Part shown: positions 1-64,000 of the stretch, one piece after another
Position numbering within the stretch: the first letter of the stretch is position 1
How the letters are laid out: every line of letters begins with the position of its first letter
Assembly (NCBI GenBank): GCA_965197905.1
Contig: CBDAOB010000004.1
Location: forward strand, 800,001 to 864,000
Reading direction: 5' to 3'
Origin: Candidatus Latescibacterota bacterium
Lineage (GTDB): Bacteria; Latescibacterota; UBA2968; UBA8231
Length of the DNA stretch: 64,000 bases
Notes under the pieces: generated by a model
Told to the model about the DNA's origin: nothing
Database searches by the model: none
Seen by the model: the letters and a program-made list of their open reading frames with translations, nothing else
Made by a program: the position numbers and the translations under genes

Positions 1-2
1 TT

Positions 3-602
3 GGATCGGTCTGGTCTGATCTCACCCAATTGGACCAGGAACCGGTCACTCCTCTCAATCTGCGAGTGGGCAGAAAGGGCCGCCTCGAGCTCGGGGGTCG
101 AATAGATGGTACTTTGACGGCCGGCGATGTCGTCGGGTTCACCGTGGGCATAAAACACCAGATTCACCGGTATTTCGCCTGGGGTGTGAACATGCAAGCC
201 GAGGATCTAAACGAAAGCGCTGGTGAGAAAAAGGACGGCAGGGGTTATGGAGGCTCTTTCGTATTTATTGCGAACGAAAAACGCTTCCTGGGCACACGGG
301 CAGGCATGAAATACAAGCTCGGAATCGGGTTAGGTGACGCCATCACCGCACGCGGAGCCGCCTTGCGCTTGGCCCTCGAGGCCAGACTCAATCTGTCCGG
401 GTCAACTCATTTTGTCGGTGGTCTGAGCGGAAGATCCGTAAGTCGCGACTTCTCAGACAATTTTGGATTAAACGGCTCGCTCGGAGCGGAAACCCGACTC
501 GGTGGCGCCCTGGCTCTGCGGACCTTGATCAGCCTCGGCCTTGCCGGCGACGCCAGTCAGGACAACGCGAGAGGCAGCCTGATTCTGACCTACAGGCCCT
601 AG
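3..602 (+). CDS. Hypothetical protein, 5'-partial; possible outer-membrane beta-barrel C-terminus
   Basis: Frame is open from the window edge. Gly-rich amphipathic beta-strand pattern ending SLILTYRP. The TAG stop is part of the CTAG target of the adjacent IS. Confidence 0.5.
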   Translation, partial: GSVWSDLTQLDQEPVTPLNLRVGRKGRLELGGRIDGTLTAGDVVGFTVGIKHQIHRYFAWGVNMQAEDLNESAGEKKDGRGYGGSFVFIANEKRFLGTRAGMKYKLGIGLGDAITARGAALRLALEARLNLSGSTHFVGGLSGRSVSRDFSDNFGLNGSLGAETRLGGALALRTLISLGLAGDASQDNARGSLILTYRP

Positions 603-1768
603 TGTTTCGTCTCAGGATTAGCTAGACAAAGTTTCTGCGTGAGTGTAGGTTTCTCTTGACCCCTTTTCGCGGGAGAGACCTATATGGCAATCGGCCGACC
701 GATGGCACCGGTGGAGTTGAGTGAGCAGACCCGAGAGCAGTTGGAATCCATGACCAGGTCACGCAGCCTTTCGCATGGGCTCGTGCGCCGCTCGGAGATC
801 GTGCTGTTGGCCGCTGACGGATGGCCCAACCAGGATATCGCGCAGGCACTGAGCGTATCGCGAGCGACGGTGGGCAAGTGGCGCCGGCGGTTTCTGGATC
901 GAGGTCTGAGCGGCCTGTACGACGAAGTCCGCCCAGGTGGACCGCGGACGATTGAGGATGAGCAGGTGGCCGAAGTCGTATACAAAACCTTCAATACCAA
1001 GCCACCGGAACAGACCCAGTGGTCGGTACGCTCGATGGCAGACGAGACCAGGTTGTCGAAGGACACAGTCCATCGCATCTGGCGTGCTTTTGGTTTGCAA
1101 CCCCACCGTCGGACGCACTTCAAACTCTCCACAGATCCGTTCTTCGTAGAAAAGGTACGCGACATCGTCGGTCTGTACCTGCATCCCCCCGAGCGCGCCA
1201 TGGTGTTGTGCGTCGACGAGAAGAGCCAGATCCAGGCGTTGGAACGGTCCCAACCGATGTTGCCTCTCGGCCTGGGATACGTCGAGGGCGTGACCCACGA
1301 CTACAAGCGACACGGCACCACGACGCTGTTCGCCGCGCTGGATATCGAAACCGGGGAAGTCCTGACGCAGTGCAAACCACGGCATCGTCATCAGGAATTC
1401 CTGCAGTTCTTACGCCACATTGACGGCAACGTCCCCGAAGACCTGGACCTCCACATCGTCGTCGACAACTACGGGACCCACAAGCACGCCAAGGTCAAAG
1501 TGTGGTTGGCCAAACATCCACGTTTCCACATCCACTTCACGCCGACCTACGCTTCCTGGCTCAACCAGGTCGAGATCTGGTTCAACATCATCACCCAGCG
1601 CGCCATTCGACGCGGCTCCTTCCGTAAGGTGAAGGAGTTGATCCGCCGAATCGAGCGCTTCACCGACCACTGGAACGCCAACGCGGCCCCGTTCGCCTGG
1701 ACCGCAACGGCAGATTCCATCCTCGCAAAGATCAAACGACTTTGTGAAGGAATCGCTGCGACGCAACA
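603..1768 (+). mobile_element. IS630-family insertion sequence, apparently intact
   Basis: CTAG on both sides (599-602, 1769-1772). Imperfect terminal inverted repeats TGTTTCGTCTCAG / TGTTGCGTCGCAG. Single transposase ORF. Confidence 0.92.
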
Positions 1769-1772
1769 CTAG
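684..1772 (+). CDS. IS630 family transposase
   Basis: N-terminal HTH and DDE motifs [29 protein letters not shown]. Confidence 0.95.
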
Positions 1773-1839
1773 CACGCATATCCAATTCTCCCTGCAACTT
1801 CTGGCACCATTGCCTCCCAGCGCGAATTGAGCGTAGCGG

Positions 1840-3333
1840 CTACTTCCGCTTCCGTAGCGGCTGTGCCCAGCGCTCCATGCGTTGATCTTCGTTGTACATG
1901 CGCCAGCGCAGCAACTTGTGGCTATAGGTCAGCTCGACCGCGGCGTACTCCGGCCTTCCTGCCAAGTTGTTGAGCTCGTCGGGATCGGATTTCAGGTCGA
2001 ACAGGATGGGTGGAAACTCCGGATCAGCGAAGTAGATGTACTTGAACGCCCGGTCTCGCACTACCCAGAGAAGATGGAGGTCCGGATCCGGATTCTCTCC
2101 CGCCCAGCGCCGGCCCCGATAATCGAACTCGTAATGAATCTCCTGGCGGGGCTGGTAGGTTGGATCATTGCGCAAAAGCCCCAGGAGACTGCGTCCCTGA
2201 AAGCGATCGGGAATGGGCTCGCCCAGAGCCTCCATCAGCGTTGGGGCAGAATCGATGGACTCTACGAAGTGGGGCAGGATCTGGCCGCGGGTGGCATCCG
2301 CTTCGGGCGACGGATCTTTGATGATATACGGGATGCGCATGCCGCCGTCGAAAAACTGGCCTTTCGACAGCAGGTAGTGATCGCCAAGGTGCTCACCGTG
2401 ATCAGAGGAGAAGATGATCAAGGTGTCGTCCCACTGCCCGCTCTCTTCAAGCGCCTTGAACAGCAGACCCAGGTTAGCATCCACCTCGGTGACCATGCCG
2501 TAGTAGCAGGCCCGATACTCCCGCAGGTGCTGTTCGTTCTGCAGATGATCCGGCGCCAGGTTTCTCAGATACGGATGTCTCGGAGTCAGCTCTTCGGCTG
2601 CGCGCGCCGCCGCGGGCATGTCGGCGGGATCGTACATATTGCAGTAGGGCTCGCAACAGATATTGGGCGGGTGCGGCTTGTGGTAATTGAGACTCAACAC
2701 CCAACCCCGGTCTCCGGAGGATGCCGGCTTGCGGTCGCGGATGTAATCGATCGCCCGATCGGTTACGTAGCGGCATTCGCTGTGCTCTTGGCGATATCGG
2801 GCCGGAAAATGTTGCGGCAAATGCTCGCCTGGACCTGCATCGGGCACGGCGGGTGCGTGAATGGCTTCGCGGTTCAGCAGCTCCTGCGGATAACCCTGCT
2901 CACCCAGCCACTGGAAGTACTCGTCGCTGTCCTTGGTGTGATAATACACCCGTTCGAATCCGGGCAGGCAGTTGTCGTAGTCGAGCGTGGTCAGACGATG
3001 ATCACCCGCGGGCAACAGCGCCGGATCGATCGTGTAATCATTGTAACCGATGAGTCCCGGGTCGTAACCCGCTTCCCTGAGGACGAATGCCAGGTTGTCC
3101 TCGGCGTCCAGCAGTGGGGTTGCGTTGTGTACGACCCGCGTCGAGCACAGATACCGGCTCGTGTAGATGCACATCCTGCTGGGAGCGCACGGGGCTGCCT
3201 GGTTGAAGCAGTGTGTGAAGGAGACGCCTTCAGAAGCAAGCCGGTCCAGATTGGGCGTCTGAATCACCTCGTTGCCCAGGTGTCTCAAACAGTCGGAGCG
3301 AAACTGGTCGGCAAGAATCAGGAGAACGTTCAT
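1840..3333 (-). CDS. Sulfatase-family hydrolase (phosphonate monoester hydrolase-like)
   Basis: NVLLILADQ, CAPSR (CxPxR), KPHPP and SSDHGEHLGDH motifs. Confidence 0.88.
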   Translation of the reverse strand: MNVLLILADQFRSDCLRHLGNEVIQTPNLDRLASEGVSFTHCFNQAAPCAPSRMCIYTSRYLCSTRVVHNATPLLDAEDNLAFVLREAGYDPGLIGYNDYTIDPALLPAGDHRLTTLDYDNCLPGFERVYYHTKDSDEYFQWLGEQGYPQELLNREAIHAPAVPDAGPGEHLPQHFPARYRQEHSECRYVTDRAIDYIRDRKPASSGDRGWVLSLNYHKPHPPNICCEPYCNMYDPADMPAAARAAEELTPRHPYLRNLAPDHLQNEQHLREYRACYYGMVTEVDANLGLLFKALEESGQWDDTLIIFSSDHGEHLGDHYLLSKGQFFDGGMRIPYIIKDPSPEADATRGQILPHFVESIDSAPTLMEALGEPIPDRFQGRSLLGLLRNDPTYQPRQEIHYEFDYRGRRWAGENPDPDLHLLWVVRDRAFKYIYFADPEFPPILFDLKSDPDELNNLAGRPEYAAVELTYSHKLLRWRMYNEDQRMERWAQPLRKRK

Positions 3334-3374
3334 CGCGATCTGCCGCCTACTCTGCGCACATGGGTGCGGTCGTC

Positions 3375-3482
3375 CCAGGCGACGAGGGAGGCAGAGTCAG
3401 AGGAGGTGACGAAAAAGGTGACCACAATGCAGAGCGCCAGCGCGCAGATCCACCGGGCTCAGTAGAAGATGGTCCAGCCGTG
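3375..3482 (-). pseudogene. Relic of a BCCT (betaine/choline/carnitine) transporter
   Basis: My translation reads HGWTIFY*ARWICALALCIVVTFFVTSSDSASLVAW. It contains the BCCT signatures GWTxFYWAWW (mutated) and FFVTSSDS, fused by an internal deletion. Confidence 0.8.
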
Positions 3483-3610
3483 CTGCTACTCACCTCCAGC
3501 GCACGCCTCCGTCCACAGGCTCAACAGCGGCAGATAACGCAGGTAGATGCAGAAAGCGGCTGCTCAAACGGGGGCATCTTCGCTTTCGGAGTAAGCCTGG
3601 GTCTCGACGG

Positions 3611-4432
3611 TCATTCGCGATAGCTCTTTTCGGCGACGTGAACCAGGAAGTCCGGTTCGAGCGTGTCGTACTCCGCCTGGAAGTCACCGTAGCTCTCGAC
3701 GCGCTGAAACCCTACTTCCTTCATCAAGCGATGGGTGTACTCCTGGCGCAGCGGGAAGAGGTTTAGATGGAAAGTGGGGCCGTCTTTGAAGTCGTAAGCG
3801 AAACGCGCGAGACCATCGTCGATGTACTCCGGCTCGACCCGGATGTCATCGCCGCAATAGTAATAGGTATGCTTGCTCGAATAGCCGTCGTCGAGGATGG
3901 AATCGTAGTTGCGTTGATCGAGGATCAGAAAGCCGTCGTGGTCGAGGACGGCGTAGAACTCGGCCAGAGCCTTGCGGCGATCGCGCTCCTTGAAGAGGTG
4001 AGTGAACGAGTTCCCCAGGCAGATGACGGCGTCGAACGTCTCATGGATGTCGCGATTCAGAAAGCGCCAGTCGGCCTGTACAGTGCGCAGCACATGCCCA
4101 TGCTCGCGGGCGTTGTCGAACGCCTTGCAGAGCATAGCCGGGCTGCCGTCCGCGCTCACCACGTCGAAGCCGGCCTGCAGCAGGCGCACCGAGTGATAAC
4201 CGGTACCGGTTGCAACGTCCAGTACCCGTTGCGCCCCCCGCTCGCGCAAGTGGTTGATGAAGAAGTCACCTTCCCCCTCCGCACGTCGCTCCCAATCAAT
4301 CAGTTCATCCCATTTCTCGACAAAGTTGTGGACGTACTCCGCTTTGTAGAGATCGGTTTCCCGGACCTCGACCGCGGGATCGCCCGTCTGATCGGTCGCA
4401 GAAACTAGCGTTTCGTTACTGGCACTGGACAT
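3611..4432 (-). CDS. Glycine/sarcosine N-methyltransferase (glycine betaine synthesis)
   Basis: FVEKWDELIDW, VLDVATGTG, CLGNSFTHL, DQRNYD and SKHTYYYCG motifs. The start at 4432 was chosen from the upstream promoter. Confidence 0.9.
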   Translation of the reverse strand: MSSASNETLVSATDQTGDPAVEVRETDLYKAEYVHNFVEKWDELIDWERRAEGEGDFFINHLRERGAQRVLDVATGTGYHSVRLLQAGFDVVSADGSPAMLCKAFDNAREHGHVLRTVQADWRFLNRDIHETFDAVICLGNSFTHLFKERDRRKALAEFYAVLDHDGFLILDQRNYDSILDDGYSSKHTYYYCGDDIRVEPEYIDDGLARFAYDFKDGPTFHLNLFPLRQEYTHRLMKEVGFQRVESYGDFQAEYDTLEPDFLVHVAEKSYRE

Positions 4433-4477
4433 TTTTTGCTCACTTTCGAAATTCGAGATCTCTGTATTGCCAGCGCG

Positions 4478-4506
4478 ATTATATACATTATCCAAACGCC
4501 ATGCAA
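4478..4506 (-). promoter_or_regulatory. Sigma70-type promoter for the methyltransferase
   Basis: TTGCAT-17 bp-TATAAT on the minus strand in an AT-rich spacer. Confidence 0.7.
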
Positions 4507-4776
4507 CCCCACAATTGCTGCTTGTATCCTTCTTATCTACAATAATATCAATAATTTTAGAAGATGAGAGGAAGATATTCTCCTGCCTTTTAGCCGTGTT
4601 TTGGTGTAAAGATTAGTTACGGTTTTATGGAATGCGGTGTGTATATAAAAAGCACATACTAGTTGGAGCGAATGATTGAAAGATCCCTCGACTCGTCTAT
4701 CTGGTGATTGTCGTGTGACTTGCGCCGGGTCGGCGGCGGGGGGATCTGGTCCGGTCCCGTATGTGCAGGTTGGGAC

Positions 4777-6122
4777 CTACTCGATGCCGTGGCGGGCGAT
4801 CTTGTTATAAAGGGCGCGGCGGCTGATCCCGAGAATCTGGGCGGTCTGCTGACGATTGTTTCCGGTAGAGCGCAGGGTGCGCACGATCATCTCGCGCTCG
4901 ACCTCTTTCAACGTGGCCCCGACTCGAAAAGAAACGGCGTCCGGAATGCGTTTGCCCGGTTCCTGGCGCAGTCGCGGTGGGAGATGTTCGGGGGTCATGA
5001 TCTCGCTGCCGCACAGCATGACGGCCCGCTGCAGCACATTGCGCAGCTCGCGCACATTTCCTGGCCAGGGATACGCTTCGAGCAGGCCGGTGCATTCCGG
5101 CGTGAAACCGGCGACCCGCTTCTGGTAAGCGCGATTGTAACGCTGAATGAAGTGGCCGGCGAGCAGCGGGATGTCTCCCGGGCGCTCAGTCAGTAGCGGC
5201 AGATTGATGCGGAAGACATCGAGGCGGTAATACAGATCGTCGCGGAAGGAACCTTCCCGCACCAGGACGCCGAGTTCGGCACTGCTGGCCGCCAGCAAGC
5301 GAATATCGGTGCGGATCTGGTGGGTGCCGCCGAGACGACGAAGCACCCGGTCTTCCAGGAAACGCAGCAGACTTACCTGGTCCCGTTCGGCGATTGCGCC
5401 TATCTCATCGAGGAAGACCGTACCCCCAGAAGCCTGCTCGAAACGGCCGGGATGCGTTTCATCGAAGCCGGGAAACGCTCCCCGCTCATAACCGAACAGC
5501 TCGCTGGCGACCATCTCTGACGGCATCCCACCGATGTTGACGGCAACGTACGGTCCCTCGCACCGTTCGCTCTGCCGGTGGATCACCCGGCCGATCAGGT
5601 CCTTGCCGGTGCCGGTCTCCCCCGCGATCAGCACCGGAATGTCGGTCGCCGCCGCCTGCCGGATGCTCCGATAGACACCTGCATTGCCTGCGACTGCCCG
5701 ACCAGCTCGTCAAGACCGTCTTCATCGCTTTTGAGCAGGAGATTGGTGCCCACCTTCGGGCGCTGCTCCCAGGCGCTCTCGATGAGGATCTTCAACTCCT
5801 CGTCGGTGACCGGCATACGCGCGTCTTGGTAGGTTCCGGCGCGCAGCAGGGTACGCACCAAGCTCATGTGTCGCGGTTCGAGCAGGAACAGCACCTGGGT
5901 GATGGCGCACCGGTCGGCGAGAAGCTCGAGGGTTTCGACACCTTCCTGACTGTCGCGGAACAACTGGCTGGCAATTAGCAGGATGTCGAAGGTTGCGCTC
6001 TCGAAGCGGTCGAGGACGCGGTCGAAGCTGCCTTCCCACGCCACTTCCTCACACCTGGGCCCCAGAAGGCCCTCGACGCGGCGTTTGAGATTCAAGTTTT
6101 CGGCTACGGTGAGAAGACGCAT
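4777..6122 (-). CDS. NtrC-like regulator (receiver-like + AAA+ + Fis HTH), frameshift near 5670
   Basis: Split over two ORFs. GETGTGKD, FLDEI, DLYYRL, WPGNVREL and C-terminal HTH. Confidence 0.85.
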
Positions 6123-6234
6123 GTTTCCAGAATACCAGCGACTGGCTCCCCCAGCAAGAGGCAGCCGGTAGCTATGCCATCCACCGGTCGATTCCTGTGG
6201 GTTCGAACAGGCGTTCGTCGGATCTAGCGTGTCT

Positions 6235-7179
6235 TCAATCCGACCGTTCCGACTCCACCTGGCGCACGAGCTCTTTGATGTTCGCCACATTCGTGCGCAT
6301 CGCCTCCGTCCGCGAGCCGCTGGGGGGTGTGAAGTGCGTGGAGACCGACAGGTAGACGTCGAGGTTGTGGTCCCTCAAGTTGCGCAGAACGGTCAGGTAG
6401 TCCACCTCGCCCTCCCCGATCGGACAGTAGTCGAACTCCAGCTTCAAACCGTCGATGACGCGAAGGTCCTTGAGGTGCACTCCGTAGATGTAGGGGCGCA
6501 TGTTGGTGAAACCGGCGGTGGCTACGTCCAGCTCGCCGCAGTTGGTGTTGTCTGCAGGCCCCCACATCGCCTTGATTCGGCGCGAGCCCACTCTTTCGGC
6601 TACGCGGCGGAAATTTCCCGTCGAGTTCGTGTAGTTCCACGGCATCATCGACACCGCCACGTCGAGATCGTGGCGCTCTGCCATCTCGGCAACGATGGAG
6701 AAGGCCTTCGTGAGCTTGTCCATTTCGGTGTCAGCTATGATGCCACCCTTCGTCATCCAGCGCATGGGCCAGGTAACCTTGTCCGGTAACTCTCCCGGCC
6801 ACAGGAAGCTGAAGACGTTGACGGCGTCGAGACCGAGGTGGTTGCTGATCTCCATCGAGCGCTCGAGCTCAGCGATATTTTTTTTGAACCCCGGATGTTC
6901 CTCCATCGAGTCCAGGTCGAGATCGCACAGATAAATTTCCTTGAAGTGATTGTTCGGCATCAGCAGGAACAGCTTCAAGCCCCGCTGCTCGATAGCGGCG
7001 GCCATCTCGTCGATCTCAGCGGTGCTCATCTCCATCAGCGGCTTGTCGCCCGGCAGATCGCCTCTGCGCAGATACCACAGGTACTCGATTCCGAGCTCGG
7101 CGGCGAAGTCGAGCGCCTCTTCGAAGGGCAGGCCCGGTTCCATGAGGAACATGGCAAGTTTGAAGCGTTGCGAGCTCAC
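6235..7179 (-). CDS. Sugar-phosphate isomerase/epimerase family TIM barrel
   Basis: VHLKD and PIGEGEVDY motifs. Confidence 0.8.
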   Translation of the reverse strand: MSSQRFKLAMFLMEPGLPFEEALDFAAELGIEYLWYLRRGDLPGDKPLMEMSTAEIDEMAAAIEQRGLKLFLLMPNNHFKEIYLCDLDLDSMEEHPGFKKNIAELERSMEISNHLGLDAVNVFSFLWPGELPDKVTWPMRWMTKGGIIADTEMDKLTKAFSIVAEMAERHDLDVAVSMMPWNYTNSTGNFRRVAERVGSRRIKAMWGPADNTNCGELDVATAGFTNMRPYIYGVHLKDLRVIDGLKLEFDYCPIGEGEVDYLTVLRNLRDHNLDVYLSVSTHFTPPSGSRTEAMRTNVANIKELVRQVESERSD

Positions 7180-7195
7180 TTGGACAATCTCCTGT

Positions 7196-7345
7196 TCAGA
7201 GGGTGAGGACCACTGGGTGCGTACTGCGGTGCGCCGGATACAGATTCACCACGCCTTCTTGGCGCGCTTCCATGACGTCGTCGCCATCGTTGTTGTAAAT
7301 GATCCGGCGTTGCCGCCAGCGCTTCACTCGATCTGCGTCCATCAT
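7196..7345 (-). pseudogene. N-terminal relic of family M
   Basis: MMDADRVKRWRQRRIIYNNDGDDVMEAR matches the starts of the genes at 43974 and 56296, followed by an unrelated short tail. Confidence 0.85.
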
Positions 7346-7400
7346 AATTTCATTACCAGTTGGTACCAGGTTGGTCGTTGACGGCAGAGCCGCCCCGTGC

Positions 7401-8054
7401 TCATTCGGGATACTTCGACCGGATCTCGGCCTTGATCAGTGCCGCCAGCGGCCGGGCGCCGAAGGGCTCAAGGGGTTTCCCATTGACGAAGAAACCCGGT
7501 GTCTGGTGCACGCCCAGCGCTTCGGCATCAGCCAGGTCCTGCTCGATCACCGCTGTGATGTGCGGACTTCTCATGTCCGCTTTAACGCGCTCCACATCCA
7601 ACCCCATCTCGTTTAGCAGCGGCCAGATCTCCTCAAGCAGCACGCGGTGGTGCCGGGTCCAGGTGTCCTGTCGGCGGTAGAGCAACTCCAGGGTCTCCCA
7701 GAACGCTCCCTGCATTCGCGCCGCTTCCAGGATACGGACGACCTCGTCCGCCCCTTGATGAAACGGGGTATAGCGGATGACGAGCTTGATCTTACCCGGA
7801 AACGCGCCCATGGCCTGCTGGATGAATGGCGAAAAAGAAGCACAGGTCTCGCACGCTGGATCCGTGAACTTGACGATGTAGACCTTGGCGTCGTCGCTTC
7901 CCAACGTGGGCGAATGAGGCCGGACGAAGGCTGAGACGTTCTCCTGAGCCATGAAACCGAGCTCTGCCGCCCGCCATGTCTTGTAGTACCATGCGGCGAT
8001 GAGAAATCCTCCGACCAACACCACGCAGGCGCCGACAAACAGAATGCGTTTCAC
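7401..8054 (-). CDS. DsbA-family thiol-disulfide oxidoreductase
   Basis: N-terminal TM segment, FTDPACETC (CxxC), GVHQTPGFFVNG (cis-Pro loop). GTG start overlaps the dsbB-like stop. Confidence 0.9.
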   Translation of the reverse strand: MKRILFVGACVVLVGGFLIAAWYYKTWRAAELGFMAQENVSAFVRPHSPTLGSDDAKVYIVKFTDPACETCASFSPFIQQAMGAFPGKIKLVIRYTPFHQGADEVVRILEAARMQGAFWETLELLYRRQDTWTRHHRVLLEEIWPLLNEMGLDVERVKADMRSPHITAVIEQDLADAEALGVHQTPGFFVNGKPLEPFGARPLAALIKAEIRSKYPE

Positions 8055-8515
8055 GCTAGACTCCTCCTCTTCAGGACGACTAGGATGCACATCAACGCAG
8101 TGAACGAGAGCAGCGAGAGCAATGGGATCGACAGGAAACCGAACAGTTCCAGATAATCCTCCGTGCATGATACCCCCTCACCGCAGGGCTGCATGCTCGC
8201 CGGGATGATCCCCATGAAGAGCAGGTTGTGGTACACAGCCAGCAGCCAACCCGCGGCCGTCAATGGCAGAGCGTATCTGACGACATGCAGGTCGAGTGGA
8301 AAGAGCGCGCGCGCGAGGAGGAGGACTAGAGGGAACAGACAGATCCGCTGATACCAACACAGATCGCACGCGGCGAACTCCAAGACGAAGCTGAAGAATA
8401 GGCTCCCCAGTGTCGACACGGAGGCGACAAGCCAGGCGAGAAAAACGAGGCCCCAGTCCGGATCGAGCCCCAAGATGGCCGGTCGATCGGGGCAAGGTAA
8501 CTCTTGATCGTTCAT
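8051..8515 (-). CDS. DsbB/BdbC-family disulfide bond formation protein
   Basis: ACDLCWYQR, four TM helices, second Cys pair PCGEGVSC. Confidence 0.9.
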   Translation of the reverse strand: MNDQELPCPDRPAILGLDPDWGLVFLAWLVASVSTLGSLFFSFVLEFAACDLCWYQRICLFPLVLLLARALFPLDLHVVRYALPLTAAGWLLAVYHNLLFMGIIPASMQPCGEGVSCTEDYLELFGFLSIPLLSLLSFTALMCILVVLKRRSLA

Positions 8516-8552
8516 GGGTGACTGCGGGTTCGTCCTATTGTGGTGCGCTGCT

Positions 8553-8796
8553 TCATGTCGATTGCCTGGCGGCGCCGGGTCGGCCGAACTCCCAGGCGAA
8601 AAGCGTCGCCCGCATCATCTCGAAGCGCACGGTGATCTTCTTTCCGGCGAGCCCCGAGAGATCCGCACTGCCGCGCCAGCTTACGTCGCGCTCGAACTCG
8701 TCGCCTACAAGGGGGTCGCAATCGGCGAAATCGGGCCGAGCGTTCAGCCTCGGCAAAACCGGAATAGATATCGGCGTAATCAAGTAAGGGGCGCAC
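8553..8796 (-). pseudogene. Collapsed (head+tail) family P gene
   Basis: GAGGAG RBS, then head MRPLLDYADIYSG (cf. MEPFLDWYGIWPG in 27207-28706). In another frame, tail DCDPLVGDEFERDVSWRGSADLSGLAGKKITVRFEMMRATLFAWEF. Confidence 0.72.
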
Positions 8797-8896
8797 AGCA
8801 TTCTCCTCTCTATCAATCGGTTCCGTTCACACCACCAGATCCGATCGCGGATTGTGTACGCCGACGGTTCTTCTAGATGTCTGTTCAGTCGTATGG

Positions 8897-9781
8897 CTAA
8901 GCTGACCGGTGGTCCAGCTCCAGTGGCATACCTGAGGTAATGCCGTGGTCCGATCCGGCGGTCATCGGCCAGGCCTGGCCGCCTTCGAATACGAAGTCTT
9001 CCTGGCCACACAGCCACAGGAACAGACGCGCCACGCGGACGGAGTCGTGCCATTTCTCGGGCATTTGGCGGTCTGTGCCGAATGGGATCTTGGTGAAATC
9101 GCACTGCGGATCGACAACCCAGTCGCGCTGGGGTGGGGTGGTGCGCCGGTAGGTGTATTTGAGGAAATCGCGGACGCCGCTGGCCGTGGCGGTGGTGCTG
9201 CGATGCCAGACAGAGTAGTGGGTGATCAAGATCGAACCGGCTGGCGGCGTGAGCTGCACGGCCTGGCGAATGCTGCCGTACTGCGTCATGTAACGGCGCT
9301 TGATACGCAAAAAGTGGGAGCTGGGCAGGAACTCGGTAGCGCCTATCTCCGCGGGCGTATCCTGCGGGTAATAGAACACCAGCAAGTGGTCCAGTCGCGG
9401 CGAGTCGATAGCCCCGCCGTCGCGGTGCCAGTTACCACCGCCCATGAACATCGGACCCTGGAGGCGGGTGTCGCTCATGTGCATGGGCAGTTTGAAGTCC
9501 TTTCCCAGGAGTGAGCGCACCGCCCCTGCCGCCTGCGGGTTCTTGATGACGTTGTCGGCGAACCACTCCTCATTCAGGATTTCGGTCGGACTTACCACTT
9601 CGCGCTCGCCGCACTGGTCCCGACTGACTTGCAGGTCGGGATAGTTGTCGACGAATTCCGCCGTGCGGCGGTTGATATCATCGGGGACTACGGCTTCGAA
9701 CATCAGGTAGCCGTTCTTGCAGAATTCAATCACCTGCTGATCGGTCAGGGTCGCCTCGCAATCGTATATTTCTCCCAACAT
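8897..9781 (-). CDS. PhyH-family Fe(II)/2OG dioxygenase
   Basis: LTDQQVIEFCKNGY, WHRD (HxD), GATEFLPSSH, VWHR. Confidence 0.88.
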   Translation of the reverse strand: MLGEIYDCEATLTDQQVIEFCKNGYLMFEAVVPDDINRRTAEFVDNYPDLQVSRDQCGEREVVSPTEILNEEWFADNVIKNPQAAGAVRSLLGKDFKLPMHMSDTRLQGPMFMGGGNWHRDGGAIDSPRLDHLLVFYYPQDTPAEIGATEFLPSSHFLRIKRRYMTQYGSIRQAVQLTPPAGSILITHYSVWHRSTTATASGVRDFLKYTYRRTTPPQRDWVVDPQCDFTKIPFGTDRQMPEKWHDSVRVARLFLWLCGQEDFVFEGGQAWPMTAGSDHGITSGMPLELDHRSA

Positions 9782-9801
9782 GATCGGTCCTTTCCGTGGA
9801 A

Positions 9802-10164
9802 TTATTTCTCGAGGATAAATTCGCAGCCAAGCCCGTAGGCCTCTTCTTCTCCGGCCACCATCAGCGCCATCTCCGGAAATTTGACGATGCGCCAGCCGTC
9901 GCGCATGGCGTCGAGCACGGTCTCGTAGACCCACGCTCCTGTCTCGTCGACGCTGTCGTGCTGGCCGTCAGCATCAAATCGCGACATGCCGCAGACCCGT
10001 GAGGTAACGATCGTGGTGCCAGCCTGAAGATAGAGTAGTTGGGGCGTTGAAGCCGCGAGTTGGGCATCCGCACTCTCGAGAGCTTGCTGCAGGTCGCTCT
10101 CGCTCAGCTCTCCGGCGCGGAACTTTTCGAGACACTGCTCCAATTGTCGCTTTACCTGCTCCAT
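9802..10164 (-). CDS. Hypothetical protein (120 aa)
   Basis: Strong RBS (GAGGAGG). Lies directly upstream of the PhyH gene. Confidence 0.75.
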   Translation of the reverse strand: MEQVKRQLEQCLEKFRAGELSESDLQQALESADAQLAASTPQLLYLQAGTTIVTSRVCGMSRFDADGQHDSVDETGAWVYETVLDAMRDGWRIVKFPEMALMVAGEEEAYGLGCEFILEK

Positions 10165-10291
10165 GGCAAATCCTCCTCTCTTTCAGAGGTAATACAAGCG
10201 CGAAGTTCGTGGCCGCTTTCGTCACGTGGTGGAAGATGGGCAAATAAACGCCATTGTGGGTAGTTGCGGCAAGGCTCCTGTCGTGTTGATT

Positions 10292-12424
10292 CTACCACCA
10301 GTGCACCCGATGCCCCTCTGTCGGAAACCAGATCAGATCCACCGTAGCCGAAAGGATAACCGCGGCCACATAACCGATGCCCACCCCGTAGAAGAACGGC
10401 TTGCCCGCCACATAGGCCGTCGGCCCGCCGAAGCGCAAAATCACCAGCTTGGCCATGAACACCACCGACAGGGTCAACCAGTAGAGATCGGGACCAAAAG
10501 TTCCCTCGAAAGCGAGGCCCACGGGATGGAGCGGAAACCAGTGGAATCGAGTCCGCAAAAAGGTCAGAACGGCCGCCTCGGTCCAACCGAACAGAAACAC
10601 GGCCAGCTTGCCCCAGTCAAACACGGTGGGATTGTGCAGGATATGAGAGATCTGTTCGTATACCAGGTTTACCCTGTAATGCGAGACGTATTGCATGGCC
10701 CCGCCCTCGGTGTAGACCAGGTCGATCAAGGTCACCGCCGCCACCACAAAACCCACCGGAAAAGCGATGAAGACCGCAGCCGTCACCCACCCGGGTTGCC
10801 GCTTCAGTGAAAACATGCGCAATATGTGGGTGATCGCCGGCCATGCCGGGATGAGAAAGGTGCCGAAGAAGGCCTTGCTGGTAAAAATCTTCATCGCCGT
10901 GAAGTCGCGCGCCGGAATATTGACGGTTCCGACAATCTCCTCCATGAAGCTATCGCCCTTCAAATGCGGCCGATACGGAAGCAGGTAGGCAAAACCCGTG
11001 GCCGCGATCAGCTTGGTCGTCGCCAAGAGGGTCAACACCATCAACACAAACACGCCGGCGGCGACCGGCAGGTTGATGCCCAGGCTCATCGCCCAGACGA
11101 GCACGTAGCACGTGGACAGTATCAGTCCGGTCCAGGCCAGACGATAGCGCCGCACCTCGCGGCGATCGCCCTCCCCGGTCCTGGCCTGGCGCCAGAGCTC
11201 GCGCAGATGTCTACGAGCGATCCAGATCGCCCACATCGCGATGAACATCAGGGCGCCGTAGTTCTCCAGAAAGATGAGGTATCCTCCAGTGATTTGCTGT
11301 CCCGGGGCCCCGACCGAAATTCCGACGCGATTTATGATCGACCCCTTGATGGTCAAATCAAACAGTTTAAAGAATACCAGGCTGCCCAGGATATCGAGCG
11401 GGCACAGATAGGTGACCGCCATTACAATGGGCATGAAACGAACCTTCCAATGGCCGATGAAGGGAATGCTTGGATCGAGGTATCGATACTTCTGCAAAAA
11501 TTCCAGGGGCACCAGACCGGGTGCGAAGTAGGTAAAAATGTTGTAGAGGATAGGCATAAAGGCTGCGAGGGCGCCGATCCAGAACAGACGCGAGCGGAAG
11601 AGATCGGGCATGCGCCGCGGCCCGTCGAACCCGCGCATCAGATCGAGGGGCATCTGCGCCAGCGGAAAGGTGAGCTTCTCGTTTTCCTCCCATTGCTTTT
11701 GAAAGAGGACGATGGTGCAGAATCCGAACGTCAGCATCGCCATCGATACACCCAACCATTGGAAGGTGACACCAACCCAGCCATCCCACGGCACCGCCGC
11801 CCCTTGCTGCAGACCGAACCAGAATCCCTGAACCAGAGAGGTGTCGGTGGGTGCAAAGACGCTCCAGGGGAGGTAATCAAAGAAGGTCTCCGCCCACAGG
11901 TTCTCTGCCGAGGCAAAGTAGGTCGGCGCCGTTAGGATCGGTGCCCAGAAATTGATCCACCCGTTCTGCGGGATAGTGCCAACGACCCACATCATCGCCA
12001 GGATGGTCAACAGCTCGCCCTGGCGCAGCGCCATCCCGGGCCACACACGCTTGAGCACCACGTTCAGAAAAAGCCAGAACACAAACGGAATGATGACCGC
12101 CATGGGAAACTGCGAGTGGACAAAGGTACCGGAACCGATCCGGTGCACTACCTGAGTGAGGTAGTAGAACATGGCGGTGATGGTCAAAAGGCCCAGGACT
12201 ACGGCGCGCAGGGTGATGACAGGCGGTGTGGCGGCGGTTTCTTCGGTGCCCGCACCGGCCGGCGAGGGCAGAGGAGATTCGGCTCTTGTCACTGGAATTT
12301 CAGTCGCGCCCTGTGTGGGGTCCTGGTAGCGGAGATCGACACTCGAGCGGACATGGGACGAGTGGCCCGGTGTCTCATCGGTGATGTGCAGATAGGTGGC
12401 GTCTCCCTTCTCGTGAGGCGCCAC
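10292..12424 (-). CDS. Polytopic membrane protein, DUF6785/DUF6784-like putative transporter
   Basis: QWEENEKLTFPLAQMP and WFPLHPVG motifs, many TM segments. Confidence 0.75.
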   Translation of the reverse strand: MAPHEKGDATYLHITDETPGHSSHVRSSVDLRYQDPTQGATEIPVTRAESPLPSPAGAGTEETAATPPVITLRAVVLGLLTITAMFYYLTQVVHRIGSGTFVHSQFPMAVIIPFVFWLFLNVVLKRVWPGMALRQGELLTILAMMWVVGTIPQNGWINFWAPILTAPTYFASAENLWAETFFDYLPWSVFAPTDTSLVQGFWFGLQQGAAVPWDGWVGVTFQWLGVSMAMLTFGFCTIVLFQKQWEENEKLTFPLAQMPLDLMRGFDGPRRMPDLFRSRLFWIGALAAFMPILYNIFTYFAPGLVPLEFLQKYRYLDPSIPFIGHWKVRFMPIVMAVTYLCPLDILGSLVFFKLFDLTIKGSIINRVGISVGAPGQQITGGYLIFLENYGALMFIAMWAIWIARRHLRELWRQARTGEGDRREVRRYRLAWTGLILSTCYVLVWAMSLGINLPVAAGVFVLMVLTLLATTKLIAATGFAYLLPYRPHLKGDSFMEEIVGTVNIPARDFTAMKIFTSKAFFGTFLIPAWPAITHILRMFSLKRQPGWVTAAVFIAFPVGFVVAAVTLIDLVYTEGGAMQYVSHYRVNLVYEQISHILHNPTVFDWGKLAVFLFGWTEAAVLTFLRTRFHWFPLHPVGLAFEGTFGPDLYWLTLSVVFMAKLVILRFGGPTAYVAGKPFFYGVGIGYVAAVILSATVDLIWFPTEGHRVHWW

Positions 12425-12459
12425 GCCCTGGCGATGGCTGCCAGAAGACTGCTCCCGAA

Positions 12460-13902
12460 CTATTGAAAGCGGAGGAACCCTCTTGCCTTCAGATTGTCAT
12501 AGCCGACAAACGGGTGACTCCACTCGGCCGCGCGGAACAGTCGAATAAAGTTCGTGCCCGAGAGCTCACCCGAGACCGGCGCCGGATGGTACACCGGATC
12601 CCAACGAAGCTCGCATTCGACAGACCAGAAGTCGTCTCCCACATAGGCCGCCGCCGTCGCCTCCGCATCCCAGCTGTAATCCCGGTCTCCCCAGTTTTTC
12701 GAGTCGTTCCAGCCATCCTTTACTAATCCCGCACTGTTGACCGCTATTGAAGCGATCGTTTTTGTGTCCAGGTTGCGATCGAGGCGGAACGTGATCGAAT
12801 CCTGGCGATGGTGCGGAGGGCCATCTTTATATGGACGTACTACCAGGCTTTCCGGATGGGCATCGGCGCAAAACACACCCCAATATAGGGCCCTATCGGA
12901 ATACCCGATCACCACACGGGTTTCAACCAGAGGTGGCAGCGTGGTGCGCGTGGCCCCATGGACAAAGAAGGAATCGATCCTGGCCGCGCCCTCCCAGGCT
13001 TCGTCGACCAACTGTCCGTCAATCGTCGGTGTTGTCTCGAGCTTGGGTACATCGACCAGCAGTCGATGTGTTCTCAATATCTCGATTCCACGCTCGCGCT
13101 CGACGAAATCCAGATAATACGTTCCCTGGTAGTACCTGCCCTGTTTGCTGGCTGGTGCGTAGGCGACTGCCACGGCAAAGAGAGAGTCCGCTTTTGAAAG
13201 GTCGGCTTTGAGGGCCGCCTCTCGCGCCTTCCCTGCCCACTTGGCGACGTACTCCTCGACCAGGTATAGCGCGGCCTCGCGGACCTCTTCGTCTTCCGAC
13301 TTCGCTCGTTCGGCGGCTAGCCGCCGCAAGGTCCGGGTCTGCTCCTCGTCCATCTGGCCCATGAAGTCACTTAGCGCGAGTAGAGCGGGGGCCTGCACCA
13401 GGGGTGAGGGGTCGGCGATGGCCTGCAGAAAAAGGTCAAAGAATTCGGAGCGCAGGTGAGGTCCGACCGTCTCGGCGATGCGTCCACGCACCATCGGGTC
13501 GGGATCCTCAAGCAGATGCTGCTCGATCACCGCTATGGACCGTTCGTCCATGAGTCTCACTGTCAGGCCCGCCAGAATGTGGGCTACTTCGGCACGGACT
13601 TTTGGGTCGCGCTCGCCCGATTCCAGTGCCTCTATAAGGGGCTCGATCGCTTCATCTGCGGCCAGGACGAGTTCGTGCCTGCCCGCGGCTTGCTCCTCGG
13701 GTCCGCCGCCGAGTTTGTCGATACTCTCTTCCATCGGTGACCCGCAAGCGGCAAGATAGAAGGCCGTAGTGAGGATCGAAACTCTTCTCGACGGGAGTGT
13801 TATCTGGAATCGATTCTGGAGTGCCAACGGAGCTGCTCCCCTGTTAATCACGTTATCTCGTAGCGATCGAAGAACGGGAGGCGAGAGAACAATTGCCAGC
13901 AA
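12460..13902 (-). CDS. HEAT-repeat + CBM9/DOMON-like sugar-binding protein, probable lipoprotein (start uncertain)
   Basis: LAAC lipobox-like motif, DPDPMVR/DEEVREAA repeats, PTIDGQLVDEAW and WSVE motifs. Confidence 0.7.
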   Translation of the reverse strand: MLAIVLSPPVLRSLRDNVINRGAAPLALQNRFQITLPSRRVSILTTAFYLAACGSPMEESIDKLGGGPEEQAAGRHELVLAADEAIEPLIEALESGERDPKVRAEVAHILAGLTVRLMDERSIAVIEQHLLEDPDPMVRGRIAETVGPHLRSEFFDLFLQAIADPSPLVQAPALLALSDFMGQMDEEQTRTLRRLAAERAKSEDEEVREAALYLVEEYVAKWAGKAREAALKADLSKADSLFAVAVAYAPASKQGRYYQGTYYLDFVERERGIEILRTHRLLVDVPKLETTPTIDGQLVDEAWEGAARIDSFFVHGATRTTLPPLVETRVVIGYSDRALYWGVFCADAHPESLVVRPYKDGPPHHRQDSITFRLDRNLDTKTIASIAVNSAGLVKDGWNDSKNWGDRDYSWDAEATAAAYVGDDFWSVECELRWDPVYHPAPVSGELSGTNFIRLFRAAEWSHPFVGYDNLKARGFLRFQ

Positions 13903-14063
13903 TTTCTTGACTCAACCGGAGGCGTGGCCGAGTCCGCACCTTCGCCAGCGAGCCTGCAGCATGAATCGACATCGAAGTATTGCCACCAGACCCGCTCGTT
14001 CCCCGTGGCACGCCATTCGCGGTGCTAGGCGCCGGCCTAACTGTTCCCGTTGCCGGTCATCGC

Positions 14064-14960
14064 TCAGCCGAACGAAGGCGCGACCCAGTCGTGCCCCAAG
14101 CTGCGTTGGAAATCACAGTATTCGCTGAGGATGTCGTCGCGGCTGACAAACCGCTTGTACACTAGACGACCGTTCCACGATCCTTCTGAGTTTGCGGCAG
14201 GATCGTCGGTGTAGAGGAAGAAATCCCACGCCGGGTTGCGGTCGGAGCAATTCTCCACAAATCCTCCTCCGCCCATTCCATGACATACCACCACGCCCTG
14301 CGGGCGTTCGAACATGATAGCAAAGGCCATGTCGCCGCGACGACCGAGAAACATCGGGACGGTGTAGCGAATCGGCGCCAGCGACGTGTAGAGGCCGTGG
14401 TCATGTTGGCCGAACTCCAGGTCGTAAGGATCCTCTTCCCAGGTAACGGCGCAGTCACGGCCTTGGTATGTTGTACAGAACTGAACCCACATCAGCGTGT
14501 CGTAGACATCCCGGCTCAACACGTAGATCGCCTTGTTCTCCGGTTCGTCGATGTAGCTGGCAAAGAAGAAGCCGGCGACACCCGTCGGAAAGGCTGCCGG
14601 TTCGTGCAGGCGATAGCGGAAGCTCCAGTCGAGATGAGCCCGCCCCGCAGTACGGTATGTCATCCAGCTCTCAACGTGATGTGTGGGGGTCGGAGATTGA
14701 TGCAGGGTAACCTGACGCTCAACCTCATCGACAATCAGCTGCGTCGGGTGAGCCCTCGGTTCCGCGGAATCTTCTGCTGACTTCGGCGCGATGAATTCAA
14801 AGTTCATACCGCAGTATCGCGGCACGAACAGCGACCTGGCGTCGTGGACGGATGTCATCCGCCAGATGCCGTTGTAGCCTGCTTCGCTGTGCTCGTGAGA
14901 AGAGTTGTCACCGACGACGAGGGTGAGCTCTTCTGTTGTCAGCTGGTGAAAGGATGCCAT
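14064..14960 (-). CDS. Hypothetical beta-rich protein
   Basis: Long ORF whose 3' third is duplicated at 29403-29775. Confidence 0.7.
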   Translation of the reverse strand: MASFHQLTTEELTLVVGDNSSHEHSEAGYNGIWRMTSVHDARSLFVPRYCGMNFEFIAPKSAEDSAEPRAHPTQLIVDEVERQVTLHQSPTPTHHVESWMTYRTAGRAHLDWSFRYRLHEPAAFPTGVAGFFFASYIDEPENKAIYVLSRDVYDTLMWVQFCTTYQGRDCAVTWEEDPYDLEFGQHDHGLYTSLAPIRYTVPMFLGRRGDMAFAIMFERPQGVVVCHGMGGGGFVENCSDRNPAWDFFLYTDDPAANSEGSWNGRLVYKRFVSRDDILSEYCDFQRSLGHDWVAPSFG

Positions 14961-15183
14961 TGGATGCGGCGCTTTGCTCGAAGAATTGTGAGCATAAACA
15001 GGGCGTTCGTCGGTCTCGGGGCAAGGTCCGAGATTCTCAGACTCCAGCTTTTCTCCAAGTTTCAATGTGTAACCGCTTCCATTTTTCGCATATTCCGCTT
15101 GCAATCAACTCAACTAGTCCGGCAACCGATCTGCCACACGACGATGCACAGAGCTCGAAATCCACATGAGGGACCCGATGTTT

Positions 15184-16476
15184 GGGTGTAGCCTCGTTTT
15201 TACGCTGCCCTTTTCAGGGTTGTTATGGGTGTGGTCTGCTGGAGATACCAGTTCCAGAAAGCATCCCATCGTTTCGATTGCACCTGGACTCGTAGGTTGA
15301 GGATCTGCTGACCTCCGTGGCGGGTCCATCGCATGCCGCTGCGTTTGAGTCGGTGGCCGACGATGGTCTTGGCGGCGGCCTCCACAGGGCCACTGGAGAT
15401 GATGTGATAGCCGCGTATTCCAGTCCCGGTTGTTGCGTTCGGTGGTCGCCTGGCGATAACGGTCCGATCGTCTTCGGAGTTTGCGACGGTGGTAGGAAAA
15501 AGAGCGGATCAAGCCCGCCACGGCGTTGGGTGTATGGCGCAGTTTGTGCCGCCAGGATCGATACCAGCGATCCGCCTTCGCCGACTTTTTGCCGAAAAGG
15601 TGCTCCGCCGCCATCGACAGATGCTGCGCCGCGTGATAGAAGTCCAGAATGCGGGTGAAACCCTCGAACACACCATGCTCGTCGACGATGCGCCAGATCT
15701 CTCGTTTGCCGTCGGCCAAAACGACACGATGGTCGTAGCCATGCAACGCCCGGGCCGTCTGCTCCACCAGGCCGTTGACCAGGGTCGTCATCTTCGCTTC
15801 CGGCATACGCGCGGCATAGCGCACATCGACTCGTTCCGGCTCTTCGACCTCTGGATCCAGCGGCGTCAGGTAGGTGGCGACCATGCCCACACCCGCCTCC
15901 TTCCAGGCGGTGGGCGTGGTGTCGGTGGCCGTGGCCATCGGTCGCTCGGCCGGACGTCCGCGCTTGGGCGCTGGCTCTCGCAGGGGGACGGTGACGCCGT
16001 CCCAGCTCACAACGAGCGTGTCGCCCTCGGCGTCCAGCGGCGCCGCGCCTTGCAAGGCCAGCTCGAGCTGTTCGGCCCCGTCCTCGGCACACTGTCCGAC
16101 GGTGGTCAATACGTGCTGGATAGCCGTACGCGATGGCGGCTCCGGCAGCACTTCACCCAAGCTGTCCTCGACTTCGGCCGGGACCAACCGGGCGCCCAAA
16201 AACGCCGTCACACGCTCCAACTCCGGCACCATGAATCGATTCACCATGCCGCAACGCTCATCCAGCGGCACCCGGCTCGGTCCGCCATGGTCTTCCTGAT
16301 ACAGCCGACGTGGCACTACGACCTTGCCCCACAGACTCATCCACTCCTTGTCCGGCAACCGATCTGCCACACGACGATGCACAGAGCCGGCGGCGAAGCT
16401 CGAAATCCACATGAGGGATCCTGCGTATTTTCCATCTGGGACCTCCTTCCGGGATGTCCTTAACGACAGAATTGGG
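15184..16476 (-). mobile_element. ISKra4/ISLre2-like IS, degenerate copy 1
   Basis: Nearly identical to 37862-39393 and starts with the same GGGTGTAGCCTCG end. It has internal deletions and a scrambled far end. Confidence 0.85.
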
Positions 16477-19038
16477 GTGGCCCATCCTGAACGACAGCAA
16501 TGGCCCATCCTGAAGGAATATGATCAACAGCATCTGGCCCGTATCGCCCTGCCATTGGGGGGCATCGGCACCGGCACGGTTTCCCTGGGAGGTCGCGGCG
16601 ACCTGCGAGATTGGGAGATCGTCAACCGTCCTGCCAAGGGGTTTGTGCCCGCCTTTCCACCGGGCGTAATAGGCGTCTCCTCTTTCTTTGCGATTCACGG
16701 GCAAGATGGCCAGGGCCGGTCTTTCACCCGCGCTCTAGAAGGACCCTTGGAAATGGAGGACTATGAGGGAGCGTCCGGCAGTACCGTGCCGAACCATGGC
16801 CTGCCGCGCTTCCGCCGTTGCTCATTCGCCGCCGCCTACCCGTTGGGCCAACTGTTTCTGGCCGACGACGACCTGCCCGTGGAAGTCCGTCTGGAGGCGT
16901 TCAATCCACTCGTTCCGGCGGATGCCGATGCCAGCGGCCATCCGGTTGCGGTGCTCCGCTTCGTCCTGCACAACAAAGGCGGGGAAACACTGCAGACATC
17001 GGTCTGTGGATCGATCGTGAATTTCATTGGCGCCGACGGATCGGCGGGCGAGCCCAGGAGGAACCGCAACCGCTTCAAAGATGGGACGGCGGTCCGGGGC
17101 ATCTTCATGGATTCGGAAGGCGTGGCATCGGAGGATGAACGTTGGGGCACCATGGCCCTCACCGCGGAGCCCGGAGCCGCGGTCAGTCACAGCACCGCCT
17201 GGAGGTCGCGGGACTGGGGCAGTGGCATGCTCGACTTCTGGGACGATTTCAGCGCCGATGGTCGGTTGTCGGAACGGGACGCCGGGGGTGCCGACGCGCC
17301 CATCGCTTCGCTGGCGGTGAGCCAGGAGATCCCCGCCGGCGGAACCGCGGAGGCGCTCTTCCTACTGACCTGGCATTTCCCCAATCGTGTGACCTGGAAT
17401 CCCCCCCAACCGAACGCCGAAGAATCCTGCTGTGACGATGGCGATCCGGAGCGCGTCGGCAACTACTACACCACTCGATACAAGGATGCCTGGGAGGTTG
17501 CCGAGCAGGTGATGGTTGCCGAGCAGGTGATGGTTGCCCTGCCCGAGCTGGAGGAAACCACGGTCCGTTTTGTGCAGAGCTTCTGCGACAGCGATCTGCC
17601 AACCGTCGTCAAAGAGGCCGCCCTGTTCAATCTGGCGCACCTGCGCACGCAGACCTGCTTTCGCACCGAGGATGGTCGCTTTTTCGGTTTTGAAGGGTGT
17701 CACGACCAGGCTGGTTGCTGCCATGGCAGCTGCACCCACGTATGGAATTACGAGCAAGCGACCGCCTTCCTCTTCGGCGATCTGGCCGCATCGATGCGCG
17801 ATACGGAGTTCCGCCATGCCACCGGCGACGATGGCCTCATGAGCTTTCGCGTCAATCTGCCGCTGTCGCGCGCCCGGGACTACGGACTTGCCGCCGCCGA
17901 TGGCCAGATGGGTTGCCTGATGAAACTCTACCGCGACTGGCAGCTCTCAGGCGATGACGCCATGCTGCGGGAGCTTTGGCCCAAAGCCCGTCGGGCACTC
18001 GAGTTCTGCTGGATCGACGGGGGTTGGGACGCCGATCAAGACGGCGTGATGGAAGGCTGTCAGCACAACACCATGGATGTGGAGTATTACGGTCCCAATC
18101 CACAGATGGGCGCCTGGTATCTGGGCGCGTTGCGGGCAGGGGAGAAAATGGCCCACTACCTGGGCGAGCAGGCGTTTGCAGGAAGATGCCGCGAACTGTT
18201 CGAACAGGGCAGCCAATGGTTGGATGCGCATCTTTTCAACGGCGAATACTACGAACACGAAATCCGTCCGCCTCAGGTGTCACCCGCCGCGGGTTTAACG
18301 CGGGGTCGGGGTGCCACCAATCTCGAGGAGCCCGAACTACAGCTGGGCTCGGGTTGCCTCGTGGATCAGCTCGTCGGCCAGTTCATGGCCCATATCTGCG
18401 GGCTGGGATACCTGCTAGATCGGGAGCACGTGAAGACCACCCTGCGGAGCATCGTAAAGTACAACTTCCGACAGGGGTTCCACGACCATTTCAACAACAT
18501 GCGCAGCTATGTCCTGGGCGACGAGTCGGCGCTGTTGATGGCCACCTATCCGCGCGGCAACCGGCCACAACAGCCGTTTCCCTACTTCAGCGAGGTCATG
18601 ACCGGGTTCGAATACACGGCGGCGGCGCACATGCTCTACGAAGGGCAGACCGCCGCCGGCCTGGACTGCATCCAGGCGATTCGCGCTCGCTACGACGGTC
18701 ACAGACGCAGCCCCTTCGACGAGGCAGAATGCGGCCATCACTACGCCCGGGCTATGGCCTCATGGGCTGCGGTGCTGGCGCTAACCGGCTTCCACTACTC
18801 GGCAGTGGAACGGGCGATACGTTTTGCCGGACAAGAGGGCACCTGGTTCTGGTCGACCGGACGGGCTTGGGGTCAGTGCATACAGCAGGCTCATGAAGAG
18901 GGCGTGCGCGTAACACTGTATGTCGGGCACGGTTCGGTTGAGCTGCAGCGAATCGTGCTGACCGGCATCGGCGAGATTGAGGACCCAGACCCGGTGCGAC
19001 TTGGACCGGGACAGCAGAAGACGTGGGAGATCGGCTGA
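16411..19038 (+). CDS. GH116 glycoside hydrolase (GBA2-type beta-glucosidase); 5' end uncertain
   Basis: LPLGGIGTG, GSCTHVWNY, QHNTMDVE and ECGHHYARAMASW motifs. Confidence 0.92.
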   Translation: MRDPAYFPSGTSFRDVLNDRIGVAHPERQQWPILKEYDQQHLARIALPLGGIGTGTVSLGGRGDLRDWEIVNRPAKGFVPAFPPGVIGVSSFFAIHGQDGQGRSFTRALEGPLEMEDYEGASGSTVPNHGLPRFRRCSFAAAYPLGQLFLADDDLPVEVRLEAFNPLVPADADASGHPVAVLRFVLHNKGGETLQTSVCGSIVNFIGADGSAGEPRRNRNRFKDGTAVRGIFMDSEGVASEDERWGTMALTAEPGAAVSHSTAWRSRDWGSGMLDFWDDFSADGRLSERDAGGADAPIASLAVSQEIPAGGTAEALFLLTWHFPNRVTWNPPQPNAEESCCDDGDPERVGNYYTTRYKDAWEVAEQVMVAEQVMVALPELEETTVRFVQSFCDSDLPTVVKEAALFNLAHLRTQTCFRTEDGRFFGFEGCHDQAGCCHGSCTHVWNYEQATAFLFGDLAASMRDTEFRHATGDDGLMSFRVNLPLSRARDYGLAAADGQMGCLMKLYRDWQLSGDDAMLRELWPKARRALEFCWIDGGWDADQDGVMEGCQHNTMDVEYYGPNPQMGAWYLGALRAGEKMAHYLGEQAFAGRCRELFEQGSQWLDAHLFNGEYYEHEIRPPQVSPAAGLTRGRGATNLEEPELQLGSGCLVDQLVGQFMAHICGLGYLLDREHVKTTLRSIVKYNFRQGFHDHFNNMRSYVLGDESALLMATYPRGNRPQQPFPYFSEVMTGFEYTAAAHMLYEGQTAAGLDCIQAIRARYDGHRRSPFDEAECGHHYARAMASWAAVLALTGFHYSAVERAIRFAGQEGTWFWSTGRAWGQCIQQAHEEGVRVTLYVGHGSVELQRIVLTGIGEIEDPDPVRLGPGQQKTWEIG

Positions 19039-19182
19039 AGTTGCAGACATTTGGTCACATCGTCGGGTGCGACCCGTTCGGCAGGATGTAATTGGCAATA
19101 TCCCTCTCCAATCCATGGAATCGGGCAAAGACCGCCGAGTACCATGCCCGCGGCCGCTTCGAGAACCAGAGTCGCTTGCTAC

Positions 19183-21039
19183 TCACGGCTCGCGGGTGAG
19201 TGCACCAGCTCGGGCGAGCCAGGGTTGGAGGTGCGGACCCATGCTGGGATCATGGAAGAGGGCTCGCCTAAGATGGTCGTACGCCGATTTGGGCTGCCCC
19301 AGCTCGAGGCTCGCCTTTCCAATCAAAACGTGGATTTGGGGCTGCGCGTCGCGAATTGCCAGCGAGCGTGTCCAGCGCTCCACGGCAAGCGCGGTCTTAC
19401 CCTTCCTGTATGCTAGAGTGCCGAGAGCGTTCAGTGACACCGGCGTTGAGCGGATCTGCAGCGAAAGTTCCAAGGCCCTCTCGGTTTCTTCGAGCCTCCC
19501 CTTCTCAAACAATCTCTCGGCCACGGCGGAGTAGGACACAACCATGGACTCCGTCGCCTTGTCCGTATACCTGTGGGCCTGCTCTGTACCTTCCTCGAGA
19601 ACACGAATCGCCAGGTCGTCCAGGCCAAGCTCCACCAAGGACAGTGCAGAAGACCCGGGAATTAGATGAATGGTACCGTGGCTGGAAGCGTGCAGGGTTC
19701 CGCCGGAACCGCTCTCCGGACGGTACTGTCGTCGGGCTTCCTCGCTCGCTGCGTGCTTGCCCTGGGCGGAGAGGATTTCCGCCCGCAGCAAATAAGCTGT
19801 TTTGGCGCGTGGATACCTAAATAGGGATTCACCAACCTGCTCGGCGGCAGCGCTATAATCTCCGCTAGTCAACCGATCCGCGGCAGCAAATAGCAGCCTG
19901 TCGGAACAATTCACATCGTTGATAAACTCGCGCCGCCACGTTTCCAAGGAACCGTCCATCTTTCTTTTGTCCATGCGATATACAAGGACGGCCGGATGAT
20001 CGTAACCGATAAAGGAGGGTTCACTACCGCTGTCATCGAAATCAACTCCGAATAGCCGAGGGCTCACCTTGTACCTTCTTACCAATTCGATCCCCAGCTG
20101 TCCGTCATTCAACCTTTCGTAGAACCCGGCGACGACGGGAAAAAGGTCTGGGACTGCGCGATACTGCGCCATGCGATTGGCGTCGACGATGGCAAAATAG
20201 TCCATCTTCTCGAGACGTTGACGCAGCAGGTCGAGCCGCGTTGTGCAAAGCAGATAAGGAGAGGCGTAAAAAATATGCGGCAAACCGAGCCAAGTCTTCT
20301 CGAGTCGGGGGTCGTCGAGGAGGCGATGCAACGGAAACCCTCCCGCTTCCAGGCCCAATACACTTTTTGGTGGAAGGTTTTGCTCAATCCATCTGGAAGC
20401 CTGCAAGCGACTATCTTCCTCGAGATAGACGCGACCGAAGGAGATACCTGACGCCGTCGTCGGTACGAGCAGCCCCGCCATCAACAGGATACCAAGCGGT
20501 CGCCGGTTGGACCAGACCCGCGCCAGCAGGTCGGCAGTTAAGATTGCGATTGCTGGTATGATGGGCGAAACATGACGCACCGACTTCGAGAACAGGCCGC
20601 CTACCAACAGGAAGTACATGATTATCCAGGAGAGAAGCGCGATGCGCGGGGTCGTTCTCGCTCGCAGCGAATGGATGACCGCAATGGCCCCGAGCCCACT
20701 CGCAACAGTGCCGATGGTCAGTGGCAGCAGATGCGTCCATTGGTAGAGATACGGAATGGCGTGATAGTCGACCAGGGTCCAGGGTTGTAGAATCTCACCG
20801 CGAGCGATCTGGATGGCGTGGCCGAAATCAGTGTGGACGTTGGCGAGGAACAGTTGGCTCGGTTTCGCGAGCAGATTGGGCTGTGCCAGTAGCAATGTTG
20901 ACAGCGCGATCAAGGCGGCCACGGTCAGGTTCCCCAGAGCCGACTTCCTGCCATTTCGCGTTTGAAGTAGGCTCACATCGAGAGCATACCGAGTAGCCGC
21001 TGCACCGGCAACGTGGGCGCCCAGGATCGGTGCCTTCAC
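19183..21039 (-). pseudogene. GT-C/PMT-like membrane glycosyltransferase with C-terminal TPRs, N-terminally truncated
   Basis: TM segments, ASRWIEQNLP, EPSFIGYDHP and TPR tail. No convincing start; begins inside a duplicated junction. Confidence 0.6.
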
Positions 21040-21537
21040 CGGAGAATAACGGCTACTTGCAAAAGCGCTTTCACCTCAGAATCCGATAGCGCACGGTTGT
21101 AGAGCATGGTGGCGCAGGTCGCTTAGGCAGCCATTGAAGGTGGGGCCATAGTAGGTGAGCGCCGAAGCCGATATAAAGCGGCTTGTCGTTGGAGATGTCG
21201 TACTGGCCGGGGTCGAAGGGAGTGGACCTCACGCTTGCGCGTTTCCACCCGTGGCCACATCGCCTCGCCGAGGTTCAAGGGGTTGGTCAAGCCATCAGTT
21301 CCGGTAGGCTCACATCGAGAGCATACCGAGTAGCCGCTGCACCGGCAACGTGGGCGCCCAGGATCGGTGCCTTCACCACGGCTACTTCAAAAGCGCTTTC
21401 ACCTCAGAATCCGATAGCGCACGGTTGTAGAGCCGCAGGTCGCTTAGGCAGCCATTGAAATAGTCGTGAGCGCCGAAGCCGATATAAAGCGGCTTGTCGT
21501 TGGAGATGTCGTACTGGCCGGGGTCGAAGGGAGTGGA
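20968..21537. repeat. Imperfect tandem duplication of a gene junction (about 20968-21227 vs 21305-21537)
   Basis: TAGGCTCACATCGAGAGC...GCCTTCACC and the 3' end of gene 21382-23031 each occur twice. The first copy carries small insertions. Confidence 0.9.
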
Positions 21538-23031
21538 AGTGGCCACAGGTTCGCCGTCCAAAGAAAGTGTCAGGCGATTGCCGCCTTTAACTGCGACCAG
21601 ATGGTGCCAGCCCGGGGGCAACTCGCAGTCCATGGTGGCGCTGTTGCCCGCTTCCATACAATGGACATGTCCAGAAGGCAACGTGCCTCCGAACAGCTTC
21701 CCCTGATATACCGCCATCGACCAGACGCGGCGGTATTCCACATCCGGTGTGTGGTCCAACTGGCCCACCAGAGCCCAATCGCCGACGCCATCGTAGCGGT
21801 AGACCTGGGCCAACGGCAGCGTGCCGCAATACAGCTTTCCGTTGTACACGGCCATGGACATGACTTCCTTCTCTTGCCCCATACGTCCGACGTTGCGCCA
21901 TTGCCTGTCGCCTTCATAACGCCAGACGGTGGCGCTCGGCCAGGTGCCGACGTGCATGTCGCCCTGGTAGAGTGCAATGGAATACGTCTGGACCTCGCCC
22001 GGCTGCTCACCGCAGTGCTCCCAGTCGGTCTGGCCCAGGTAGCGCCAGACGCCGGCGGTTCCTACACCGGTGACATTGCTGTTGGTCGTGAGGTAGAGGC
22101 TGCCGTTCCACACGCCCAGAGCCATCGACCCCTGCCCGCCGGGTAGGCCACAGGAGACCCACTTGTGGTCGTCCTCGAGCCGAAACACCTCGGGCTGGTA
22201 CATGCTCGTGCCATATAGCTGGCCGCGGAACACACCCAGGGCGTAGATATCATTCACCTTGCCCAGCTTGCCGCAGTCGGCCCAGTCGGTCCCACCCATG
22301 TACCGATGGACGCGTCCTCCCGGGTCGAGGTTGGGAGAATTCGGCTGCCTCGAGCCGTTGCCATAATGGCAAGCCGTGCCGGCGCACAGGTCGCCCTGAT
22401 GAACACACAAGGCCATCACCGCGTTGGACCCGTCCGGGCTGCCGCAGTCGATCCACCGGCCATCACCGTCATAGCGGTAGACATGGCCTGTGCGCTCGGC
22501 TCCGTACTCGTAGGTCCCAGCGTACAGGTGTCCATCGTGCACCGCCAGGGCACATACCATGACGGCCTCGCCCGGTCGTCCACAGTCTTGCCAGCTCGAG
22601 AGTCGGGCGTCGTCAATGCCGAAGTGCACGTGGCGGTAGTTGGCTGTTGTCGTGATCATCGAGGCGTTGTGCACAACGTTGAGGTTGAATCCCTTGCGGG
22701 CGTTCGGGTCGTACTTGCTGACGATGTCGCCGATGACATCATCCAGCTCAGCTTCGGTCTCGACCCATGCCGCGATAGAGAAATCGCCACTGCCTAGATC
22801 CAGAGAAGGGCTGTTGGGCACCTCGATGTACGCCCGTCGGCCATCGAAGCGAGCGGCCGTGTCCGGCCTGCTGCCCGGCCCTTGGGCGGCCAAGTCCGCG
22901 CCGCGAGCACTTCCGTGGTTGTCGTTTCCAGAGCAGTCTCGACAATCGCCGCGCAGCTTCCAGTGCCCCGCAAGACCGGCGTCCAGGCCGGGCGCTTCAA
23001 CAATACCCATTACTTCCTCCCCCATAGGCAA
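21382..23031 (-). CDS. LamG-like jellyroll split by a beta-propeller repeat region
   Basis: GDFSIAAWV, GWHHLVAV and DLRLYNRALS flank repeated WxDCG/LAVxxGxLY units. Confidence 0.8.
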   Translation of the reverse strand: MPMGEEVMGIVEAPGLDAGLAGHWKLRGDCRDCSGNDNHGSARGADLAAQGPGSRPDTAARFDGRRAYIEVPNSPSLDLGSGDFSIAAWVETEAELDDVIGDIVSKYDPNARKGFNLNVVHNASMITTTANYRHVHFGIDDARLSSWQDCGRPGEAVMVCALAVHDGHLYAGTYEYGAERTGHVYRYDGDGRWIDCGSPDGSNAVMALCVHQGDLCAGTACHYGNGSRQPNSPNLDPGGRVHRYMGGTDWADCGKLGKVNDIYALGVFRGQLYGTSMYQPEVFRLEDDHKWVSCGLPGGQGSMALGVWNGSLYLTTNSNVTGVGTAGVWRYLGQTDWEHCGEQPGEVQTYSIALYQGDMHVGTWPSATVWRYEGDRQWRNVGRMGQEKEVMSMAVYNGKLYCGTLPLAQVYRYDGVGDWALVGQLDHTPDVEYRRVWSMAVYQGKLFGGTLPSGHVHCMEAGNSATMDCELPPGWHHLVAVKGGNRLTLSLDGEPVATSTPFDPGQYDISNDKPLYIGFGAHDYFNGCLSDLRLYNRALSDSEVKALLK

Positions 23032-23107
23032 TTTCTACGGCCCCCGGATTCGATTTCGTACTGCCGGCCAATCCGCTGACCGAGTTCCATCAGCCGGGCG
23101 CACGCGC

Positions 23108-23493
23108 TCAAATCGGGCGGCCGAATTCAGTAAAACCTACGAGCACCCGCACGAAGAAAGTCCATGTATGGATATTGCGGTCGTCCAGAAACGGTGAGTC
23201 GTAGCTGATTTTGTCAGAGTTCAACCCTACAAGGGTTACGAGATCGTAGCCAAAGTACGGCGTGCGGTTGGTGAGAGAAACAAACGTCGTGTGCTGTTTG
23301 AAGCTGTTGCGGGCGGAGGTGTCGTCGCGGCGTCGATACGGCAGCGGTCCCAGACCTTGGATACCGACCCGTAGGTGGGTTCTGGCCAGCAGCGGATACT
23401 CGGCGCGCAGAATGGGCACGGAGCGCAGTGCGGAATATCACTTCCCTTGGCCGTACCACTCCAAATGGCCAAGACCAACAGCAGCCGGAGCAT
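23108..23493 (-). pseudogene. Collapsed gene: signal peptide joined out of frame to a C-terminal fragment
   Basis: MLRLLLVLAIWSGTAKG followed by an open frame of about 105 aa with a beta-strand pattern ending VRVLVGFTEFGRPI. Confidence 0.5.
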
Positions 23494-23498
23494 TATCG

Positions 23499-24239
23499 TT
23501 AAAAAGTCCTCGCGCAGCGAAAGCCAAAAGACGAGCTCCTGAAAGCGGGGCGGAATCTGTTGCGGCCCGCGGCGTGCAGGCCGTCCGGGCAGTTGTCCCA
23601 CGAACCACCCCGCAACACGCGGGATGTTCCCTCGGGCGGTCCCTGGGGATCGCACCGGGGACTTTCCGCATAATACTCCTCATCGTACCAATCCAGGCAC
23701 CACTCCCAAACATTGCCATGCATGTCGTATAGACCCCAGGCATTCGGTTGCTTGAGCCCAACTTCCTGGGGTTGGAATCCGCTGTTATCCCTGTACCATG
23801 CGTGCAACGCCAGCGCCTCTTCATCGTCGCCGAAACTGAAAACAGTCGTTGTTCCCGCCCGGCAGGCATATTCCCACTCTGCTTCTGTTGGCATTCGATA
23901 CTGTGGCCCGCCTTCGGCAGCGTTCAGTTTTTCCAGATACTCGGCAGCATCTTGCCATGAAACAGAGTCCACTGGACGGTTGGTACCTTCAGACCTCGAT
24001 GGATCGTTGTCCATCACCCCTTCCCAATGCGCCCGCGTCACCGGATACCGAGCCAAATAGAACCCCCGGTTGATCTCCACTTCGTGGACGGTCCTCTCGT
24101 CTCTATCGCCATCTTTTGAGCCCATCGTGAATCTACCAGGCGGGATGTAGACGAATTCCATCTCCACCCCGGGATAGACCTCCTCCTTCAACAGCAGATC
24201 CGCCCGCTTGCCGGTACCTGCACCTACGCGTTCGGACAT
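23499..24239 (-). CDS. FGE-sulfatase (SUMF1) domain protein
   Basis: RMPTEAEWEYACRAG, NAWGLYDMHGNVWEW, RGGSW, GFRC. The catalytic two-Cys motif is absent. Confidence 0.92.
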   Translation of the reverse strand: MSERVGAGTGKRADLLLKEEVYPGVEMEFVYIPPGRFTMGSKDGDRDERTVHEVEINRGFYLARYPVTRAHWEGVMDNDPSRSEGTNRPVDSVSWQDAAEYLEKLNAAEGGPQYRMPTEAEWEYACRAGTTTVFSFGDDEEALALHAWYRDNSGFQPQEVGLKQPNAWGLYDMHGNVWEWCLDWYDEEYYAESPRCDPQGPPEGTSRVLRGGSWDNCPDGLHAAGRNRFRPAFRSSSFGFRCARTF

Positions 24240-24317
24240 GGGACCTCCTCTTCCTGGCCATTGCTTTCACCTTGTGCCATCGATCCCCAGCTCTCGACGG
24301 ACCAGCCGCGTTCCTAG

Positions 24318-24475
24318 TGCGCTGTTAGATAGAAAGCCTTGAGTTTTCGGCGTTGAGGCTCCCGGCTGGCAAGGCGCGCGAGCGAGCCATATTGGTGGAA
24401 TATGGCGAATGAGCGCAACGCAAACAGCCGGGATGCATCGGCGACGAAATACAAGGATGGCTGTTTAACAGCGCG
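24318..24475. mobile_element. MITE-like hairpin element between duplicated CTAG
   Basis: CTAG at 24314-24317 and 24476-24479. TIRs TGCGCTGTTAGATAG / CGCGCTGTTAAACAG. Imperfect palindrome centred on GCCATATT-GGTGG-AATATGGC. Confidence 0.8.
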
Positions 24476-25579
24476 CTAGAGACCGATAACCTTTCGTCCG
24501 TCCAATAACCACTCCTCCTCAAAGCGCACCTCTGCGATGCACTCGCGTTGATAGGTGTACATGGCCCTCCAGACACCGTCCCTGGTCTGGTGCAACTTGG
24601 GATAGCTGAACTCACCTATTTCGGTCTCGATGTCCCGGGTCCTGAATGTGGCGCCCTCGTCTTCTGAGATCCCCAGCGTCAGGGGCGTGCGGAGCTGGTG
24701 GCTATCGTTGTATAGAATGAGCAGACGACCGCTCTGGCCCACGGCTATGTCCACGCTGCTATGGTTGTTGCGCAGATTGGTGAGCGCTGGATGGGAAAAG
24801 GTCCGTCCACCATCCGACGATTCGGACCGCCATACAAACCCGCCAATGCCGGCGTAGCGCATATAGCAGAGCCAGCGCCCGTCTGGGAGTTGGGCCAGCG
24901 CGGGTTCTAGGCACCCCGGAGCCTCATACAGATCTGTAAGGTTGCTGACAGCGGTGACGCCGTCTCCTGCCACCGTGAGAATACCGCTGCACCACCCATG
25001 AGGGGGCCTCGAGGTGTAGGAAATCAGCCAGCCGCCGGCCGGCCCCTGGGCGGTATCACGCGGCAAGGGTTGCCCGTGGAAGAGACCGGACTGGTCTACG
25101 AATCCATCCCGTCCGGAGAGACACTCGAGGTCAACCGCTGTCCTGCCTTCCAGGCGAAACCGGAAGGGACGGAATTCCGGCCCCCTGCCCCACACCTTGC
25201 TGTAGGTGATAGAGGATGAAGCGCTGTTCACACCGGCATCACCGGTTACCGCTCCCCATTGCCTGTCCGAGAGTCTGAACCCGCTCAAGGGAGAAGCCCA
25301 GGTATAGACTACGGTGGCGCCGTCCTCCGTTTCGATAGGACACGTTTGCTCCGGTAACCAGTAGTCGTCCTCGTACTGGAACATCCTCAAGGTAACAAAA
25401 GGCTCTGACCACTCACCGGTCGCGGAGTCCAGCATGGATGCCACGGCAACCTGGTCCTCGAAACCTTCATGCGTGCCGGTAAACCAGGTGGACAAAAGTC
25501 GTCCATCGCTGTATTCCAGGAGGTTGACGCTGTGCGCCCGCGGTCGTATGACGGGCAGGAATTGCTTTGTGGGTTCCAT
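24476..25579 (-). CDS. Sialidase-family (BNR/Asp-box) protein
   Basis: Asp boxes SSDGGRTF and SEDEGATF, CLEP, FSYP. Confidence 0.82.
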   Translation of the reverse strand: MEPTKQFLPVIRPRAHSVNLLEYSDGRLLSTWFTGTHEGFEDQVAVASMLDSATGEWSEPFVTLRMFQYEDDYWLPEQTCPIETEDGATVVYTWASPLSGFRLSDRQWGAVTGDAGVNSASSSITYSKVWGRGPEFRPFRFRLEGRTAVDLECLSGRDGFVDQSGLFHGQPLPRDTAQGPAGGWLISYTSRPPHGWCSGILTVAGDGVTAVSNLTDLYEAPGCLEPALAQLPDGRWLCYMRYAGIGGFVWRSESSDGGRTFSHPALTNLRNNHSSVDIAVGQSGRLLILYNDSHQLRTPLTLGISEDEGATFRTRDIETEIGEFSYPKLHQTRDGVWRAMYTYQRECIAEVRFEEEWLLDGRKVIGL

Positions 25580-25617
25580 TGGCTAAACCTCCTCTATGTC
25601 GGCGACACCCCACCCTC

Positions 25618-27160
25618 TCATTCGAACCAGTAGGAATACAGGTGTCCGTTGCGCAGCGAGAATCGCAGGCTCGTTGGTCCGCGAAGAGCGTCGATCCCAC
25701 CTTCGACCCACGTTACTTCCGCCCGCAACAGGTCGCCCTTGATCGGGTAGGAGCGGGCGACCGAACGGTCAGCGTCGAGAACTTCCACCCGCAGCTCTCC
25801 GTCCGGGGCGTCCACGTTTACGAATAGGCGCGAAGCGTTCAGTTCGAACGGCAATGTGCGGACACTGCCCTCGGTTTCTCCCGCTTCCAGCGAAACGAAG
25901 CCGTCCCGCCGCAGCACCGCCAGGCAGATGCCACCCTTGTCGGGCCGGTAATCGTCGTACCCCGGCTTCTCCCCCGCCGTAATGAAGCCGTATCCCTTCA
26001 CGCCGGTGTAGTAGAACCACAACTCGTCGTCGCGCACGACGACGTCGGCCGGTCCGATGATGGTCTGCAGGTCGTGGTCGCCGGCGCCGAGCCGAGTTCT
26101 CCAGCCACGGTTGGCGGTCACCGAGGCGCGTCCAGTGATACAGGTCGCGGCTGCTGGCCAGTTGCAGCTCGTAAAACCAGGTGTAATCGCCGTGCGTGTG
26201 GACCAGCTCTTTCACGGCCGGCGACAGGTTCATCTCGTCGAACCCCGGCCAGTCCTTCGGAACGCTGCCGGTGTGGTAGGAAAAGGCCGGCACACCGATG
26301 TAGTGGGATTCGTAGCGAAAGATGTTCATATGATACACTTCGGCGCGGTAGGTTTCCGGGACGTTGTATTCGGGAGTTAGCCGCGTCTTGTCGGCCAAAC
26401 GCGCCGCAATCCGCCTCGGCGCCACCTCCTGGTCCTGTTCATCCGCGCAGAACACCAGCTTTGGTTCGGTCCAGGTCTCGAAGTCGGTGCTGGTCGACAG
26501 GTACACCGAACGGTAACCGAACGTGGGGTCGCTGAACTTCACATAGTGGATGAACAGACCTTCCCGTTCGTCGAAGGAGAGACCCCATTCGTCGTAGCTG
26601 GCAATGCCAGGTGAAGAGCTTTCGGTCCAGTGAATCCCGTCGGGAGAAACCGCAAAACCTCCGGTGCACTCGGTGTGCCAATCGCAACCGTGCCAGCAAT
26701 CCGGGATGGAGGCCTTGAACCGGCGCCCCGGATCGGGATCGGTTTTGTCGTAGACGACACAATCCGTTCGCGCGTAGCGACCGCTGACCTTGGCGGTTAC
26801 GAAATTGTTCTCTTGCGACCCACCGTAGTCCACTTCGCCAACCACCGGCAGGTACCAATTCAGCCCGTCTTTGCTCTCGTAATAACCGCTGAAGTCACCC
26901 TGAACGGTAATGTGAGGTGGGGCCGGCGCCACGCCCATGACCCAGAGTTTGTACACCTCCTTCTCCGGGTCCCAGATCGGAGCACTACGGGTCTGGATAG
27001 CGCAGCCGGGGTGCTTGAGGTAGTCGCCTCGTATGACTGTCCCCTTCTTTTGCGGGCAGGGCATACGGTGGGTCAGATTTTCGATCTCGGCGACGCCGGC
27101 GGTATCCAGAAACAGCTGCCGTTCGCTGGCGCGCACCTCGAGCGCGTGGCTTGTTGTCAT
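25618..27160 (-). CDS. Family P GH-like beta-propeller protein, frameshift near 26095
   Basis: RQLFLD, ESKDGLNW, DPGRRFK, LRRDGFVSL and LYSYWFE, spread over two ORFs. Confidence 0.8.
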
Positions 27161-27206
27161 GTCCGTACCTAACGTGGGAGCAAAGCCACGGGCTCTAATT
27201 AGGAAA

Positions 27207-28706
27207 TCAGATGCCCATGGCGAACAATTGGGCTTTTGCCAGCTGAAAGCGCATCGAGACCTCGCGATCCTTCAGCTCTGAAAGGTCGCCGCTGCCCTTC
27301 CAGGTCACCTGGCGGCAGAGCTCGTCGCCGCTGAGAACGTCGCACTCGTCAGCGCTATGACCCGGCAACTCAGGCATCGGCTGCGGGGGCGTTTGCGGTT
27401 TCTCGACCAGTGCCACCCGGATCCATCCTCCGGGCTCCGTTCGGTAGTTTATGAACAACCCTTTACCGCTGCAGACCCGCTCGACGGTGGTAAACCGACC
27501 TTCGTCGCACGCTTCGAGCGCCACCAGGCGGTTCGGTTTCCACAACGCCCAGAGGTATTCGCCGTCGGGGTCGTGTCTCGGGTAGCCGCCCCAGTCGTGC
27601 AGTCGGTGGACGCCAAGGCAACCGAGGGCCCAGTCATCGCCAAGGGGAACCAGCTCCGGGCTGGCAGAGATGCTGGCGTAGGCGCCCTCCGCCGCGTCGC
27701 GGGTGATGATGGGCCGCCGCTCGGGCCGGATCCAGTTCCAGCCGTCGCGGCTACTGGCGAACTGCACGTCGAGGGTGGCCGGAAGACGGTGAAACATCTT
27801 TGGGAACATCAGCCGCCGACCGCTGCCCGGAGCGCGGCAGTAGCACGAGTTGTACACATCCTGGCTCGGTGGATCGTCGGCATCGGCCATGAGCACCATT
27901 CTCGCTTCCCCCCAGCCACCGAATTTCGGACCTCCGGTGCGACGCACGCAGCGCCGGCGCTCCACGTGGCCGCGCAGGTAGGCCACATACTCGCCGGTGT
28001 CGGTATCGAAGGCAGCGATGTTCTGGGTGTCGAGCATTGTCTTGCCGGCATCGAACAACGGCTCGTCGAGAACGGTCCAGTGGAGGCCATCGGCAGAGAT
28101 CGCGCCCCGCAGGCTCAAGCGGACCTCGGCGGCGGCGGCGATCTCGGCCGGGGAGTGTCCGTCCAGGAGCATCGTATCTCGAAGCTCACGGATCTCGGCC
28201 CGGTTCTGCTGGCTGGCAGGAATCTGAATGCCGTTGCGAAAAAGGCGGGGACTGGCATCCACCGCTTTGTAGTGCGCGTCCGGCGGCGCCTGCGGATCGA
28301 TGAAGACCGACTGGAAACCGAAATCGTCTTCGCGACAGATGATGTTGTTGGCGGTGGAACCACTAAACTCGAACAACCCCAGGTCGGGACGGACCCAGTG
28401 GTAGCCATCTTCACTCTCAGCATAGCAGGAGAAATGCTCGTCGCGATCATCGGAAGCACGCCCGGCGTACCACATGCGATAACGGTCGCCATCGGCCAGT
28501 ATGGTCAGCTTGTTCAGGGTATGCTGCTCCCACGGTTGCTCGCGCCGGAAGAAGACGGCTGACTTGCGCGCTTCCTGTACCCTCAGGCGCACACCCACAG
28601 GTGGATCCTCGAAGAAGCTGTAACCGTCTTCGTCGCGACCCGATTGCCCCGGCCAGATGCCGTACCAGTCCAGAAACGGCTCCATGGTTGGTGTTGTCGT
28701 CGCCAC
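27207..28706 (-). CDS. Family P GH-like beta-propeller protein
   Basis: YAESEDGYHWVRPDLG, SADGLHW, SRDGWNW; tail RFQLAKAQLFAM. Confidence 0.82.
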   Translation of the reverse strand: MATTTPTMEPFLDWYGIWPGQSGRDEDGYSFFEDPPVGVRLRVQEARKSAVFFRREQPWEQHTLNKLTILADGDRYRMWYAGRASDDRDEHFSCYAESEDGYHWVRPDLGLFEFSGSTANNIICREDDFGFQSVFIDPQAPPDAHYKAVDASPRLFRNGIQIPASQQNRAEIRELRDTMLLDGHSPAEIAAAAEVRLSLRGAISADGLHWTVLDEPLFDAGKTMLDTQNIAAFDTDTGEYVAYLRGHVERRRCVRRTGGPKFGGWGEARMVLMADADDPPSQDVYNSCYCRAPGSGRRLMFPKMFHRLPATLDVQFASSRDGWNWIRPERRPIITRDAAEGAYASISASPELVPLGDDWALGCLGVHRLHDWGGYPRHDPDGEYLWALWKPNRLVALEACDEGRFTTVERVCSGKGLFINYRTEPGGWIRVALVEKPQTPPQPMPELPGHSADECDVLSGDELCRQVTWKGSGDLSELKDREVSMRFQLAKAQLFAMGI

Positions 28707-29318
28707 TCAATCCGCTCCCTCGGCTACCTCTCTCACGTTTGCCGGGTTGGCAGGGTCGACATCGAAGAACCGCCACCAGACTCGCTCGTCCCCTGTAGCA
28801 CGCCATTGGCGGAACTGGGCGCCCGCCAACTGCTCCCGTTTGTGGTCATCGCTCAGCCACATCCAGACCCGATCATGAACGCCACGGCGCACACCGGCCA
28901 TGCCGCAAACAGCGCTTCGACCTGTGGCCGATCTGCCGCGAGCGATTTCATGGTCGCCTCGAAGCTGTTCTGCACGCGCGCTGAGTGGACCGGATCGTCG
29001 CCCCGCACTCGTCTCAGCGCCGCGGCGATTACCGCCTCGGGTGGGTCGCTTGATCGTTTGCCCTCCTCCTCCCCCGCCGGAGTAAAGCTTCAGAGCGTGC
29101 ACCTCGGCGAGCTCCTTTACGATGAAGGCGGCGCTGCAAGCAGAGAACTTGCCGAGGTAGTCCAGTAGTCTGGCGCGCTCGGCCGGCTCCAGATTGGCCA
29201 GCACGAGGTCGGCACTGCGCTGGAGAACCTCACGCCATTCAGGGTCGACCGTGGCCCGATCCAGGTACTCGGCCCGAGCTGCTGCGTAGTTGGTATCGTT
29301 CTCCATCTCGGCGTTCAT
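28707..29318 (-). CDS. Hypothetical protein, possibly with an internal out-of-frame stretch
   Basis: Protein-like N- and C-termini with a low-complexity Gly/Arg middle. Confidence 0.45.
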   Translation of the reverse strand: MNAEMENDTNYAAARAEYLDRATVDPEWREVLQRSADLVLANLEPAERARLLDYLGKFSACSAAFIVKELAEVHALKLYSGGGGGGQTIKRPTRGGNRRGAETSAGRRSGPLSARAEQLRGDHEIARGRSATGRSAVCGMAGVRRGVHDRVWMWLSDDHKREQLAGAQFRQWRATGDERVWWRFFDVDPANPANVREVAEGAD

Positions 29319-29402
29319 TCGACCAGTAGGAGTAATGGCGCAGGGAAGATATGAAGCGGTAGGAACTGAGGCGAATACAGATAGGACGGAGTGTTCGGGC
29401 TG

Positions 29403-29775
29403 CGCTCAGCCGAACGAAGGCGCGACCCAGTCGTGTCCTACGCCGCTTTGGAAATCGCGGTATTCGCTGAGGATGTCGTCGCGGCTGATAAACTGCTTGT
29501 ACAGCAGCCGACCGTTCACGATCCTTCTGAGTTTGCGGCAGGATCGTCGGTGTACAGAAAGAACCCCCACGCCGGGTTGCGGTCGGAGCGATTCTCCACA
29601 AATCCTCCTCCGCCCATTCCGTGACATACCACTACGCCCTGCGGGCGTTCGAACATGATAGCGAAGGCCATGTCGCCGCGACGACCGAGAAACATCGGGA
29701 CGGTGTAGCGAATCGGCGCCCGCGACGTGTAGAGGCCGTGGTCATGTTGGCCGAACTCCAGGTCGTAGGGATCCT
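29403..29775 (-). pseudogene. Diverged duplicate of the 3' end of gene 14064-14960
   Basis: Direct repeat of 14061-14434 with substitutions and small indels. Confidence 0.92.
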
Positions 29776-29787
29776 AAAAAAAAGACC

Positions 29788-29846
29788 TTGACAGAGGTGG
29801 AGTGGTCTTGTATACTTAACGATGTTAATAAACTTAACTATGTAAA
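29788..29846 (+). promoter_or_regulatory. Sigma70 promoter with two putative TetR operators
   Basis: TTGACA-17 bp-TATACT, then TTAACgatGTTAA (29816-29828) and TTAACtatGTAAA (29834-29846). Confidence 0.8.
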
Positions 29847-29858
29847 TTACCCGAATAA

Positions 29859-30464
29859 ATGAGTATTCAAGCACGGAAAGAAAAGGAAAAAGAGGCATTG
29901 CGGCAGAAAATTCTCGCTGCCGCCCGCGAGCTGTTCGTCAATGAAGGCTACGAGAACGTCTCCATGCGAAAAGTCGCCCGCAAGATCGAGTACTCACCGA
30001 CGACGATCTATCTCTATTTCAAAAACAAGGCAGAGCTTCTGGATTCCATTTGCGACGAAACGCACGCAAACTTGCTGAACACGCTTGAAACGCTCTTTCA
30101 AGATCGGAGCGATCCTGTCGAAACCTTGCGAAAATGTGCACGAGCCTATACCGAGTTTGGCCTGAAACATCCGGAGGATTACAAACTGACGATCATCCTC
30201 CGTCCCCAGTACCAAAAGGGCTTAGGCCTGGCAGAAGGCTCCCACGCCACAAAGATGTTCAACTTCCTGCATGCGGTGGTCAGAGAATGTGTTCAACGGA
30301 AGAAATTTCGCCACGTAGATATCGTAACCACCAGTCAGGCGGTGTGGTCGGCGGTTCACGGCGTCACATCGCTGCTCATTGCTTATCCAGATTTTCCCTG
30401 GGTGGATAGAGATAAGTTGATCACCCAGGTGATTGACACCACGATCGAAGGCTTGAAGGCATAG
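29859..30464 (+). CDS. TetR/AcrR family regulator (WHG-type C-terminus)
   Basis: ILAAARELF...SPTTIYLYFKNK; WSAVHG. Confidence 0.95.
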   Translation: MSIQARKEKEKEALRQKILAAARELFVNEGYENVSMRKVARKIEYSPTTIYLYFKNKAELLDSICDETHANLLNTLETLFQDRSDPVETLRKCARAYTEFGLKHPEDYKLTIILRPQYQKGLGLAEGSHATKMFNFLHAVVRECVQRKKFRHVDIVTTSQAVWSAVHGVTSLLIAYPDFPWVDRDKLITQVIDTTIEGLKA

Positions 30465-30495
30465 GTTACAATCAAAAAATAGAAACGAGATAGCA

Positions 30496-31681
30496 ATGAC
30501 GATTACAGCACAAGAATACCAGAGTCGAATGGAGTGCTTGCAGCATAAAGTTGCTGAACACGGCCTCAACGCCTTCCTGGTCTCAAGCGAAGAGAGTATC
30601 TACTACCTAACAGGGGTTTCCTATCGTCCTTTTGAAAGGCCCTTCTTCATCGTTGTCCGGCCGGAAGCAGATGTAAAACTTCTGGTGCCCACGCTTGAAA
30701 AGGACCATCTCCAAGAGGCACCTAATGTGAGCGAGGTAGAATCATACTGGGATTACCCGTCACCACCTGAGCAGGGTTGGACAGAGCGACTCCTTGATAT
30801 GATGAGCGGCGACTCAAATCTGGGCGTTGAACCGAGCTTACCCCAAGAAATATCTGGATGTCTTACAGACCATTGTCCCCAGATTCTGGCACTGGTGGAG
30901 GAATTGCGGCTTACTAAGTCGCCAGCAGAGGTTGAGATGGTGCGCCAGGCAGCACGTTATGCCGATCTGGGCATGGAAAAGGTGATCAGTGCATCGTATT
31001 ACGGGGTCTCTGAGCTGGAACTGTTTGCACAGAGTCGAGCTGTGCAGATGCAGATTTTGAAAGAAACCAACTATGACGTCCTCACAACCAGTGTTCTTGT
31101 TGGCGCCTGGCCAGCCCCCTTGAGTGCGCAACCCCACGGAGTACCATCGCTAGATGACCGTCTCAAAGAAGGTCCTCATATTGCCCTGGCTTTGTTACGC
31201 GTCAATGGCTATGCCGCCGAGTGTGAACGTACCTACTTTCTCTCTCAGCCAGACGCAGAAGTGAAAGAAGCCTTTAACGTTGTGCAAGAGGCCCGAAGTC
31301 GAGCGTTTGCTCTGGTACGACCCGGTGTCAGATGTGCTGAAGTTGATGCTGCTGCCAATGGATTTCTTCGGGAAAGGGGATATGGCGATTATCTATTGCA
31401 TCGAACCGGTCACGGCTTCGGGTTGGGAAATCACGAGGGACCCTGGGTGGCCGAAGGGAGTGAAGCAGTTCTCGAAGAAAACATGCTCATCAGCGTTGAG
31501 CCCGGCATCTATCTGCCCGGAACTGGTGGCCTGCGGCTCTGACACCGTTCTGGTGACTGGGAATGGTTACGAACTCCTGACACAATATCCGACTGATCTA
31601 GAGACGCTAACCATTCAGTCCTACAAACCACTCGGCCGTCTTAGTGGCGTAGTGAAACGCCGGGCAGTGGGTATGACGTAG
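30496..31681 (+). CDS. M24 Xaa-Pro peptidase family, frameshift near 31535
   Basis: HRTGHGFG and SVEPGIY; continues as SDTVLVT in another frame. Confidence 0.88.
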
Positions 31682-31723
31682 GGCTAGAGACTACCTTGAG
31701 GCTATTTTTTTTGGCCCGAATGG

Positions 31724-31736
31724 TTAACACTGTTAA
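31724..31736. promoter_or_regulatory. Third putative TetR operator
   Basis: TTAACactGTTAA, the same palindrome as at 29816, upstream of the M20 gene. Confidence 0.65.
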
Positions 31737-31858
31737 GTTGCACGGACGTGGGATCGAATTTGCGAAGTTTGTCGGTACGATTCGTAACATCCACGATGAG
31801 CAGGTGATCGTAGTTTTCCCGCTCATGGGAAACAAGCAAACATTCGGAGAGTAGACCT

Positions 31859-33388
31859 ATGAAACGCGTGTTGTTTGTCATCCTATCAGGTCTGGTGCTG
31901 CTGGGTGCCGTACTCCTGATCAGAACGCTGCGCTTCACAACCAGACAGTTTCAGGCTAATGCGCCGATTCAGGCCGCCCTCAATCGAGACCAGATTGCCG
32001 CGCATCTTTCAGGGGCCATCCGATTCAAGACCATTTCGTTCCTGGACGCGAAGCAATTCGATCACGAGGAATTTCTGGGTCTGCATCAGTATCTGGAACA
32101 GACGTTTCCTGTGGTTCACCAAACCTTGACGAAGGAAGCGGTCGGAGATTTCAGCCTTCTTTACACGTGGGCGGGAGATGAGCCGGCGGGGAAGCCCATT
32201 CTCCTCTATGCCCATATGGATGTTGTACCGGTCGAGGCCGCGAGGGAAGGCGATTGGACCTACCCGCCTTTTGAGGGACGTATCGCCGAGGGCTACATCT
32301 GGGGCCGGGGCGCCCTGGATGTCAAAGTTGGTGTTTTGGGCATCCTTGAGGCTGTGGAAACGTTATTGCGAAAAGGATTTCAGCCCCGACGTACGATTTA
32401 TCTCGCCTTCGGCCATGATGAGGAGACAGGGGGGAAAAGGGGTGCTGCCACGATTGCCACACGTTTGCATTCCAGGGGAATCGAACTCGAATGCGTACTC
32501 GACGAAGGTCTCGTCATCACGGACGGTATCTTGCCGGGTGTTTCCAGGCCAGTTGCTCTGGTCGGCATCGCGGAGAAAGGCAAGGTCAGTATCGAACTCA
32601 GTGTAGAAAGCAAAGGCGGGACCGCCGCAATGCCTCCCCCACATACCGCCGTTGGCATCCTTAGCACCGCGATTCACCACCTTGAGAGCCATCCATCCCC
32701 GTCAAGAATCGAGGGGCCCGTTCGTCAGATGTTCGAGTATGTGGGACCGGAAATGCCCTTTCTCACGCGCATGGCAGTGGCGAACCTCTGGTGTTTTGGC
32801 GGACTGCTCGAGCGACAGCTTGCCGTATCGCCGAGCACAAATGCTCTGATCTCAACTACTATGGCAGCGACGATGTTTTCGGCCGGCATCAAGGATAACG
32901 TATTGCCGAAATCTGCCCGGGCAGTCGTGAACGTTCGGATTTTGAGCGGCGACAGTATTGCGGGTGTTGTCGAACGTACTGACCGGATTATTGACGACCC
33001 ACGCGTGAACATTCGCCCTCTGGAGCACAGTGTCTTTGAACCATCCGACGTGTCGGACCTCGTGTCTCCGGGTTTTAAGATGCTTCAGCGGACAATCCAT
33101 CAGGTCTTTCCAGACGTGATTGTCGCTCCCTCGCTGCTCATAGGAAGGACCGACTCCAGATATTTCGCCCCACTGACCCGCAACATCTATCGGTTCGTTC
33201 CGATGCGGCTCAACGTCGAGGATCTCCAGAGAATTCACGGTCGTGACGAACGCATCTCCCTCGATAACTACGAGGAGATCGTGAGGTTTTACATGCAGCT
33301 GATTCACAATTCTTCCTTCGATGTGCAGTTCGCCACGCAATCTGCCGTGCGCGTAATCGGCACCGTTAGGCAGCGCGAAAACGGATGA
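31859..33388 (+). CDS. M20 peptidase/amidohydrolase (PM20D1/carboxypeptidase S-like)
   Basis: N-terminal TM, AHMDVVP, GRGALD, GHDEE, LDEG, TDSRYF, IHG. Confidence 0.92.
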   Translation: MKRVLFVILSGLVLLGAVLLIRTLRFTTRQFQANAPIQAALNRDQIAAHLSGAIRFKTISFLDAKQFDHEEFLGLHQYLEQTFPVVHQTLTKEAVGDFSLLYTWAGDEPAGKPILLYAHMDVVPVEAAREGDWTYPPFEGRIAEGYIWGRGALDVKVGVLGILEAVETLLRKGFQPRRTIYLAFGHDEETGGKRGAATIATRLHSRGIELECVLDEGLVITDGILPGVSRPVALVGIAEKGKVSIELSVESKGGTAAMPPPHTAVGILSTAIHHLESHPSPSRIEGPVRQMFEYVGPEMPFLTRMAVANLWCFGGLLERQLAVSPSTNALISTTMAATMFSAGIKDNVLPKSARAVVNVRILSGDSIAGVVERTDRIIDDPRVNIRPLEHSVFEPSDVSDLVSPGFKMLQRTIHQVFPDVIVAPSLLIGRTDSRYFAPLTRNIYRFVPMRLNVEDLQRIHGRDERISLDNYEEIVRFYMQLIHNSSFDVQFATQSAVRVIGTVRQRENG

Positions 33389-33397
33389 GGTCCCGAA

Positions 33398-34489
33398 ATG
33401 ACCAGAACCTTCTCGTCGTGGGTCCTAGAAGCTGCGGCTTTGCGGACGGCCTTTGCTCAGATCCGCGAGGATCCCCTGCTCGACCTCTGGGTGGTCAACC
33501 AGTTTGTCAGCGACGCGCGCGTGATCATGATCGCATCCGGTGGCTGTACGGCAGCACTCTTGGCCTCAGCACCGAAAGTCGCCCGGCTACACTTGGTCGA
33601 TCCCAATCCTGCGCAGTTGGCCCTGTCGCGGCTCAAGCTCCGGCTGCTGCAGACAACCGATCCCGCAACACGCCTAGCCTTGCTGGGTCACGCTCCGATG
33701 CCCGCTGCAGAAAGACAGGCACGCCTGGAGGCAGAGTTGGCGGCGCTCAGTCTGCCAACCGACGCGCTAGGGACGGTGGCTTACGTAGCCCGGGTTGGCC
33801 CCGACCACGCGGGACGCTACGAATGCGTCTTCGCCGCCGTCCGAAAGGCACTGAGCGGCTCCGCCGAAGATCTCGAAGCTGTGCTCAGACTGTACGATCC
33901 GGCCGAGCAGCAACGCCGGGTCGCACCGTCAACCGCGTTGGGCCGCCAGCTCGACGAAGCCCTCGACACGGTTATGGCGCTGCCCAACCTGGTTCGACTG
34001 TTTGGCGAGGAGGCGACCAAGAATCCGGTCGAGCCCTTCTCTCGTCATTTCGCCCGCCGCCTCCGCTACGTCCTGGCCGCGCTTCCCGCCGACCGCAATC
34101 CCTACCTGTGGCAGATGCTCAAGGGATGTTATCCAGACGGTAGCGCGTCCCCGTGGCTGACCGTACCGGTGCCCTCCCAGATGTCGCAGGTCACGTGGTC
34201 GGTCAGGCTCATGGCTGAGGCGCTGGAGGCGGCACCGGTTTCGTTCGACTTCGTTCACTTGTCGAACATCCTGGATTGGCTCTCGCCGGAGAAGGCCCGG
34301 GCTACACTAGAGTTGGCATGGGGGGCACTACGACCCGGCGGATGGACGCTCATCCGTCAACTCAACTCGGTTCTTGATATCCCGGGCTTGGGGCGCAGGT
34401 TCAACTGGCACACTGCAGAGGCGAATGATCTGCATGCCCGCGACCGCAGCTTCTTTTATCGGGCATTGCACCTGGGGAGCAAGTCATGA
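33398..34489 (+). CDS. DUF3419 (BtaA-like) SAM-dependent transferase
   Basis: FAQIREDP, IASGGC, VDPNPAQ, LSNILDW and DRSFFY match the BtaA/DUF3419 pattern. Confidence 0.8.
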   Translation: MTRTFSSWVLEAAALRTAFAQIREDPLLDLWVVNQFVSDARVIMIASGGCTAALLASAPKVARLHLVDPNPAQLALSRLKLRLLQTTDPATRLALLGHAPMPAAERQARLEAELAALSLPTDALGTVAYVARVGPDHAGRYECVFAAVRKALSGSAEDLEAVLRLYDPAEQQRRVAPSTALGRQLDEALDTVMALPNLVRLFGEEATKNPVEPFSRHFARRLRYVLAALPADRNPYLWQMLKGCYPDGSASPWLTVPVPSQMSQVTWSVRLMAEALEAAPVSFDFVHLSNILDWLSPEKARATLELAWGALRPGGWTLIRQLNSVLDIPGLGRRFNWHTAEANDLHARDRSFFYRALHLGSKS

Positions 34490-35435
34490 TCGTCCATGAG
34501 TTGCGGACGGCGCCTCCGCCGGAGCTAGCCAAAGCCTTGGATCGTTTCGAGGAGCAGTTCCACTATCCGCTTGGCCCCGATCGGTTTTTTCATATCAACC
34601 ACGGGGAGGACTATCCGCGTTTTTTCCGCGCAATGGGCGAAGGGGCATGCTTCGTGGCCGAGAGGGAGGGGAGAATTCTGGGTGTCATGGGTGCAGCCCT
34701 TCGGCGCCTTGTCCTGCCAGGAGGAGAGGAACGCTCGGTAGTCTACCTTGGTGACATGAAAATCGATCCTGCAGGACGCGGTGGCAGGACGCTCCTCCGG
34801 TTGGTGGGGGCGGTGCGGCAGTGGGTAGGAGCACGGGCGGAAGCGGCCTTTGCCGTCGTGATGGACGGCACTCCCGCCACACCGACCCGCTACACGGGAC
34901 GTCTTGGGATTCCGCTCTTTTCAGAGCTCGGAAAGATCATGGTCCTGCGTTTGCCTACTTCGGGAATCCAGGTTCATTCCGATCATGGCTGGTTGACGAC
35001 CGGGGAATGCGGCGGTATCTGCTACTCGCGCCTGAGCGCGGGCGGGTACGCTTGTCCCGTCGGCAACCCAGCCGAGCGCTCCGAGATGGAGCCTGCCTGG
35101 CTCATGGAACCCGGAGGCCGGGCCTGCGGCCAGCTGGAAGACACGCGCCGAGCCAAGCGGCTGATCGCCGACGACGGGGCCGAGATGCGGAGCGCCCGCA
35201 TCTGTCTTGCTTCGCCTACCAAGACTGGAGTGCCGGCGTCAAGTTGCTGCAGGTTGCACTCCGGCGTGCCGTCAGCCGGAGCTTTCCCGACCTGTTCGTA
35301 GCCGTTCCCGCCCGGGAAGCGAAGGTATTCTGCCAAGCACTGGAGGAGATGGAAGTCGTTGTAGCGCCCGCGACGGTTTTCGGCACAGGGCTGGAGCCCG
35401 GGCTCCTTTGGAACATCAACACCGCGGAGATCTAA
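34486..35435 (+). CDS. GNAT-fold N-acyltransferase, frameshift near 35200
   Basis: YLGDMKIDPAGRGG (acyl-CoA motif A). ATGA overlap with the upstream gene. Ends NINTAEI in the second frame. Confidence 0.72.
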
Positions 35436-35438
35436 GCC

Positions 35439-36116
35439 ATGAGTCAACCGAGCCGAGCACCACACGTCACTACCTGCGCCGATGCCGTCCTCAAGCGCAT
35501 CGAAATCCTGCACAACCCCTACCTCGACGCCTTAGAGGACGGCACGATGACTCTGGATTGCTTCCGCCGAACGCAAGAACAGTTCTTCTTCGCGGTGACG
35601 TTCTTCCCCCGCCCGATGGCGGTCCTGGTCGGTCGCATTCCGGATCCGCGGCATCGCCTCGACATCCTGCATAACCTGGTTGAGGAGCACGGCGAGTTCG
35701 AGGAGCAGGCCTTTCATCACACCACATTCCAGCAATTCCTATGCACCATCGGCAGCCAACCGGAGAAGCTCGACGACCTCGGCCCCTGGCCGGCGCTGCG
35801 TGCGTTCAACAGCGTCTTGACCGCTTCCTGTGTAATGGACGAGCTGGAGGTTGGCGTCGCCTGCATGGGGATTGTCGAGTACGCCTTCGCCGGCATTTCC
35901 GCTGTTATCGGCAAGGCGGTGGTGCAGCGCGGATGGGTATCCGAAGAGCGGCTCGTTCACTACAAACTGCACGCCGAGATCGATGAGCGTCACGCCGAGG
36001 AGTTCTTCGCCGTTATCGAGCCACCATGGGACGACGAGCGCCGCCGTTACTTCCGCACCGGCCGGGTCGGCCAATTGATTAGCTGCCTAAAGAGGAGACC
36101 AATTCTTGCTGCCTGA
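35439..36116 (+). CDS. Heme-oxygenase-like diiron enzyme (PqqC/TenA/CADD-like); C-terminus possibly truncated
   Basis: NLVEEHG...FHH, IVE and HYKLHAEIDERH fit the HDO E-H-E-H-D-H ligand pattern. Confidence 0.8.
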   Translation: MSQPSRAPHVTTCADAVLKRIEILHNPYLDALEDGTMTLDCFRRTQEQFFFAVTFFPRPMAVLVGRIPDPRHRLDILHNLVEEHGEFEEQAFHHTTFQQFLCTIGSQPEKLDDLGPWPALRAFNSVLTASCVMDELEVGVACMGIVEYAFAGISAVIGKAVVQRGWVSEERLVHYKLHAEIDERHAEEFFAVIEPPWDDERRRYFRTGRVGQLISCLKRRPILAA

Positions 36117-37029
36117 CCTACTCATCACCCTGCTTTGCGCCGAAGTTCTATGCCGATTCGAGGCTCTAGGCGTCCCATGGAAGGCTGACAGCCTAGGGCG
36201 CCGGAGAACACTGAATCGTCGACTGCCCGGTTCTGTCCGAAGAGTTCTCTGTCTTGGCGCTTCACACACTTTCGGAGCGCGAGTCAAAGAGGCCCGTTCC
36301 TATCCCTCGCAACTCGAAAGACTGCTCAAGACCCAGACAGAGCGAATCCATGTGCTGAACGCTGGAATCTCTGGGCACACCTCTGTTCAGACCTTGGCGC
36401 GAGTGGACAGAGACGCCTTGGCTTTCCGCCCTGACGTTGTCGTGCTTTGGGTGGGCACAAACGATGGAATGTTGAAGAGCCGACCTGACCCCAAAAGCGG
36501 TGCTCGCCCATTTGATGCACCTCCTTTGGCAACGAGGTCTGCACTGTTGACGACATTGGATTCTCTTCCTCCCGTCATGTATTTGACCAGCGTCCTTGGC
36601 AGGCCAAGTGCTGCTCCGCAGGATCTGTTACCTCGGGTGGATTTACAGGAGTTCTCGGCAACCTACGATAGAATCTTGAAAAGACTCAGTGCCCCATCCG
36701 AAGCACGAATCGTTGTGCTCAAGATTCCCAGGGTCCCCGATCACTTCAAGCGCGCGCCAGAGCAATTGGTGGTGGCGCAAAGGAAGATGCATGCGGAATA
36801 CAACTTGGTGATCTCCCGCCTGTGCAAGCGACACAGCGTTCCTCTCATTACACCGGATGACTTCCTGAAAGCAGACTGCTACTTGAACGATGGCCTCCAC
36901 TTGAACCGAGAAGGAAACGCACCTGTAGCACGAGCGGTTCGCGATGTTTTGTTATCTGGGCCAACGCCGATACTATCGACGACGCCCGAACAAGACGCTG
37001 CAACGGACGCGGACAACCCGCGCCACTGA
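36106..37029 (+). CDS. SGNH/GDSL hydrolase; N-terminus probably degraded
   Basis: LGASHTFG, NAGISG, GTND, DGLH. Confidence 0.75.
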   Translation: MLPDLLITLLCAEVLCRFEALGVPWKADSLGRRRTLNRRLPGSVRRVLCLGASHTFGARVKEARSYPSQLERLLKTQTERIHVLNAGISGHTSVQTLARVDRDALAFRPDVVVLWVGTNDGMLKSRPDPKSGARPFDAPPLATRSALLTTLDSLPPVMYLTSVLGRPSAAPQDLLPRVDLQEFSATYDRILKRLSAPSEARIVVLKIPRVPDHFKRAPEQLVVAQRKMHAEYNLVISRLCKRHSVPLITPDDFLKADCYLNDGLHLNREGNAPVARAVRDVLLSGPTPILSTTPEQDAATDADNPRH

Positions 37030-37095
37030 GCTTCGCGCTCCGAGATCGAGAACTCTGGTGGTACCGGGAACGCTCGCAAAAGACAAGGTTAAAGC

Positions 37096-40000
37096 ATGAT
37101 CAAAGAATACGACCATTACGACGCCATTGGTTTGGCGGATCTCATTAAAAAAGGTGAAATCTCTGCTGGGGAGGCCGTCGGCTCGGCAATTGAAAAAATT
37201 GAGGAGCTCGACGAAAAAATCAATTCGGTAGTCTTGAAAATGTATGACCATGCAAAATGGAAGATTGATCAAACTTCAAAAGCCTCCCCCTTATTTGGTG
37301 TTCCATTTTTAATTAAAGATTTGGGGATCAATTACAAGGGGTTTCCATCAACAGGTTCTTGTCGGTTCACGCGCGACTACACTCCCGACACCACCTCAAA
37401 TATGATGGAGAGATTTTTAGAAGCAGGGTTGATCCCATTGGGAAAAACAAATACGCCTGAAATGGGAATCATGGGTGTCACGGAACCCGAAATGCGGGGA
37501 CCTTGCCACAACCCTTGGAATCTGGACTACACTTCTGGCGGCTCAAGCGGTGGAAGCGCAGCAGCCGTGGCAGCAAGAATGGTCCCGTTGGCTCAAGGGG
37601 GAGACGGAGGTGGATCCATTCGAATTCCAGCTTCGGCTTGTGGACTTGTGGGTCTCAAACCCTCGCGTGGGCGAACGCCCTTTGGTCCCGACGCCAATGA
37701 ATCCTGGATGGGGCTTGTGGTTCAACATGTTTTAACCCCGCTCGGTTCGCGATTCGGCACTTCTGCTCGATTTGACGAAAGGAGCAGACGAAGGGGCCGC
37801 TTATACAGCTCCTGAGACACCCGGCACGTATTTGGAGAGACTCCATCATGACCCAAAGAAAGGGTGTAGCCTCGTTTTTACGCTGCCCTTTTCAGGGTTG
37901 TTATGGGTGTGGTCTGCTGGAGATACCAGTTCCAGAAAGCATCCCATCGTTTCGATTGCACCTGGACTCGTAGGTTGAGGATCTGCTGACCTCCGTGGCG
38001 GGTCCATCGCATGCCGCTGCGTTTGAGTCGGTGGCCGACGATGGTCTTGGCGGCGGCCTCCACAGGGCCACTGGAGATGATCAAGCCCGAGGCGTGATAG
38101 CCAGCGTATTCCATTTTGTCCCGGTTGTTGCGAAAGTAGCCCATTTCGGTGGTCGCCTGGCGATAACGGTCCGATCGTCTTCGGAGTTTGCGACGGTGGT
38201 AGGAAAAAGAGCGGATCAAGCCCGCCACGGCGTTGGGTGTATGGCGCAGTTTGTGCCGCCAGGATCGATACCAGCGATCCGCCTTCGCCGACTTTTTGCC
38301 GAAAAGGTGCTCCGCCGCCATCGACAGATGCTGCGCCGCGTGATAGAAGTCCAGAATGCGGGTGAAACCCTCGAACACACCATGCTCGTCGACGATGCGC
38401 CAGATCTCTCGTTTGCCGTCGGCCAAAACGACACGATGGTCGTAGCCACCCTGCTGCAACGCCCGGGCCGTCTGCTCCACCAGGCCGTTGACCAGGGTCG
38501 TCATCTTCGCTTCCGGCATACGCGCGGCATAGCGCACATCGACTCGTTCCGGCTCTTCGACCTCTGGATCCAGCGGCGTCAGGTAGGTGGCGACCATGCC
38601 CACACCCGCCTCCTTCCAGGCGGTGGGCGTGGTGTCGGTGGCCGCCATCGGTCGCTCGGCCGGACGTCCGCGCTTGGGCGCTGGCTCTCGCAGGGGGACG
38701 GTGACGCCGTCCCAGCTCACAACGAGCGTGTCGCCCTCGGCGTCCAGCGGCGCCGCGCCTTGCAAGGCCAGCTCGAGCTGTTCGGAATCGGCACACTGTC
38801 CGACGGTGGTCAATACGTGCTGGATAGCCGTACGCGATGGCGGCTCCGGCAGCACTTCACCCAAGCTGTCCTCGACTTCGGCCGGGACCAACCGGGCGCC
38901 CAAAAACGCCGTTCCAACTCCGGCACCATGAATCGATTCACCATGCCGCAACGCTCATCCAACCCGGCTCGGTCCGCCATGGTCTTCCTGATACAGCCGA
39001 CGTGGCACTACGACCTTGCCCCACAGACTCATCCACTCCTTGTCGACCATTTGCTTGAAGCGGTACAGCCGACCGTCGTTACCCAACGTGTCGGAGGCGA
39101 CCTCACAGGCGTGCGCCAATCGCAGGAAACCGGTCCGACCGATCTCATTAGCAGCTCGCAGCTCGTTCATCGCCAGGCGAAACGCTGCCGGTCCTCCTTG
39201 TTCGGATCAGCCGGTTTTCCCACTGCAGGACATTCTCCTGCAATTTCGTCACACACGCGCTCAGATCCTGCGTATTTTCCATCTGGGACCTCCTTCCGGG
39301 TTTGGGCGTATGTCCTTACACCCAAAGTACATTCGTGCCTGGAATTGGGGTCCCGCTTTTTATGCACAAATACGTAAATCAGAACCTACACCCCAAAGAA
39401 ATTAAGGATCGCTTTTTCGTTTGAATCTATCTACGGAAAAGAAACTCACCCTGTTTGCCGGAAAGCCTTAGAGAATCTGTTCAACTCTGCGAGCACCTCG
39501 GTCACGAAGTCATTGAAGCGCACCCGCAATACGACAAGCAACGCATGGTGGAATCCTATCTAACGATCGTGGCATGCACGCAAAGGGAGTTAGAGGATGC
39601 CTCATATTTACTGAATAAACCTTTGAAGGCTTCTGAGTTTGAACTCTTAACATGGTTTTTGTATCTCGCCGGGAAAAGCCTAAAGGCTGAGGACCTTACG
39701 AGTGCAATCGGATCCATGCGTGACGCTAGCCTCATCTTAGGGAAGTTTTTTCAAGAATATGATCTTTTCATGACGCCCACCCTAGCCCATCCTCCTAGTC
39801 CCATTGGGTTGATGGATCTTAAGGTTCATGAAGTTGTCGCCATCAACGCTGCGAAGCTTGCACCCAAACGAATACTCATGAAGAAAATGCTAAAACAAAT
39901 GGCGGAAACAGGACTTGAAAGAACACCCAATACCCAGCTTTTCAATCAATCAGGTTCTCCCGCCATTTCCCTACCGCTCTATCATGATGAGCCATCTCAA

Positions 40001-40120
40001 CTCCCCATCGGTATTCAGTTTGCTTCGGCTTACGGAAGAGAAGACCGACTCTTTGAGATAGCTGGTCAACTTGAATGCGCCCGGCCTTGGGCCGATCGAA
40101 AACCTCGCTTTTCGAATTAG
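37096..40120 (+). pseudogene. Amidase-signature protein interrupted by an IS
   Basis: GGSSGGSAAAVA and [11 protein letters not shown] in the 5' half; PAISLP...LPIGIQF in the 3' half. Additional frameshifts. Visibly AT-richer than its surroundings. Confidence 0.9.
37862..39393 (-). mobile_element. ISKra4/ISLre2-like IS, copy 2 with both ends
   Basis: Ends GGGTGTAG...CTACACCC. 8-bp target duplication CAAAGAAA (37854-37861, 39394-39401). Transposase motifs SWDG, LADG, LDFYHA, SGPVEAA, RSGMRW; 5' part frameshifted. Confidence 0.9.
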
Positions 40121-40393
40121 ATCTCGAAAAATTTTCGGGATATAATTCGTCCAAGATGGACCTCATGAAGAAGAGTTTTTCAGGCGGTTTGACCTGCCCC
40201 CACGTTAGGACCATACGCAAGGAGAGTTTCGTGATGATTTATTGTTTCTTTGTGCTGTTGCTGCTTCATGCACTGACACGCTCTTGCTTGCCGTTCCTAA
40301 TTAGCAAACGGTTAGGTAGAAGCGACATGATCGAGGCGAGGCGATCTATGACTTATCCTATTGTTATTGATCAAGTAGAAGTACCCCGTTCTC

Positions 40394-40693
40394 TCATTCG
40401 ACCCAGTAGGAGTAGAGCTGCGCGCGCCGGGCTCGAAAGCGCAGCGACACGGAGCGGCCTTCGATACCTGCCCACGAGCCGTTCTTCCATTCGAACGCAC
40501 CGCGCAGTTGGTCCCCTTCGAGCGGATGGGACAAAGCCAGTACGGTTCCCGCTTCGTCCAGCACTTCCACAGCCAGCGAACCCGGCGCATTGAGATTCGC
40601 GCAAAGGGTGGTTCCCGCCGCTTCGAATGCCGAAGTAACCAGGACACCTTCCTCCTCGCCGATGGGAACCGCGAAGGCGGTCTGTTGACTCAT
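40394..40693 (-). pseudogene. Collapsed (head+tail, in-frame) family P gene
   Basis: RBS and MSQQTAFAVPIGE fused to EEGVLVT...RAQLYSYWVE. Paralogues have [G/S/N]xRQLF at the head and AGxxEG at the tail. Confidence 0.8.
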
Positions 40694-40724
40694 AGCTCAG
40701 TTCCTATGGCGGCATCGTCCTGGC

Positions 40725-42311
40725 TCAATGGGGCGCCGGCTCCGTCACCGCGTCGAACCAGTAGGAGTAGATGGACGCCTTGCTCGCCGTGAAGCGCAGC
40801 TGCACCGGCCGATTGACCGCCGCGGCCAGATCGCCGCTTTTCCACTGCACCGGATAGCGTAGATGATTGCCCTTGATCGGTTCCGATGCCGCGATCGAGC
40901 TGCCCGACTCGTCCAGCACCTCCACCTCCACCGAACCGGCGGCCGCGTCGAGATTGGCGAACAGCCACGGGCTCTGCATTAGGAACGAATCGGTCAACAC
41001 TGACCCTTCCGTGCCGTCGGCATCGAGGGAAACGAACCCGTCTCGCCTGAGCACCGCGCGGCAGACGCCCGTAGTCCGAGGATTGTCATCCTCGTGAGGC
41101 GAGCGATACTTGCCGCCGTAGTAGTAGAACCACAGCTCGCCGTTCATCTGCACCGGGCGCGAAGGCGACATGATCTGGCTCAGATCGTAATGTCCCGTGT
41201 CGATGGCCGACGGGGTTATGAATGCCGCCCGCTCTGCAACCCTGCTCCAGTTGTAGAGATCCCGGCTGCTGGCAAGTTGCACGATGTGGAAGCCATCGGA
41301 GTTCTCGTTCACGTCCCCGGTATGATGAAAGAACGCCGCCATGCCAATGTAGAGACCCTCATAGCGGAACACCCCCATATTGTAGACGTCGACGAAATAC
41401 TCTTCGGGGACGTTGTAGATTGGCTGCACCATCTGCGGATTGGCCAGGCGCTCGGCGATGTGCTCTCTGGCCAGCTCCTGGTCCCTGTCGTCGGCATGAA
41501 AGACCAGCTCCGGCTGGCTCCAGTGCTCGAAGTCCTTGCTGGTGGCCAGCGCGATCGAACGACCGCGGCGTCCCATCTCCCCTTCCTTCAGCGCGGCGAT
41601 GTAGGTCCGGGTCACCTCGTCGAAGCTCAGGTGGCCCGTATCCCCCGTGGGCAGGCCGGGACGGTCCAGGGCACGCCAGTGAATCCCATCGTGGCTGACC
41701 GTAAGGTCGTGCGTCTGGAAGCAGCCCCTGCCTTCGAAGCGCTCGTCCGCCGGCGCGTTCTCCCGCTGCTCAACCTGGATCACCCAGCTCAACTGATACT
41801 GACGCGGATCGTTGAGCACGTGGCCACGATGGTAAGCCAGGCGCCACGGGTTGTGGTCCAGCTTCCAATGCTGGGCGATGGGGCTCACCACTCGTTCCAT
41901 GGCGCCGCGGAGATGAATGCTCTTGTAGCGGCGGGAGGCGTCCGGGTCATGAGGATCGAAGATTACATGGTAACCGCAAGGTCCGGCCACCAGATTGTTC
42001 TCCAGCGAACCCCTGTGCTCCGTGCAGCGTAGGCGCGGTCGCTCCCAGTCGACGCCGTCTTCGCTCTCGAACAGCGCCGTGCCGCCATCTACCGTCACCC
42101 AGACCCGAAAACAGTGGGCGATCGGGTCCCACGTTGGCGCGCCACCGATCATCAGACTGGTTTCGTGCGGATAGTCGAGCTCGATTACCGCACCTTTCTT
42201 CTCGGGCGGATGCAGGACACGTTCGAGGTTCTGGATCGTAGCGACCCCGTGATCGTCGAGAAAGAGCTGGCGCTGACCGAGCAGAATTTGGAACGGTTTT
42301 GCCGTCATCAT
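40725..42311 (-). CDS. Family P GH-like beta-propeller protein
   Basis: RQLFLDD, ESEDGVDWERP, LRRDGFVSL, IYSYWFD. Confidence 0.85.
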   Translation of the reverse strand: MMTAKPFQILLGQRQLFLDDHGVATIQNLERVLHPPEKKGAVIELDYPHETSLMIGGAPTWDPIAHCFRVWVTVDGGTALFESEDGVDWERPRLRCTEHRGSLENNLVAGPCGYHVIFDPHDPDASRRYKSIHLRGAMERVVSPIAQHWKLDHNPWRLAYHRGHVLNDPRQYQLSWVIQVEQRENAPADERFEGRGCFQTHDLTVSHDGIHWRALDRPGLPTGDTGHLSFDEVTRTYIAALKEGEMGRRGRSIALATSKDFEHWSQPELVFHADDRDQELAREHIAERLANPQMVQPIYNVPEEYFVDVYNMGVFRYEGLYIGMAAFFHHTGDVNENSDGFHIVQLASSRDLYNWSRVAERAAFITPSAIDTGHYDLSQIMSPSRPVQMNGELWFYYYGGKYRSPHEDDNPRTTGVCRAVLRRDGFVSLDADGTEGSVLTDSFLMQSPWLFANLDAAAGSVEVEVLDESGSSIAASEPIKGNHLRYPVQWKSGDLAAAVNRPVQLRFTASKASIYSYWFDAVTEPAPH

Positions 42312-42323
42312 GTCAGCCTACTC

Positions 42324-43974
42324 CTAGCCACGAACCCGCAGCTGCGCTGCGTCAAGCACGACGGCAGAAGAGGCGGACTCGCCGCGGTTCTGCACCGCCA
42401 CGTCCAGCTGATTCTCACCGCGACGGATCTGCCCGGCATCGAGCTTGCCCTGCAGCCACTGACCTTCCTTGGGGTTTCGGTGCGGATCGGCCGGTTCCAG
42501 CCCATCGACAGCTGCGCCGTTGAGTTTCACCGAGAAGTCGTCACCGGGAACCCAATCCCACAGATGCAGGCTGAAATCGATGCTGGCCGATCCGACATCC
42601 TCGCCCACCTGAAAACCCGCGGACACCGGTAGGGTTACCTCTCGGACCTCGGAGAAGCTATTGGGGCCTGCGAAACGCTCGATGCCGTAGAGCTTGTCTT
42701 TTCCGGCCATGGTTGCCGTTTCGCCGATCTCGCGCCACCATTGCGGCTCGCCGAAAGCGGGATTGAAGATGTAGAGCCCATCGGCGCCGGCGTTGAACAG
42801 ATTCGAGGCGGCACCGCGCCAGGCGGGGAGTGTGCCCTCCCACCCGTTGAACACAAGGATGAACGACGGTTTGCCGGCGCGTTCGACCTGCCCCCCGTAG
42901 AGGGTCTCTACCCACGACCTGGACTCTCTGTATTTGCCATCGCTGAGGCCGAGAAAGGCCCAGCTATCTCAGAAGCCCCAGGACACACAGGGGTAGACCG
43001 GGACCTCGTATTTGTGTCCCAGGGCGATGATGTCGCTGTAGGAACTACAAAACACCGAGTCGTAGTTGCCGCCGGGCATGAGCTGGTCGATCAATCCCTC
43101 CGCCAGCCACGTTTCCAGGTCGACCCCGACATGGATCGAATCGGCGAGGTTGAACGGCGTGTGCGCCGCCAGCAGCAGTGGGCGGCCGCGGCGGTTGGCC
43201 TGCTCGTCCGCCATGCGCCGGATGCGCCGCAACAGATCATTCATCAGCTCCAGATGCTCCGGCTCGACGGGATTCCCCTCCAGCGATTCGCGGAAGAACG
43301 GGAAATACTTGAAGAACTCCATGCCGATACAGTCGACGTCGTAGTTCTGCGCCACTTCCTGAATGATGGAAAAGATGTACTCGCGCACTTCGGGAACGGC
43401 AAAGTCCAACCCTGTCCAATTCGCTTTGGGGCTGCCGCCGTATTTATCCCAATCGCCCTCTTTGCCCATCATGAATTCGGGATGCTCCTGTTTGAACGGA
43501 GCCAGACCGTAGGTCCATCGACGCGAACCGGGCGGAAAGGCGTCGTGGACATCGTTCATGCGCAGGGCCCAGACCGCCTCCATGCCGTGCTCGTGGCTGA
43601 AATCAAGCTGTATTTGCAAGGTGTCGCGACCGTACTTTTCCACCAATTCCAGCGGGATCCCCTTGCCGTAGAATCCGCCCAACTTCGTATGGTGCGAAAA
43701 GGTCGTAGAATCCGCCCAACTTCGTATGGTGCGAAAAGGTCAGACCCGCCATGCAAGGGGAGAACCAGTTGCTGTCCACCTGGGTGCCGATCAAGGGCGT
43801 GCTGCGGGCATCGAGAAAATCTTGTACCAGATCTCCGGTGGCGCGCACCGTCAGCGCTTCGGAAACGTCATACTCATGTTCCACTCCGGAGCGCGCTTCG
43901 ATTACATCGTCGCCGTCGTTGTTGTAAATGATCCGACGTTTCCGCCAGCGCGCCTTCAGTCGGTCTGCATCCAC
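42324..43974 (-). pseudogene. Family M GH-like protein (copy M2), several frameshifts
   Basis: Collinear with 54663-56296. Perfect 37-bp tandem duplication at 43667-43740 plus indels near 42965 and 42825. Confidence 0.82.
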
Positions 43975-44402
43975 GTCTTAATCTCCCCGTCCTTAGTCTC
44001 GCACCCAGAATAACAGAAACCCGAGTGTCTGATTCAAAGGTCTTTTGTTTTGCCTCTGGTGCCGGTTGCTACTTCGCCGCATGGTGATCTTCTTTCCGGC
44101 GAGATTGCCTGGTCGCCGGTGGCCTGCACCGCCTTCCGACGGCAGCATGCATATGTTGCTGCCGATGGCGTTCTCCACAATGGCCCTGGAAAAGGGCTGG
44201 GGAATCATCCATCCATTGAGCGACCAGATAGATATCCGGAGAGATCTCCGAATACGTCGTGATCTACGGTCCCAGAAACGAAGAGGAACTCCGAACGATC
44301 TGGATAATCGCTCAGGTCTCTTATACTTTGCGCGCGGCGTGAGTATGGAGAGTTCGACGGCGATCACACCCGCGAGCTTGGGCGAGGTTAAGGACAGCTG
44401 CG

Positions 44403-44457
44403 CTAGTGCTCTGGCACATCAATCCTTGTATTTCGCCGCCCATGCATCCCGGCTGGC
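44403..44457. repeat. One-ended relative of the 24318-24475 MITE
   Basis: CTAG...ATCCTTGTATTTCGCCGCCCATGCATCCCGGCTG matches the MITE arm in opposite orientation. Confidence 0.7.
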
Positions 44458-44657
44458 CACGTTAGCTCGTGAGGCGTCTCGCTTCAGCACCGTAGAGGAG
44501 GCGATCGCATGATTCGGCGTTCCCCGTCGAGCGGATCCTTTACGCCTGCCTCCCCAATCTCTTGTCCTCCTCGTTCAGCCACGCCTCGTACTCTCGCGGA
44601 GCCGGCCCCGGCTCCTCCGACCCGTGCCGGAGCATTTGACCGTCTAGCCGCACGTAG

Positions 44658-45503
44658 TCAAGGATGTGTTTCCAGCCCCGTGTGTTTCTTCACCAGCTCT
44701 TTCAATTCCGGTTTCTCTTTCATGGACGCGAGCTCGATCGTCTCCGGATCGAGCTCGATCCCGGCGGCGGCGGCATCCTTAAGTGCCTGGTCCATCTTTT
44801 CGTTGCTGTAGAACTGGGGCCGGAAGTTGAAGAACATCATGACCCGGTCGCGATCCTTGGGAAGCCAGGGAAGCGCTGCGTGATTCAGGCGCAACGGCAT
44901 GATGAGCATATCGCCCGCATTGGCGGTCACGTTGATGAATCCCAGCTTTTCGCGTTCTTGCGGATCTGTCGGGTGAGCATTCTTCTCGTAGAACAGCTCT
45001 GGCGGGTAAGTGAAGCTCGCCCGGTGAGCGCCCGGCACGACCAACAGACCTCCGTCCCCTGGGCGCACGTCGGTCAGGTAGACGAAGAAAGCGGCCCAAT
45101 CGCAATAGATTCTGCGGTGTACCACATCCGTATAGAACCGGGGTGCATCCTCGTGCATTTCACGGAGAATGTCCTTGCGCAAATGGAAGTTGTGGAAGCC
45201 GTGGTCCGAATTCTGCACCATCAGGGTGCCGTCGATGACGCGGGGCATGTTGTTGGTTAGATGACAGGCGTAATCGAGAACCCGGGGGGCGTAGGTGATC
45301 TGCTCCAGAACTTTGTCGTGGAGAAAAGCGTTTCGGTACTTGTCCCCGTAGCCGTCTCCCTTCTCCCCGGCGAGGAGGTGCTCGCATTCGTTGACGATGC
45401 GATCGGCGCTCTTCTTTGCCTGCGCCACGGTCTCCGCGTCCAGGACGTTCTCCACTCTCAAGAATCCAAGAGTATCTAACAAGTACAGCTCTTCCTCGGT
45501 CAT
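44658..45503 (-). CDS. PhyH-family dioxygenase
   Basis: GFLRVENVL, YLTDV, GGLLVVPGAH, AGDMLI, LNH. Confidence 0.85.
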   Translation of the reverse strand: MTEEELYLLDTLGFLRVENVLDAETVAQAKKSADRIVNECEHLLAGEKGDGYGDKYRNAFLHDKVLEQITYAPRVLDYACHLTNNMPRVIDGTLMVQNSDHGFHNFHLRKDILREMHEDAPRFYTDVVHRRIYCDWAAFFVYLTDVRPGDGGLLVVPGAHRASFTYPPELFYEKNAHPTDPQEREKLGFINVTANAGDMLIMPLRLNHAALPWLPKDRDRVMMFFNFRPQFYSNEKMDQALKDAAAAGIELDPETIELASMKEKPELKELVKKHTGLETHP

Positions 45504-45777
45504 CGCTCACCTACCTTGTTTATGGGATTGACTGACTGAAAGCTGAGTGCGCACGACATCACCTCACGTGATGGCATTCGGACCCTGCTGATTCTGGTGA
45601 AAACTGAAAAGGATCGGTGTCGAGCACAAGGTCAAGGCGGCCGCCGGTCCGACCAGAGGGGACGATCGATTCGGCGCCCCCACAATGATTGACATGGCCA
45701 AACTGGGGCGATACCGTTGACCCAACGGTAACAACCCCCGGGCTAATTGGCTTGGCGCCTGCATAGAGAGGAATGTC

Positions 45778-46662
45778 ATGAAAGTCCGCATTGCCACCTG
45801 CCAACACCCCGTGAGTGGCAATCTCCGGCGAGACTGTGATGTCATGTTGCGCTTGATGGAGAACTCCGCCGATGAGGGTGCGCATATTACTCATTTCTGC
45901 GAGTGTGGCCTCGGCGGTTATGCCGGAGCTGATATCCCCAACTTTGGTCGATACGACTGGGAAAAGGACCTGCAGTGCAAACGGATTTTGGCCGAACAGG
46001 CGCGCTCGCTGCGTATATGGCTCGCTTTCGGCGGCAATCATTTCTTGAGCGACAAGCTGCTGCCCCACAACAGCGTATTCATTGTGAATCCCCGGGGAAA
46101 ACTGGTCGATCGTTACGACAAGATCGTCCGGGTTATCAATCCCAAAGAGATTGGCAGCTCGGACGGCGGCGACGAGAAATTCTATTCAAACGGCACCCAG
46201 ACGGTGGTCTTCGACGTCAAAGGCGTAAGGTTTGGGGTCCTGATCTGTGCCGATTTCCGCAAACCTCAGCTCTATCAGCACTACAAATCGATCGGCGTGG
46301 AGGTGATGTTGCACTCGTACCACAATGGAGGTCAGGATCCGAAATATCTCCGCCGCATGAAGAACGTCTGGAGGGACATCGTACCGGCTACCATGCAGTT
46401 TTTCGCTTCGAACAACGACATGTGGATCAGCGTCCCCAACACCTCCCGCCGCCAGAGTTGCTGGCCATCATTCTTCGTGACGCCTGACGGAGTCGTCGAC
46501 GGCAAACTACCCCTGCACAAGACCGGAATCCTGATTTCCGAGGTGGATACGAAGAAGTGGTACTACCGCGTCCCCCATCTCGAACACACCCCGATAACCC
46601 AGCTCTATCGAACCCCGTATGTAAGAAGGGCGAAACGCTCCAGTTGCCGCACGGAGTTCTAG
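45778..46662 (+). CDS. Carbon-nitrogen hydrolase (nitrilase superfamily)
   Basis: E-K-C triad contexts HFCEC, RYDK, GVLICAD. Confidence 0.88.
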   Translation: MKVRIATCQHPVSGNLRRDCDVMLRLMENSADEGAHITHFCECGLGGYAGADIPNFGRYDWEKDLQCKRILAEQARSLRIWLAFGGNHFLSDKLLPHNSVFIVNPRGKLVDRYDKIVRVINPKEIGSSDGGDEKFYSNGTQTVVFDVKGVRFGVLICADFRKPQLYQHYKSIGVEVMLHSYHNGGQDPKYLRRMKNVWRDIVPATMQFFASNNDMWISVPNTSRRQSCWPSFFVTPDGVVDGKLPLHKTGILISEVDTKKWYYRVPHLEHTPITQLYRTPYVRRAKRSSCRTEF

Positions 46663-46703
46663 CGATCGCCTGGACGGTTGGCCGTGACCTGGCGGCGGCG
46701 CAG

Positions 46704-46802
46704 TCAGCGAACGCGCAGCTGCGCTTCGATCACGTCGTCGCCGTCGTTGTTGTAAATGATCCAACGTTTCCGCCAGCGCGCTTTCAGTCGGTCTGCATCC
46801 AT
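46704..46802 (-). pseudogene. Collapsed (head+tail, in-frame) family M minigene, 32 aa
   Basis: MDADRLKARWRKRWIIYNNDGDDVIEA+QLRVR*. Keeps the same upstream sequence AACCGAGGGCGAGGAGATTGAGAC as the gene at 56296. Confidence 0.9.
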
Positions 46803-46824
46803 GTCTCAATCTCCTCGCCCTCGG

Positions 46825-47286
46825 TTATGTGGATCTGGTAGTACTCGCCGGCTGGAAAAGTTCCATGCTGATGCCGTCCGGATCTTCCATATACACGCCC
46901 CAGGCCCCCTTGTTCACACCCGCAGTGATCTCGACGGGCGACGAGCGAAATTTCACGCCCGCGGCGCGCAATTCCTCATAGGCCGCCTGTAAATCATCCA
47001 CCACAAAAGCCACGTGCGAACTCCCCACATTATTGGTGCGCACATCGGCCGCCTGCCCCTTGGGCACCGCGTATTCGAACAGTTCGATGACGTGGTCCGA
47101 GCCGGCAATGCGCAGATGTGCCGCTTCCACCACGCAGTCGGGAAAAGCGACGATGTCGCGGAAGTACTGATTGTCGATGCGGCGCTGCCAGAGCACTTCG
47201 CAACCCAGCAAACCCACATAGAATTCGAGCGAGCGTTCGAGATTGGCCACTGTATAACTCGTGTGGTGCGCACCGACGACTTTCAT
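46825..47286 (-). CDS. VOC/glyoxalase family protein
   Basis: HHTSYTV, IELFEY, HVAFVV, DPDGISMEL; GAGGAGG RBS. Confidence 0.9.
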   Translation of the reverse strand: MKVVGAHHTSYTVANLERSLEFYVGLLGCEVLWQRRIDNQYFRDIVAFPDCVVEAAHLRIAGSDHVIELFEYAVPKGQAADVRTNNVGSSHVAFVVDDLQAAYEELRAAGVKFRSSPVEITAGVNKGAWGVYMEDPDGISMELFQPASTTRST

Positions 47287-47297
47287 ATTCCTCCTCT

Positions 47298-48065
47298 TCA
47301 GAAAAGCTGATACGCCCCCCAGCCGCCGTCCACCCGCAGCACTTCCCCCACGATGTAGGAAGCTTCGTCGCTGGCCAGATAGAGCACGGCTTCGGCAATC
47401 TCCTGCGCCGTGCCCAACCGCCGCATGGGGGTGCGACGCTCGTACATCTCCAGCGAGGCGGTGCCTTCGGCCAGGCCTTTCTCGACCATTTCGGTCAACA
47501 CCACACCGGGCGCCAGCCCCACCACCCGCACACCGCGATCTGCCCACTCGATGCCCAACGCCTGCGTGAGCATGATCAGAACCTTGGCCGCACTGTAAGC
47601 CGCCCGTCCCTCAACGGCGAGATATCCGTTGACCGAGGCCATATTGACGATGATGCCCCACCCGCGCGCCAGCATCGGCCGGGATACCGCCTGGGCGCAG
47701 TAGAATGCGCCCGAAAGCATCACCGCCACACTGTCATCCCATTGCTCGGGCGGTAAATCCTCGGCCGCTCCCTTGTAGGCCACCCCTGCGTTATTCACCC
47801 ACACATCGATCTGCCCGCGCTCATCGACCAGTTGCTCCACCAGAGCGAGACTCTGCTCCGGCTTGCGCACATCCAGGGCGGCAAATTCGGCTTCCAGCCC
47901 CTCGCCGCGTAACAGCTCCGCTGCTGCTGCGCCGCGCTCAATGTCGATCTCGGCCAGCACCACATAAGCTCCGTCACGCCCGAAATAGCGGCCGATCTCC
48001 AGGCCCAGACCGCGCCCGCCTCCCGTGACTACCACCGTCTGCCCGGCGAACCTCACCTCACCCAT
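47298..48065 (-). CDS. SDR oxidoreductase
   Basis: [17 protein letters not shown]. Confidence 0.92.
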
Positions 48066-48858
48066 CGGAGGCCGCCTCCGGAAAACCGACCGCGTTCAAA
48101 TTGCCCCACGGCACCCAACCCCCGTCTACTCGCAGATTCTCACCGGTGACGTAACTAGAGCGGTCCGAAGCCAGGAAGAGCACCGCGTCGGCCACCTCCT
48201 GCACCTGCGCCAAACGGCCCAGCGGTACGCGCCTGGCATAGGCCTCAAGGCTCACGTGTCCCTGGCGCACGGCCGCTTCGATCATCTCCGTGTGCACCAC
48301 CCCCGGGGACACGCAATTCAGGCGAATATTGTACTGCGCCCACTCGGAGGCCAGCACCTCGGTGAGCACCAGCACGCCTCCTTTGGCGGCGTTGTAGGCC
48401 GAGCGCATGGGCCAGCCACCCATGCCGCCTATGGATGCGATGTTGACTACGGTGCCACTGCGCTGCGGGATCATGGCCGCCCGCGCGACCGCCTGCATCA
48501 TCAGGAACGGGCCGGTGAGTAGCACGTCGATCTGCAGGCGCCAGTCCTCCTCCGGCATGTCTTCCGACTTGTGCAGCGCAAAGACGCCGGCATTGTTGAC
48601 CAACACGTCGATGCGTCCGTGCTCGTCCATCACCTGCTCGGCCAGTGCGACGCACGAATCGGACCTGGCCACATCGAGCCCGATGGCCTGGGCGCGAACG
48701 CCCTGTTCTTCAAGTTGGGCGGCGGTCTCGGCCCCCTGGTCGAAATCCAATTCGCCGATGACCACCCTGGCGCCTTCGCGGCCGAAGGTTTCAGCGATGC
48801 TCCGACCAATGCCGCGTCCACCGCCGGTGACGATTGCCACGCGATCTTCTAATAACAC
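48058..48858 (-). CDS. SDR oxidoreductase
   Basis: [20 protein letters not shown] start at 48858. Confidence 0.92.
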
Positions 48859-48949
48859 CGTTGCGCTCCCTTCTCCTGTGCGTCCCGTGTCGATAGCTCG
48901 CCGCGAAGCGATGGAAGCTGAATGGGGTGACGCCGATCCGAAACTCCGC

Positions 48950-49705
48950 TCACGCGCTAGCCGCTTCCACGGCCGCCAAGGCACGCTCGCACAACGCCGC
49001 GACCGGACCCGTAGACCAGCCCAGCCAACCGTTGAGTGATCGCTCCTCTCCGAGCTCCAGGCGCTCCGCCATCGGACTACAGTGGACGCAATTCAAGGCC
49101 GGATCGGTATTTCCGCAGTATTCGTTGTGGGTCTCCCACGCCATTGCAGTCGCACCACCGGTGGTGGCTTCCACCGCGATCACCGACGGGCCGGTATCCG
49201 CATCGGGCATGCTCAGAAACGACGACTTGTCGGGGTCGTGATGGTCGTGGCACTCCGCCTTGATGCCGTCGGTGGCGACGTTCTTGAGATTTCCGCCGAC
49301 CCAGCAGTAGGTGCGGTCCCCCATCTGATCCAGGAAGGTGTTCGCTTCCGCTAGCTGATAGCAGGTTCCCACCGTGATCTGTTCCAATGCCCGGTCGGAG
49401 GTGTTTACCAAATCGTACCGCGGAACGAGATGATCCTCGCCGATCTCGACGACCGCGTCGAGCCGAAGAGTATCTCCATCGACCAGTCGTGAGCGCAGCA
49501 CCTTGCCATTCTCCTCGGTGCTCCATTCCATAGGACCGGAACGAGCCTGACGGTAGATCGAAGCATCCTTGTCGCCGGCCTTTTCCGGTATCCAGAGACG
49601 AAAGGCCTGAGAAGGGAACGCGTCCACGGAAATCTGCAGCACCGACATCTGTAGCGGCGGATAGAGCACCAGCGGCAACGTCCTAGGGGCGACGGAAACG
49701 TACAT
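48950..49705 (-). CDS. Hypothetical protein whose first codons copy those of gene 52149-52943
   Basis: 24-bp identity between 49686-49709 and 52924-52947. Alternative ATG at 49648. Confidence 0.65.
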
Positions 49706-49881
49706 GACTTGGTTTTGTTGGGCCGTTCAGATAATCATCAGAACGATGCCCATAAGGACGAAAGTGGGTATCGGGTTCAAAGTAAACAGCGCGAATACGA
49801 ACATAGTGGTGTGCGTCAGAAACTCCCTATCATTCAGTGCTCACCCTCTTCACCTTCCGCACTCAGCTGTCTTCGGGCGGC

Positions 49882-52131
49882 TTACCGCACCAGCGCCAGC
49901 TTGCGGGTTTCCACCTGCGCTCCGGCTCTCAATCTGAGCAGGTAAATCCCACTAGCCAGGGTGCGGCCGCGGGCGTCCCGACCATTCCAACGCACCGTAT
50001 GGACTCCAGCCCCTCGCGTCGCCTGCGCCAGTTGTACCACCTTCTGCCCCGCTAGATTGTGCAGCGCCAGCTCGATCTCACTCGGCCTTTGCAGTGCAAA
50101 TCGAATAACCGTTTCACTGTTGAACGGATTGGGGTAGTTCTGCTCCAGGGTGAAGATCTGTAGCGGCGTTGGTGTGCCCTCTTCTTGCACGCTAGTTGTT
50201 GCTGGAGGAGGTAACGCGGCCGCAACCAGGCGCATATCGTCCAGAAAAAATGTTCCTTGCAGCCTCCCCGTGAAACCAATAGAGGTGATTACATCCAAGC
50301 TCAGAAAATCCATTGGCATCTGTACGAGCTGCCACTCCCTATTGTTCATATCTAGAGCAATGCCCTCCCGACTACCGTTCAACAGGCGCACCAATTTTCC
50401 GTTCACGGCTAGGTTGAGTTCCGTGTCACCGAACGACGGTGCCGCTACATCTCCTGGGTGAAAAGCGAAACGCAGGGAGTATCCGAAAGGATCTGTAGGT
50501 TCCATGAGTTCATAGAGCACGCGAAACGCGCCATTGATATTCCCGAATGCCAGCGCCGAAGCGCCCTGGTGAGCAAACGTGTCCTCTTGGACATGCAGCT
50601 CCACGCCGGAGATACGGTTTGTCTGCCAGCGATCTGTCAAAACATCTTCAAAGATTACCAGGTCCTCGACTGGGAGAATGTGAAAGGGTAGTCTGTAGGG
50701 GTATATGCGACTTCGATCATCTTCTAACTGCACTTGTATTCGATGCTTCCCGCTGTGCACTCCTAGGGGCACTCGAAAATGCCCGGTATATACGCCGTCT
50801 CCGCCCGCTGCATCGCCCCCCGTCCCTTTATCGAACAACAACCATTCGTCTGCCTGGTCTACGCTCAAGAATCGGGCGGCAACCCGGGTGATCTCGCCGA
50901 TAATCCCGCGGGGCGATCTAGCCGTCGTCGCCGCGACCGTTATCCTGTCCGTTCGACCCACAACCGTAGAATCCGCACTAAGCGACACCTGCCTAATCGC
51001 GTGCGACGGCTCATTAAAGCGAAGCGCCAGCAAGCCAGACTGGCCAAGGCCACCGAAGACCTGCCCGTTATCCGCCACATAGATTAAGCCGTTGGTATGG
51101 GGCTGAGCACTCCAGGCGCCACGGGTGACGAAGTATGCGATCTCCACCGGCCGCTCCGGCGTAAAAAGGTCGAAAATGCGCACCCCGGCATCGTAATACG
51201 CCCAGTAGAGTAGGTGGTTCTGGATATACGGGTTGTGCGGGCCCTCTACTTCGCCCAGCGGAGGCGGTTCAGCGCGAAACACACCCATCCTCGTGGGGTG
51301 ACGTGGATCGGTCGCGTCGATGATGTGCAGGGCGCGTTCCCAGCCGCCACTTTCCTGGTTGCAGTAAACCAATCCCTCCTCCATCCAGGCGCTGTGCAGC
51401 CCTTCGACGATCGGCAAGGACGACAGGGTAAGCGGACGGTCTGGATCAGCAAGGTCCAGAATGGCGAGACCGCCAGTTCCGGGTCCCAGGTCGTTGACGA
51501 CGCTGAGGAAGGCCGTATCGTCGCGGATAAACACATCGTGGACGAAACTACTGAAACCTTCGACGTCGCTGCTCCAGAAGCCCGATGCAAACGGCTGCCT
51601 GGGGTCCGAGATATCCAGAACGGTTAGCCCCGCTATGGCGACGTGCGCCAAATAGGCCCGTTCCCTATAAAGGAAGAGGTTGTGCACCCCGCCGGGTGCC
51701 GAGAAATGCGATAGGATCTCAGGATCAGAGGGTTTGGAGATATCGACCAACACCACCTCACCTCCGAATCCGCTGCTGTCGCCTGCTCCTTGCGTTCCGA
51801 TAGCAGCCAGATTCCCGCTGACCTTTACATCGAGCGCGGCCGCATCCGACACAGTCAACACCGTGTCCAAACGCATGGCCTGCGGATGTGAGATGTCGAC
51901 GACATGCAGGGAGCCCCGCCGCCAGCTGCCGACATAGGCATGATTGTCCACGACATACAGGTCGGCCACGGCGTCTAGTAAAATGCTGTCCACCATGGTC
52001 ATATTGAGGGCATTGCCGGGGTCCCGCTCACCCGTGTGCCCATCGTGTGGTTCAGCGGTGCTGGCTAGAACCAGACTGACGCAGGCAGAAACACACCTCA
52101 CGGGACCTAGTGGCCTCGATAGATCCCGCAT
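49882..52131 (-). CDS. Secreted LVIVD-repeat protein with FlgD/T9SS-type C-terminal domain
   Basis: Signal peptide, repeated LxVxDISDP units, LEQNYPNPFN...GIYLLRL...TRKLALVR. Confidence 0.88.
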   Translation of the reverse strand: MRDLSRPLGPVRCVSACVSLVLASTAEPHDGHTGERDPGNALNMTMVDSILLDAVADLYVVDNHAYVGSWRRGSLHVVDISHPQAMRLDTVLTVSDAAALDVKVSGNLAAIGTQGAGDSSGFGGEVVLVDISKPSDPEILSHFSAPGGVHNLFLYRERAYLAHVAIAGLTVLDISDPRQPFASGFWSSDVEGFSSFVHDVFIRDDTAFLSVVNDLGPGTGGLAILDLADPDRPLTLSSLPIVEGLHSAWMEEGLVYCNQESGGWERALHIIDATDPRHPTRMGVFRAEPPPLGEVEGPHNPYIQNHLLYWAYYDAGVRIFDLFTPERPVEIAYFVTRGAWSAQPHTNGLIYVADNGQVFGGLGQSGLLALRFNEPSHAIRQVSLSADSTVVGRTDRITVAATTARSPRGIIGEITRVAARFLSVDQADEWLLFDKGTGGDAAGGDGVYTGHFRVPLGVHSGKHRIQVQLEDDRSRIYPYRLPFHILPVEDLVIFEDVLTDRWQTNRISGVELHVQEDTFAHQGASALAFGNINGAFRVLYELMEPTDPFGYSLRFAFHPGDVAAPSFGDTELNLAVNGKLVRLLNGSREGIALDMNNREWQLVQMPMDFLSLDVITSIGFTGRLQGTFFLDDMRLVAAALPPPATTSVQEEGTPTPLQIFTLEQNYPNPFNSETVIRFALQRPSEIELALHNLAGQKVVQLAQATRGAGVHTVRWNGRDARGRTLASGIYLLRLRAGAQVETRKLALVR

Positions 52132-52148
52132 GTTAGACGGCCAAGGAT

Positions 52149-52943
52149 CTATTCCATGATCAGCGTTTCGAACCAGTCTCGTATCCTGATCTTGTCGGCC
52201 TCGTTACCGAAACCAAGGTTGTACCAACCCTGATAACCTCCGCTTTCGAGTCTTTCGAATAGCGACGGGAAGTCGATAGTGCCTTCACCAGGAACCAGAT
52301 GGATCTCATACTCGCCGGTGTTGTCGTTGACCCGAACCTGGCCGATGTTGTCGGTCCCGAAGGCGTCGAGGAAACTGGACCATCCTTGGGGTACGAGATG
52401 ACCATGGGCGACGTTGAAAGCCCATTTGAAGTTGGGGGCTTCGATCTCGTCGAGGAACCAGTGCATTTCCTCAACGTTGTGCGGGATATAATGAATTTCG
52501 GCGAGGTCGGGTTCTTTGTTGTGGTTCTCGAAGTAGACCATCTTGCCCAGCTTATCAGCCCGATCCACGAGTCTCTTGATGCGGTCGACCGCGGCCTGCC
52601 GGCGAAGCTCAGTGTCGCCGAAATGATAGCCGCCGTGACCGATGATCCAGCCGGCGCCGATCGCCTCGGCCAACTGCAGGTTCGCTTCCAGGTAATCATC
52701 GACGGCTTCCGACATGATGGGGACGTATTCCGCGTTGTTGATCGCTGAAACAGGATGGACACCTATCTGGAGCTCCGTTTCCTCCAGGAGGGCACGCGCC
52801 TTCGAAGCACGTGCTTTGCCAAATGAGGCGATGTCGTTCGGCGCATTGTCAGCGTTGAAATCGATGAATTTGAAGCCGTTGTCAGCACCCCACTCGATTG
52901 ACCTTTCGATGGGAAGGTCTTTGGGGGCGACGGAAACGTACAT
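52149..52943 (-). CDS. Sugar-phosphate isomerase/epimerase family TIM barrel
   Basis: HGG, FENH, NVAH, VNDN, HLVPGEGTIDF. Confidence 0.85.
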   Translation of the reverse strand: MYVSVAPKDLPIERSIEWGADNGFKFIDFNADNAPNDIASFGKARASKARALLEETELQIGVHPVSAINNAEYVPIMSEAVDDYLEANLQLAEAIGAGWIIGHGGYHFGDTELRRQAAVDRIKRLVDRADKLGKMVYFENHNKEPDLAEIHYIPHNVEEMHWFLDEIEAPNFKWAFNVAHGHLVPQGWSSFLDAFGTDNIGQVRVNDNTGEYEIHLVPGEGTIDFPSLFERLESGGYQGWYNLGFGNEADKIRIRDWFETLIME

Positions 52944-52949
52944 GACTCC

Positions 52950-54585
52950 TCACACCTGGTAGGCGAACACCTTGGCCTGGAACATCGTAAGTCTGATGGC
53001 CAGCATCTCGCCGAGGCGGGAGATGTCACTCCTGCCCTGCCAGGTGACCACCTGGTCGAGACAGTCGCCCGTCAAGCGGTCACATTCTTCAAAGGTGAAG
53101 CCGGGAAGTGGGTCCACGTCTCCGTGGAACATGGAGGGGATCATGTGCAGCAGCTCCACGCTGACCCAACCGCCAGGCTTGCAGCGGTAGTTCAGCCGCA
53201 GCTCGTCGTTGCGGCGGCTGATTGTGGGTATGGTGAATCGCCCCGCGGCGGCCGCCCTCTATGCCGCAGAAGCGATGGGGCTGCCACAGGGCCCATCCTG
53301 GCTTCATTGGTTGTCGCTGGGGGAATAAGGATGGCTCAAACCCCTCCTTGATGTTGTGCAGTCTCGAATACCCCATGTAGGGAACGCCCCAATAGCCATC
53401 CGGCAGCTGCACGACACCGGACAGCCAGCTCATAACCATGCAATCTTCCCCGCTGCCCGGGGGGCCGAGGTTTATGATGGCCTGTCGCTCCGGGCGGTAC
53501 CAAATAAGACCGTCGCGGCTGAAGGCTATCTGCACATCCATCTGACCTGTTATCTGGTGGAAGATGGGTACGGTCATGCCGTGGATGTCCGTGCGTCCTG
53601 GATAAGGGAAGTAGTTGTGGCTGTAGAAAGAGATGTCCAGGTCATCCTGGGAGTCCGGGTGCATCGTGAGCTTGGGTGCCGGCCAGTGGCGAAAATCCCT
53701 GGTTCTGGCGATTCCATTGGCCCTGCGGACGATCTCCGTCTCCTGCGCACCCGTGCCAATGCCCATCGGCTCCTCCGGGGGGAAGCCCTGGGGCTGCATG
53801 TAGGCGAAATAGGTACCACTCTCTGGCTCGTACCCGGCGGCGATGCCCCCGTTGACGGAGTAGTCTGCCAGGGGCTCCTCTATCCGCTTCCAGTGGAGGC
53901 GGTCTGGGGAGGTCCAGCCGACCATCCACCCCCGCAGCACCACCTTGCGGCCACGATACTCCAGCCCTTCGTACTGCATAGCGTCCCATCGCTTGACGGC
54001 CTCATTCCCCGGGCCTTCCGGACCCACATCGTCTAGCTGCTCCCACGTATCCGGGTCATACCAGTGGCCTTCGGCTCCCATTGCCTTGAAGCGCTCGTCA
54101 GGCGGCGCCGAGGGGTCTTCGAAGAATCCGGATGCGCCGATGGGAGGTTGGCCAAGGAGGTTGTTCTTCTTTGAGCCGTTGTACTCCACCTCACCTAGCT
54201 CGGGACGGATCCAGTGGTAGGCGTCATCACTGACGGCGTAACACACACGAGCCCCCGAAGTGTAGTAGAGCAGGTGATGCCTCCCATCTTCCTGCCACAT
54301 ATACTTCGCACCAACTCCTTCGGCCTCCCACTCCACTTCTCCGTCAAAAGTCATGGGAACTTTGGTGGCCTTCTCGATCTTAAGCTCGACGCCCACAGGC
54401 GCATCGTAGAGGTTGTATTCGCCCTGTCTAGAAACGCAACGGTTGCCGGGAAAGACGTCCACCACATCGATCAGTGGCGTCCAGGTGCCGGGATTGCTTC
54501 TCGGGCGCACCCAATCGCCTGGATAGAAACCTTTCCATTCGCCGGTGAGCTTTCTTTCTTTGACCATCTTTTCCCTTTCCGTCAT
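52950..54585 (-). CDS. Family P GH-like beta-propeller protein, frameshift near 53250
   Basis: YAVSDDAYHWIRPELG, ERFKA, SRDGLIW; tail ORF ECDRLTGD...AKVFAY. Confidence 0.8.
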
Positions 54586-54599
54586 GGTGTCGGACCTCC

Positions 54600-54656
54600 C
54601 TAGGCCAGCACGGCGAAGGAATAGTGCGACTGCCGCAGATAAAAGCGTTCGGCCAT
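54600..54656 (-). pseudogene. Collapsed (head+tail) 18-aa minigene of 56371-57807
   Basis: MAE+RFYLRQSHYSFAVLA* versus MAEPT...RFCLKHTQLYSFAVLA*. The last 24 bp are identical. Confidence 0.82.
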
Positions 54657-54662
54657 TGTTGG

Positions 54663-56296
54663 CTACTCCTTCCCACGAACCCGCAGCTGCGCTGCGTCAA
54701 GCACGACGGCAGACGAAGCGGACTCGCCGCGGTTCTGCACCGCCACGTCCAGCTGATTCTCACCGCGACGGATCTGTCTGGCATCGAGCTTGCCCTGCAG
54801 CCACTGACCTTCCTTGGGGTTGCGGTCCGGATCGGCCGGTTCCAGCCCCTCGACCGCTGCGCCGTTGAGTTTCACCGAGAAGTCGTCGCCGGGAACCCAA
54901 TCCCACAGATGCAGGCTGAAATCGATGCTGCGCGCACCGGCAGATCCGACATCCTCGCCCACCTGAAAACCTGCGGATACGGGGAGGGTAACCTCCGGGA
55001 CTTCGGTGAAGCTATTAGGGCCTGCAAAACGCTCGATTCCGTAGAGCCTGTCTTTTCCCGCAATAGTTGCCGGTTCGCCGATCTCGCGCCACCATTGCGG
55101 CTCGCCGAACGCGGGATTGAAGAGGTAGAGCCCATCGGCGCCGGCGTTGAACAGATTCGAGGCGGCACCGCGCCATGCGGCGAGTGTGCCCTCCCAGCTG
55201 TTGAACGTGAGGATAAACGATGGTTTGCCGGCGCGTTCGGGCTGCCCCCCGCAGAGGGTCTCTATCCACGACCCGAACTGTCTGTATTTGCCATCGCTGA
55301 GACCGAGAAAAGCCCAGCGATCCCAGAAGCCCCAGGACACACAGGGGTAGACCGGCACCTCGTATTTGTGTCCCAGGGCGATGATGTCGCTGTAGGAACT
55401 GCAAAACACCGACTCCAAGTTGCCGCCGGGCATGAGCTGGTCGATCAATCCCTCCGCTAGCCACGTTTCCAGGTCGACCCCGACATGGATCGAATCGGCG
55501 AGGTTGAACGGCGTATGCGCCGCCAGCAGCAGTGGGCGGCCGCGGCGGTTGGCCTGCGCTCATCCGCCATGCGCCGGATGCGCCGCAAAAGATCGTTCAT
55601 CAGCTCCAGATGCTCCGGCTCGACGGAATTTCCCTGCAGCGATTCGCGGAAGAATGGGAAGTACTTGAAGAACTCCATGCCGATGAGGTCCACGTCGCAG
55701 TTCTGCGCCACCTCTTCGATGATGCGGAAGATGTGCTCGCGCACCTCCGGCTTGGCGAAATCCAACCGGGTCCATTGTCCTCTCGGATGGTGTTGACCGT
55801 GCTTCTCCCAGTCGCCTTCCTCACCCATCAAACAGTCGGGATGATCTTGTTTGAACGGCGCTATCCCGTAGGTCCAGCGGCGGCTTCCAGGTGGAAAGGC
55901 GTCGTGAACATCGTTCATGCGCAGGCACCAGGCTGCTTCCATGCCGTGCTCGTGGCTGAAGTCCAGTTGGATCTGGAGGGTGTCGCGGCCATACTTCTCC
56001 ACCAGTTCCAGCGGGATCTCCTTGCCGTAGAACCCTCCGAGTTTGGTGTGGTGGGAAAAGGTGAGACCCGCCATGCAACTGGCGTACCAGTTGCTGTCCA
56101 CCTGCGAGCCAATCAGAGGCGTGCTGCGAGCATCGAGGAAATCCTGTAGCAGATCTCCGCTGGCGCGCACCGTCAGGCCTTCGGAAACATAATACTCCTG
56201 CTCCACTCCGGAGCGCGCTTCGATCGCATCGTCGCCGTCGTTGTTGTAGATGATCCGGCGTTGCCGCCAGCGCGCCTTCATCCGGTCTGCATCCAT
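54663..56296 (-). CDS. Family M GH-like (TIM-barrel-type) protein (copy M1), frameshift near 55558
   Basis: RRIIYNNDG, LRMNDVHD, LDFAKPEVR, GADGLYLFN. Confidence 0.8.
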
Positions 56297-56370
56297 GTCT
56301 CAATCTCCTCGCCCTCGGTTTTTCCATCCGAGAGTCCTCCTGGTGTCTCACGATCTAGCGGCCGAGGTAT

Positions 56371-57807
56371 CTAGGCCAGCACGGCGAAGGAATAAAGCTG
56401 CGTGTGCTTCAGGCAAAAGCGCAGGCGCACCGGCTGCTCGACGTCCCGCAGCTGCTTGCCGCTTTTCCAGGTCACCGTATGGCGCAGGCCATCCGACGTG
56501 ATGGGCTGACACTCGTCTCGTGTCAAACCCTCGATCGGTTCCCCGTACAGGTTCAGTGCCTCCACCTGCAGCAATCCCTGGGAAGCATCGGCGTTCACTA
56601 CCAAGCCGCCGCCGCCGTCAAAACGTAGCCCCCTGGTCACCAGCATCCCTTCCTCGTCACCCGCATCGAGCGACACAAAACCATCCAGTCGCAGTTGCGC
56701 CAGACCGAGGAAATCCCCCACCATCTCGCATCCATCAATCGTTTTGCCAAGGAAATCTGCAATGTTTAAGTGCGGCACATTCGACCCCCGATAGTAGATC
56801 CAGATCTCGTCGTCCCGCACGAACGCCTTCTCTCCATAGACGCGTCTTGCATCCCACGTCCCCGGAGTTCCCCTCAGAAAGCACTGGCGGCTGCCCACCC
56901 GCGACCATTCCTTGCCGTCGCGACTGAAGGCCAGTTGCAAATCGAGGGTGTAGTTGAAGCCGGCGAGCGGTCGGGGATCGTCCGTGAACTCGTGGTAGAC
57001 GGTGAGAAACCCGACATAGCAACCCTGGTAAGGCAGCACGTGCATATAGTAAAAATCAATGCCGGGGCCGTCCCTGTCGTCAGGGGTGATGATCTCCTCC
57101 ACGCTCGTCCAATGCACGAAGTCGATACTCTCGCTGCGCCCGACGCGCCGCGTGGGAAAGGCCGAGGCGTCGGCGATCCCGCTCCACCGCTTTATGTGAT
57201 GGCCGTTGGGCCGCACGTACAGCACGTAGCGGCCATACCGCTCGTCCCAGAAAGGCAGGCTGAAGCCGTCGCCCGTTGGTTTCAGCACGGGATTGTCATC
57301 GTGGGGCGTCCACTGCAGTCCGTCCGGGGAGAAGGCGACGGCTACCCCGCCAGCGCCAGCGAAGTGCACCATCTTGTAGCGGCGTTCCGGGTCCGTCTCC
57401 GTGGTCTCTTTGAGGACCGGACCGCGCATGGGTGTGTGCAGCGCGATCAGATTGTTCGCCGCAGACCCATCGTATTCCACCAAACCCAGATCGGGACGGG
57501 TGAAGTTGACACCGTCCTCTGAAAGGGCATAGGCCAACGCCGGAACTCCTTCTGCGGTGGCTCGCGCACTATACCAGTACTTGTAGACCTTCTCCTCGCT
57601 ATCAAAAACCAGAGCCATGGGCACGATTCGCTGCCCCTCCCAGGGCTTCTCGATTTGGAAGACTGGATTTCGATCGTGTTTCACCGGCTGGTGGACAAAG
57701 CGCGAGATATTCTCCAGTCCGTCGATCAAATAATCGTCGACGAACAGCTGGCGTTCGTTGCCGATGTCCAGGACTACCGGCAGGCGGGGTACAGTGGGTT
57801 CGGCCAT
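56371..57807 (-). CDS. Family P GH-like beta-propeller protein
   Basis: RQLFVDD, YALSEDG, ERRYKM, LRLDGFVSL. Confidence 0.85.
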   Translation of the reverse strand: MAEPTVPRLPVVLDIGNERQLFVDDYLIDGLENISRFVHQPVKHDRNPVFQIEKPWEGQRIVPMALVFDSEEKVYKYWYSARATAEGVPALAYALSEDGVNFTRPDLGLVEYDGSAANNLIALHTPMRGPVLKETTETDPERRYKMVHFAGAGGVAVAFSPDGLQWTPHDDNPVLKPTGDGFSLPFWDERYGRYVLYVRPNGHHIKRWSGIADASAFPTRRVGRSESIDFVHWTSVEEIITPDDRDGPGIDFYYMHVLPYQGCYVGFLTVYHEFTDDPRPLAGFNYTLDLQLAFSRDGKEWSRVGSRQCFLRGTPGTWDARRVYGEKAFVRDDEIWIYYRGSNVPHLNIADFLGKTIDGCEMVGDFLGLAQLRLDGFVSLDAGDEEGMLVTRGLRFDGGGGLVVNADASQGLLQVEALNLYGEPIEGLTRDECQPITSDGLRHTVTWKSGKQLRDVEQPVRLRFCLKHTQLYSFAVLA

Positions 57808-57828
57808 TATGCCCTCGGCCTGGTGCTC

Positions 57829-57954
57829 AGTGAGATTGTCACTTTACGGTTTCTTCTTTGAAAGCGAGCTCGCCGGGCGAAGGGAGAAAGTCCTCGACAA
57901 CTTCAAGATCCCCAAGGGCTTCGTCACTGTACTTTATTTTCGCGCTCATGGATT
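57829..57954 (-). pseudogene. 5' relic of the brnA-like gene at 60709-60972
   Basis: Diverged direct repeat of about 60851-60977 (MSAKIKYSDEALGDLEVVEDFLPSP...). Confidence 0.88.
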
Positions 57955-57957
57955 GCC

Positions 57958-58440
57958 TTATAGGGCTGTAATCTTGGCTCGGGAGACTGGATCTGCCAGG
58001 TGTTTGTCAATTGTCTCCTTCTTTGCGAAAGACAGGAATTTGGTCTCATTGACTGCACAGTTAAGTGGGACCGCTTCGTCGCGGAGAGATTCTCCGAAAA
58101 GGAGGTACCAGAACCATTTCTTGAGTACCAAACTCATCACGCTTTTCGGTACTTCGCCAGATTTCCGCCATCGAGTGACCGTGCTGCGGTGAATCTGCAG
58201 GCAATCCGCCACATCAGAAAATGACTTGTCCGTCAGGTCACAAAGAAACTCCAATTCGTCCATCGAGAGGGTGGTGTCACTTCCACAGATTTCGTTGGCA
58301 ATCGCTCGGTGGATCCGGTAGATCTCCTCTTCTGAAATAGCCGCAGTGCCATCGGGCAGTGAGATCAGCCGTAGCTCTGGAACAGTCCAGGTTCGACCGG
58401 CGGCCTGGTATGGGTAGTTCTTTTTAGTCTTGGTCTTCAT
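57958..58440 (-). CDS. Xre-HTH protein with MqsA-like antitoxin layout
   Basis: LSMDELEFL...SFSDVADCLQIHRSTVTRW HTH. Overlaps the upstream gene. Confidence 0.7.
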   Translation of the reverse strand: MKTKTKKNYPYQAAGRTWTVPELRLISLPDGTAAISEEEIYRIHRAIANEICGSDTTLSMDELEFLCDLTDKSFSDVADCLQIHRSTVTRWRKSGEVPKSVMSLVLKKWFWYLLFGESLRDEAVPLNCAVNETKFLSFAKKETIDKHLADPVSRAKITAL

Positions 58441-58813
58441 CGTCGGTATCCTTGGCGAATTGGTTTGACCGGGCGTATGCCTCAGCTTCCTGCAGGGTTC
58501 TCAGACTGGGTGACGACTCAGTGCCATCATAGAAACAGAACAGAGAAGCGTACATCACCATATCGTCCTCTATATACAGTCGGAAACAGCCGTAGTATCC
58601 GGGTCCCCTGCCGTCAGGAGAAGGGGCCCATACCGCGATCTCAACGCGATCATCAACACGGTTAGCACGTCCGAGATAGACACCCTCTCGAACGAGGTAG
58701 GGCAGTTTCTGTCGAGCCAGCGCATACCTTGGCGTTTCCGGCTGGTGGTCGACGAACCGGTGGGCAGCGGAAAGCTGTTTCACGGCGTCCCACCAGACGT
58801 GCATTTCTCCCAT
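58424..58813 (-). CDS. Hypothetical 129-aa protein, putative toxin
   Basis: First gene of a two-gene overlapping unit with its own promoter. No motif recognised. Confidence 0.6.
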   Translation of the reverse strand: MGEMHVWWDAVKQLSAAHRFVDHQPETPRYALARQKLPYLVREGVYLGRANRVDDRVEIAVWAPSPDGRGPGYYGCFRLYIEDDMVMYASLFCFYDGTESSPSLRTLQEAEAYARSNQFAKDTDDEDQD

Positions 58814-58847
58814 TTGTTGAATATATCAACAATGCGCTATTGTGCAA
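58814..58847 (-). promoter_or_regulatory. Leaderless sigma70 promoter with overlapping operator palindrome
   Basis: TTGCAC-16 bp-TATATT-6 nt-ATG. Inverted repeat TTGTTGA-N5-TCAACAA at 58814-58832. Confidence 0.65.
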
Positions 58848-59015
58848 CTTCGTGCGTTATGCTCTGGGCAAACAAGGCGTGGCTGACTGGAGGATCGATG
58901 CGAGGTCCGGTCGGGACCGGTGATCTGACTCAATTACCTTGCCATCGGTTCGATCGATCGGCTTTCCATCATTCCCCAGCTTGGACATGTTGCTTCGGTG
59001 CTCGTGAAGTCCCCC

Positions 59016-60488
59016 CTACTCCTTCGCCACGTACAATGCGTACACCTTCGCGTCCTCAGGCCTGAGCCCGTCGCCGTAGTTCACCTGCAAGCGGAACGTC
59101 TCCCCCGCCGGCAGCTCCTCGCGCTCCTTCCAGCGCACTGGCAACCGGAAGCCATCCTCGGTCAGCGGCACACAGGCATCCCCGGAGTACCCCGGCAGCG
59201 GATGGAACCCCTCGTCCAGCACCTCCACCGTCAGCGGCGAATGCTCGTTCAGATCAGCGTTAGCAAACACCTTCAGCGGACCGTCGCCGGCACGCAGGGG
59301 GCAGGTGATGAAGTGGGGCCGCGGCCGCGTGATCGGAAAGAACTCCCCCTCGCCGAAGATCATCTCGTCGAAGGTCTCGAAACACCCAAGCCGGTCCCGA
59401 TGCCAGCTGGCGCAGCGGACGTCGCTGCCGTAGATCATCCCGTACCACATCAGGGTCCGGTCGCCGTGGTTGACCATCGCCGGCCCGTGGCCGTGGGTAA
59501 TCGCTTTGCCGTAGCGGTTGGGTTGTTCTAGCTCGCCGATGGCGGGGATCAGCTTGAAATCAGGAATCGGCTCGCGATAGCGCAGGGCGTCGTTTGAGAC
59601 CACCAGCCCCAGGTCCATATCGATCCGGCTCTGGTCACCCATCGGGTTTCCGTGCCACATGTCGTAGACCCCGATGATCACATTGCCCCGGCTCCATAAC
59701 ATAGCGCCCTGGTGGGCTTCCTCCGACATGTTGTGGTGCGGCACCATGGGGCGTGGCGACACGTTGTCTCTGCTGAAACTGAGACAGGAGGCCTGGGTCC
59801 AGGTCTCGAAATCGTAGGAGGCGAAGGTCACCATCTTGCGGGCGATGCCGAAGTGGGAACCGTGGTAGCCGAACTCATCCTGGGAGGTGACGTAATAACA
59901 GCCGTTGTGTTTGACTACGCTGCCGGTCTCCTGGGCGGAGCCTACCGGGTTGTTGGGAGACGCCCGCCAGCGCAGGCCGTCGGCGCTGTAGGCCACCGCA
60001 AGGCTGTTAACGAATTGGTTGGCCTCGATGCACATCTTGAAGCGGCGGTCGGGATCGGGGTCATCCGGATCGTAGAGCACGGGCGCGCTGGTCAGGCAGG
60101 GCTGGCCGGCGAACAGGTCGATGATGTTGTTGTTTTTGTTGCCGTTGAACTCCACCAGGCCCAGCTTCGGTTTCTCCCAGTTAATGCCGTCCTGGCTGAC
60201 GGCATACCCCAGTCGCCGGCCCCCTTTGTCCTGGCTGCTCCAGGCCTGGTACCACATGCGCAGCTCGCCATCGAAATCGATAACGGTTCCATAGAAACAG
60301 ACCAGCTTGTCATCGGGCTCGCCGGGACTTCCGCGGCGCAGGACGATCGGGGGTTTGTTGTACGGGGTCTTTCCCGGAGTCAGCTGCAACCGCAGTCCGG
60401 TGCTGAACGGGATGCCGTGGTTGTCGAAGGGAAACAGCACCGCTTCTTCGACCGCAACGTTGGCAACCCCGTTTTGCACGTCTAGCAT
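59016..60488 (-). CDS. Family P GH-like beta-propeller protein (close paralogue of 61282-62751)
   Basis: YAVSQDGINWEKPKLG, DPDRRFKM; collinear with its paralogue. Confidence 0.88.
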   Translation of the reverse strand: MLDVQNGVANVAVEEAVLFPFDNHGIPFSTGLRLQLTPGKTPYNKPPIVLRRGSPGEPDDKLVCFYGTVIDFDGELRMWYQAWSSQDKGGRRLGYAVSQDGINWEKPKLGLVEFNGNKNNNIIDLFAGQPCLTSAPVLYDPDDPDPDRRFKMCIEANQFVNSLAVAYSADGLRWRASPNNPVGSAQETGSVVKHNGCYYVTSQDEFGYHGSHFGIARKMVTFASYDFETWTQASCLSFSRDNVSPRPMVPHHNMSEEAHQGAMLWSRGNVIIGVYDMWHGNPMGDQSRIDMDLGLVVSNDALRYREPIPDFKLIPAIGELEQPNRYGKAITHGHGPAMVNHGDRTLMWYGMIYGSDVRCASWHRDRLGCFETFDEMIFGEGEFFPITRPRPHFITCPLRAGDGPLKVFANADLNEHSPLTVEVLDEGFHPLPGYSGDACVPLTEDGFRLPVRWKEREELPAGETFRLQVNYGDGLRPEDAKVYALYVAKE

Positions 60489-60518
60489 TGCTTCAGCTTT
60501 CTCTGGGGTTCTAGGATT

Positions 60519-60635
60519 TCAAATCGTTCTCAAGCCCGCCACGTACAAGGCGTACACCTTCGCATCCTCCGGCCTGAGCCCGTCGCCGTAGTTCACCTGC
60601 AAGCAGAAGGTCTCCCCGCCAGAGAGCGCGCGCTC
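60519..60635 (-). pseudogene. 3' relic of a third copy of the 59016/61282 gene
   Basis: Encodes GETFCLQVNYGDGLRPEDAKVYALYVA. Confidence 0.9.
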
Positions 60636-60662
60636 CGACCATCTTGGACTCTGATTGATCTG

Positions 60663-60740
60663 AATTTTGCACACGTCTGCAAAATTGGGCAGCCTCGCGC
60701 GACCGGGCTTAGCGCTTCCGACTCGAATCGGTCGTTAGAG
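60663..60740 (-). other. Possible half attC site (one arm plus hairpin apex)
   Basis: CTCTAAC-GACCGATTCGAGTCGGA at the end of brnA, then the inverted repeat AATTTTGCA-N6-TGCAAAATT. No partner GTTRRRY arm. Confidence 0.4.
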
Positions 60741-60972
60741 TACGCTTGTATTTCTCAACATATGAATCGAGGAGTTTTCGAATCATTTTCTGATAGGGCG
60801 TATTGTGCTCCTCCGCCTTCTCTTTGAAAAATTGGACACTCGACTTGCTAAGTGAGATTGTCACCTTTACGGTTTCATCTTTGAACGCGAGCTCATCGGG
60901 TGAAGGGAGAAAATCGCCGACAACCTCGAGGTCCCCAAGGGCTTCGTCACTGTACTTTATTTTCGCTCTCAT
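60709..60972 (-). CDS. brnA: BrnA/CopG-like antitoxin
   Basis: DFLPSPDEL, VKVTISLS, PYQKMIR. Overlaps the brnT-like 3' end. Confidence 0.8.
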   Translation of the reverse strand: MRAKIKYSDEALGDLEVVGDFLPSPDELAFKDETVKVTISLSKSSVQFFKEKAEEHNTPYQKMIRKLLDSYVEKYKRTLTTDSSRKR

Positions 60973-61206
60973 GGATTCCCCTGCCTTTCCTCCAATATCC
61001 GGCGCCAATGATGCGGATTACGTTGCGGCGGTAAGTAAAATGCCAGAGCCGGCCTTGCCAAAACGATAGAATCGTTCCTCCTTCGCCGTACTGTGGGTCA
61101 GGTCTTTGGCTATGACACGCTTGGGATCAGCGAATGCATATTGTGCTTCCGCGAACGCAATGCCGTGCTTCTTCTGGTTCTCAACGTCCTTCTCGGCGTC
61201 CCACAG
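60947..61206 (-). pseudogene. brnT: BrnT-like toxin, start lost and frameshifted
   Basis: WDAEKDVENQKKHGIAFAEAQYAFADP...EERF, then in a shifted frame TYRRNVIRIIGAGYWRK. Confidence 0.82.
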
Positions 61207-61281
61207 CGGTCAGGATCTCTTACTCGTAGTTATGCCGCGCAGTGGGCTGAATATTCCCTTCGTAGCTCCGTAAGAACCCCG

Positions 61282-62751
61282 CTACTCCTTCGCCACGTAC
61301 AGCGCATACACCTTCGCATCCTCCGGCCGCAGCCCGTCGCCGTAGTTCACCTGCAGGCGGAACGACTCCCCCGTCGGCAGCTCGTCGCGTTCCTTCCAGC
61401 GCACCGGCAAGCGGAAGCCATCGTCCGCCAGCGGCACACAGGCATCTCCGGAGTACCCCGGCAGCGGATGGAAACCTTCATCCAGCACCTCCACCGTCAC
61501 CGGAGAGTGCTCGTTCAGATCGGCGTTGGCGAACACCTTCTGCGGACCGTCACCGGCGCGCAGGGGGCAGCTGATGAAGTGGGGCCGCGGCCTGGTGATC
61601 GGGAAGAACTCTCCTTCGCCGAAGATGATCTCGTCGAAGGTCTCGAAACACCCAAGCCGGTCCAGGTGCCAGCTGGCGCAGCGGATATCGCTACCGAAGA
61701 ACATGCCATACCACATCAGGGTCCTGTCGCCGCGGTTGACCATCGCCGGTCCGTGGGCATGGGTGAGCGCGCGGCCGCGGTCGTCCGGTTGCTCGGGCTC
61801 GACGGCGGCGGGGATGAACTTGAAATCGGGAATCGGCTCGCGATAGTGCAGGGCATCGTTCGAAACCACCAGGCCCAGGTCCATGTCGATCCGGTTCTGC
61901 TCACCCATCGGGTTGCCGTGCCACATGTCGTAGCACCCGATGATCACATTGCCGCGGCTCTGCAACATCGCGCCCTGATGGGCTTCCTCCGCCATGTTGT
62001 GGTGCGGCTCCATGCGCCGCGGCGGCACGTCGTCGCGGCGGAAACTGAGACAGGAAGCCTGGGTCCAGGTCTCGAAATCGTAGGAGGCGAAGGTGACCAT
62101 CTTGCGGGTGATGCCGAAGTGGGAGCCGTGGTAGCCCAGCTCGTCCTGGGAGGTGACGTAATAACAGCCGTTGTGTTTGACCACGCTGCCGGTCTCCTGG
62201 GCCGGACCCACCGGGTTGTTGGGCGATTCCGTCCAGCGCAAGCCGTCGGGGCTGTAGGCCACCGCCAGGCTGTTGACGAACTGATTGGCCTCGATGCACA
62301 TCTTGAAGCGACGGTTGGGATCGGGATCGTCCGGATCGAAGATGACGGGCGCGCTGGTCAGACAGGGCTGGCCGTCGAACAGGTCGATGATGTTGTTGTT
62401 TTTGTTGCCGTTGAACTCGATCAAGCCCAGGTTCGGTCGTTCCCAGTTGTAACCGTCTTGACTAACCGCATAACCCAAGCGCCGGGACTTGTCCAGACTA
62501 CTCTTGGCCTGGTACCACATGCGCAGCTCGCCGTCGAAATCGATGACCGTACCGTAGAAGCAGACCTTCTCGTCATCGGGCGCGCCAGGTTCGCCGGTGC
62601 GCAGGACGATGGGGGGTTTGTTGTAGGGGGTCTTTCCCGGAACCAGCTGCAGCCGCAGTCCGGTGCTGAACGGGATGCTGTGCGTGTCGAAGGGAAACAG
62701 GACGGCTTCGTCGACCTTGTTGATGGGAGCTGCGTTGTGCACTTCCAGCAT
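61282..62751 (-). CDS. Family P GH-like beta-propeller protein
   Basis: YAVSQDGYNWERPNLG, DPNRRFKM; tail VYALYVAKE. Confidence 0.88.
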   Translation of the reverse strand: MLEVHNAAPINKVDEAVLFPFDTHSIPFSTGLRLQLVPGKTPYNKPPIVLRTGEPGAPDDEKVCFYGTVIDFDGELRMWYQAKSSLDKSRRLGYAVSQDGYNWERPNLGLIEFNGNKNNNIIDLFDGQPCLTSAPVIFDPDDPDPNRRFKMCIEANQFVNSLAVAYSPDGLRWTESPNNPVGPAQETGSVVKHNGCYYVTSQDELGYHGSHFGITRKMVTFASYDFETWTQASCLSFRRDDVPPRRMEPHHNMAEEAHQGAMLQSRGNVIIGCYDMWHGNPMGEQNRIDMDLGLVVSNDALHYREPIPDFKFIPAAVEPEQPDDRGRALTHAHGPAMVNRGDRTLMWYGMFFGSDIRCASWHLDRLGCFETFDEIIFGEGEFFPITRPRPHFISCPLRAGDGPQKVFANADLNEHSPVTVEVLDEGFHPLPGYSGDACVPLADDGFRLPVRWKERDELPTGESFRLQVNYGDGLRPEDAKVYALYVAKE

Positions 62752-63284
62752 AGCCTCAATCTCCTGTGGGGTTCGTGGGCTGCTTAGGGGATCAAACTAA
62801 TAAGGAATATGGCCGGGGGGCGCACGGATGCCAGGGTTGGGGTGATCGGTGAGCAAGTGTTGGGCAGCGGCTGCTGCCCGGTGACGGCGTCGGGTGCGGT
62901 TAGCACCGAGACCGTGGTTTGAGGATGTCACCAACGGTTGCTCCCTCGCCTTCCAGAAGGATTGATTCGACGGCGGGAAGGTCGGTGGTGAGCGATCAAC
63001 CGGTCTTCACCGCCGACATCGCTGCCACAGAGTCGTGTCGACTGACCGAGGTTTAGCGAAGCGGCGCGCTGTTTCCGGTGCTGTGTCTCGGCCACATAAG
63101 TCGTCCACAGTGGAAAGATCTGAATTGGCGAAACCCGGCCAATCACCGACCAGCGCCAAGAGGCAGTCAGGCAGTGCATTGTTATGCGCTTCTCTCTTCT
63201 CGTGATTTTCAATCAACCGTTTCACTGTCCGGTTTAAACATCACCTGCGGTCAAAATCATCAAAGGCCGTCAGGGCATGTAATG

Positions 63285-64000
63285 TTATGTGCCCTTCGTC
63301 TCGCTCTCCTCTGCTGTTGCAAGTTTTAGATTGATCTCGGCTTGCTCCAGACCGGGCGTGAGTTCAAGTGCGGTCTTGAGGAGCCTAATCGACTCATCCC
63401 TATTGCCTTGCTGCAGAAGCACGAGCGCCTTGTTGTTGAGAGCCGCGGCCTTCGCATTTGGAGGGGCGGACTCGAGACCTATCACCTTGTCGAACTCTTT
63501 GATGGCCCAATCCAGCTCTCCCATGTGAAGAAGGGACAAGCCGCTCTGGATCGTGATGCTTGGAGGGCCCGACACTAGCTGTCCTTGTTCGATCGTCCCT
63601 TGGGTTGGTACTCTCACCGTCGGCATTGTCGACATCACGTCAAATTCGCGGCCCACCTTGTGCGCGGCAGCGATGCGAATCGCGATCAGTTGGCCAATCA
63701 CAGGACGCTCGTCGACATGGTCCAACAAGTCGCTGTTGATGCTGTCTTGCGCATACCTAAGAAGAGCTCGATGAAGCAGGTTTTGAACGGCCATCTCGCG
63801 CGCTTCAGACTGCCTTTGCCCGCCGAGTGTCCGAGCATGCTCGGCCAGATTGTCGAAGAGGCGGGTGTCGCCAAAGAGGAGATATTCAGCCGCTGATGGT
63901 GATAGCTTCGCCAGTTTTACAATTGCGGCAACAAACTCCGGGTCTGAGCCGCAGTGGAACCTTGTGGCAACTAAGGCCCCTAGGTTCTCATCGAGCATCG
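63285..64000 (-). CDS. TPR-containing protein, 5'-partial
   Basis: C-terminal TPR units (ALNNKALVLLQQG...ALELTP...AEINL). Frame is open at the window edge. Confidence 0.65.
   Translation of the reverse strand, partial: MLDENLGALVATRFHCGSDPEFVAAIVKLAKLSPSAAEYLLFGDTRLFDNLAEHARTLGGQRQSEAREMAVQNLLHRALLRYAQDSINSDLLDHVDERPVIGQLIAIRIAAAHKVGREFDVMSTMPTVRVPTQGTIEQGQLVSGPPSITIQSGLSLLHMGELDWAIKEFDKVIGLESAPPNAKAAALNNKALVLLQQGNRDESIRLLKTALELTPGLEQAEINLKLATAEESETKGT

Follow-up and report, generated by a model that had tools for sequence, protein, structure and literature searches.

Head-and-tail gene relics in a Latescibacterota genome as probable scars of ordinary internal deletions

Among the closest described systems are the birth-and-death or accordion evolution of tandem paralogues, flexible genomic islands, and integron cassette arrays, which are defined by attC sites at the cassette borders and a linked integron integrase (IntI). 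The locus described here resembles birth-and-death or accordion regions in its tandem near-identical modules, their reshuffled order and their transfer between lineages, but differs from accordion evolution in that nothing found here points to amplification being reversible under selection. Likewise, it shares with integron arrays the co-directional gene runs with turnover and the presence of IntI elsewhere in the genome, whereas its relics are without attC, its breakpoints lie inside genes and the sole IntI match over the cut-off (C3:204281-205219) is on another contig, and an integron was consequently rejected.

Pseudogene erosion under deletional bias is a further point of comparison. There, dead genes are deleted and leave spacer remnants, and short microhomologies, favouring multiples of three, occur at some junctions (Danneels et al. 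2018, PMC6054270; Kuo and Ochman 2010, PMC2916853; Degnan et al. 2011, PMC3164680), as at the present locus. More specifically, 43% of pseudogene deletions were reported to carry microhomologies, with a 3n bias in their spacing (PMC6054270), pseudogenes are removed adaptively (PMC2916853), and about 25% of deletions increased fitness (Koskiniemi et al. 2012, PMC3386194). The erosion studies treat mainly small indels, in genomes that are clonal or shrinking, and for Salmonella they report few pseudogenes with >20% of their length lost (PMC6054270; PMC2916853; PMC3164680); at the present locus, by contrast, we observe kilobase deletions and clean head-and-tail scars, in a genome of 6.7 Mb where gene gain continues. 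Spontaneous loss of large segments at short repeats, in some cases beneficial, is also described for selection-driven gene loss (PMC3386194) and microhomology rearrangements (PMC3411829); those are laboratory results from Salmonella, whereas the deletions reported here are known from sequence comparison. Finally, homology-facilitated illegitimate recombination (PMC6382021) has in common with this locus the presence of RecA, microhomology joints and foreign DNA uptake, but the joints here delete within one gene, and no foreign segment was found at a relic end. A literature search with most subscription papers outside its scope returned nothing relevant on a named system of head-and-tail relics.

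The window is the whole stretch of DNA analysed, 64,000 nt in length (CBDAOB010000004.1, positions 800,001-864,000; assembly GCA_965197905.1, Candidatus Latescibacterota bacterium). The genome, labelled G000, was compared with genomes G002, G004, G015 and G032 (C1, C3 and C4 denote contigs). M designates a GHL10-like family and P a family without a Pfam or NCBIfam name; none of four P-type proteins gave an NCBIfam match, and no PDB sequence match was obtained. The Atlas neighbours of the P family are unnamed, with BNR/sialidase-like clusters at <=0.92 as a lead only, and one member has a weak GH32 match below the cut-off.

Spacers in this window do retain the initial and final codons of genes that have otherwise disappeared (Table 1). 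The first-pass annotation had listed at least five such two-ended relics, and all five exist, with either a full-length parent or both ends lying ~1.3-2.5 kb apart in relatives; the one at 23108, which it regarded as weaker, is not weaker than the other four. We estimate a probability of about 75% that the relics were left behind by ordinary internal deletions within a birth-and-death region of duplicated and horizontally shared genes, while the interpretation as a new gene-swapping system is mostly not supported. The window is rich in such relics in terms of raw matches (9 against a median of 1 in 102 windows of 64 kb); after cleaning, it holds 5 relics, the top windows having 5-7.

Table 1. 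Positions of relics and associated elements within the window
Feature	Coordinates	Strand	Remarks
Collapsed M-family (GHL10-like) gene	46704..46802	-	head of 77 nt, tail of ~21 nt; frame kept; 5-nt microhomology
Collapsed P-family gene, 18 aa, in frame	54600..54656	-	both neighbours frameshifted here
Collapsed P-family gene, 99 aa	40394..40693	-	39-nt head + 261-nt tail, in frame
Collapsed P-family gene	8553..8796	-	head and tail in different frames
Collapsed gene of ~975-aa family	23108..23493	-	signal-peptide-like head + 322-nt tail, out of frame
Head-only M relic	7196..7345	-	100 nt, 92%
Tail-only copy of gene 14064-14960	29403..29775	-	94% to 14061-14434
~85-nt dispersed segment with P-family-like tail at its end	29314..29397	-	at 4 places; contains 29315-29336
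Internal P fragment, 26 nt, no terminus	44078..44103	-	96% to 8626-8651 (inside the 8553 tail)
Head of TIM-barrel gene 52149-52943	49686..49709	-	24/24 nt
Head-only copy of 60709-60972	57824..57957	-	89%; antitoxin-like, weak Pfam matches below cut-off
Tail-only copy of 59016/61282 family	60537..60636	-	87-94%; also in G002
Repeated IS-like element	15183..16352		95% to 37862-39044, 97% to two other loci
DDE_3 (IS630-type) transposase	684..1772	+	
Glyoxalase/VOC gene, upstream anchor of the M relic	46825..47286	-	itself collapsed in G015
Intact P paralogue, nearest relative of relic 54600	56371..57807	-	family with 87 intact copies in G000
Full-length M paralogue with frameshift	54663..56296	-	2-nt insertion, absent in run X2
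Full-length M paralogue	42318..43974	-	broken by 37-nt insertion
P-family gene, missing in G002	27207..28706	-	start-to-start deletion at 7-nt microhomology

Alignment with relatives places full genes at the same anchors, and intact parents support internal loss at three relics. In the M relic, a 32-codon ORF, head 46802-46726 is joined to tail 46725-46705 at the shared motif AGCGC, and 1,524 nt are gone compared to the intact 545-aa gene at G002 C1:230839-232476, which stands behind the same glyoxalase gene. The tail and downstream 41 nt also agree at 93% with a tail-only relic (G000 C4:798940-798980), so that two paralogues may have contributed, one the head and the other the tail. Relic 40394 has lost 1,062 nt relative to G002 C1:242972-244333 at a 7-nt microhomology coding GE, and relic 23108 lacks 2,545 nt relative to G002 C1:250.3-253.3 kb, with no exact microhomology at the junction. 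For 8553 the support consists of coordinates only, its head (8810-8751) and tail (8732-8545) matching two sites in G004 that are separated by 1,262 nt; at the same anchor, G002 has kept the head alone, with other genes after it. For 54600 it consists of a near paralogue and a junction: the head aligns at 96-97% with the M-to-P junction in G015 and G032, the last 24 nt are identical to the paralogue 56371-57807, and the exact parent was not found among the genomes compared. The earlier description of a gene-turnover array is apt: modules are duplicated, exchanged and lost here.

The accompanying list of one-ended relics held in part, with 7196, 29403, 49686, 57824 and 60537 confirmed; the fragment at 44078, by contrast, is not a gene end, and 29315 is the end of a dispersed segment (this repeat has a weak fold). 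Since the relic at 60537 also occurs in G002, it predates the split. A structured RNA was rejected, the window giving 0 Rfam matches at the gathering score.

Deletions were characterized by comparing G000 with G002 over 2.86 of 6.7 Mb (43%), their direction being read from intact ORFs without an outgroup. From 188 raw indels, 66 multi-copy mobile segments and 37 repeated-flank or tandem-array cases were dropped, leaving 85; events 20 and 160 were put back for the size test. Relative to the 91%-identical genome, 8 of 25 within-gene deletions are in frame, the median share deleted is 0.32, and the relative position of breakpoints is uniform (KS p=0.44), an outcome that the first-pass annotation itself had named as speaking against its interpretation. 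Microhomology of at least 5 nt is present at 3/23 junctions against 0.15 expected (p=5e-4; chance alone would put 49% of junctions of this kind in frame) and none at 12/23. One gene bears two separate deletions (events 146 and 147), breakpoints in the same gene differ between lineages, and no shared breakpoints were found.

A census based on our own gene caller and BLAST cut-offs yielded 365 fragments, from which 158 broken full-length genes were subtracted. The remaining 207 relics comprise 50 heads, 71 tails, 57 internal pieces and 29 with both ends (14%, with 14 of these 29 calls stemming from a loose end search), compared to 38 two-ended relics expected under independent survival of the ends. 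The argument that random deletion should not keep both termini this often uses the wrong null. In simulations in which deletions were barred from neighbouring genes, both ends persisted in 12-76% of relics, depending on free spacer length, and with 150-200 nt of free spacer the mix was that of the census (both 12-14%, head 20-29%, tail 21-26%, internal 32-46%).

One feature is left unaccounted for by simple decay: near-complete single-step collapses are somewhat in excess. Deletions of >70% of a gene number 5/27, compared to 0.9-1.3 under a single-step power-law null (p=0.002-0.012), and 3/25 versus 0.9-1.3 outside the window (p=0.055-0.13). Among strict two-ended relics, 11/15 are two-piece and 4/15 three-piece. 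Simulated neutral serial erosion gave just 11-52% two-piece relics, versus 45-84% once an assumed size-favouring selection term was added. In a codon comparison aimed at relaxed selection on the relics, synonymous to non-synonymous codon differences, mostly older than the deletion, were 21:10 in the 40394 tail versus 54:23 in an intact control, and 7:1 in the 23108 tail; a second control, being out of register, was excluded.

Could gene ends instead serve as recombination anchors for cargo swapping, or for gene restoration from co-resident strains, through reversible accordion changes or homology-facilitated capture? One suggestive anchor exists, a P head that follows a PhyH gene in both G000 and G002 and is succeeded by different genes; moreover, modules move between genera, and G002 has lost one entire gene by a deletion running from start to start at a 7-nt microhomology. 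Contigs of runs X1 and X2 also join 54647 to an intact-type P at 57797, and full and collapsed forms may therefore co-occur. However, 120 of 149 double gaps are diverged homologues, and among the 29 non-homologous replacements that remain, a shared in-gene head with a new body was seen in 0/29 over the 43% of G002 compared, most breaking at or between gene borders. Where a P gene of the 56371 type, or the head of one, follows M, the break points differ in G000, G002, G015 and G032; heads of 10-80 nt would add little beside kilobases of flanking homology, and an attC-like site is absent at every relic (a crude search gave 16 attC-like matches in the window, all of them away from relic borders, compared to 12-25 in four controls). 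We accordingly consider anchored swapping unlikely. A related possibility draws on the SDR-glyoxalase-M-P module, in which a different member is collapsed per lineage, on the possible presence of full and collapsed forms in one sample, and on the mild excess of near-complete deletions: horizontally traded modules might be switched off by selected one-step collapses that remove nearly all of the gene apart from its ends, leaving the operon readable and the gene restorable from co-resident strains, as a recombinase-free, population-level on/off library. We regard this, too, as a long shot.

Equally doubtful is the proposal that start, ribosome-binding site and stop are retained for translational coupling or against polarity in long operons. 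Relics in frame make up 3/5 in the window; 54600 lies 6 nt past one stop and 14 nt ahead of the next start, the frame of the out-of-frame 8553 head stays open as far as a stop that overlaps the start of DsbB, an in-frame relic in G002 terminates 2 nt upstream of an intact gene, and a single X1 contig points to a glyoxalase remnant, likewise in frame, whose end lies 3 nt ahead of an M start. Against this, the in-frame share is exactly 1/3 when pooled (7/21) and 4/15 in the strict census, and only 1/5 among census relics with a co-directional gene <=31 nt downstream. The gene after 46704 is convergent, an unrelated block on the opposite strand lies downstream of 40394, the genes flanking 54600 are themselves broken, and the 23108 head frame stops ~200 nt short of the next gene. 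As two relics face a convergent gene or an unrelated block and two others are out of frame, operon coupling is unable to explain them. The combination of frame, tight spacing and an intact co-directional downstream gene was found in 0/5 window relics and 1/15 census relics.

Chimeric joins between paralogues are very improbable, for although the families are multi-copy (87 copies of P and 14 of another in G000) and junctions 54600, 8553 and 23108 have no read support among the pieces listed (8553 and 23108 being outside the compared stretch), the 40661/40662 junction of relic 40394 is spanned with 0 differences by independent contigs of three runs (X1 40100-40761, X2 40386-40999, X9 40530-40755; the source sample may be X1 or X2), all relics are distinct from the other G000 copies and have their true parents in other genomes, and the same class of relic is present in G002 and G015. 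The M junction is crossed by X1 contig 44346-46750, with 0 differences, by 25 nt, short of the 31 nt required for spanning.

Overall, the best reading is gene birth-and-death. Modules of expanded enzyme families come in by horizontal transfer and local duplication: they are 88-97% identical in G015 and G032, across genera, compared to 63-65% for the core genes pgk/tpi, three near-identical M copies stand in tandem within 13 kb in G002, and tandem near-identical copies vary between strains. Redundant copies are then disrupted through frameshifts, IS-like elements and deletions (0.2-2.5 kb), with microhomologies of 5-8 nt at some of the latter. Such deletions probably arise via slippage or end-joining with no dedicated recombinase (Ku and two RecA are encoded in G000), and those reaching a live neighbour or its ribosome-binding site would be purged, as in our simulation, so that survivors end inside the dead gene and both ends go last. 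Mild selection against a useless reading frame may favour large single deletions and hence clean two-piece relics, the minigenes being by-products.

The region provides a clear natural example of accessory-gene death and records recent exchange of uncharacterised enzyme families between genera, and its scars create short false ORFs for annotators. It also supplies a usable null, in that any place with neighbours under selection should yield two-ended relics, and the scars alone are consequently no evidence of a swapping system. If the excess of near-complete one-step collapses holds in more genomes, it would constitute field evidence for adaptive purging, for which evidence so far comes mainly from Salmonella.

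Comparison with related genomes confirmed that all five gene remnants reported in the window as retaining both their first codons (head) and their last codons (tail) are real deletions relative to full genes or spaced ends in the relatives. The main comparator, G002, belongs to the same genus as the source genome G000 (6.69 Mb in 5 contigs, with the window at C4:800001-864000) and is 91% identical to it. Family M, with a GHL10 match, and family P, for which Pfam, NCBIfam and PDB searches returned no name, count 14 and 87 full-length copies in G000, respectively, using our own gene caller and clustering. A match to the tail and downstream spacer of relic 46704 was also found in a tail-only relic lying 1 kb to the left of the window, so that 46704 may join two paralogues.

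Features in the window (bare coordinates) and in the genomes compared (C, contig of the genome named)
Feature	Location	Observation
M relic	46704-46802	1,524 nt missing vs G002, at 5-nt repeat, behind same glyoxalase gene
P relic	40394-40693	1,062 nt missing vs G002, at 7-nt repeat
P relic	8553-8796	head and tail matches in G004 1,262 nt apart
Relic, ~975-aa family	23108-23493	2,545 nt missing vs G002
P relic	54600-54656	
Gene lost in G002	27207-28706	clean start-to-start deletion at 7-nt repeat
Tandem genes	27158-28699	7 nt in common in first codons; G002 lacks the first gene, whose start the second has acquired
Locus L016	G002 C1:279664-280356	two short ORFs after P head, which appear to be split at one stop
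Locus L013	G015 C1:189364-189892	glyoxalase gene upstream of M itself collapsed to head and tail; 5-nt microhomology, out of frame
IntI integron integrase	G000 C3:204281-205219	match over cut-off; one attC-like site ~5 kb away
~85-nt segment	29314-29397 (-)	pyrimidine-rich, P-family-like tail at its end
Further segment copies	G000 C5:677888-677968, C3:129502-129585; G002 C1 ~2828061-2828145	
Recently transferred modules	46723-47554, 54647-56339	counterparts G015 C1:187796-189892, G032 C1:3757858-3759538
Direct duplication	20967-21226, 21304-21537	260 nt (90%), laminin-G gene end; one copy in G002
Amidase gene	37096-40120 (+)	interrupted by copy of 15183-16352 element
Dispersed intergenic repeat	24301-24484, 44403-44463	>15 G000 copies; may be a MITE or REP-like element
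Opposite-strand block	29859-37815 (+)	TetR, peptidase, DUF3419, haem-oxygenase-like and GDSL genes; partly lower GC; missing from syntenic G002 region
Ku gene (one)	G000 C5:2294008-2294550	
recA genes (two)	G000 C4:53749 and 457288	

We consider it likely (probability about 0.75) that the relics reflect known deletion-driven decay in a region rich in duplication and transfer. When 2.86 of the 6.7 Mb of G002 were compared against G000, 188 indels of at least 150 nt were found, of which 85 were single-copy and uniquely flanked; in 25 of the 85, a single gene contained both ends. These 25 deletions were positioned uniformly along the gene (KS p=0.44), were in frame in 8 cases and removed a median share of 0.32; three exceeded 70%, including two relics of the window. 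The collapsed relics are thus the tail of a continuous deletion-size distribution. Microhomology of at least 5 nt was enriched at junctions (3/23 vs 0.15 expected, p=5e-4), and chance alone would put 49% of joints of this kind in frame, a pattern and a frame effect that agree with PMC6054270.

The first-pass annotation had held that random deletion should rarely spare both termini, an expectation which corresponds to unbounded deletion. A census of gene fragments at ≥80% identity in both genomes yielded 365, or 207 after removal of 158 broken full-length genes, comprising 50 head, 71 tail, 57 internal and 29 two-ended relics, against 38 two-ended relics expected if the ends survived independently. 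In simulations barring deletions from entering neighbouring genes, the two-ended share was 58-76% where the free spacer measured 0-15 nt (exponent 1.0), 12% at 150 nt and 1-4% at 1,500 nt. Actual spacers in the families concerned have median lengths of 88 and 56 nt, and the bounded case fits the data.

Both explanations proposed at that stage fared poorly. It is improbable that conserved gene ends serve as recombination anchors for exchanging cargo. Suggestive of such exchange, a P head after PhyH is followed by DsbB/DsbA in G000 and by other genes in G002. However, none of 29 non-homologous G000/G002 replacements was seen to have an in-gene head common to both genomes with a different body behind it; their breaks mostly fall at gene borders or between them. 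The 56371-type P gene, or its head, is cut after ~10, 55, 110 and 130 nt in G000, G002, G015 and G032, respectively. The P head after PhyH and the start-to-start loss in G002 fit ordinary deletion filtered by selection. No attC site was found at any relic.

Selection retaining ribosome-binding site, start and stop to keep an operon coupled appears equally doubtful. In its favour, the out-of-frame head of relic 8553 reads on for 94 codons (8512-8796, minus strand) until a stop that overlaps the start codon of DsbB. Against it, only 7 of 21 pooled two-ended relics are in frame (3 of 5 in the window, the other two being out; 3 of 14 other census relics; the G015 glyoxalase, out; one X1 remnant, in), and of 15 strict two-ended relics four reach the parent's stop in frame, one of them with an intact co-directional gene close behind. 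In the window, relic 46704 faces a convergent nitrilase gene, 40394 ends a gene run, the 23108 reading ends early, and 54600 is flanked on both sides by frameshifted genes (one frameshift common to sequencing run X2, the other absent there). The X1 remnant comes from a single contig of that run, which joins the end of the 59016 gene to the M start (window joint 56320/59015) via 29 nt that look like an extreme in-frame glyoxalase remnant.

That the relics are artefacts is very improbable, the 40394 junction being covered by contigs from three runs with zero differences. One contig crosses the M junction, by 25 nt. For relic 54600, the M-tail/P-head junction recurs in G015 and G032 at 96-97% and continues into the intact-type P gene in X1 and X2 contigs.

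Among seven one-ended relics, five were as originally described, whereas 44078 proved to be an internal fragment and 29315 part of the longer ~85-nt segment. This segment has an identical left border in three unrelated contexts, with weaker partial copies directly before gene starts; an Rfam search gave no match and its folding is weak.

Gene turnover in the region is real. Window genes lie mainly on the minus strand and come from expanded families (sulfatase, PhyH, SDR, TIM-barrel, DUF6785, unnamed ~500-aa proteins), and few parts of G000 are as rich in relics as the window and its surroundings. Its G002 counterpart (C1:228-280 kb) is syntenic but shuffled, G002 holds three M copies inside 13 kb, and read-set contigs connect the window modules in different orders. 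Modules in G015 and G032, which belong to other genera, are 88-97% identical to those of the window while the core genes pgk/tpi reach only 63-65%, pointing to recent horizontal transfer.

With Ku and two RecA proteins encoded, end-joining is available, and we infer that it or slippage made the deletions. A limited literature search found no paper naming the head-and-tail signature. Deletions of >70% of a gene were in excess (5/27 vs 0.9-1.3 expected, p=0.002-0.012; outside the window 3/25, p=0.055-0.13). Moreover, a neutral serial erosion model produced mostly mosaics, whereas 11 of 15 observed relics were two-piece, a mismatch resolved in simulation by adding a preference for larger deletions. 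Such a preference would agree with adaptive pseudogene removal (PMC2916853, PMC3386194).
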